From an uncultured Oscillospiraceae bacterium (GTDB lineage: Bacteria; Bacillota; Clostridia; Oscillospirales; Ruminococcaceae), in assembly GCA_964512935.1 (NCBI GenBank), contig CAZEKU010000003.1, forward strand, positions 1 through 28,040: a stretch of DNA of 28,040 bases, in the 5' to 3' direction. Both the position numbers and the translations under genes were made by a program. Numbering within the stretch: position 1 is the stretch's first letter; each line of letters opens with the position of its first letter. This document shows positions 1 through 28,040 of the stretch, piece by piece. The notes under the pieces were generated by a model. That model was given only the letters and a program-made list of their open reading frames with translations. It did no database searches and had not been told where the DNA came from.

Positions 1-1
1 T

Positions 2-1762
2 GACCACGGCAAATCGACCCTTGCCGACAGAATACTTGAAAACACAAAAGCGGTAACTCCCCGTGAAATGGAGGAGCAGCTTTTGGATAACATGGATCTC
101 GAGCGTGAGCGTGGAATTACCATAAAATCCCGTGCCGTAAGGCTTGATTACACAGCAGATGACGGAAAAACCTATGTTTTCAACCTCATCGACACCCCCG
201 GACATGTTGACTTCAACTATGAAGTTTCAAGAAGCCTTGCAGCCTGCGAGGGTGCGGTGCTCATAGTTGACGCATCGCAGGGTGTTGAGGCGCAAACTCT
301 TGCAAACACCTATCTTGCTGTTGACCATAACCTTGAGATAGTTCCCGTTATCAACAAAATAGATCTTCCTGCGGCAGACCCTGAAAGGGTTGCCCATGAA
401 ATCGAGGATATAATCGGAATTCCCGCTCTTGATGCGCCTAAAATATCCGCAAAAACCGGTGAGAATATCCATTCTGTTCTTGAGGCAATTGTTGAAGGAA
501 TACCCTCTCCCGAGGGCAATGACGAAGGCCCTCTTAAGGCACTTATCTTCGACTCAATTTACGACAGCTACCGTGGAGTTATAGTTTATGTCCGTGTTGT
601 AGACGGTGTTCTCCATTCCGGTGACCGCATTAAAATGATGTCCACCGGCGCAGAATTTGATGTAGTCGAAGTAGGCTATATGGGTGCTACAAGACTTGTT
701 CCCTGTGAAAAGCTCACCGCAGGCGAGGTAGGATATATAACCGCCTCCATTAAAACCGTTGCGGATACCGCTGTTGGTGATACCGTAACCCTTGCGGAAA
801 ATCCCGCAAGCGAGGCTCTTCCCGGATATAAAAAGGTAAACCCCATGGTTTACGCAGGTATTTATCCCCTTGACGGTGCAAAATACGGTGACCTTCGAGA
901 TGCACTTGAAAAGCTCACCCTTAATGATGCCTCCCTTAGCTTCGAACCCGAAACATCAGCCGCTCTCGGATTCGGTTTCCGCTGCGGATTCCTCGGACTT
1001 CTTCATATGGAAGTAATCCTTGAAAGACTTGAGCGTGAATACAATCTTGATCTTATAACCACCGCACCGAGCGTTGTATATAAGCTCCACCTTAATGACG
1101 GACGCACCCTTGAACTTGATAACCCCACAAACTATCCCGACCCTGCAACAATAGATTCCACCGAGGAGCCCTATGTTCGTGCCTCAATTTTCACTCCCAC
1201 TCAGTATATCGGAAGTATTATGGAGCTTTGTCAGGAGCGTCGTGGTATTTATAAAGACACGAAATATCTTGAGGCCGATCGCTGTGAGGTACATTATGAA
1301 CTGCCTCTCGGCGAAATAATCTACGACTTTTTCGATGCACTTAAAAGCCGTACAAGGGGCTACGCCTCCTTTGACTATGAGCCCTGCGGCTATAAGGCAA
1401 GCAAGCTTGTTAAGCTTGATATTCTCCTCAACGGAGAAATGGTTGACGCACTTTCGATGATGGTCTTTGCGGACAACGCCTATCCCCGTGCAAGAAAAAT
1501 GGTTGAAAGACTTCGTGACAATATAAACAGACAGCTTTTCGAAGTTCCCGTTCAGGCTGCAATAGGCGGAAAGATTATTGCCCGTGAAACAATTAAAGCA
1601 CTTCGCAAGGATGTTCTTGCAAAATGCTACGGCGGCGATATCACCCGTAAGAAAAAACTTCTTGAAAAGCAAAAAGAAGGTAAAAAGAAAATGCGCCGCA
1701 TAGGTTCCGTCGAGCTTCCTAAAGAGGCATTTATGGCGGTGCTCAAGCTTGACGATGACTAA
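2..1762 (+). CDS. lepA: Translation elongation factor 4 (LepA), 5'-truncated by the window edge
   Basis: The frame is open from position 2 ([11 protein letters not shown], the end of the G1 motif). It contains [21 protein letters not shown] and the C-terminal [30 protein letters not shown] signature. Confidence 0.98.
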
Positions 1763-1856
1763 TATATTAAAATAAAATTAAAAATAAAAAAGGATTTTCG
1801 CAAAATTCGGCGTATATAGTTTGTATAAGACTTTTTTTACCGAGGAGGTTTTGTAA

Positions 1857-2855
1857 ATGGATATCCGTGAAATGACCGAGCAGCTTGAGCGAGAAACTCT
1901 TTCACCTATTGCAACCCTTTCTTCGGAAAGCAAGGGCAGAGCTTTTCCTCTTATTTCAGATGGAATAAGAACGGATTTTCAGCGTGACCGTGACAGGATA
2001 ATCCACTGCAAAGCTTTCAGACGCCTTATGCATAAAACTCAGGTATTTTTAAGCCCCGAGGGAGACCATTACCGCACAAGGCTTACACATACTCTTGAGG
2101 TTGCGCAAATTGCAAGAACAATGGCTGTTGCATTAAGGCTGAACGAAAATTTAACCGAGGCAATCGCTCTCGGACATGACCTCGGACATACCCCTTTCGG
2201 TCACGCAGGTGAGCGTGCATTAAACGAGGTTGCTCCTAACGGATTTCGTCATTACGAACAGAGCCTGCGTGTTGTTGATGTATTAGAGCGTGACGGCTCC
2301 GGACTTGATCTCACCTATGAGGTAAGGGACGGAATTGTTTGTCACACAAAGGGCAAGGAGGCAGATACTCCCGAGGGAAGAATTGTAAAACTTGCGGACC
2401 ATTTTGCCTATGCTCATCACGATTACGAGGACGCAGTCCGTGCAGGAGTTTTAAATGAGGCAGCAGTCCCCGCAGAGGTTAAAGAAATTCTCGGTGAGGG
2501 CGCAACTCCGAGACTTGCGAAAATGATAACATCGGTTATCGAAAATTCCGACACCGATATAAAAATGGCGCCGGAGGTTGCTGCCGCAAGCAAACTTCTT
2601 GAAGATTTTATGTTCTCGGCGGTATATACAAATCCCGTTGCAAAATCTCAGGAATCAAAGGCGGAGGCGCTTGTTAAGGCACTTTACGAGTTCTTTCTCG
2701 AAAATGCAAATGCACTTCCCGCGGAATATCAGTCCATTGCAATGCGTGACGGACTTGACCGCGCGGTTTGCGATTATATAAGCGGAATGAGCGACCGCTA
2801 TGCAATTAAACTTTATAACGATTTCTTTGTTCCTAAAGGCTGGAGCAAGGAATAA
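1857..2855 (+). CDS. dgt: Deoxyguanosinetriphosphate triphosphohydrolase (HD-domain dGTPase family)
   Basis: [47 protein letters not shown] and [11 protein letters not shown] motifs; RBS GAGGAGG; lies directly upstream of dnaG. Confidence 0.93.
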   Translation: [332 protein letters not shown]

Positions 2856-2885
2856 TAAAAATCCCTTCGGAAAGGAGGCAGAGCC

Positions 2886-4640
2886 TTGATACCTCAAAGC
2901 TTTATCGAGGAGCTTAAACTCAACAGCGATATCGAATCCGTTATTTCAAGCTATGTTCAGCTTAAAAAACGCGGCAGGATTTCAACCGGACTTTGCCCTT
3001 TCCATTCCGAAAAAACCGGTTCGTTTACGGTTTATCCCGACAGTCAGTCCTTCTATTGTTTCGGATGCGGTGCCGGCGGTGATGTAATAGGCTTTATCCG
3101 CAGAATTGAAAATCTCGAATATGTGGAGGCAATTAAATTTTTGGCACAGCGTGCCGGAATGAATGTCCCGGAGGACGCCGCAGAGGATAAAACCGCTCTT
3201 TTAAAAACAAAGATACTTGAAATGAACCGCGAGGCCGCAAGATTTTATTTTTCGGAGCTAACCTCTCAAAACGGAAAAGCCGCTCTCGATTATCTTTTGG
3301 GAAGAGGACTTTTGCCGAAAACAATAAAGCATTTCGGACTCGGATATGCTCCTAATGATTGGACAAGGCTAACCGATCTTTTACATTCAAAGGGTTATAA
3401 ATATGAGGAAATGGAAGCTGCACAGCTTTCCCGAAAAAGCAATAAAAGCGGCCGCTATTACGATGTTTTCCGTGACAGAGTTATGTTCCCGATTATAGAT
3501 CTTCGCGGAAATGTAATAGGCTTCGGCGGAAGAAAAATGAGCGGCGACGGCCCTAAATATTATAACTCACCGGATACCCCGGTTTTTAAAAAGACGAAAA
3601 ACCTTTTTGCACTTAATTTCGCAAAAAATCAAAAGCTTGAAAGACTTATTCTTTGCGAGGGATATATGGATGTAATTTCTCTGCATCAGGCAGGTTTTAC
3701 AGAGGCAGTTGCCTCCCTCGGCACATCCCTTACCTCCGATCAATGCAGACTTGCCTCCTCATATGTTGACGAGGCTGTGCTCGCTTACGATTCGGATGAG
3801 GCTGGTCAAAAGGCCACAAAGCGAGCGATATCGCTCCTTGATGAGGTGGGTCTAAGATCAAAAGTGCTTTCAATTCCCGATGCAAAGGACCCGGACGAAT
3901 ATATCAAAAAGTTCGGAGGCGCAAGGTTCAAACGCCTTATCGAACAAAGCGCAGGCTCCGTTGAGTATGAGCTTTCGAAAATAAATTCAAAATACGATAT
4001 TGAAACTCCCGAAGGAAAAATTTCCGCATTAAAAGACGCGGTAGGACTCCTTGCGGATATGAAAAATCCGCTTGAGCGTGAGGTTTGGGCAGCAAAGCTT
4101 GCCTCGGACTACGGTACCGCAAAGGATGGAATTCTTTCACAGGTACAGGCGAAAATCAAACGCAGGGCAAGGTCCGAGGGAAATCGTTCAATTTCGGTGG
4201 ATAACGCCCGAAATTCAACTTTCGGCGGCGCAGTTCCAGAAAAACTGAAAAATCCAGCCTCGGCTGCTGCCGAAGAAAGGCTTTTAGGCGCAATTATGCG
4301 AAACCCCGAAGTCCTTCGAAAAATCGGTGAATCACTTTCGCCGGAGGATTTTGTCTGCGAGCTTTATAAAAATTTCTATAAAAAGCTTTTGAGCACCCTT
4401 GATACCCATGAGGAAATATCCCTTTCCCTTTTCGGAGAGGATTTTACACTTGAGCAGCAGGGAATTATCACAAAGCTTTCGTTCTTTGCAAGAGAACATA
4501 AATATTCCGCAGAGGATGCCTTTGAGGCAAGCAGAGCTATTGTCCGTATTAAAGATAAAAAAACGGATAAGGAAATAGGCGAACTTTCCGGAGCGGAGCT
4601 TGCAGCTTATATTGATAAGCTGCGAAAATCCAAAAAATAG
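2886..4640 (+). CDS. dnaG: DNA primase
   Basis: CHC2 zinc finger (CPFH...CFGC), RVMFPI, KYYNSPDT, TOPRIM EGYMDV and YDSD; TTG start after AAGGAGG. Confidence 0.97.
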   Translation: MIPQSFIEELKLNSDIESVISSYVQLKKRGRISTGLCPFHSEKTGSFTVYPDSQSFYCFGCGAGGDVIGFIRRIENLEYVEAIKFLAQRAGMNVPEDAAEDKTALLKTKILEMNREAARFYFSELTSQNGKAALDYLLGRGLLPKTIKHFGLGYAPNDWTRLTDLLHSKGYKYEEMEAAQLSRKSNKSGRYYDVFRDRVMFPIIDLRGNVIGFGGRKMSGDGPKYYNSPDTPVFKKTKNLFALNFAKNQKLERLILCEGYMDVISLHQAGFTEAVASLGTSLTSDQCRLASSYVDEAVLAYDSDEAGQKATKRAISLLDEVGLRSKVLSIPDAKDPDEYIKKFGGARFKRLIEQSAGSVEYELSKINSKYDIETPEGKISALKDAVGLLADMKNPLEREVWAAKLASDYGTAKDGILSQVQAKIKRRARSEGNRSISVDNARNSTFGGAVPEKLKNPASAAAEERLLGAIMRNPEVLRKIGESLSPEDFVCELYKNFYKKLLSTLDTHEEISLSLFGEDFTLEQQGIITKLSFFAREHKYSAEDAFEASRAIVRIKDKKTDKEIGELSGAELAAYIDKLRKSKK

Positions 4641-4683
4641 TTACCACATCAAAAATTAAAGATAAATTTCAGGGGGAATTAAC

Positions 4684-5769
4684 ATGGCAGAAAAGAAAAC
4701 TACTCTTTCCGAGCTTATTGAAAACGGAAAATCCAAAGGTAAACTTACCACAAAGGAGATAAGTGATTTTATCGAAGAAATGGACTTCGAAGTTGAACAG
4801 GTGGACAAGCTTTATGATATTCTCGAAAGCAACAACATCGAGATTATCGAGGATTTTTCCGCTACCACTGACCTTGATTTTGACCTTTCCGATATCGAGG
4901 GCGACAATATCGACGACGACGGCTCCATAATCGAGGGTATCAGCATTGATGACCCGGTTAAAGTCTATCTTAAAGAAATCGGACGCGTTCCGCTTCTTTC
5001 TCCCGATGAGGAAATCGAGCTTGCGGAAAGAATGAGCGCAGGCGACCCCTATGCAAGAAAACGCCTTTCCGAAGCAAACCTCCGTCTTGTTGTTTCAATT
5101 GCAAAACGCTATGTCGGCAGAGGAATGCAGTTCCTCGACCTTATTCAGGAGGGCAACCTCGGTCTTATAAAAGCAGTTGAAAAATTCGACCATACCAAAG
5201 GCTTTAAATTCTCAACCTACGCAACATGGTGGATTCGTCAGGCTATTACAAGAGCTATCGCAGACCAGGCAAGAACAATCCGTATCCCCGTACATATGGT
5301 TGAAACCATAAACAAGGTTAAAAAAGTAAGCTCTCAGCTTCTTCACCAAAACGGACATGAGCCTACCGCAGAGGAAATTGCAGCGGAGCTTGATATGCCC
5401 ACCGAAAAAGTCCGTGAAATTATGCGTGTGGCACAGGAGCCTGTTTCACTTGAAACTCCTATCGGTGAGGAGGAGGACAGCCATCTTGGTGACTTTATTC
5501 CCGATGACGATGCTCCCGCTCCCGCAGACGCAGCTTCCCATACTCTCCTTAAAGAACAGCTTTCCGATGTTCTTAAAACCCTTACTCCCAGAGAAGAAAA
5601 GGTTCTCCGCCTCCGTTTTGGACTTGATGACGGTCGCCCCAGAACTCTTGAGGAAGTAGGTAAGGAATTTAATGTTACCCGTGAGCGTATCCGTCAGATT
5701 GAGGCAAAGGCTCTCCGCAAACTCCGTCACCCCAGTCGCAGCAAAAAGCTCAAAGATTTCATCGACTGA
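4684..5769 (+). CDS. rpoD: Primary RNA polymerase sigma factor SigA/RpoD
   Basis: [85 protein letters not shown]. Confidence 0.99.
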
Positions 5770-5773
5770 TATC

Positions 5774-6106
5774 CTATGACATAAAATCCTCCAAAAGAGA
5801 ATCAAGCTCCTTTTCGGAAGAAACCGAAATTCCTTCAAAAAGACGGTTTTGATCCTCTTTTGGAAGATTGCGTACAAAAAAATCATAAACTATGTTCGGA
5901 TAGGGACTTTCGCCCTTAAAAAGGGCGAGTTTTCCCTCAAAAACACCGAGCACTGCCCTTTCGGGTTCCTTTTCTTCAAAAGAAACGGAATTTTCCAAAA
6001 GAACCTTTTCCTTTGAATTTGATTTTTTATCGAGCAAAAATATACCCGTTACCAAAACACCCGTGAGCAAAAGTGCAACAGCTGTTGCCGCAAAGGTATG
6101 TTCCAT
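5774..6106 (-). CDS. Small membrane-anchored protein with a BofC C-terminal-like domain
   Basis: ATG at 6106 follows GAAAGGGG. An N-terminal hydrophobic helix precedes LGVFEGKLALFKG...LPKEDQNRLFEGISVSSEKELDSLLEDFMS, which resembles the BofC C-terminal domain pattern. Confidence 0.72.
   Translation of the reverse strand: MEHTFAATAVALLLTGVLVTGIFLLDKKSNSKEKVLLENSVSFEEKEPERAVLGVFEGKLALFKGESPYPNIVYDFFVRNLPKEDQNRLFEGISVSSEKELDSLLEDFMS
5910..5933 (+). terminator. Possible intrinsic terminator for the rpoD transcript, lying on the antisense strand of the BofC-like gene
   Basis: TCGCCCTT-AAA-AAGGGCGA 8-bp stem followed by GTTTT; the U-tract is short. Confidence 0.35.
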
Positions 6107-6249
6107 TGTTTTTCCCCTTTCAATTTGTTCAATATGTATTTTTAACAGGTTGTTCACCAAATAATCAGTTCATAAAGGTATAATATAATATAAAATCTTG
6201 CATTAGCGATTTTTTAAAAGTTTTATTCCACCTATAAGGAGGACAGATA

Positions 6250-8463
6250 ATGCAGTTTAAAAAGAATAACGAACAGCCGGGCGAGGCTTCCCTTTGGAAA
6301 AAAATATCCAAAAGCATTCTGCTTTTTCTCGGACGTGCAGCTGTAACGATTCTTTCCGTTATCATTATAAGCGGCTGTATCATAGGCTGTGTACTTGCAA
6401 CGGTAATTTTAGGCATGGTTGATGATGCGGATGTTATCGACCTTGATCAGCTTGAGCTCAGCTACACCACCATAATTTACACAAAGGATTCCGAAACCGG
6501 AGTTTATGTCGAAGATACAAAGCTTTACGGCGAAAGCGGAAAGCTTATTTGGGCGGATTATGACGAATTCCCCGATTATCTTATCGACACGGTTGTTGCC
6601 GCAGAGGATAAGCGTTTTTGGCAGCATCAGGGTGTTGACTTTGCCCGTACAATTCAGGCAACTTTGAGCTTCCTCACCGGTGGAGACAGCGGCGGCGGTT
6701 CAACAATCACTCAGCAGCTTATCAAGAATGTCACCGGTGCGGATGAAGTTCGTATCGACCGTAAGGTTAAAGAGATTTTTAACGCTCTTGCTCTTGAAAA
6801 GAAATATTCAAAACAGCAGATTCTTGAGGCATATCTCAATGTTATCGCCCTCGGCTATAATACAAAAGGTGTACAGGCTGCCTCGAATATGTATTTTGAC
6901 AAGGATGTTTCGGAGCTTTCGCTTACAGAATGTGCGGGACTTATTGCAATTACAAATAACCCGAGTATCTATGAGCCCTTCGGTCATCCCGAAAACAATA
7001 AAAAACGCCGTGAATATATCTTCAGCGAAATGCTTGAAGTGGGATATATTGATCAAGGCGAATATAATTCCCTTGTTGAATCCGATATCGTGACCTCTAA
7101 AGGTCAGGTAACGGGTAAAGAAACAAGTAAATACACCTCATGGTTTATCGACTATGTAATAGACGATGTTATCGGAGACCTTATGGATGAATACGGATGG
7201 GATTATTCCACCGCATCATATAATCTTTATAACGGCGGTTATCGTATTTACGCAACCGTTGATAACCGTATTCAAAACATAGTTGAGGAATATTACGAAA
7301 ATCCGGACGGTTTCCCGAAGGTATATAACTCAACTCAGCCCGATTCCGCCTTTGTAATTCTCAACTATGACGGCGAAGTTGTGGCAATTGTCGGTGGCAA
7401 AGGTGAAAAAACCGGTTCAAGACTCTTTAATATCGCCGCAAGCGGTAAAAGACATATCGGTTCTACCATAAAACCCATATCCTCCTATGCCCTTGCAATT
7501 GAAAACGACCTTATAACTTTCTCAACGGTAATCACCGATGAGCCTATTTATAAAGCAGGCGAAACTCTCGGAAGTACAACCTTTGCAACGGATTGGCCCG
7601 TAAACTACTATTCAGGATATATGGGCGATGTAACAGTTGATGTGGCTGTACAGCGTTCAATAAACACAATTCCCGTTAAGCTTGTTACACTTCTTACTCC
7701 GAGAACCGTTTTCGATTTCCTTACACAAAAGCTCCATATTACCACCCTTGTGGAAACAGGCCCCAATAACGATGTAGCCGTTGCACCTATGGCACTCGGT
7801 TCCTTTACCGAAGGTGTAACTCCTCTTGAGCTTGCAGGTGCCTATCAGATGATCGGTAACGGCGGACTTTATATCGAGCCGCATTCCTATACAAAGGTTC
7901 TTGATAGCGAAGGCTCCGTAATTCTTACCGCAAACACTGCTCCGGAGCGTGTTATTTCCGCAGAAACCGCAACAATTCTCAACAAGCTCTGTCAAAGAGT
8001 TGTAACCGGTCCCCGTGGTACAGGTACTGCCGCAGCTATTCCCGGATATACCGTTGCAGGTAAAACCGGTTCAGCTTCAAACAACACCGACCTTTGGTTT
8101 GTGGGAATGACTCCTCAGTATCTTGGAGTTGTATGGCTCGGATATTCCGAGGGTATGAAAGAAATTCATTATAGCTCCTATCCTACTCCTATTATTTGGA
8201 AGAGCATTATGAAAGAGGTAATGAAGGGCGAAGACCCCAATGTTAAATTCCCCGAAAGCAGCAATGTTGTTTCCGCAACCTATTGCACAGCCTCCGGTGA
8301 CCTTGCAACTTCCGCTTGCACCGAAACCGCAACAGGTTGGTACAAAAAGGACAATATGCCCGGAAACTGCACCCGTTGTTATGGTGGCTCCGGCGGAATT
8401 TGGGATATTCCCGGAAATGATGACCCCGGAATTTCCGATATTCTCGAAAATATTTTCGGATAA
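6250..8463 (+). CDS. Class A penicillin-binding protein (transglycosylase/transpeptidase, PBP1A family)
   Basis: N-terminal TM helix; GT51 motifs EDKRFWQHQGVD and GGSTITQQLIKN; transpeptidase motifs STIK (SxxK), SIN (SxN) and KTG; RBS AAGGAGG. Confidence 0.95.
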   Translation: MQFKKNNEQPGEASLWKKISKSILLFLGRAAVTILSVIIISGCIIGCVLATVILGMVDDADVIDLDQLELSYTTIIYTKDSETGVYVEDTKLYGESGKLIWADYDEFPDYLIDTVVAAEDKRFWQHQGVDFARTIQATLSFLTGGDSGGGSTITQQLIKNVTGADEVRIDRKVKEIFNALALEKKYSKQQILEAYLNVIALGYNTKGVQAASNMYFDKDVSELSLTECAGLIAITNNPSIYEPFGHPENNKKRREYIFSEMLEVGYIDQGEYNSLVESDIVTSKGQVTGKETSKYTSWFIDYVIDDVIGDLMDEYGWDYSTASYNLYNGGYRIYATVDNRIQNIVEEYYENPDGFPKVYNSTQPDSAFVILNYDGEVVAIVGGKGEKTGSRLFNIAASGKRHIGSTIKPISSYALAIENDLITFSTVITDEPIYKAGETLGSTTFATDWPVNYYSGYMGDVTVDVAVQRSINTIPVKLVTLLTPRTVFDFLTQKLHITTLVETGPNNDVAVAPMALGSFTEGVTPLELAGAYQMIGNGGLYIEPHSYTKVLDSEGSVILTANTAPERVISAETATILNKLCQRVVTGPRGTGTAAAIPGYTVAGKTGSASNNTDLWFVGMTPQYLGVVWLGYSEGMKEIHYSSYPTPIIWKSIMKEVMKGEDPNVKFPESSNVVSATYCTASGDLATSACTETATGWYKKDNMPGNCTRCYGGSGGIWDIPGNDDPGISDILENIFG

Positions 8464-8470
8464 TATTTTA

Positions 8471-8505
8471 AAAAAGGCATCCCCCTTTTTGGGAGGTGCC
8501 TTTTT
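8471..8505 (+). terminator. Intrinsic terminator after PBP1A (bidirectional form)
   Basis: AAAAA-GGCATCCCCC-TTTTT-GGGAGGTGCC-TTTTT. Confidence 0.8.
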
Positions 8506-8519
8506 GGTACATCAAACTC

Positions 8520-8548
8520 TACACATTTTTTTATTTATATGATAAAAT
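8520..8548 (+). promoter_or_regulatory. Putative extended -10 sigma-A promoter of addBA
   Basis: TG-A-TAAAAT at 8540-8548, with weak -35 TACACA at 17 bp spacing. Confidence 0.45.
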
Positions 8549-8580
8549 AAGCTATATATCCCTTGAAAGGCGGTGGAATT

Positions 8581-11500
8581 TTGCTTCGTTTCATAATAGG
8601 AACTAATGAGGAGGCAAGGCGAAAATTGCTTTATGAGCATATCGCCAATGAAAAATCCTCAATACTTATAGTCCCGGAGCAGTTTTCTTTTGAAAGCGAA
8701 AAACTCATTGATGAATTTTTAGGCAGCGAAAAGGCTCAAAATGTGGAGGTGCTTGGTTTTTCGCGCCTTTGCAACAGCATTTTCAGACGCTTCGGCGGAA
8801 TTGCCGGAAATTATACCGATGACAGCGTAAAGCTGATTTTAATGGGCGCAGCCCTTTCAGCCTGTGAAAATGAGCTTTGCTATTACCGCAAAAATGTACA
8901 CGGTGCGCCTTTTATCGAAAAGCTTGTTTCCACCGATACCGAACTTAAAAATGCAGGAATAACTCCGGCACAGCTCGGTGAATTTTCAAAAGCAGAGGGT
9001 GCTCTCGGTGAAAAAGCCTCCGACCTTTCGCTCATATTCGAGCTTTATAATTCAATGCTCGAAAAAAGCTATGTTGACCCTTTGACCGACATAAAGCGTG
9101 CCTGTGAAATTCTTTCGGAGAACGATTTCTTCAAAGATAAAGCCGTATTTATAGATAACTTCACAGGTTTTACCGGAAGTGAATATAAAATGCTGCGCTG
9201 CATTATTGAACAGTCGCCTACTGTTGAGGTGAGCCTTTGCTGTGATTCAATTTATGATCAAAGCGGCGGCACGGGCCTTTTTTCAAAAACTCAGCGCACC
9301 GCAGGTCGCCTTGAAAAAATCGCAAAGGAAGCTTCCGTTTCGGTTAAATCACCTATTTATGCGGAAAATCCTGATGATAATCGCCCAAGGGCGATTATCG
9401 ACCTTGAGGAAAATTTTCTTCAAACAGCTTCAAATAAAGGCGAAAACCTCGGTGAGGTAAGACTTATTAAAGCCGGTGATCCTTATGATGAGGCATATTT
9501 TGTCGCTGTAATGGCAAGAACTCTCGCGGAGGAGCAGGGCTATCGTTGGCGTGATATGGCAATTATCGCACGAGATCTTTCGCCCTATGAGCACGCGCTC
9601 CCTGCTGCATTTAAGCGTGCGGGAATCCCTCTTTATATGGATACCTCCGCAAAGCTTTCGTCACATCCTCTTGCGTCATTTATTTCAGCTGCCCTTTCCG
9701 CAGTTCGTGAAAATTTCCCCACCGCAGAGGTTTTAAAACTCCTTAAAACGGGAATTTTCCCCATTTCACCTGAAGATGCAGGCGAATTTGAAAACTACTG
9801 CTTTGTTTGGAATATCCGTGGAAATCTTTTCTGCGAGCCTTTTACGGGAAGTCCCGACGGTTTCCGTGAACTTAAACCCTCCGATAGCGAAAAGCTTGAA
9901 AAGCTGAATTTACTTAGAGAAAAAATAATATCCCCCCTTGAAAAGCTGAAATTAAAACTCAAAAATGCAAGCGGAAAGGAATTTTCGAAGGCATTTTATG
10001 ATTTTCTATGTGAATGTGAGGTCATAAAAGGTCTGCAAAGGCTTTATGATGAGTTCTATAACTCTGGCGAAATTGAAACTGCGGAAAATCTTGATGCTTT
10101 TTGGAATGTTGTAATCTCCTCCCTTGACAAATTTTCCGTTGCACTCGGAGATGTTCGCCTTGAAAAGGATACCCTTTCAAGGCTTTTCGAGCTTGTTATA
10201 AGCACAGCCGAAATAGGCGTTTTGCCCCATACCCTCGATAGCGTTTCCGCAGGCACCGCCGACAGAATGCGTCCCTCGGATATAAAGGCTGTTTTTGTAA
10301 TAGGCCTTTGCGACGGAGTTTTCCCCGCACCTCCGAAAAATGGTTCACTTTTCACCTTGGAGGAGCGAAAGCTCCTTGCAAACGGAGGACTTGATTTAGG
10401 CGAGGGCGAAAATGACGATATTCTTTCCGAAAGAATGTATGCCTACACCTCTTTCACCTGCGCTTCGGAAAAGGTTTTCGCCTCCTATCCGAAATATGAC
10501 CTTGCCTTTGCGGAGCAAAGCCCCTCAATGCTCATAAGCAGACTTCGTGAGGCTGTGGGTGTTCTTTCTGAGGAAAGCACCTCCGATTTTCGTGAGGATT
10601 TTTGGCTTTGCAGCGAAAGCTTTGCTTTTGAACACCTTGCCTCCTTCGGAAAAAACTCCACCGAAAGCTCCGAGGCACTTAAAAAATATTTCTCCGAAAA
10701 GGAAATTTGGACGGAGCGTGCTCAAAAGCTCGGTTCTGCGGTTGCCGCAGAAAACTTCGTGCTCAATGATCCGGAAAATGCGGAAAGGCTCTATGGAAAA
10801 GATTTCCGCTTTTCTCCTACAAAGCTTGATACCTTCGGTCAATGTCCCTTTTCTTATTTTATCAAATCCGGATTATCCCTTAAAGAACGCCAAAAAGCGG
10901 AGCTTTCGCCCCTTTCCGCAGGAACGCTTATCCACTATGTGCTCCAGGTGCTCATACCTAAGTTCGGTGGCAAGGGTCTTGCGGTTTTAAGCGAAAGCGA
11001 ACTTCGCTCCGAGGTGGATTCGGTGCTCAAAGAGTATCTTGATACGGTTATGGGCAGTGCTAAGGGAAAATCCTCTCGTTTTATGTACCTTTACAGGCGC
11101 ACCGCAGGCTTTATTGTAAGACTTCTCCGCAGACTCGGTGATGAATTTTTACATTCCGAATTTGTTCCCTACGCCTTTGAAGAACCTCTCGGCGGCGATA
11201 AAATAAGCTATTATCAGCTTGAAACTCCCGACGGCAAGAAAATTACCGTTGAGGGCACTATCGACAGAGTTGACGTGCTCGAAAGAAACGGTGAACGCTA
11301 TGTTAGGGTTGTGGATTACAAAACAGGCTCCAAGGATTTTGCACTTTGCGATGTCTATTACGGCATAAATATGCAGATGCTTGTGTATCTTTTCTCGATT
11401 GAAAGCGGTGGAAAGGGCGATCTTTCAAATTCAATCCCCTCCGGAGTTCTTTATATGCCCGCAAAAAATTCCGTGCTCAAAATGGAGCGCAGCGACAGTC

Positions 11501-11895
11501 CCGAAAAGGTTATTTCGGACAGCCGCAAGAGTTTTTGCATGAAAGGGCTTGTTCTCGATGATGAATCCGTGCTCAACGCAATGGAACCCGGTCTCGGCGG
11601 ATTTTACATCCCAGTAAAACAGAGCAAAAGTGGCCCTTCGGGCAGCGTTGCAAGCCTTGCGGAATTCGGTGCAATTAAGCGTCATATAGATTCCCTGCTC
11701 ATTGAAATGGCAACGGAGCTTTCCTCCGGAAAAATTGCCGCAATGCCCTATCGAAAAAACAGCAGTACACCCTGCGATTTTTGCAGATATAAGGCAATTT
11801 GCCGACGCAGTGAAAACGCTCCCTTTGTTGAGCACGAATCCTTTAAAAACGATGTGTTTTTTGAAAAAGTGAAAGGCGGTGAAAAGAATGGCTAA
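8581..11895 (+). CDS. addB: ATP-dependent helicase/nuclease subunit B (AddB)
   Basis: VPEQFSFESE, RWRDMAIIARD, Fe-S cysteines (QCPFSYF ... PCDFCRYKAIC), nuclease motif GTIDRVD...VVDYKTG; TTG start at 8581 after GGCGGTGG. Confidence 0.94.
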   Translation: MLRFIIGTNEEARRKLLYEHIANEKSSILIVPEQFSFESEKLIDEFLGSEKAQNVEVLGFSRLCNSIFRRFGGIAGNYTDDSVKLILMGAALSACENELCYYRKNVHGAPFIEKLVSTDTELKNAGITPAQLGEFSKAEGALGEKASDLSLIFELYNSMLEKSYVDPLTDIKRACEILSENDFFKDKAVFIDNFTGFTGSEYKMLRCIIEQSPTVEVSLCCDSIYDQSGGTGLFSKTQRTAGRLEKIAKEASVSVKSPIYAENPDDNRPRAIIDLEENFLQTASNKGENLGEVRLIKAGDPYDEAYFVAVMARTLAEEQGYRWRDMAIIARDLSPYEHALPAAFKRAGIPLYMDTSAKLSSHPLASFISAALSAVRENFPTAEVLKLLKTGIFPISPEDAGEFENYCFVWNIRGNLFCEPFTGSPDGFRELKPSDSEKLEKLNLLREKIISPLEKLKLKLKNASGKEFSKAFYDFLCECEVIKGLQRLYDEFYNSGEIETAENLDAFWNVVISSLDKFSVALGDVRLEKDTLSRLFELVISTAEIGVLPHTLDSVSAGTADRMRPSDIKAVFVIGLCDGVFPAPPKNGSLFTLEERKLLANGGLDLGEGENDDILSERMYAYTSFTCASEKVFASYPKYDLAFAEQSPSMLISRLREAVGVLSEESTSDFREDFWLCSESFAFEHLASFGKNSTESSEALKKYFSEKEIWTERAQKLGSAVAAENFVLNDPENAERLYGKDFRFSPTKLDTFGQCPFSYFIKSGLSLKERQKAELSPLSAGTLIHYVLQVLIPKFGGKGLAVLSESELRSEVDSVLKEYLDTVMGSAKGKSSRFMYLYRRTAGFIVRLLRRLGDEFLHSEFVPYAFEEPLGGDKISYYQLETPDGKKITVEGTIDRVDVLERNGERYVRVVDYKTGSKDFALCDVYYGINMQMLVYLFSIESGGKGDLSNSIPSGVLYMPAKNSVLKMERSDSPEKVISDSRKSFCMKGLVLDDESVLNAMEPGLGGFYIPVKQSKSGPSGSVASLAEFGAIKRHIDSLLIEMATELSSGKIAAMPYRKNSSTPCDFCRYKAICRRSENAPFVEHESFKNDVFFEKVKGGEKNG

Positions 11896-14800
11896 GCGAA
11901 TTTGGAACAGCGATCAGCTTGATGCAATAACCTCTTTCGGTGGAAACCTTCTTGTTTCAGCTGCCGCAGGCAGCGGTAAAACCGCTGTTTTGGTAGAAAG
12001 AGTTGTGCGTATGCTCACAGATGAGCACGCACCTATTGATGCCGACCGCCTTCTTATAGTTACTTTCACAAGGCTTGCGGCGGCGGAAATGCGCAGCCGC
12101 ATAAATGCGGCCCTTTCGGAGCTTATTGCAAAAAATCCCGATGATGCAAGGCTTTCACGACAGCTCCTTTTGATGGAGCGTGCTCATATCGGAACAATAC
12201 ATTCCTTCTGCTCCGAAATTGTTCGTGAAAACACAAGCCTTCTCGGAATCATGCCCGACCCATCCATTGCAGACGAGGACGAAAGTGCGGATATTTCATT
12301 TTCCGCCCTTGAGGATACCATCGAAAAGTTCTATTCAGAGGGCGACAGCGACTTTTTGGAGCTTGCGGAAACTCTCGGTGCGGGAAGGGATGACTCCGGA
12401 CTTTCGGATTCCGTGCTCACGCTCTACGGTTTCATAAGCGCACTTCCCCATTATGAGGATTGGCTCGACGAAAAGGCTGCCCTTTATGATCCCGATATAC
12501 CCGTAACAAGTTCCGTTTGGGCAACAATTCTTTTCGAATATGCAGACTCCGTGCTCAAATATCACCTCTCTCGTGCAAAATATATGGCAGAGGAATGTGA
12601 TAAGGAATTTTGCGATGAATATGCGGATATGTTCCGTGACGATGTCTTTGTTTTGGAAAGACTTTCGGATGTTTGCGGTCAACATGATTGGGAAAGACTC
12701 CGCACAATGTTCGCCTCTCCTGGTTTTATGAAAAAACCCGCCGTAAAAGATGTTGACCCGGTGCTCAAAGATAAGGTTGCCGCCGTAAGGGATGCTTACT
12801 GCGGCTCAAAGGGCATTATAAAATCGGTTCTTGCGGAGGAATTTTCCGTTTCTCTTGAAGAATTTTCCGATGATATCTCCGCAAACCTTTGCAATTTCAA
12901 ATGCCTTTCAAGGGTAACGCTTGAATACGCAAGGCGTTTTTCTGAACTTAAAAGAGAAAAACGCCTGATTGACTACACCGACCTTGAACAGATGACCCTT
13001 TCGGTGCTCACTGAAAAAGATGAGCACGGAAACTATGTTTCTACCCCTCTTGCAAAGGAAATATCCTCCCGTTTCGACTATATTTTGATCGACGAATGTC
13101 AGGATATAAACAAGGTTCAGGACACGATTTTTTCATCAATTTCAAACGGAAACAACCTTTTCTTCGTAGGCGATGTAAAGCAGAGCATCTATCGTTTCAG
13201 ACAGGCTATGCCCGAACTTTTCCTTGAAAAAAGAAGGGATTGGCCTATTCTTAAAGAAACCAGCAGCTATCCCGCCACAATAATTCTCGGAAAAAACTAC
13301 CGCAGCCGAAAGAATATTGCGGATGCCGTAAACTATATTTTCGGTCAGATTATGTCAAAAAAAGCTGCCGAAATTGAATATGACCGCTCCGAAATGTTAA
13401 TTCCGCAGGCAGAATTTCCCGAAAATTATGAAATTCGCAACGAATTTATGCTTGTTGAGGCAGATTCCGAAAACGCTAAAGCCGAGGCTCGTGCGGTGGC
13501 ACAGCGCATTTATAATATGGTACAAGGTGGCGAAACCGTTTCGGAAAACGGAATTCTCCGCCCAATTCGATATTCCGATATCTGTATACTTTTCCGCTCT
13601 CCTAAAGGAAAAGCAGAAATTTTCCTTTCGGAGCTTCGTAAAAAAGGCATAAACTGTCGCAGTGAAAACGATAAAGGTTTCCTTTCAAGACCCGAAATCG
13701 CCGCAGTTTTAGATGTTTTAAAAGCAGTTGACAATCCGCTTTTGGATATTCCTCTTGCAGGTGCAATGCTTTCCGAGATGTTCCTTTTCACTCCGGATGA
13801 GCTTGCCTCAATTCGCTGTGAAAGCAAAAAGTTACCGCTTTATTCCTCCGTAAAGCTTGCTGCGGAAAAGGGTAATAAAAAAGCCGCAGGCTTTTTGAGC
13901 ACCCTTGATGAACTTCGCAGAACTGCCTCCTATGAGCGCAGCGATTTTGTAATAGAAAAGCTCTATGATATGACCTCTTTTCCCCAGGTTATGCGCAGCT
14001 GTGATGAGGGTGAGCTGAAACTTGCAAACCTAAGGCTGCTCATAAAATACGCCTCCGACAGGGAAAATTCCGGTGCTCATGGACTTTCCGCATTTATCCG
14101 ATTTATAAATCGTCTTGAGGAGCGTGAAAGTGACCTCAAACCCGCAAGCTCCACCGGAAACGGTGGAAATTCGGTCAGAATCATGTCCGTTCACGGTTCA
14201 AAGGGACTTGAATTTCCGGTAGTTTTCCTTTGCGGAACGGGAAAGCTTTTCCGCACTGAAAGAAGCGATTCTCCGCTTTTACATCCCGATTTCGGATTTG
14301 CCTGTCCTGCCAAGGACAGCCTTACGGGTGCAAGATATGTAACCGCCCCTCAGCTTGCCCTAAAGCATGAGCTTAGACGCTACGGCCTTGCAGAGGAAAT
14401 GCGTATTCTTTATGTTGCACTTACAAGACCTAAGGAGAGGCTTATTATAACCTGCTGTAAAAAGGACTGTGGAAAATACCTTACCTCATTAGCACCGAGC
14501 GCACGCTCCGAAAAAAGGATCGATCCCTTTGCAATTTCCTCCGCAAAATGTGAGGCGGATTGGATTTTGCTTGCGCTTTTGCATCATCCTAATGCAGAAA
14601 ATTTTCGTGTTATTGCAGGGCTTGAGGATGATTTTATAATTCCCGACGAAAGCCCCTGGCTTTTCAGCATTGCTGATGAAACCGAGGAGGACGATATTTC
14701 CTCCGAGGAGGAAAATGTTAAAGCAGAGCCCGATGAGGAGCTTTATCGCACACTTATGATGCGTGAAAAATGGAAATATCCCTTTGCGGCATCCGAAAAA

Positions 14801-15391
14801 ATACCCTCAAAGGCAGGCGTTTCCGCACTTACCCATGAAAATATGCGTAAAAAGCTGCGCTTTTCCGCAAAACCCGTCGGCGAAAATCTATCCGGTGCAG
14901 ACCGTGGAACGGCACTTCACACCTTTATGCAGTTTTGCGATTTCAGCCTAACGGAGCTTGACCCCGTTTTGGAGATAAATCGCCTTAAAGAAAAGCGTTT
15001 CCTTACGGAAAAGCAGGCTGAGGTAATAAATCCCGATAAAATCAAGGCATTTTTTGAAAGCGACCTTTACCGCAGAATTAAAAATTCACCCGATGTTAAG
15101 CGTGAACTTAGGTTCTTGCGAGGAGTTTCCGCAGCAGAGCTTGGCTATGAGGGTGCCTCCGAGGAGGATAAAATAACTGTTCAGGGCGTTGCGGACTGCG
15201 TTTTTGAAGAAAACGGCAAATACATTGTAGTTGACTACAAAACGGATTTTGTTGAGGATATCGAAGAGCTTCGTGAACGCTATTCCGAACAGCTTTTGAT
15301 GTATAAAAAACTCCTTTCCGAAAGTCTCGGAAAGGAAGTTTCCTCTGCAATAATCTGGTCCTTCCATTTCGAAAAATCCCTTGAAATATAA
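11888..15391 (+). CDS. addA: ATP-dependent helicase/nuclease subunit A (AddA)
   Basis: AAAGSGKT Walker A, TFTRLAAAEMRSRI, ILIDECQD, VGDVKQSIYRFRQA, HGSKGLEFPVV, YVALTRPKE, QGVADCVF...VVDYKTD; overlaps the addB stop. Confidence 0.96.
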   Translation: MAKRIWNSDQLDAITSFGGNLLVSAAAGSGKTAVLVERVVRMLTDEHAPIDADRLLIVTFTRLAAAEMRSRINAALSELIAKNPDDARLSRQLLLMERAHIGTIHSFCSEIVRENTSLLGIMPDPSIADEDESADISFSALEDTIEKFYSEGDSDFLELAETLGAGRDDSGLSDSVLTLYGFISALPHYEDWLDEKAALYDPDIPVTSSVWATILFEYADSVLKYHLSRAKYMAEECDKEFCDEYADMFRDDVFVLERLSDVCGQHDWERLRTMFASPGFMKKPAVKDVDPVLKDKVAAVRDAYCGSKGIIKSVLAEEFSVSLEEFSDDISANLCNFKCLSRVTLEYARRFSELKREKRLIDYTDLEQMTLSVLTEKDEHGNYVSTPLAKEISSRFDYILIDECQDINKVQDTIFSSISNGNNLFFVGDVKQSIYRFRQAMPELFLEKRRDWPILKETSSYPATIILGKNYRSRKNIADAVNYIFGQIMSKKAAEIEYDRSEMLIPQAEFPENYEIRNEFMLVEADSENAKAEARAVAQRIYNMVQGGETVSENGILRPIRYSDICILFRSPKGKAEIFLSELRKKGINCRSENDKGFLSRPEIAAVLDVLKAVDNPLLDIPLAGAMLSEMFLFTPDELASIRCESKKLPLYSSVKLAAEKGNKKAAGFLSTLDELRRTASYERSDFVIEKLYDMTSFPQVMRSCDEGELKLANLRLLIKYASDRENSGAHGLSAFIRFINRLEERESDLKPASSTGNGGNSVRIMSVHGSKGLEFPVVFLCGTGKLFRTERSDSPLLHPDFGFACPAKDSLTGARYVTAPQLALKHELRRYGLAEEMRILYVALTRPKERLIITCCKKDCGKYLTSLAPSARSEKRIDPFAISSAKCEADWILLALLHHPNAENFRVIAGLEDDFIIPDESPWLFSIADETEEDDISSEEENVKAEPDEELYRTLMMREKWKYPFAASEKIPSKAGVSALTHENMRKKLRFSAKPVGENLSGADRGTALHTFMQFCDFSLTELDPVLEINRLKEKRFLTEKQAEVINPDKIKAFFESDLYRRIKNSPDVKRELRFLRGVSAAELGYEGASEEDKITVQGVADCVFEENGKYIVVDYKTDFVEDIEELRERYSEQLLMYKKLLSESLGKEVSSAIIWSFHFEKSLEI

Positions 15392-15400
15392 TCTTTAATA

Positions 15401-15432
15401 AAAAAACAGCACCCCTTCGGGTGCTGTTTTTT
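15401..15432. terminator. Bidirectional intrinsic terminator between addA and the SnoaL-like gene
   Basis: AAAAAA-CAGCACCC-CTTC-GGGTGCTG-TTTTTT between convergent stops. Confidence 0.9.
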
Positions 15433-16060
15433 ATTCCTCTGAAAATATCCATTCGCTTGCTTCATCGTAAAGCGCATTTACTGTTTTAAGATCGTCTTCG
15501 CCGGGAAGCTCCGATGTTACATCAAGACCCTTTCTTCCCAAATGGTCTGTAAGGCATTTATAGCTTTCCCTTTTTTCTTTATTGCTTACAGCGGTTTCGG
15601 GAATGGATTTTCCCTCAACGGGATCCATCCAATCACGCTCATAAATGCAATCGAAGCCCTTTATTTTCCAAACTCCGTTTTCCTTTTGAACTTTATAAAG
15701 AAGTCTTGAATAGCCTTTTACATCAAATTCAACACCATCAACTTTTTCCCTCGGGCCAACCAATGTGCACTGCATTTCCGCTATGGCTTTATTCTTCCAA
15801 AGCCATATCATGGTGCTGTGTATTTTATGTTTTGCACCAAGTCCCTGACCACTTGAGCGACGGACAAATTCTCTGCCGTCACCGTCATACCAGGTTATTC
15901 TAACTCTGCTTTCTTCGGAATAGGTCTGCTCCATTTTATCAAAATGAAGATTATCTCGATAATAGCGCTCGGACTCAATAAGGTTTTTTATATTGTGTTT
16001 ATCGAGCATTGCCTGCATATCGTCTTCATAGGTTACAATATCAAAAAAAGATTTTTTCAT
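15431..16060 (-). CDS. SnoaL-like / NTF2-fold protein (SnoaL_4-type, putative dehydratase or lyase)
   Basis: ATG at 16060 follows GAGGG. The pattern IKNLIESERYYRD...W...KHKIH...RLLYKVQKENGVWKIKGFDCIYERD is typical of NTF2/SnoaL folds. Confidence 0.78.
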   Translation of the reverse strand: MKKSFFDIVTYEDDMQAMLDKHNIKNLIESERYYRDNLHFDKMEQTYSEESRVRITWYDGDGREFVRRSSGQGLGAKHKIHSTMIWLWKNKAIAEMQCTLVGPREKVDGVEFDVKGYSRLLYKVQKENGVWKIKGFDCIYERDWMDPVEGKSIPETAVSNKEKRESYKCLTDHLGRKGLDVTSELPGEDDLKTVNALYDEASEWIFSEE

Positions 16061-16073
16061 ATATCCCTCTATC

Positions 16074-16106
16074 AAAAGAAGGCACTTTTAAAGTGCCTTC
16101 TTTTTT
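16074..16106. terminator. Terminator-like hairpin between the esterase and SnoaL-like genes
   Basis: AAAA-GAAGGCACT-TTTAA-AGTGCCTTC-TTTTTT; on the minus strand only 4 U follow the stem. Confidence 0.75.
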
Positions 16107-16122
16107 CTGCTGATATTAAATA

Positions 16123-17172
16123 TTATTTCAAATGTTTCTCGATGAAATCAAATGCAATCTGGAAACGTTCGGGAGTCATGAACCAAGGATCGTCGCAGTG
16201 ATGCTTGCCTTCACCAACGATGAAGTCGGTATTTTCTTCACCGATTACGCTTACAAGTTTTTCATGGAATGCTTCTGCAATCTCGAAAGGTACGATCGGG
16301 TCATCGGTTCCATGGAAAAGAAGAATAGGAGAAGTTTCTTTATTTACATGATGTTTGGGGTCTGCAAGTCTGAGGAGATCGTGAGCTTTAGGAAGAGGTA
16401 AACCGAAGAGCCAAGACTCAACAGAGTTAGGATCGTTATGCGGGAAGAGTACCGGAACACCGGTGCGCTCTGCAAGTTTATCAAGATATGCGTCAAATTC
16501 ACCCATATTGCCGCAAGGGCCGCTTCCTACGATAGCTACCTGAACACGGCTGGACTGATCCATGTTGCCGAGGGTATCATCATTGAACATTTCCTCATCA
16601 CCGGTAACTGCAAGCATTGCGGAAAGATATGCACCTGCAGAATATCCCCAAGAGATAATTCTGTTAGGATCGATATTAAGTTCTGCTGCATGAGCACGCA
16701 TATAACGAACTGCTGCTTTTACATCGTAAACACATGCCGGCCAATGTGCTTCGCCGGAAAGACGATAGTCCATTGATACCATTGCATAACCTTTTTCGAG
16801 AAGCTGGAACATAGGAGGAAGAGTAAAGTCTTTAGCACTACCGCCGCAGAAACCGCCTGCATGGAGGTTAATGATTACGGGGAAAGGGCCTTCACCGGTT
16901 TCGGGATAGTAAATATCGAATTTCTGATTTTCGGATTTGTCTGCATAATGAATATCGAATTTTTTGTTGGAAACTTTGTCCATAAGCTCCTGCGGACAAA
17001 GTCCCTTAGGATAAACATTTGAGAACTTTTCCTCATACTTGTCGTAAAGATCCTTCGGTGCAGCATTGATATCGTTGAACAATGCTGCATATTCTTCTTG
17101 GTTGGAAGAATATGGGTCGTCCTCAAAGTTAAAGCCTTTTTCCATATAATTGGTGTTTTCATTCTCAGCCAT
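16123..17172 (-). CDS. Alpha/beta hydrolase (HSL/BD-FAE-like esterase)
   Basis: ATG at 17172 follows GAAAGGAG. Oxyanion-hole-like HAGGF, DYRLS, nucleophile GYSAG, HGTDDPIVP and a C-terminal His (GKHH). Confidence 0.9.
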   Translation of the reverse strand: MAENENTNYMEKGFNFEDDPYSSNQEEYAALFNDINAAPKDLYDKYEEKFSNVYPKGLCPQELMDKVSNKKFDIHYADKSENQKFDIYYPETGEGPFPVIINLHAGGFCGGSAKDFTLPPMFQLLEKGYAMVSMDYRLSGEAHWPACVYDVKAAVRYMRAHAAELNIDPNRIISWGYSAGAYLSAMLAVTGDEEMFNDDTLGNMDQSSRVQVAIVGSGPCGNMGEFDAYLDKLAERTGVPVLFPHNDPNSVESWLFGLPLPKAHDLLRLADPKHHVNKETSPILLFHGTDDPIVPFEIAEAFHEKLVSVIGEENTDFIVGEGKHHCDDPWFMTPERFQIAFDFIEKHLK

Positions 17173-17214
17173 GACAAAGTCTCCTTTCAAAATTAAAGAC
17201 ATTTTTTGTTTTCT

Positions 17215-17228
17215 GCTACCTTGGTAGG
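17215..17228. promoter_or_regulatory. Palindromic operator copy 1
   Basis: GCTACC-TT-GGTAGG, 11 nt downstream of the -10 of the esterase promoter. Confidence 0.75.
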
Positions 17229-17239
17229 CTTTCACCAAG

Positions 17240-17268
17240 AGAATAGCAGATATTCTCTTTTCTGTCAA
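17240..17268 (-). promoter_or_regulatory. Sigma-A promoter P1 of the esterase-SnoaL unit
   Basis: Minus strand TTGACA-17-TATTCT with extended TG-C. Confidence 0.75.
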
Positions 17269-17336
17269 TAGAATTTCTCATTTTTTTGTACAAAAACAAC
17301 TAATTTACAACGAAATCAGTCCCGTTATTGACAAAA

Positions 17337-17345
17337 TGATAAAAT
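17337..17345 (+). promoter_or_regulatory. Possible extended -10 promoter P2 pointing into the intergenic region
   Basis: TG-A-TAAAAT, 13 nt upstream of operator 2; no good -35. Confidence 0.35.
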
Positions 17346-17358
17346 TCATCCCTGCATA

Positions 17359-17372
17359 GCTACCCGGGTAGT
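17359..17372. promoter_or_regulatory. Palindromic operator copy 2
   Basis: GCTACC-CG-GGTAGT. Confidence 0.75.
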
Positions 17373-17551
17373 TGTGCAATAACAGCCTGGAAACAATTAT
17401 TATGTGATTCGGAAATTCTTCGTATTTATAATTGCCAAAGTCAAGGGCTTTTTTATCCCATTTTTTCGACTTTTGAAAAACGAATTTTTCCTCTTGTTAC
17501 ATAATATAATTCTTATTTCCGTTATATATTTGTTTCAAATCTACCACGATA

Positions 17552-17565
17552 GCTACCGCGGTATC
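17552..17565. promoter_or_regulatory. Palindromic operator copy 3
   Basis: GCTACC-GC-GGTATC, overlapped by a degenerate copy CTACC-AC-GATAG at 17541-17552. Confidence 0.75.
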
Positions 17566-17576
17566 TTCGCAAGCTC

Positions 17577-17605
17577 AATATACCACATTAGTTAGTTAAT
17601 GTAAA
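17577..17605 (-). promoter_or_regulatory. Sigma-A promoter P3 (minus strand)
   Basis: TTTACA-17-TATATT with extended TG-G; operator 3 lies 11 nt downstream, the same geometry as P1. Confidence 0.6.
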
Positions 17606-17657
17606 TAGTTTTTTTCGCATTTTTAAAACATTTTTTGCGAAAAACTTGAAATGCAGG

Positions 17658-17686
17658 TTGACTTTTGTAGATAATCGACTTATAAT
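17658..17686 (+). promoter_or_regulatory. Sigma-A promoter P4 of the membrane protein-DASS unit
   Basis: TTGACT-17-TATAAT. Confidence 0.8.
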
Positions 17687-17693
17687 ACAATTG

Positions 17694-17707
17694 GCTACCG
17701 TGGTAAT
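17694..17707. promoter_or_regulatory. Palindromic operator copy 4
   Basis: GCTACC-GT-GGTAAT at the predicted +1 of P4. Confidence 0.75.
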
Positions 17708-17793
17708 TAAAACAAACTTAATTTCAAATGTTCTTTCAGAAAAATAACTGTCTTTATTCCGCCTTGTTAAATGTATTATGGGGGTTATTTTTT

Positions 17794-18288
17794 ATGATGA
17801 GCAAAAAAAGAGTTCTTTATTACTTTACTGGCCTCGTTCTATTTTGGTTTGGTTTTCCCGATTTTTGTCGGTATGTTCCTTATGGGCGGTATTGATTGGC
17901 CCCATGTCCCGATCAACTGTCTTTTGGGAACCGTAGTCGGAACTGTTCTTTGCGCCATTGTTCCTTTGGGCAGAATTTCCGCTATGCTTGCAATGAAAAT
18001 TACTAAAAACCCGGAACCTTCCTTTTCGCCTGTGTTCGATACATCTTCCAGGTTGTAATGCTGCTTTTGGTATTGATGCCCGTATTTATCACCTTTGATG
18101 CCTGCGTATTGGGTGATGCACTCGTTATGGCTGTTCCTCCGAACTGCTATGCAATGTATCCTCAGGTATATGTGATTGCATACATTGCAGCATTGATAGG
18201 CGACAAACCTATTGAATACCTTGCAGAAGTATTTGCAGGAGAACGAAAGAAAAAAATAAATAAAAGCGCAATATTTACTGCGCTTTGA
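17794..18288 (+). pseudogene. Frameshifted membrane protein gene (about 4 TM helices), split by two homopolymer indels
   Basis: MMSKK (frame 1) joins EFFITLLASFYFGLVFPIF...KITK (frame 2) across an A7 run at 17803-17809. That joins KPGTFLFACVRYIFQVVMLLLV...(frame 1) across an A5 run at 18005-18009. Together they give one continuous hydrophobic ORF of about 164 aa. Confidence 0.72.
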
Positions 18289-18316
18289 ACTTTTAAAACA
18301 GAAAGGAGAATTGCGC

Positions 18317-19726
18317 ATGGAAAAAACGCGCAGATTTTTATCATTTGATTTGAAGCAATGGCTTATCACATTGGCAGCCGTTGCACTTGTGGTGGTTGGC
18401 CGCTTTGTTTCGCCAATCAGTGCTTTGAGCCCTGAGGGCAATACAGCATTGTTCTTTATGCTCGCACTTGTTCTTTTTCTTCTTACAAACACTATCCCCG
18501 TAGGTCTTATTGCAGTTTGTGCTATAACATTCCTCCCTGTATTGGGTCTTACCGAAAGCCTTGATGTTGCAGCGGGAATGTTCGGCAATACTATGTTCTG
18601 GTTCAGCCTTGCATGTTTTGCAATTGCCTCTGTTATGACAACCCTTCCGCTTTCAAAGCGTATTTCCCTTGTCATACTTAAAATAGCTCCGAAGAACATA
18701 ACCGGTGTTGTTTCCGCACTTTTTGTTGCAACTGCACTTCTTTCCGCATTTATGTCCAACTTCTCCGCATCCATAATCCTTATTGTTATTGCAAAGCAAT
18801 TCCTTGAGATTTATGACACCGAAGAAGATAAACAAAAATCCAAAGGCTCCCTTTTCATTTCAATTGTTATGGGCGCAGCCATCGGCGGAATTATAACTCC
18901 TATGGGCTCCGGCTGTATGGTTATCGCAAAACAGTTCCTTGAGGGCGCCGGCTATTCCGTAAGCTTTGTTCAGTGGATCGCTTTCGTTCTTCACGTTGCA
19001 ATAGTTATGTTCATTGAAACACTTTTCGTTCTCACTCATTTCCTCAAACCCGTTCCTCTTTCCAAAGAGAAAATCAACAGCTATATAGTTTCTCTCGAAG
19101 CTTCTCTTCCTAAAAAATGGAGCACTCAGGAGATTCTTGCAGCAATTATCCTTGTTATAACCCTTGTTTGCTGGTTCCTTAACTTCAATATGATTCTTGT
19201 TGCACTTCTTTGCACCGTTCTTCTTCTCTTCCCCGGATTTGGAATACTCAACTGGAAAGATTTCGAAAAAGACACCGGCTGGGGTACTGTAATGCTTATC
19301 CCCGCTCTCATGGTAGTTGTAACTATACTCAATCAGCAGGGCGTACTTACCTGGCTTGTTGATGCTATCGTAAGCATTATTCCTCAGAACGCATCCGCTG
19401 CACTTATCATTTCCATCTTCGGAGTTTTCATTGCTGCAATTCTTATAGTAATGCCCTCCGGTCCCGTTCTTACAACTGTTATGGTTCCGATTATGATTTC
19501 CCTTGGTGCACAGGTTGGAGCGCATCCCGTTGCACTTGCTCTTTCCGTTGCATTCTTCACCACCTTTGGATTTATTATTCCTACCGAAACAGTTGCACTT
19601 ATGGTCTCCGACGGCGGCAAAAACTTCTCGAGCAAGGATCTTCCGAAAATCGGACTTCCTGTTTCGATTGTTGCAATTATCGCTTGCGCAATTTGGCTTC
19701 CTATCTGCACCGGAATTCTTTTCTGA
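18317..19726 (+). CDS. SLC13/DASS-family (IT superfamily) transporter
   Basis: ATG follows GAAAGGAG. Many TM helices; LSAFMSN, GGIITPMGSG, HPVALAL...FGFIIP and SSKDLPKIGL match the DASS layout. Confidence 0.85.
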   Translation: MEKTRRFLSFDLKQWLITLAAVALVVVGRFVSPISALSPEGNTALFFMLALVLFLLTNTIPVGLIAVCAITFLPVLGLTESLDVAAGMFGNTMFWFSLACFAIASVMTTLPLSKRISLVILKIAPKNITGVVSALFVATALLSAFMSNFSASIILIVIAKQFLEIYDTEEDKQKSKGSLFISIVMGAAIGGIITPMGSGCMVIAKQFLEGAGYSVSFVQWIAFVLHVAIVMFIETLFVLTHFLKPVPLSKEKINSYIVSLEASLPKKWSTQEILAAIILVITLVCWFLNFNMILVALLCTVLLLFPGFGILNWKDFEKDTGWGTVMLIPALMVVVTILNQQGVLTWLVDAIVSIIPQNASAALIISIFGVFIAAILIVMPSGPVLTTVMVPIMISLGAQVGAHPVALALSVAFFTTFGFIIPTETVALMVSDGGKNFSSKDLPKIGLPVSIVAIIACAIWLPICTGILF

Positions 19727-19737
19727 TATTTCCGAGG

Positions 19738-19766
19738 TTGAAATAAAATTCATTTTGGTCTATAAT
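19738..19766 (+). promoter_or_regulatory. Sigma-A promoter upstream of the TetR gene
   Basis: TTGAAA-17-TATAAT. Confidence 0.65.
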
Positions 19767-19768
19767 AA

Positions 19769-19812
19769 AAAGGCGGGGAGTTTTTTCTCCTCGCCTTTAA
19801 TTTTTCTTTTAA
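19769..19812 (+). terminator. Intrinsic terminator after the DASS gene
   Basis: 12-bp stem AAAGGCGGGGAG/CTCCTCGCCTTT (one G-U pair) followed by AATTTTTCTTTT. Confidence 0.7.
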
Positions 19813-19824
19813 GAGGTACCTAAG

Positions 19825-20541
19825 TTGAGCCAAGCTAAAATCACACAAAAGCGTGATATCTCCACAAGAGAGCGTGTCATCGACGAAGCTGCAAAGCTTT
19901 TTTATTTAAATGGATATAGAGAGACCACCATGCGTTCGCTTGCATCCGCTGTTGGAATCCGCCACCCATCTCTGTTTTCTCTTTTTGAAAACAAAAGCGC
20001 CATAGCCGCCCATTTATTGCGCAGATATTTTCGCGGAATACAGTTTTACACCCAAAAAATTCAGGATGAAATTAACGAAAGACATAGCCGCACGGAAAAT
20101 CTTTTGATTTTCTATGCCCTCAACTGTCTTATGAATTCAAAGGACGACCGTTTTACCTATTTCTATTCATCTTTCTATGCGGAAGATCCCGACAGAGTTG
20201 ATGAAATAGCTGTTTCACTTCATCTTCTTTATGAAGATTCTGAGAAAGATTCGAATATGGTCGAAAGATCCATTGATGATATGATCCGCAAGCTTGATTA
20301 TCAGCTTTTCTCCCATATTGTAGAAATGCTTATCAATCAGCAGCTTGAACATTCAATCACTGCTAAAGAGGCTGCAATTTATTTTGCCGCAAAGAAAATC
20401 GACTGCTGTGACCCTCTTTGGAACCTTACTCTCGAAAATGTAATCGAATTTTATGATAAACATTGGGATAAAATAGAAAATCTCCACATAGATGTCTATA
20501 AAGACCTTTTGAATCAGCCCCGTTTCGATAATGAACTTTAA
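19825..20541 (+). CDS. TetR/AcrR-family transcriptional regulator
   Basis: N-terminal HTH: RERVIDEAAKLFYLNGYRETTMRSLASAVGIRHPSLFSLFENKSAI; TTG start after AAGAGG. Confidence 0.9.
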   Translation: MSQAKITQKRDISTRERVIDEAAKLFYLNGYRETTMRSLASAVGIRHPSLFSLFENKSAIAAHLLRRYFRGIQFYTQKIQDEINERHSRTENLLIFYALNCLMNSKDDRFTYFYSSFYAEDPDRVDEIAVSLHLLYEDSEKDSNMVERSIDDMIRKLDYQLFSHIVEMLINQQLEHSITAKEAAIYFAAKKIDCCDPLWNLTLENVIEFYDKHWDKIENLHIDVYKDLLNQPRFDNEL

Positions 20542-20548
20542 ACCGTTT

Positions 20549-20581
20549 AAAGCCCGCTGTCAATTTTGACAGCGGGCTTTT
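20549..20581 (+). terminator. Intrinsic terminator after TetR
   Basis: Perfect inverted repeat AAAGCCCGCTGTCAA / TTGACAGCGGGCTTT, followed by T residues. Confidence 0.88.
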
Positions 20582-20583
20582 AT

Positions 20584-20612
20584 TCATCTTTTGCCCATTT
20601 GAAGCATATATT
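20584..20612 (+). promoter_or_regulatory. Putative sigma-E promoter of spoIIP
   Basis: TCATCTT-14-CATATATT, compared with the B. subtilis sigma-E consensus TCATATT-14-CATACAAT. Confidence 0.55.
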
Positions 20613-20639
20613 TTACAAAAAAAGATGGAGCTTTAATTT

Positions 20640-21770
20640 ATGGACAAGAGAGCCTTTCGCAATATTTCAATCAAAAAATTAAGAACAAACCTCGTGCAGG
20701 GCATTATATTTTTCATCCGCACCGTTTTCGGAGTTTTCCTATGCTTTATAGGAATATATATGATTTTTTCAGCAACAAAAAACGGCTCGGATATGCTCTA
20801 TTATGCCCTTGCATTCGCATCCCCCGGTACGGCAATTGAATTTCTGCGTGAACCTTCTTTTGAAAACAGGGAGGAAATTTCAGTTTCCTCTCCGGAAAAA
20901 ATCGAAAGTACAGATGATTTTCTTCCTTTTGAAATAATTTTCCCGGAAATTCCCGAAATTTCCTATGATATTCCCGAAGAAAACCTCGGAAAAGTCAGTG
21001 AAATTCAGTATTCTCCATCGGAGGGCGGAGTTTATATTGCTTACGAAAACGCTATGATTAAAAACTGCACTAAGCATAGCTCCGATAAAATCAAAAAAAT
21101 GCTTGAAACAAAACATAATCTCTCTTTGAGCACCGAAAATTCCGCCGTGCTCATCTATCATACGCACGCTACCGAGGGCTATGAAAATTCCGACACAGGT
21201 TTTTTTGACACAAGCAAAACTTGGCGCAGCACCGACCCCGATAAAAATATGATCGCCGTAGGCGATGTAATAACAGCGGTGCTTTCGGAAAAGGGAATTT
21301 TTACAATTCATGACGGAACAATGCACGATGACCCAAGCTATAAGGGTTCATATCAGCGCAGCGCAGTTACAATTTCAAATCATCTTGAGGAAAACCCAGA
21401 TATCAAAGTCTGCCTTGATATTCACCGTGATGCAATTGAGCCATCCTCCTCGGAAATTATGAAACCCACCGCATTGATAAACGGAAAAAAGGCTGCGCAG
21501 ATAATGATAATCGCAGGCTGTGATGATGGAAGTATGAATATGCCCGATTATTGGGAAAATCTGCGCTTTGCGGCTGCAATTGCAAGCAAGCTTGAGGAAC
21601 TTTATCCCGGAATTTGCCGCCCGATTCTTTTCGATTACCGAAAATACAATATGGACCTTTCGCCGGGGCTTTTGCTTATTGAAATAGGCGCAACGGGAAA
21701 CACTCTTGAGGAGGCAAAATATTCCGCAGAGCTTTTGGGAAATGCGCTTGCAGAGCTTTTCGGTGAATAA
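20640..21770 (+). CDS. spoIIP: Stage II sporulation protein P (engulfment amidase/endopeptidase)
   Basis: N-terminal TM helix; VLIYHTHATEGY, LDIHRD and LLIEIGATGNTLEEAKYS catalytic motifs. Confidence 0.92.
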   Translation: MDKRAFRNISIKKLRTNLVQGIIFFIRTVFGVFLCFIGIYMIFSATKNGSDMLYYALAFASPGTAIEFLREPSFENREEISVSSPEKIESTDDFLPFEIIFPEIPEISYDIPEENLGKVSEIQYSPSEGGVYIAYENAMIKNCTKHSSDKIKKMLETKHNLSLSTENSAVLIYHTHATEGYENSDTGFFDTSKTWRSTDPDKNMIAVGDVITAVLSEKGIFTIHDGTMHDDPSYKGSYQRSAVTISNHLEENPDIKVCLDIHRDAIEPSSSEIMKPTALINGKKAAQIMIIAGCDDGSMNMPDYWENLRFAAAIASKLEELYPGICRPILFDYRKYNMDLSPGLLLIEIGATGNTLEEAKYSAELLGNALAELFGE

Positions 21771-21814
21771 ATTTCATAAAATCGCCAAAGCTTTTTATAA
21801 AGGAGGCGTTTTTT

Positions 21815-22108
21815 ATGAAAAATTTTGCAAGGAGCTTTTGCGGAGCCTTTTCGGTTATTTTACTTTTGCTTTTACTTATTTTTTCCTTTGAAATTATAAA
21901 CGAAATTGCTTTAAAAAGCGGATTTTCTTCGGGAAATGTGCTTTCTGCGGAATTTTCGGATGAGGTTTTTTGCATTGAAATTTTAGGTGAAAAACTCTTT
22001 GCGGATTTTTCCTTTGCAAAGGAGCTTTTTATAAAGCTAAAGCCCCTTGAATATTTTCTTCCGCCTTTTATAAGGCTCGGAATTTTTGCTTTTGAATTTA
22101 TATTATAA
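21815..22108 (+). CDS. Small hypothetical membrane protein downstream of spoIIP
   Basis: Strong RBS AAGGAGG; N-terminal hydrophobic helix; ends at a terminator. Confidence 0.7.
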   Translation: MKNFARSFCGAFSVILLLLLLIFSFEIINEIALKSGFSSGNVLSAEFSDEVFCIEILGEKLFADFSFAKELFIKLKPLEYFLPPFIRLGIFAFEFIL

Positions 22109-22134
22109 AAAAACCGCCTAAGGGCGGTTTTTTT
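22107..22134. terminator. Bidirectional intrinsic terminator
   Basis: AAAAAAA-CCGCC-TAAG-GGCGG-TTTTTTT between convergent stops. Confidence 0.88.
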
Positions 22135-23503
22135 AGCTTAAATATTCCATAGGGTCAAGGTTTTCACCGTTTTCGATAATTTCAAAATGAAGATGACTTC
22201 CGGTTGCATTTCCGGTTGCACCGCAGGTAGCTATAATTTCTCCCGCAGAAACATTTTCGCCCTCTTTCACAAAAATTTCCTCGCAATGTGCATAAAGGGT
22301 TTTCATACCGTTTTCGTGAGTTATTATGACGCAGTTTCCGTATTCGGTATGCTTTTCGGCATATTCTATCCTTCCTACCGCAGATGCGAAAATTTTCGTA
22401 ACGCCTCTTTCGCCTATGATATCAATTCCCTTGTGTCCTTGATATACACCAAATCCGCAGGACAGATTTTTGCTTTCAGAGGGCCAAATAAACTTCGTTT
22501 CTGTAAAAGAAGGCTCCTCGGGGGGAATATCTTTTATTCCGACGGGATTTTCCTCGGAAGTTTCCGCTCCGTATACCTTAGGCAATGTTCCGAAAGAGGT
22601 CATTAGAATAATAACAGCCAAAAGAATAAAAATTGTTCCGATAAGATTTTTTCTTTTATTTTTGATATTCATAATTGAAATCACCCTTTCTTCAAGGGAT
22701 GCTGCGCTGAAAAAGCTTATGGAAATACTCTCCCTTTCTGCAAAATCAAGCAGGGTATTTGTGTAAAAAGAGGCTTTTTCCTTTCCTAAAATTTTAAGCA
22801 CCCTTTCATCACAATAGCGCTCAATATCCCTATCGAATATTTTAACCGCTATCCACACCAAAGGGTTAAACCAGTTCAAAAAAAGTGCAATTTCCGCCAA
22901 GAGCTTTAAGAGCACATCCCTGTCTTTAATATGTATTTGCTCATGCAAAATTACAAGCGAAAGCTCCTTTTCGGATAGGTTTTCCGGAATTATTATTGTA
23001 GGCTTAAAAATACCAAAACTAAGGGGTGAAATAAGGCTTTTGCTCACATAAAACCTTGTTTTTTCGATTTTATATATCCTTGCAAGGTCATCGCATAAAA
23101 CCGAATTTTCCTTTAGCTTTTTTATTGCAGCAAAATGCTTTGATATGAAAAAAGCTGCTGTAAAAAAAGCACCTGTTCCCCATATAAAAATCAAAAACTC
23201 ATCGGTTTTGATTTTTAAAACCTCTGTTTCGTCATTAAAATAATTTTCATCATCGAAAAAAACATCGCTTTTTTCAGCAACAAAAATTTTCTCCGATGAA
23301 ATTTCTGCATTAAAACTTTTTTCGGGCGCATAAATGCTCATTGACGAAAAAATTTCAAAGGGCATTAAAAGCCTTATTATCACCGCAAGCCAAAGCATTA
23401 CAAAAACCTTTGCTAAAAGCTTTTCCTGAAAAATTTTGCGAATCAGCAGGATAAAAATAACGGCTACCGCTGCGGAAATATTTGCAAAAACAATTCCTTC
23501 CAT
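22133..23503 (-). CDS. BlaR1-like M56 metallopeptidase fused to a C-terminal M23 peptidase
   Basis: M56: RLLMP, SPLSFGIFKPTIIIP, HEQIH, WFNPLVW, ERYCDERV, LEERV. After a TM helix, M23: HKGID, YGNCVII-H, TLYAHC, GNATGSHLHFEI. Confidence 0.88.
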   Translation of the reverse strand: MEGIVFANISAAVAVIFILLIRKIFQEKLLAKVFVMLWLAVIIRLLMPFEIFSSMSIYAPEKSFNAEISSEKIFVAEKSDVFFDDENYFNDETEVLKIKTDEFLIFIWGTGAFFTAAFFISKHFAAIKKLKENSVLCDDLARIYKIEKTRFYVSKSLISPLSFGIFKPTIIIPENLSEKELSLVILHEQIHIKDRDVLLKLLAEIALFLNWFNPLVWIAVKIFDRDIERYCDERVLKILGKEKASFYTNTLLDFAERESISISFFSAASLEERVISIMNIKNKRKNLIGTIFILLAVIILMTSFGTLPKVYGAETSEENPVGIKDIPPEEPSFTETKFIWPSESKNLSCGFGVYQGHKGIDIIGERGVTKIFASAVGRIEYAEKHTEYGNCVIITHENGMKTLYAHCEEIFVKEGENVSAGEIIATCGATGNATGSHLHFEIIENGENLDPMEYLS

Positions 23504-23868
23504 TACTTTTTCTCCATATTTTTGACGGTTTCCCTTAGCTTTTTAATCTCATCCTCACCGATTTTTCCGTTTCCTATAAGAGCGGACATCAAAAGGTCCG
23601 GTGAGCCGTCAAAAAGTCGGTCGATAAGTTCAAAGGCCTCCGATTCTCTGACCTCGCTTTTAGTAACAGCTGCCTTACATAAAAAGCCCGGGTCTTTCCT
23701 TATAACAGCGCCCTTTTCAACACATTTTTTAATAACGGTGTATGTAGTTGTTTTACTCCAATTTATACTTTCCGAAAGAGCCGCGGCAATTTCTTTTGCG
23801 CTCATTTCGCCATTTTTCCAAAGGAGCTCCATAACACGCATTTCCGAAGAAAAAAGTTTTTCCGACAA
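23503..23868 (-). CDS. BlaI/MecI/CopY-family transcriptional repressor
   Basis: SEMRVMELLW...WSKTTTYTVIKKCVEKGAV...LIDRLFDGS. Likely TTG start at 23868 after GAGGTG; its stop overlaps the M56 start (TAATG). Confidence 0.92.
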   Translation of the reverse strand: MSEKLFSSEMRVMELLWKNGEMSAKEIAAALSESINWSKTTTYTVIKKCVEKGAVIRKDPGFLCKAAVTKSEVRESEAFELIDRLFDGSPDLLMSALIGNGKIGEDEIKKLRETVKNMEKK

Positions 23869-23883
23869 AGCTTTCACCTCTTG

Positions 23884-23928
23884 TTCTATTGCAGTAGAAT
23901 TCTACGGTTTCATTCTACTGCAATAGAA
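23884..23928. promoter_or_regulatory. Putative BlaI operator pair (perfect 17-bp inverted repeat, 11-nt spacer)
   Basis: TTCTATTGCAGTAGAAT (23884-23900) and ATTCTACTGCAATAGAA (23912-23928); each arm is itself a near-palindrome. Confidence 0.8.
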
Positions 23929-23940
23929 TATATTTGTCAA
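23912..23940 (-). promoter_or_regulatory. Sigma-A promoter of the blaI-M56/M23 operon
   Basis: TTGACA-17-TAGAAT on the minus strand; the -10 lies inside the distal operator arm. Confidence 0.8.
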
Positions 23941-23944
23941 GCAC

Positions 23945-24289
23945 CTATTTTTTCCTGAAAAGCTCTTTCAGACCTATAAAAAGCAAAAGCAGCGCAAAGC
24001 TACCTCTTAAAAGGGTTTTATCCAAATTTCCCGCTAAAAATGAGCCTAAAACAACTCCGGGAATACCGAAAATCGCTGCAACAGCTGCGGTTTTCCATTT
24101 TATAAAACCGTTTTTTATATGGAAGAAAACCGCAGTTATCGCTGTCGGAATAAAGAAAATAAGGTTTATTCCCTGAGCAAAAAGCTGATCGCTTTTTTCA
24201 AAAGCAGTCAGATAAAGCAGAAGTATTCCTCCGCCTCCGACACCGAGTCCGCTTGCAAAGCCTGCAAAAAATCCAATCAGCGTATCCAT
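23945..24289 (-). CDS. Half-size TauE/SafE (TSUP) family membrane protein
   Basis: GFFAGFASGLGVGGGGILL...AQGINL...IFFIP; ATG at 24289. Confidence 0.85.
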   Translation of the reverse strand: MDTLIGFFAGFASGLGVGGGGILLLYLTAFEKSDQLFAQGINLIFFIPTAITAVFFHIKNGFIKWKTAAVAAIFGIPGVVLGSFLAGNLDKTLLRGSFALLLLFIGLKELFRKK

Positions 24290-24651
24290 TCGAAAACAAT
24301 CCCCCAAAGAATTCTTACTGCGGAAAAGCTTACAAAGCCACCGAATATTTTTCTAAGCAGCTCCGGTTTTATTTTGTTAAAGCAAAGTGAGGATAAAAAT
24401 CCGCCTAAAATTCCTCCGGGAATAAATCCGAGGGCATCCGAAAACGCAAGTCTGCCCTCATAAAGATATATCAAAGCTGAGCAAAGCGAAAGAATGAGCA
24501 TGAGCAAAAGCGTTGTTGCCTGAGCCTCTTTTTGAGAAAGACCGCCTTTTTTAAGCAAGGGCACCGCAACAATTCCTCCACCCGACCCGAAAAGTCCGTT
24601 TAAAAATCCCGAAAGTGCGCCTACTAAAACCGCAGTTTTTTCCTTTTTCAT
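24277..24651 (-). CDS. Half-size TauE/SafE (TSUP) family membrane protein
   Basis: GALSGFLNGLFGSGGGIVAVP...QKEAQAT; ATG at 24651 after GGCGGTG; overlaps the next gene. Confidence 0.85.
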   Translation of the reverse strand: MKKEKTAVLVGALSGFLNGLFGSGGGIVAVPLLKKGGLSQKEAQATTLLLMLILSLCSALIYLYEGRLAFSDALGFIPGGILGGFLSSLCFNKIKPELLRKIFGGFVSFSAVRILWGIVFEWIR

Positions 24652-24681
24652 AAAAATCACCGCCAAATTAAAGCTTTTCGG

Positions 24682-24710
24682 GAATATTTTTTCCGTTTTT
24701 TCTAATAATA
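24682..24710 (+). promoter_or_regulatory. Putative sigma-G promoter of spoVAC-AD-AE
   Basis: GAATA-17-AATAATA; spoVA is a known sigma-G operon. Confidence 0.55.
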
Positions 24711-24713
24711 AAC
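24685..24713 (-). promoter_or_regulatory. Putative sigma-F/G promoter of the TauE pair
   Basis: GTTTA-14-GGAAAAAATA, compared with the sigma-F consensus GYWTA-15-GGnnAnAnTA (spacer 1 nt short). Confidence 0.4.
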
Positions 24714-24738
24714 CCAAAAAACAAAAGGAGTCTTAAAA

Positions 24739-25176
24739 ATGTCCTATTCTCCGAATGAATATAAAAAACTCAGCGAAAAGGCTGTTCCAAAAACAAAATC
24801 CCTGCGAAATTTAAGCGGAGCATTTTTAATCGGCGGCACAATTTGCGTTTTAGGTCAGCTCGTGCTCAACTTTTATTTGAGCACGGGTTTGAGCACGCCC
24901 GATGCCTCCGCCCTGTGCTCAATTACCCTTGTGGGATTTTCCGCAATTTTAACAGGCCTTGGAATTTATGATAATATTGCAAAATTCGGCGGAGGCGGAA
25001 CTCTTGTTCCCATAACAGGTTTCGCAAACGCTGTGGTAGCGCCTGCTATGGATTTTAAAAGCGAGGGCTTCGTGCTCGGACTTGGTGTAAAGATTTTTAC
25101 AATAGCTGGGCCGGTTATTGTATACGGCGTTTTTGCATCGTTTTTATATGGTTTGATTTATTATTTTATAAGATAG
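24739..25176 (+). CDS. spoVAC: Stage V sporulation protein AC
   Basis: AFLIGGTICVLGQ...GIYDNIAKFGGGGTLVPITGFANAVVAPAMDFKSEGFVLGLG-KIFTIAGPVIVYG. Confidence 0.95.
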   Translation: MSYSPNEYKKLSEKAVPKTKSLRNLSGAFLIGGTICVLGQLVLNFYLSTGLSTPDASALCSITLVGFSAILTGLGIYDNIAKFGGGGTLVPITGFANAVVAPAMDFKSEGFVLGLGVKIFTIAGPVIVYGVFASFLYGLIYYFIR

Positions 25177-25191
25177 CCCGAGGTGATTTTT

Positions 25192-26214
25192 TTGGCATAC
25201 AAAATTGGCAAGCAGACAATCATCATCGACCATGATGTGGGCATACTTTCCTCTGCGGCAGTTGGTTCTGAAAAGGAAAAAAACGGCCCTTTGGGAAAAT
25301 ATTTCGATATTATCAACACCGATTCGAGATTCGGTGAAAAAACCTGGGAAAAAGCCGAAAGCAGAATGCAGGAGCTTGCTTTTCAAAAAGCTCTTGAAAA
25401 ATCAAACCTTTCCCTAAGCGATATTGATTTCATCTTTTCCGGAGATCTTTTAAATCAATGCACAGCCTCCGCTTTCGGTGCAAGAGGAAAGGGCGTGCCC
25501 TTTATCGGTCTTTACGGAGCCTGCTCAACCTTTGCGGAGGGACTCGGCCTTTCGGCGGTTTTCACCTGTTCCTGTGCAAAAAACTGCGTTGCAATGGCCT
25601 CCTCGCATTTTTGTTCCGCAGAAAGGCAATATCGCTTTCCCCTTGAATATGGTGGACAGCGTCCTCCTTCCTCACAATGGACTGCAACCGCAGCCGGCGC
25701 CGCCCTTGTTTCAAAAGATTCTTCCGCTCCTTTTATAAAAGCGGTCACCTTCGGTACCGTTGAGGATCTCGGAATAAACGATCAAAATAATATGGGTGCC
25801 GCTATGGCACCTGCTGCTGCGGCAACCCTTTCGCAGTTTTTCAAGGATACCTATACCGACCCCTCGGATTATGACCTTATTCTCACTGGTGACCTCGGTT
25901 ATGTAGGTGCAAACCTCATGGAAAAACTCATGAAAAAGGAGGGCTTTTCTCTCGGAGATAATTATAACGATTGCGGACTTATGCTTTATGACCGTGAAAA
26001 ACAGCAGGTTGAATCCGGTGCATCGGGATGTGGCTGCTCCGCCTCGGTAATTTGCGGAAATATAATTCCTCTTTTGCAAAAAGGTAAGCTAAAAAGCGTG
26101 CTCGCACTTTCAACCGGTGCACTTATGAGCCCTACAAGCATACAGCAGGGCGAAACCATTCCCGGTGTTGCACATTTGGTTTGCTTTTCAAACGAAAAAG
26201 GGGGTATTTTTTAA
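25192..26214 (+). CDS. spoVAD: Stage V sporulation protein AD
   Basis: GPLGKYFD, WEKAES, GDLLNQC, GLYGACST, SSHFCSAERQYRFPLEYGGQRPP, SGASGCGCSA; TTG at 25192 after GAGGTG (alternative GTG at 25183). Confidence 0.96.
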   Translation: MAYKIGKQTIIIDHDVGILSSAAVGSEKEKNGPLGKYFDIINTDSRFGEKTWEKAESRMQELAFQKALEKSNLSLSDIDFIFSGDLLNQCTASAFGARGKGVPFIGLYGACSTFAEGLGLSAVFTCSCAKNCVAMASSHFCSAERQYRFPLEYGGQRPPSSQWTATAAGAALVSKDSSAPFIKAVTFGTVEDLGINDQNNMGAAMAPAAAATLSQFFKDTYTDPSDYDLILTGDLGYVGANLMEKLMKKEGFSLGDNYNDCGLMLYDREKQQVESGASGCGCSASVICGNIIPLLQKGKLKSVLALSTGALMSPTSIQQGETIPGVAHLVCFSNEKGGIF

Positions 26215-26215
26215 G

Positions 26216-26569
26216 ATGGAATATCTTAAAGCCTTTATTGTAGGCGGAATTTTTTGCGCAATAGGTCAAATTTTCATCGACAAAACAAAGCTTACCCCTG
26301 CAAGAATTTTGGTGGGATTTGTTGTGGCGGGAGTTTTCCTTTCGGCAATCGGAATTTATGAGCCCCTTGTGGATTTTGCCGGAGCAGGTGCAACCGTACC
26401 CCTTTCGGGATTTGGGCATACCCTTGCTCAAGGTGTCAGAAAAGCTGTTGCCGACCGAGGTATTCTCGGTGCATTTACGGGAGGACTTTCCGCAACAGCA
26501 GGTGGCATAACCGCCGCAATTGTTTTCGGCGTTATTATTGCTCTTTTATTCAAACCGAAAGATAAATAA
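26216..26569 (+). CDS. spoVAE: Stage V sporulation protein AE (SpoVAEb-type)
   Basis: YLKAFIVGGIFCAIGQIFIDKTKLTPARILV...GAGATVPLSGFGHTL...FKPK; RBS AGGGGG. Confidence 0.95.
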   Translation: MEYLKAFIVGGIFCAIGQIFIDKTKLTPARILVGFVVAGVFLSAIGIYEPLVDFAGAGATVPLSGFGHTLAQGVRKAVADRGILGAFTGGLSATAGGITAAIVFGVIIALLFKPKDK

Positions 26570-26602
26570 AAAAAGACGCCTTCACCGAAAGGTGAAGGCG
26601 TC
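26568..26602 (-). terminator. Intrinsic terminator of rpsT (probably also serves spoVAE)
   Basis: Perfect 12-bp stem GACGCCTTCACC-GAAA-GGTGAAGGCGTC; the A7 run on the plus strand gives a U-tract on the minus strand. Confidence 0.88.
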
Positions 26603-26623
26603 AATTTATAGACTTACAAAAAA

Positions 26624-26887
26624 TCAAACATTAGCAGCGTTGAGCTTTTTAGCAAGAGCGGATTTGCGTCTTGCTGCAGTGTTTTTATGAAGGATACCTT
26701 TTGCTGCGGCCTGGTCAACACGTTTGATTGCAAGGCGGATTGCGGCTTCTCTATCCTCAGCACCGTTAGCGCAAGCGATTTCAGCTTTTTTGATGTTGGT
26801 TTTAAGGTTGGTTTTGATTGCTTTGTTGCGAGCGGTTTTGGTTGCGATAACCTTAACTCTCTTTTTTGCAGATTTAATATTCGGCAT
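26624..26887 (-). CDS. rpsT: 30S ribosomal protein S20
   Basis: MPNIKSAKKRVK...DQAAAKGILHKNTAARRKSAL; RBS AGGAGG. Confidence 0.98.
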   Translation of the reverse strand: MPNIKSAKKRVKVIATKTARNKAIKTNLKTNIKKAEIACANGAEDREAAIRLAIKRVDQAAAKGILHKNTAARRKSALAKKLNAANV

Positions 26888-26930
26888 GTACTACACCTCC
26901 TTCGTTTATCGGATACATTCACAAATAATC

Positions 26931-26959
26931 ATCTTACACGAAAATATCCGTTCTGTCAA
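26931..26959 (-). promoter_or_regulatory. Sigma-A promoter of rpsT
   Basis: TTGACA-17-TAAGAT. Confidence 0.75.
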
Positions 26960-27078
26960 GGGTTTTTGCCTTCATAATCACAAAAAATATTTATGAATAG
27001 ACAAAACTAAGCCGGGTTTGCATTAACACGGTCTGCAAAATACCGGTACTTAGTTATTATATCAAAGGAGATACCCTA

Positions 27079-27852
27079 ATGTCAACAAAAACTGACCTTG
27101 CAAAAGAAATAATTGACCGAATTTCTCCGAATTACTCAAAAAAGCGTGATTTTATTTTCAAAAACACAAAAATTTCGGAAATACTGATTGAAAATTCTGC
27201 GGAATCCGAGCTTTTTGGAAAGCCCATAGGCAAATATGTTACTGTGGAATCGGATTTTCCTCACCGCCCTTTCGAAAATTTTGATAATGAGCTTCTTGCA
27301 ATTTCAAAGGAGCTTAGCAAAATGCTCCCAAAAAGCGGAGATATTTTGGCGGTAGGCCTCGGAAATTCGTTTTTGACAGCGGATTCTCTCGGGCCTATGA
27401 CTGCAAAAATGCTTTTTTGCGGAGATTTTTTCGGAAGAAAGCTTTTATCGCTGATTCCGGGTGTTTTAGGCAGAACGGGAATTGAGCCTCGAATTTTAAT
27501 TTCCGCCGCAGTTGAAAAGCTTTCTCCGAAAGCGGTTATTCTCATAGATTCCCTTGTTTCGGAAAATATTGAAAATGTTTGCAAAACAATTCAGCTTTGC
27601 AACAGCGGAATTTCACCCGGTTCGGGAATATTCGCTGAAAAAGATCCCATAAATGAAACCACCCTCGGCGTTCCCGTTATTGCAATCGGAACGCCCACCG
27701 TTACAAGACTTTCAGAGGGCGAATTTGCCTTTGTTTCACCTAATGACATTGATATACTCATAAAGCGTTCCGCAAGGCTTGTTGCGGCTGCAATAAGCCT
27801 TGGCGTATTCCCCGAAGCAGGAAGTTCCTTTATTAAAGGTATTATGATATAA
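27079..27852 (+). CDS. gpr: Germination protease GPR (compact form)
   Basis: KTDLAKE, VGLGN...TADSLGP, PGVLGRTGIE, IDSL, TIQL-NSGISPGSG, LGVPVIAIGTPTV; divergent from rpsT as in other Firmicutes. Confidence 0.88.
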   Translation: MSTKTDLAKEIIDRISPNYSKKRDFIFKNTKISEILIENSAESELFGKPIGKYVTVESDFPHRPFENFDNELLAISKELSKMLPKSGDILAVGLGNSFLTADSLGPMTAKMLFCGDFFGRKLLSLIPGVLGRTGIEPRILISAAVEKLSPKAVILIDSLVSENIENVCKTIQLCNSGISPGSGIFAEKDPINETTLGVPVIAIGTPTVTRLSEGEFAFVSPNDIDILIKRSARLVAAAISLGVFPEAGSSFIKGIMI

Positions 27853-27905
27853 AGGCAGGGCTTTATTTTTCAAAATTCCATAGCAAAATAATTTATATTT
27901 TCCCC

Positions 27906-27934
27906 TTGACAAAGCCCTTTTTAACCGTTATAAT
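27906..27934 (+). promoter_or_regulatory. Consensus sigma-A promoter for the next operon
   Basis: TTGACA-17-TATAAT. Confidence 0.88.
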
Positions 27935-27940
27935 ATTTAG

Positions 27941-28040
27941 GACAAAGAAGCAGAACGAACCGTTCTCGCCGTCCCATCTAAGAATGAGGTCGGCAAAGAT
28001 TTAAGAAAAGCCTACGGATTTTTTCCATAAGGCTGTTCTT
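27941..28040 (+). ncRNA. Probable ribosomal protein L20 leader (infC-rpmI-rplT 5' UTR), possibly truncated by the window edge
   Basis: Short AGAACG/CGTTCT hairpin followed by CGCC, a GCCG/CGGC hairpin, an A-rich linker, and a 3' hairpin whose ACGG can alternatively pair with CCGT. This layout matches my recollection of Firmicute L20 leaders. Confidence 0.58.

Follow-up and report, generated by a model that had tools for sequence, protein, structure and literature searches.

A hyper-abundant, helically phased DNA word in a genus of uncultured Oscillospiraceae as a candidate site for a DNA-binding protein

The 28,040-nt stretch analysed here as a whole (the window) comes from an uncultured Oscillospiraceae bacterium and carries genes at 2–1762 and 2886–4640, addB and addA (together addAB), an accessory module (15431–20541), a gene at 20640–21770, and spoVAC. 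The word GTGCTCA, or its reverse complement TGAGCAC, occurs 27 times in it. A preliminary description had listed these copies, and every coordinate and strand proved exact, as did its counts for the flanking bases: C or G at −1 in 26/27 copies, C or G at −2 in 23/27 and A or T at +1 in 25/27. The copies are as follows.

257–263, plus strand: sense, frame 0 (Val-Leu), gene 2–1762
1739–1745, plus strand: sense, frame 0, gene 2–1762
4390–4396, minus strand: antisense to gene 2886–4640
9588–9594, minus strand: antisense, addB
10718–10724, plus strand: sense, frame 1, addB; next copy 41 bp away
10759–10765, plus strand: sense, frame 0, addB
10948–10954, plus strand: sense, frame 0, addB; next copy 75 bp away
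11023–11029, plus strand: sense, frame 0, addB
11473–11479, plus strand: sense, frame 0, addB; next copy 96 bp away
11569–11575, plus strand: sense, frame 0, addB
11829–11835, minus strand: antisense, 3′ end of addB
12022–12028, minus strand: antisense, addA; alignment site 143, common to one other species
12180–12186, plus strand: addA, CGT GCT CAT (Arg-Ala-His); retained in 21/24 species of the clade
12413–12419, plus strand: addA (Val-Leu); retained in 16/24 species
12551–12557, plus strand: addA (Val-Leu); retained in 13/24 species
12761–12767, plus strand: addA; in 6 species, with Val where others have Met
13004–13010, plus strand: addA; retained in 10/24 species
13021–13027, minus strand: antisense, addA (Glu-His); in 7 species, with differing residues in others
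13896–13902, minus strand: antisense, addA; only in the species of the window
14073–14079, plus strand: sense, frame 1, addA; only in the species of the window
16691–16697, minus strand: sole copy in the accessory module
21127–21133, minus strand: antisense, gene 20640–21770; divergent pair with the copy at 21147
21147–21153, plus strand: sense, frame 0, gene 20640–21770
24862–24868, plus strand: spoVAC cluster, copy 1 of 4
24878–24884, minus strand: spoVAC cluster, copy 2 of 4 (Leu-Ser-Thr)
24890–24896, minus strand: spoVAC cluster, copy 3 of 4 (Leu-Ser-Thr)
24915–24921, plus strand: spoVAC cluster, copy 4 of 4 (Cys-Ser)

As first described, 17 copies (12 plus, 5 minus) lie in addAB and a single one in the accessory module. 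In spoVAC, the word fills all of the positions possible for it (4/4). Dinucleotide shuffles of the window averaged 1.84 copies and never exceeded 5; the earlier estimate from base composition was about 3.

The enrichment extends to the whole 1.39-Mb draft genome, which has 955 copies where an order-3 Markov model predicts 163, with a density of about 0.7/kb and an even split between the strands (476 plus, 479 minus). The most frequent 10-mer of this genome is CGTGCTCAAA. Sequence information around the GTGCTCA core is confined to positions −2 to +2; the word is (C)(C/G)GTGCTCA(A/T), and it is non-palindromic, that is, not equal to its own reverse complement. Within genes, which were called with a simple ORF finder, sense copies numbered 529 and antisense copies 270, compared with 60 ± 6 and 54 ± 7, respectively, after synonymous-codon shuffling. 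Two of the checks that the preliminary description had proposed, the Markov model and the codon-preserving shuffle, thus left the genome-wide enrichment in place. Its view that protein coding is insufficient to explain the word was likewise confirmed, the word being 9-fold above the synonymous shuffle. Positions at which the encoded protein would permit GTGCTCA carry it in 28% and 31% of cases on the two gene strands. This equal use of about 30% on both strands indicates that duplex DNA, rather than RNA or codons, is recognized and that the word is maintained at the DNA level.

All genomes used were metagenome-assembled (G000 is 67% complete). The word was enriched in 18 of 18 sampled species of one uncultured Oscillospiraceae genus, in which the GC content of the locus ranges from 44 to 62%, and it was the top-ranking word in three of them. 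No comparable enrichment was found outside the genus in 60 other genera of the family and 150 genomes of the order, an outgroup of about 210 genomes from about 155 other genera of the order in total. A possible 'dialect' of the word in G073, the genome richest in copies among family members not belonging to the genus, was discarded because its 54 copies compare with 33 expected at 61% GC. The proposal of a lineage-specific signal acting at the level of DNA is therefore upheld.

A special link with addAB, which the preliminary description had favoured, did not hold. The density in addAB (2.4–2.6 copies/kb) is ordinary among motif-rich genes, many of which are denser (up to 6.9/kb), and the 955 copies genome-wide show that the enrichment is not confined to addAB, an outcome which that description had also contemplated. 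Of the ten genes richest in the word, most have core housekeeping roles (SpoIIE, RecG, MnmG and AddA), and the ten motif-free genes tested code chiefly for surface proteins and exporters. In addA orthologues, word sites recur at the same places in different species (in up to 21/24 addA genes), some of them having arisen through amino-acid changes. Synonymous conservation at word sites over the whole of addA (0.78 vs 0.68, p = 0.06, 8 columns) is only suggestive.

The copies are clustered. Gaps of less than 60 bp make up 32% of the distances between neighbours (4–7% expected), and the variance-to-mean ratio of the copy distribution is about 2. The distances between copies are dominated by a 10.5-bp period (R = 0.53–0.56, Rayleigh p about 1e-51, p-values of this kind being overstated because pairs within one cluster are not independent). 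The period is present for same, convergent and divergent orientations, with phase offsets of +0.25, −1.2 and +1.3 bp, respectively; these offsets centre the site on the 8-mer SGTGCTCA. Phase coherence reaches about 250–400 bp in each orientation, with a best period of 10.52 bp. Among 158 control 7-mers of similar abundance, R exceeded 0.45 only for GTGCTCA and its overlapping shifts. Phasing was also seen in other species (G018, R = 0.53; G010, R = 0.50) and was weaker in G009 (R = 0.38). Protein-compatible positions near an existing copy were used in 73% of cases when in phase and in 24% when out of phase (Fisher p = 4e-14), whereas the unused ones (75 in phase, 36 intermediate and 56 out of phase) were not periodic in a similar way.

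Near-cognate words obey the same register. Relative to exact copies, ATGCTCA was in phase 209 times and out of phase 21 times, and GTGCTCG 77 and 11 times, while the inner TGCTC was intolerant of changes in this test. This gives RTGCTCR as the functional core, and the specificity profile is binding-site-like. A-tracts are phased around the word at about 11 bp, and across the whole genome they recur with a period of about 10.5 bp. A-tract periodicity alone was rejected as the source of the phasing, given that R did not exceed about 0.28–0.3 for control words containing runs of A or T.

Outside genes, 29 of the 33 close convergent pairs are intergenic and lie downstream of genes, most of the pairs 6–30 bp past stop codons. 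They fold into stable terminator hairpins (−23 to −26 kcal/mol) with a U-run behind them and with variable lower stems. Copy density is 3.4/kb in convergent spacers but falls to 0.04/kb in divergent promoter spacers, where 26 kb contained a single copy. This exclusion from promoter spacers agrees with a bound protein that would interfere with transcription initiation.

It might be argued that the word results from a bias in codon pairs, dipeptides or amphipathic helices, or that it is a remnant of mobile repeats. Most sense copies (388/529) are indeed read as GTG CTC (Val-Leu), and a 21-bp tandem repeat at C2:1505–1607 contributes a few pairs. Synonymous and codon-order shuffles ruled out a codon or dipeptide artefact; the word takes up antisense and sense positions equally often, copies occur in intergenic hairpins, and the use of protein-compatible positions depends on phase. 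Amphipathic-helix periodicity was rejected by the test of potential sites and because distances that are not multiples of 3 still give R = 0.48. Removal of repeat-like and hairpin pairs left 512 pairs with R = 0.53, so that tandem repeats and hairpins are not the source of the phasing. A REP/MITE-type repeat inserted as a unit does not agree with the lack of information beyond −2 to +2, with copies in frame inside conserved proteins or with the varying lower stems. The probability of a by-product is practically negligible.

We put at roughly 45% the probability that the arrays are sites for a putative protein binding one face of the double helix. In this model, the word would be a genus-specific signal in double-stranded DNA that base substitutions have introduced into genes and terminator stems, and the members of an array would all lie on the same helix face. 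An abundant sequence-specific DNA-binding protein would dock on the word in either orientation and bind cooperatively along that face, the DNA being nearly straight or uniformly curved. The outcome would be a nucleoid-organizing or DNA-marking lattice rather than gene regulation. That a protein reads the word, and the purpose of its binding, we infer from the sequence patterns. Slightly less assured is a broader proposal, which we put forward as tentative, that this may be a chromatin-like system undescribed in bacteria, in which a protein lattice would read a 7–8-bp word written by selection into about 30% of the permissible positions of coding DNA and into terminators, in helical register over hundreds of bp and excluded from promoters. 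DnaA boxes at oriC, plasmid iterons, SeqA-bound GATC tracts and PhoP boxes are short sites spaced by whole turns, which implies cooperative binding on one face. These arrays are local and restricted to a few loci; the spacing by whole helical turns is common to them and to GTGCTCA, but here there are about 1,000–2,000 sites in coding DNA genome-wide, in either orientation.

The terminator pairs, the housekeeping character of the ten richest genes and the genus-wide conservation are equally expected of a tag for uptake or transfer, by which word-bearing fragments would be preferentially imported or packaged and spread by recombination. Like the DUS of Neisseriaceae and the USS of Pasteurellaceae, GTGCTCA is a short, non-palindromic and lineage-specific word that occurs roughly once per kb, on either strand; substitutions have placed it within genes, inverted pairs of it form terminators, and the richest genes tested are mostly core housekeeping ones. 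The presence of ComEC, a ComEA-like protein and DprA also favours such a self-recognition tag. The core, however, is shorter (7–10 bp), the 6–40-fold enrichment is below that of DUS/USS, and the word shows no enrichment in promoter spacers. Moreover, the host forms spores and is Gram-positive, and pilus/pseudopilus genes are missing from most of the genomes: the T2SSE ATPase (PF00437) and the T2SSF platform (PF00482) were absent in G010, G005 and G007 (96–98% complete) and in G000; of the five genomes searched, G009 alone carries them, and its enrichment is the weakest. DUS/USS have been reported to be evenly spaced (PMC1939737), in contrast to the clustered and 10.5-bp-phased copies found here. 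The idea of an uptake signal, raised in the preliminary description, is thus supported by the genus-wide spread, the use of both strands, the terminator pairs and the core genes, but classical uptake is weakened by the clustered, phased spacing and by the missing pilus genes in 3/4 near-complete genomes; overall, we consider it unlikely. More doubtful still is a purely structural reading without a dedicated sequence-specific protein, which the phased A-tracts allow, namely that flexible TG/CA steps together with these tracts make the DNA curved or anisotropically bendable for the packing of the nucleoid. Same-face phasing independent of orientation is what a groove-directed bend at the site centre would give, and the global A-tract periodicity agrees with it. 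Nevertheless, the inner TGCTC is strictly required while many other sequences would bend equally, and one exact word in one genus is more typical of a reader protein.

The preliminary description had also raised a link with methylation and a Chi site. In a mutational ratchet, methylation and short-patch repair would drive the word, as has been proposed for HIP1, with which it shares hyper-abundance and DNA-level maintenance (PMC5861425, PMC4390886). Like HIP1 (GCGATCGC) of cyanobacteria, it is conserved within its clade at orthologous DNA sites, has no tie to promoters and has no known function. GTGCTCA is asymmetric, whereas HIP1 is a palindrome served by cognate orphan methyltransferases. 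In the five genomes of the genus searched, we found no C5 methyltransferase (PF00145), Vsr (PF03852) or Dam-type enzyme (PF02086); N6_N4 and N6 methyltransferases (PF01555 and PF02384) were sporadic, and no DNA methyltransferase family was common to all five. As no shared enzyme was found, the suggested methylation link fails. Helical phasing is not predicted by a ratchet, and the reported periodicity of HIP1 is at the scale of tens of kb (PMC5861425) rather than one helical turn; we therefore regard a ratchet as very unlikely. Hardly credible, in turn, is a Chi site of the lineage's own AddAB, despite the over-representation of this 7-mer and the presence of AddAB genes. GTGCTCA shares with Chi (B. 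subtilis AGCGG; E. coli GCTGGTGG), and the polar words KOPS and SRS the character of a short, over-represented word present in core genes, but it lacks independent strand polarity and is phased and clustered, and phasing and terminator pairs are foreign to Chi biology. With strands assigned by GC skew, the copies divide 353:288, and the skew of 0.56–0.63 on contigs oriented by gene strand is fully accounted for by site availability, as both gene strands are used at about 30%. Long-range replication polarity was weak (74:59 on three 100–200-kb contig stretches of G009). Two words that contain the Bacillus AGCGG core, GAGCGGG (skew 0.79) and GAAGCGG (skew 0.74), are better Chi candidates.

Hyper-abundance is rare among genomic words; DUS/USS, HIP1 and Chi are examples, and every one of them opened a field. 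To our knowledge, no such word has been known in gut Clostridia, and we know of none in helical register inside genes. Our literature searches found no paper on GTGCTCA or TGAGCAC as a genomic word of this kind and none linking uptake sequences, Firmicutes and over-representation. The word limits codon choice and the amino acids of core proteins genus-wide, which implies that a strong DNA-level function or drive must exist, and the phasing leads to the testable prediction of a cooperative DNA binder on one face of the helix. The natural arrays are ready-made probes for finding the candidate binder, and the word offers a clean genus-specific marker for metagenome binning and the detection of foreign DNA.

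A self-regulated binder was sought through word arrays upstream of genes, and nothing convincing was found. One XRE-type gene has a single near-cognate site.

All 27 copies of GTGCTCA (reverse complement TGAGCAC) reported in the preliminary description lie where it placed them in the window, against a mean of 1.84 and a maximum of 5 in dinucleotide shuffles, and the flanks are constrained as claimed, with C/G at position −1 in 26/27, C/G at −2 in 23/27 and A/T at +1 in 25/27. The draft genome that holds the window as its contig C3 (G000; 1.39 Mb, 208 contigs, 40% GC, 67% complete and, like every genome used, a MAG) contains 955 copies, split almost evenly between the strands (476 and 479), compared with 163 expected under an order-3 Markov model. 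CGTGCTCA occurs 459 times (26.6 expected), and the commonest 10-mer of the genome is CGTGCTCAAA; the commonest 9-mers include TTTCCGAAA (325 copies), and the most over-represented 8-mers TTGCCGCA (299 versus 87 expected). In a logo of 946 copies the flank information is confined to −2 (C), −1 (C/G), +1 (A/T) and +2 (A), indicating that the word is short and not a piece of a longer repeat. Shuffling synonymous codons in the G000 genes, which are our own crude ORF-based calls, left 60 ± 6 sense and 54 ± 7 antisense copies, and shuffling codon order left 38 and 34, against 529 and 270 in the real genes. The enrichment over a codon-preserving shuffle, on which the preliminary description had made its proposal of a DNA signal depend, is thus present.

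The copies are clustered and keep a helical register. Gaps below 60 bp make up 32% of neighbour gaps (4–7% expected), and 412 pairs lie no more than 130 bp apart against about 80 expected. A period of 10.5 bp, rather than 3 bp, dominates the distances of these pairs, with a phasing strength R of 0.53–0.56 and a Rayleigh p of ~1e−51 that is nominal, as pairs inside one cluster are non-independent. Taken over 849 pairs, the best-fitting period is 10.52 bp; coherence extends to ~250 bp (R = 0.43) and can still be made out at around 400 bp. Same-strand, convergent and divergent pairs share the 10.5-bp period, with offsets of +0.25, −1.2 and +1.3 bp, which shift the effective site centre by ~0.6 bp in the 5′ direction from the middle of the 7-mer, onto the centre of SGTGCTCA. 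One period with small offsets in every orientation means that copies of either orientation all face one side of the double helix. In addAB of the window, seven distances between same-strand neighbours are 41, 75, 96, 233, 138, 210 and 243 bp, each at most 2 bp off a multiple of 10.5. The phasing was repeated in partial genomes of the same genus (G018, R = 0.53; G010, R = 0.50) and was weaker in G009 (58% GC; R = 0.38).

Among 158 control 7-mers of similar abundance (median R 0.14), only the overlapping shifts of the word itself exceeded 0.45. Phasing is also seen in pairs separated by distances other than multiples of 3 (R = 0.48), and after removal of similar-flank pairs and close inverted pairs the remaining 512 pairs gave R = 0.53. 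Permissible positions, where the protein sequence allows the word by synonymous change, are used near an existing copy in 203/278 in-phase cases (73%) and in 18/74 out-of-phase cases (24%; Fisher p = 4e−14), while the unused ones (75 in phase, 36 intermediate, 56 out) show no comparable periodicity. Protein structure therefore fails to account for the phasing. One-mismatch variants near exact copies are strongly phased if they differ from the word at position 1 or 7 (ATGCTCA, 209 in phase and 21 out; GTGCTCG, 77 and 11; CTGCTCA, 45 and 7), whereas variants altered within the inner TGCTC are rare and without phase. The functional word is therefore RTGCTCR, with 1,998 copies in G000 (1.44/kb; R = 0.46). 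A-tracts also keep a phase around the word, at ~11 bp, and G000 as a whole has an A-tract period of ~10.5 bp. A 21-bp tandem repeat at C2:1505–1607 of this genome, each unit with the word or a near-cognate, sits within a gene for a His/Cys-rich protein (HEHEHHC... repeats).

Genic copies account for 83% of the total in G000, and their use is patchy, 71% of genes having none. Among genes with at least four permissible positions it is bimodal: 76 lack copies (46 expected from the binomial) and 73 use at least 60%. A sharp example is spoVAC, with 4/4 permissible positions used, versus spoVAD, with 0/4; this sporulation operon (window 24739–26214, loci L001–L006) adjoins two split TauE genes and a BlaI/Penicillinase_R repressor. 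In a contrast based on 20 genes, the ten word-richest are mostly core housekeeping (SpoIIE, FeoB, threonine synthase, pseudouridine synthase, RecG, MnmG, CCA-adding enzyme, AddA), and the ten word-free genes with most permissible positions encode mainly Ig-like surface proteins, MatE and ABC exporters, and unknowns. The addAB genes, singled out in the preliminary description, proved unexceptional at 2.4–2.6 copies/kb. In the accessory module of the window, long ORFs overlap at 17839–19753 (471 aa on the + strand, 311 and 297 aa on the − strand), so that the coding strand is ambiguous by ORFs. Convergent 3′–3′ spacers hold 3.42 copies/kb, tandem spacers 0.85, mostly beside the upstream stop codon, and divergent 5′–5′ spacers 0.04 (1 copy in 26 kb). 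There are 33 close convergent pairs (GTGCTCA-N0–8-TGAGCAC), all but two with N2–5, and 29 are intergenic, most of them 6–30 bp past a stop codon with A- and T-runs on the flanks; many divergent pairs with longer loops are placed likewise. Two example hairpins have energies of −26.2 and −23.1 kcal/mol and are followed by a U-run.

When 24 addA genes of the clade were aligned by codon, the word was present at the site of window position 12180 in 21/24 species and at other sites in 16, 13, 10, 7 and 6. At conserved sites the synonymous positions within the word are kept (e.g., CGT GCT CAT), and the adjoining Leu, Gly and Thr codons are free to vary. Differences in the protein are the sole reason for some copies: one depends on Val (GTG CTC AAA) in place of the Met (ATG CTC AAA) of other species, another on a Glu-His pair that gives way to different residues in other species. 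The pooled conservation test, on 8 columns only, is suggestive, not decisive (0.78 versus 0.68, p = 0.06). By its AddA relatives the host belongs to an uncultured lineage of Oscillospiraceae (“Ruminococcaceae”), which is represented solely by MAGs from ruminant and human gut. The addA loci with at least 51% protein identity carry 0.5–2.3 copies/kb despite a GC content of 44–62%, and those with at most 36% carry about 0–0.2. The 9-mer CGTGCTCAA has 106–449 copies per species in 18/18 species of the genus (non-independent samples), where its reversed control has 0–8, at most 63 in 60 other genera of the family, and at most 93 in 150 genomes from 30 families of the order, which bears out the suggested lineage specificity. 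Among the other genera of the family the highest count belongs to G073, which shows no enrichment when its 61% GC is allowed for. The word also heads the ranking of 7- to 9-mers in G018 and G010. These sister species also carry other highly repeated words, CTCCCCTGTGT in G018 (L084–L103) and GTCGTAGGGGCG in G010 (L104–L123), which may be CRISPR repeats or REP-like elements.

The Val-Leu reading GTG CTC A.. makes up 388 of the 529 sense copies. Use amounts to 28% of the 1,885 permissible sense positions and 31% of the 882 antisense ones, whose number is lower because an in-frame TGA is forbidden there, so that the 2:1 coding-strand excess is entirely due to site availability. The pressure on the word is symmetric between strands, as expected of duplex-DNA recognition. 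The data require a pressure on duplex DNA that is specific for RTGCTCR, indifferent to orientation, sensitive to the rotational position of a copy with respect to its neighbours across tens of helical turns, tolerated in transcribed DNA, unseen in promoter spacers and limited to one genus. The simplest agent, to which we give a probability of roughly 0.45, is a candidate sequence-specific protein that would dock cooperatively along one DNA face. Terminator stems and permissive codons are where the sequence is free to take up the word. A search for a candidate reader protein found none. An intrinsic curvature code would accord with the phased A-tracts, but the rare and unphased inner variants make it quite improbable.

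A transfer-linked tag, whose receptor would gain avidity from phased copies, is unlikely, although less so than a curvature code. All five genomes examined encode ComEC, a ComEA-like protein and DprA, but these families also occur in 10–11 of 14 well-known control genomes and so say little about competence. Only G009, the species with the weakest enrichment, has the T2SSE ATPase and T2SSF platform; G000 and three genomes of 96–98% completeness lack both. DNA uptake sequences (DUS/USS) are reported to be evenly spaced without orientation bias (PMC1939737), whereas the word is clustered and phased. Across the five genomes, a type IV pilus-like locus was seen only in G009, twice and with identical scores (C1:204787–208262 and C15:41612–45087), which could reflect a duplicated or redundant contig or contamination of this MAG. 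The five genomes yielded no C5 methyltransferase, Vsr or Dam-type enzyme, and N6_N4 and N6 methyltransferases are sporadic, which argues against the proposed methylation link and makes a repair ratchet that keeps the word very unlikely. HIP1 periodicity has been published at the scale of tens of kb (PMC5861425), in contrast to 10.5 bp here. The Chi proposal fares worst. The orientation of the word relative to GC skew is 353:288, and on 67 contigs with concordant GC skew and gene bias its strand skew is 0.63 (8-mer, 0.56), compared with 0.79 for GAGCGGG (145 copies versus 53.5 expected) and 0.74 for GAAGCGG. With both strands used equally and a lower skew than these words, GTGCTCA is most improbable as the Chi site of AddAB. 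GAGCGGG and GAAGCGG, both containing the Bacillus Chi core AGCGG, are better candidates in this lineage. GGGACTT and GGACTT, ~3–4-fold over-represented in G000 and among its most strand-skewed words (0.80–0.88), may reflect a codon effect or a polar word of the KOPS/SRS type.
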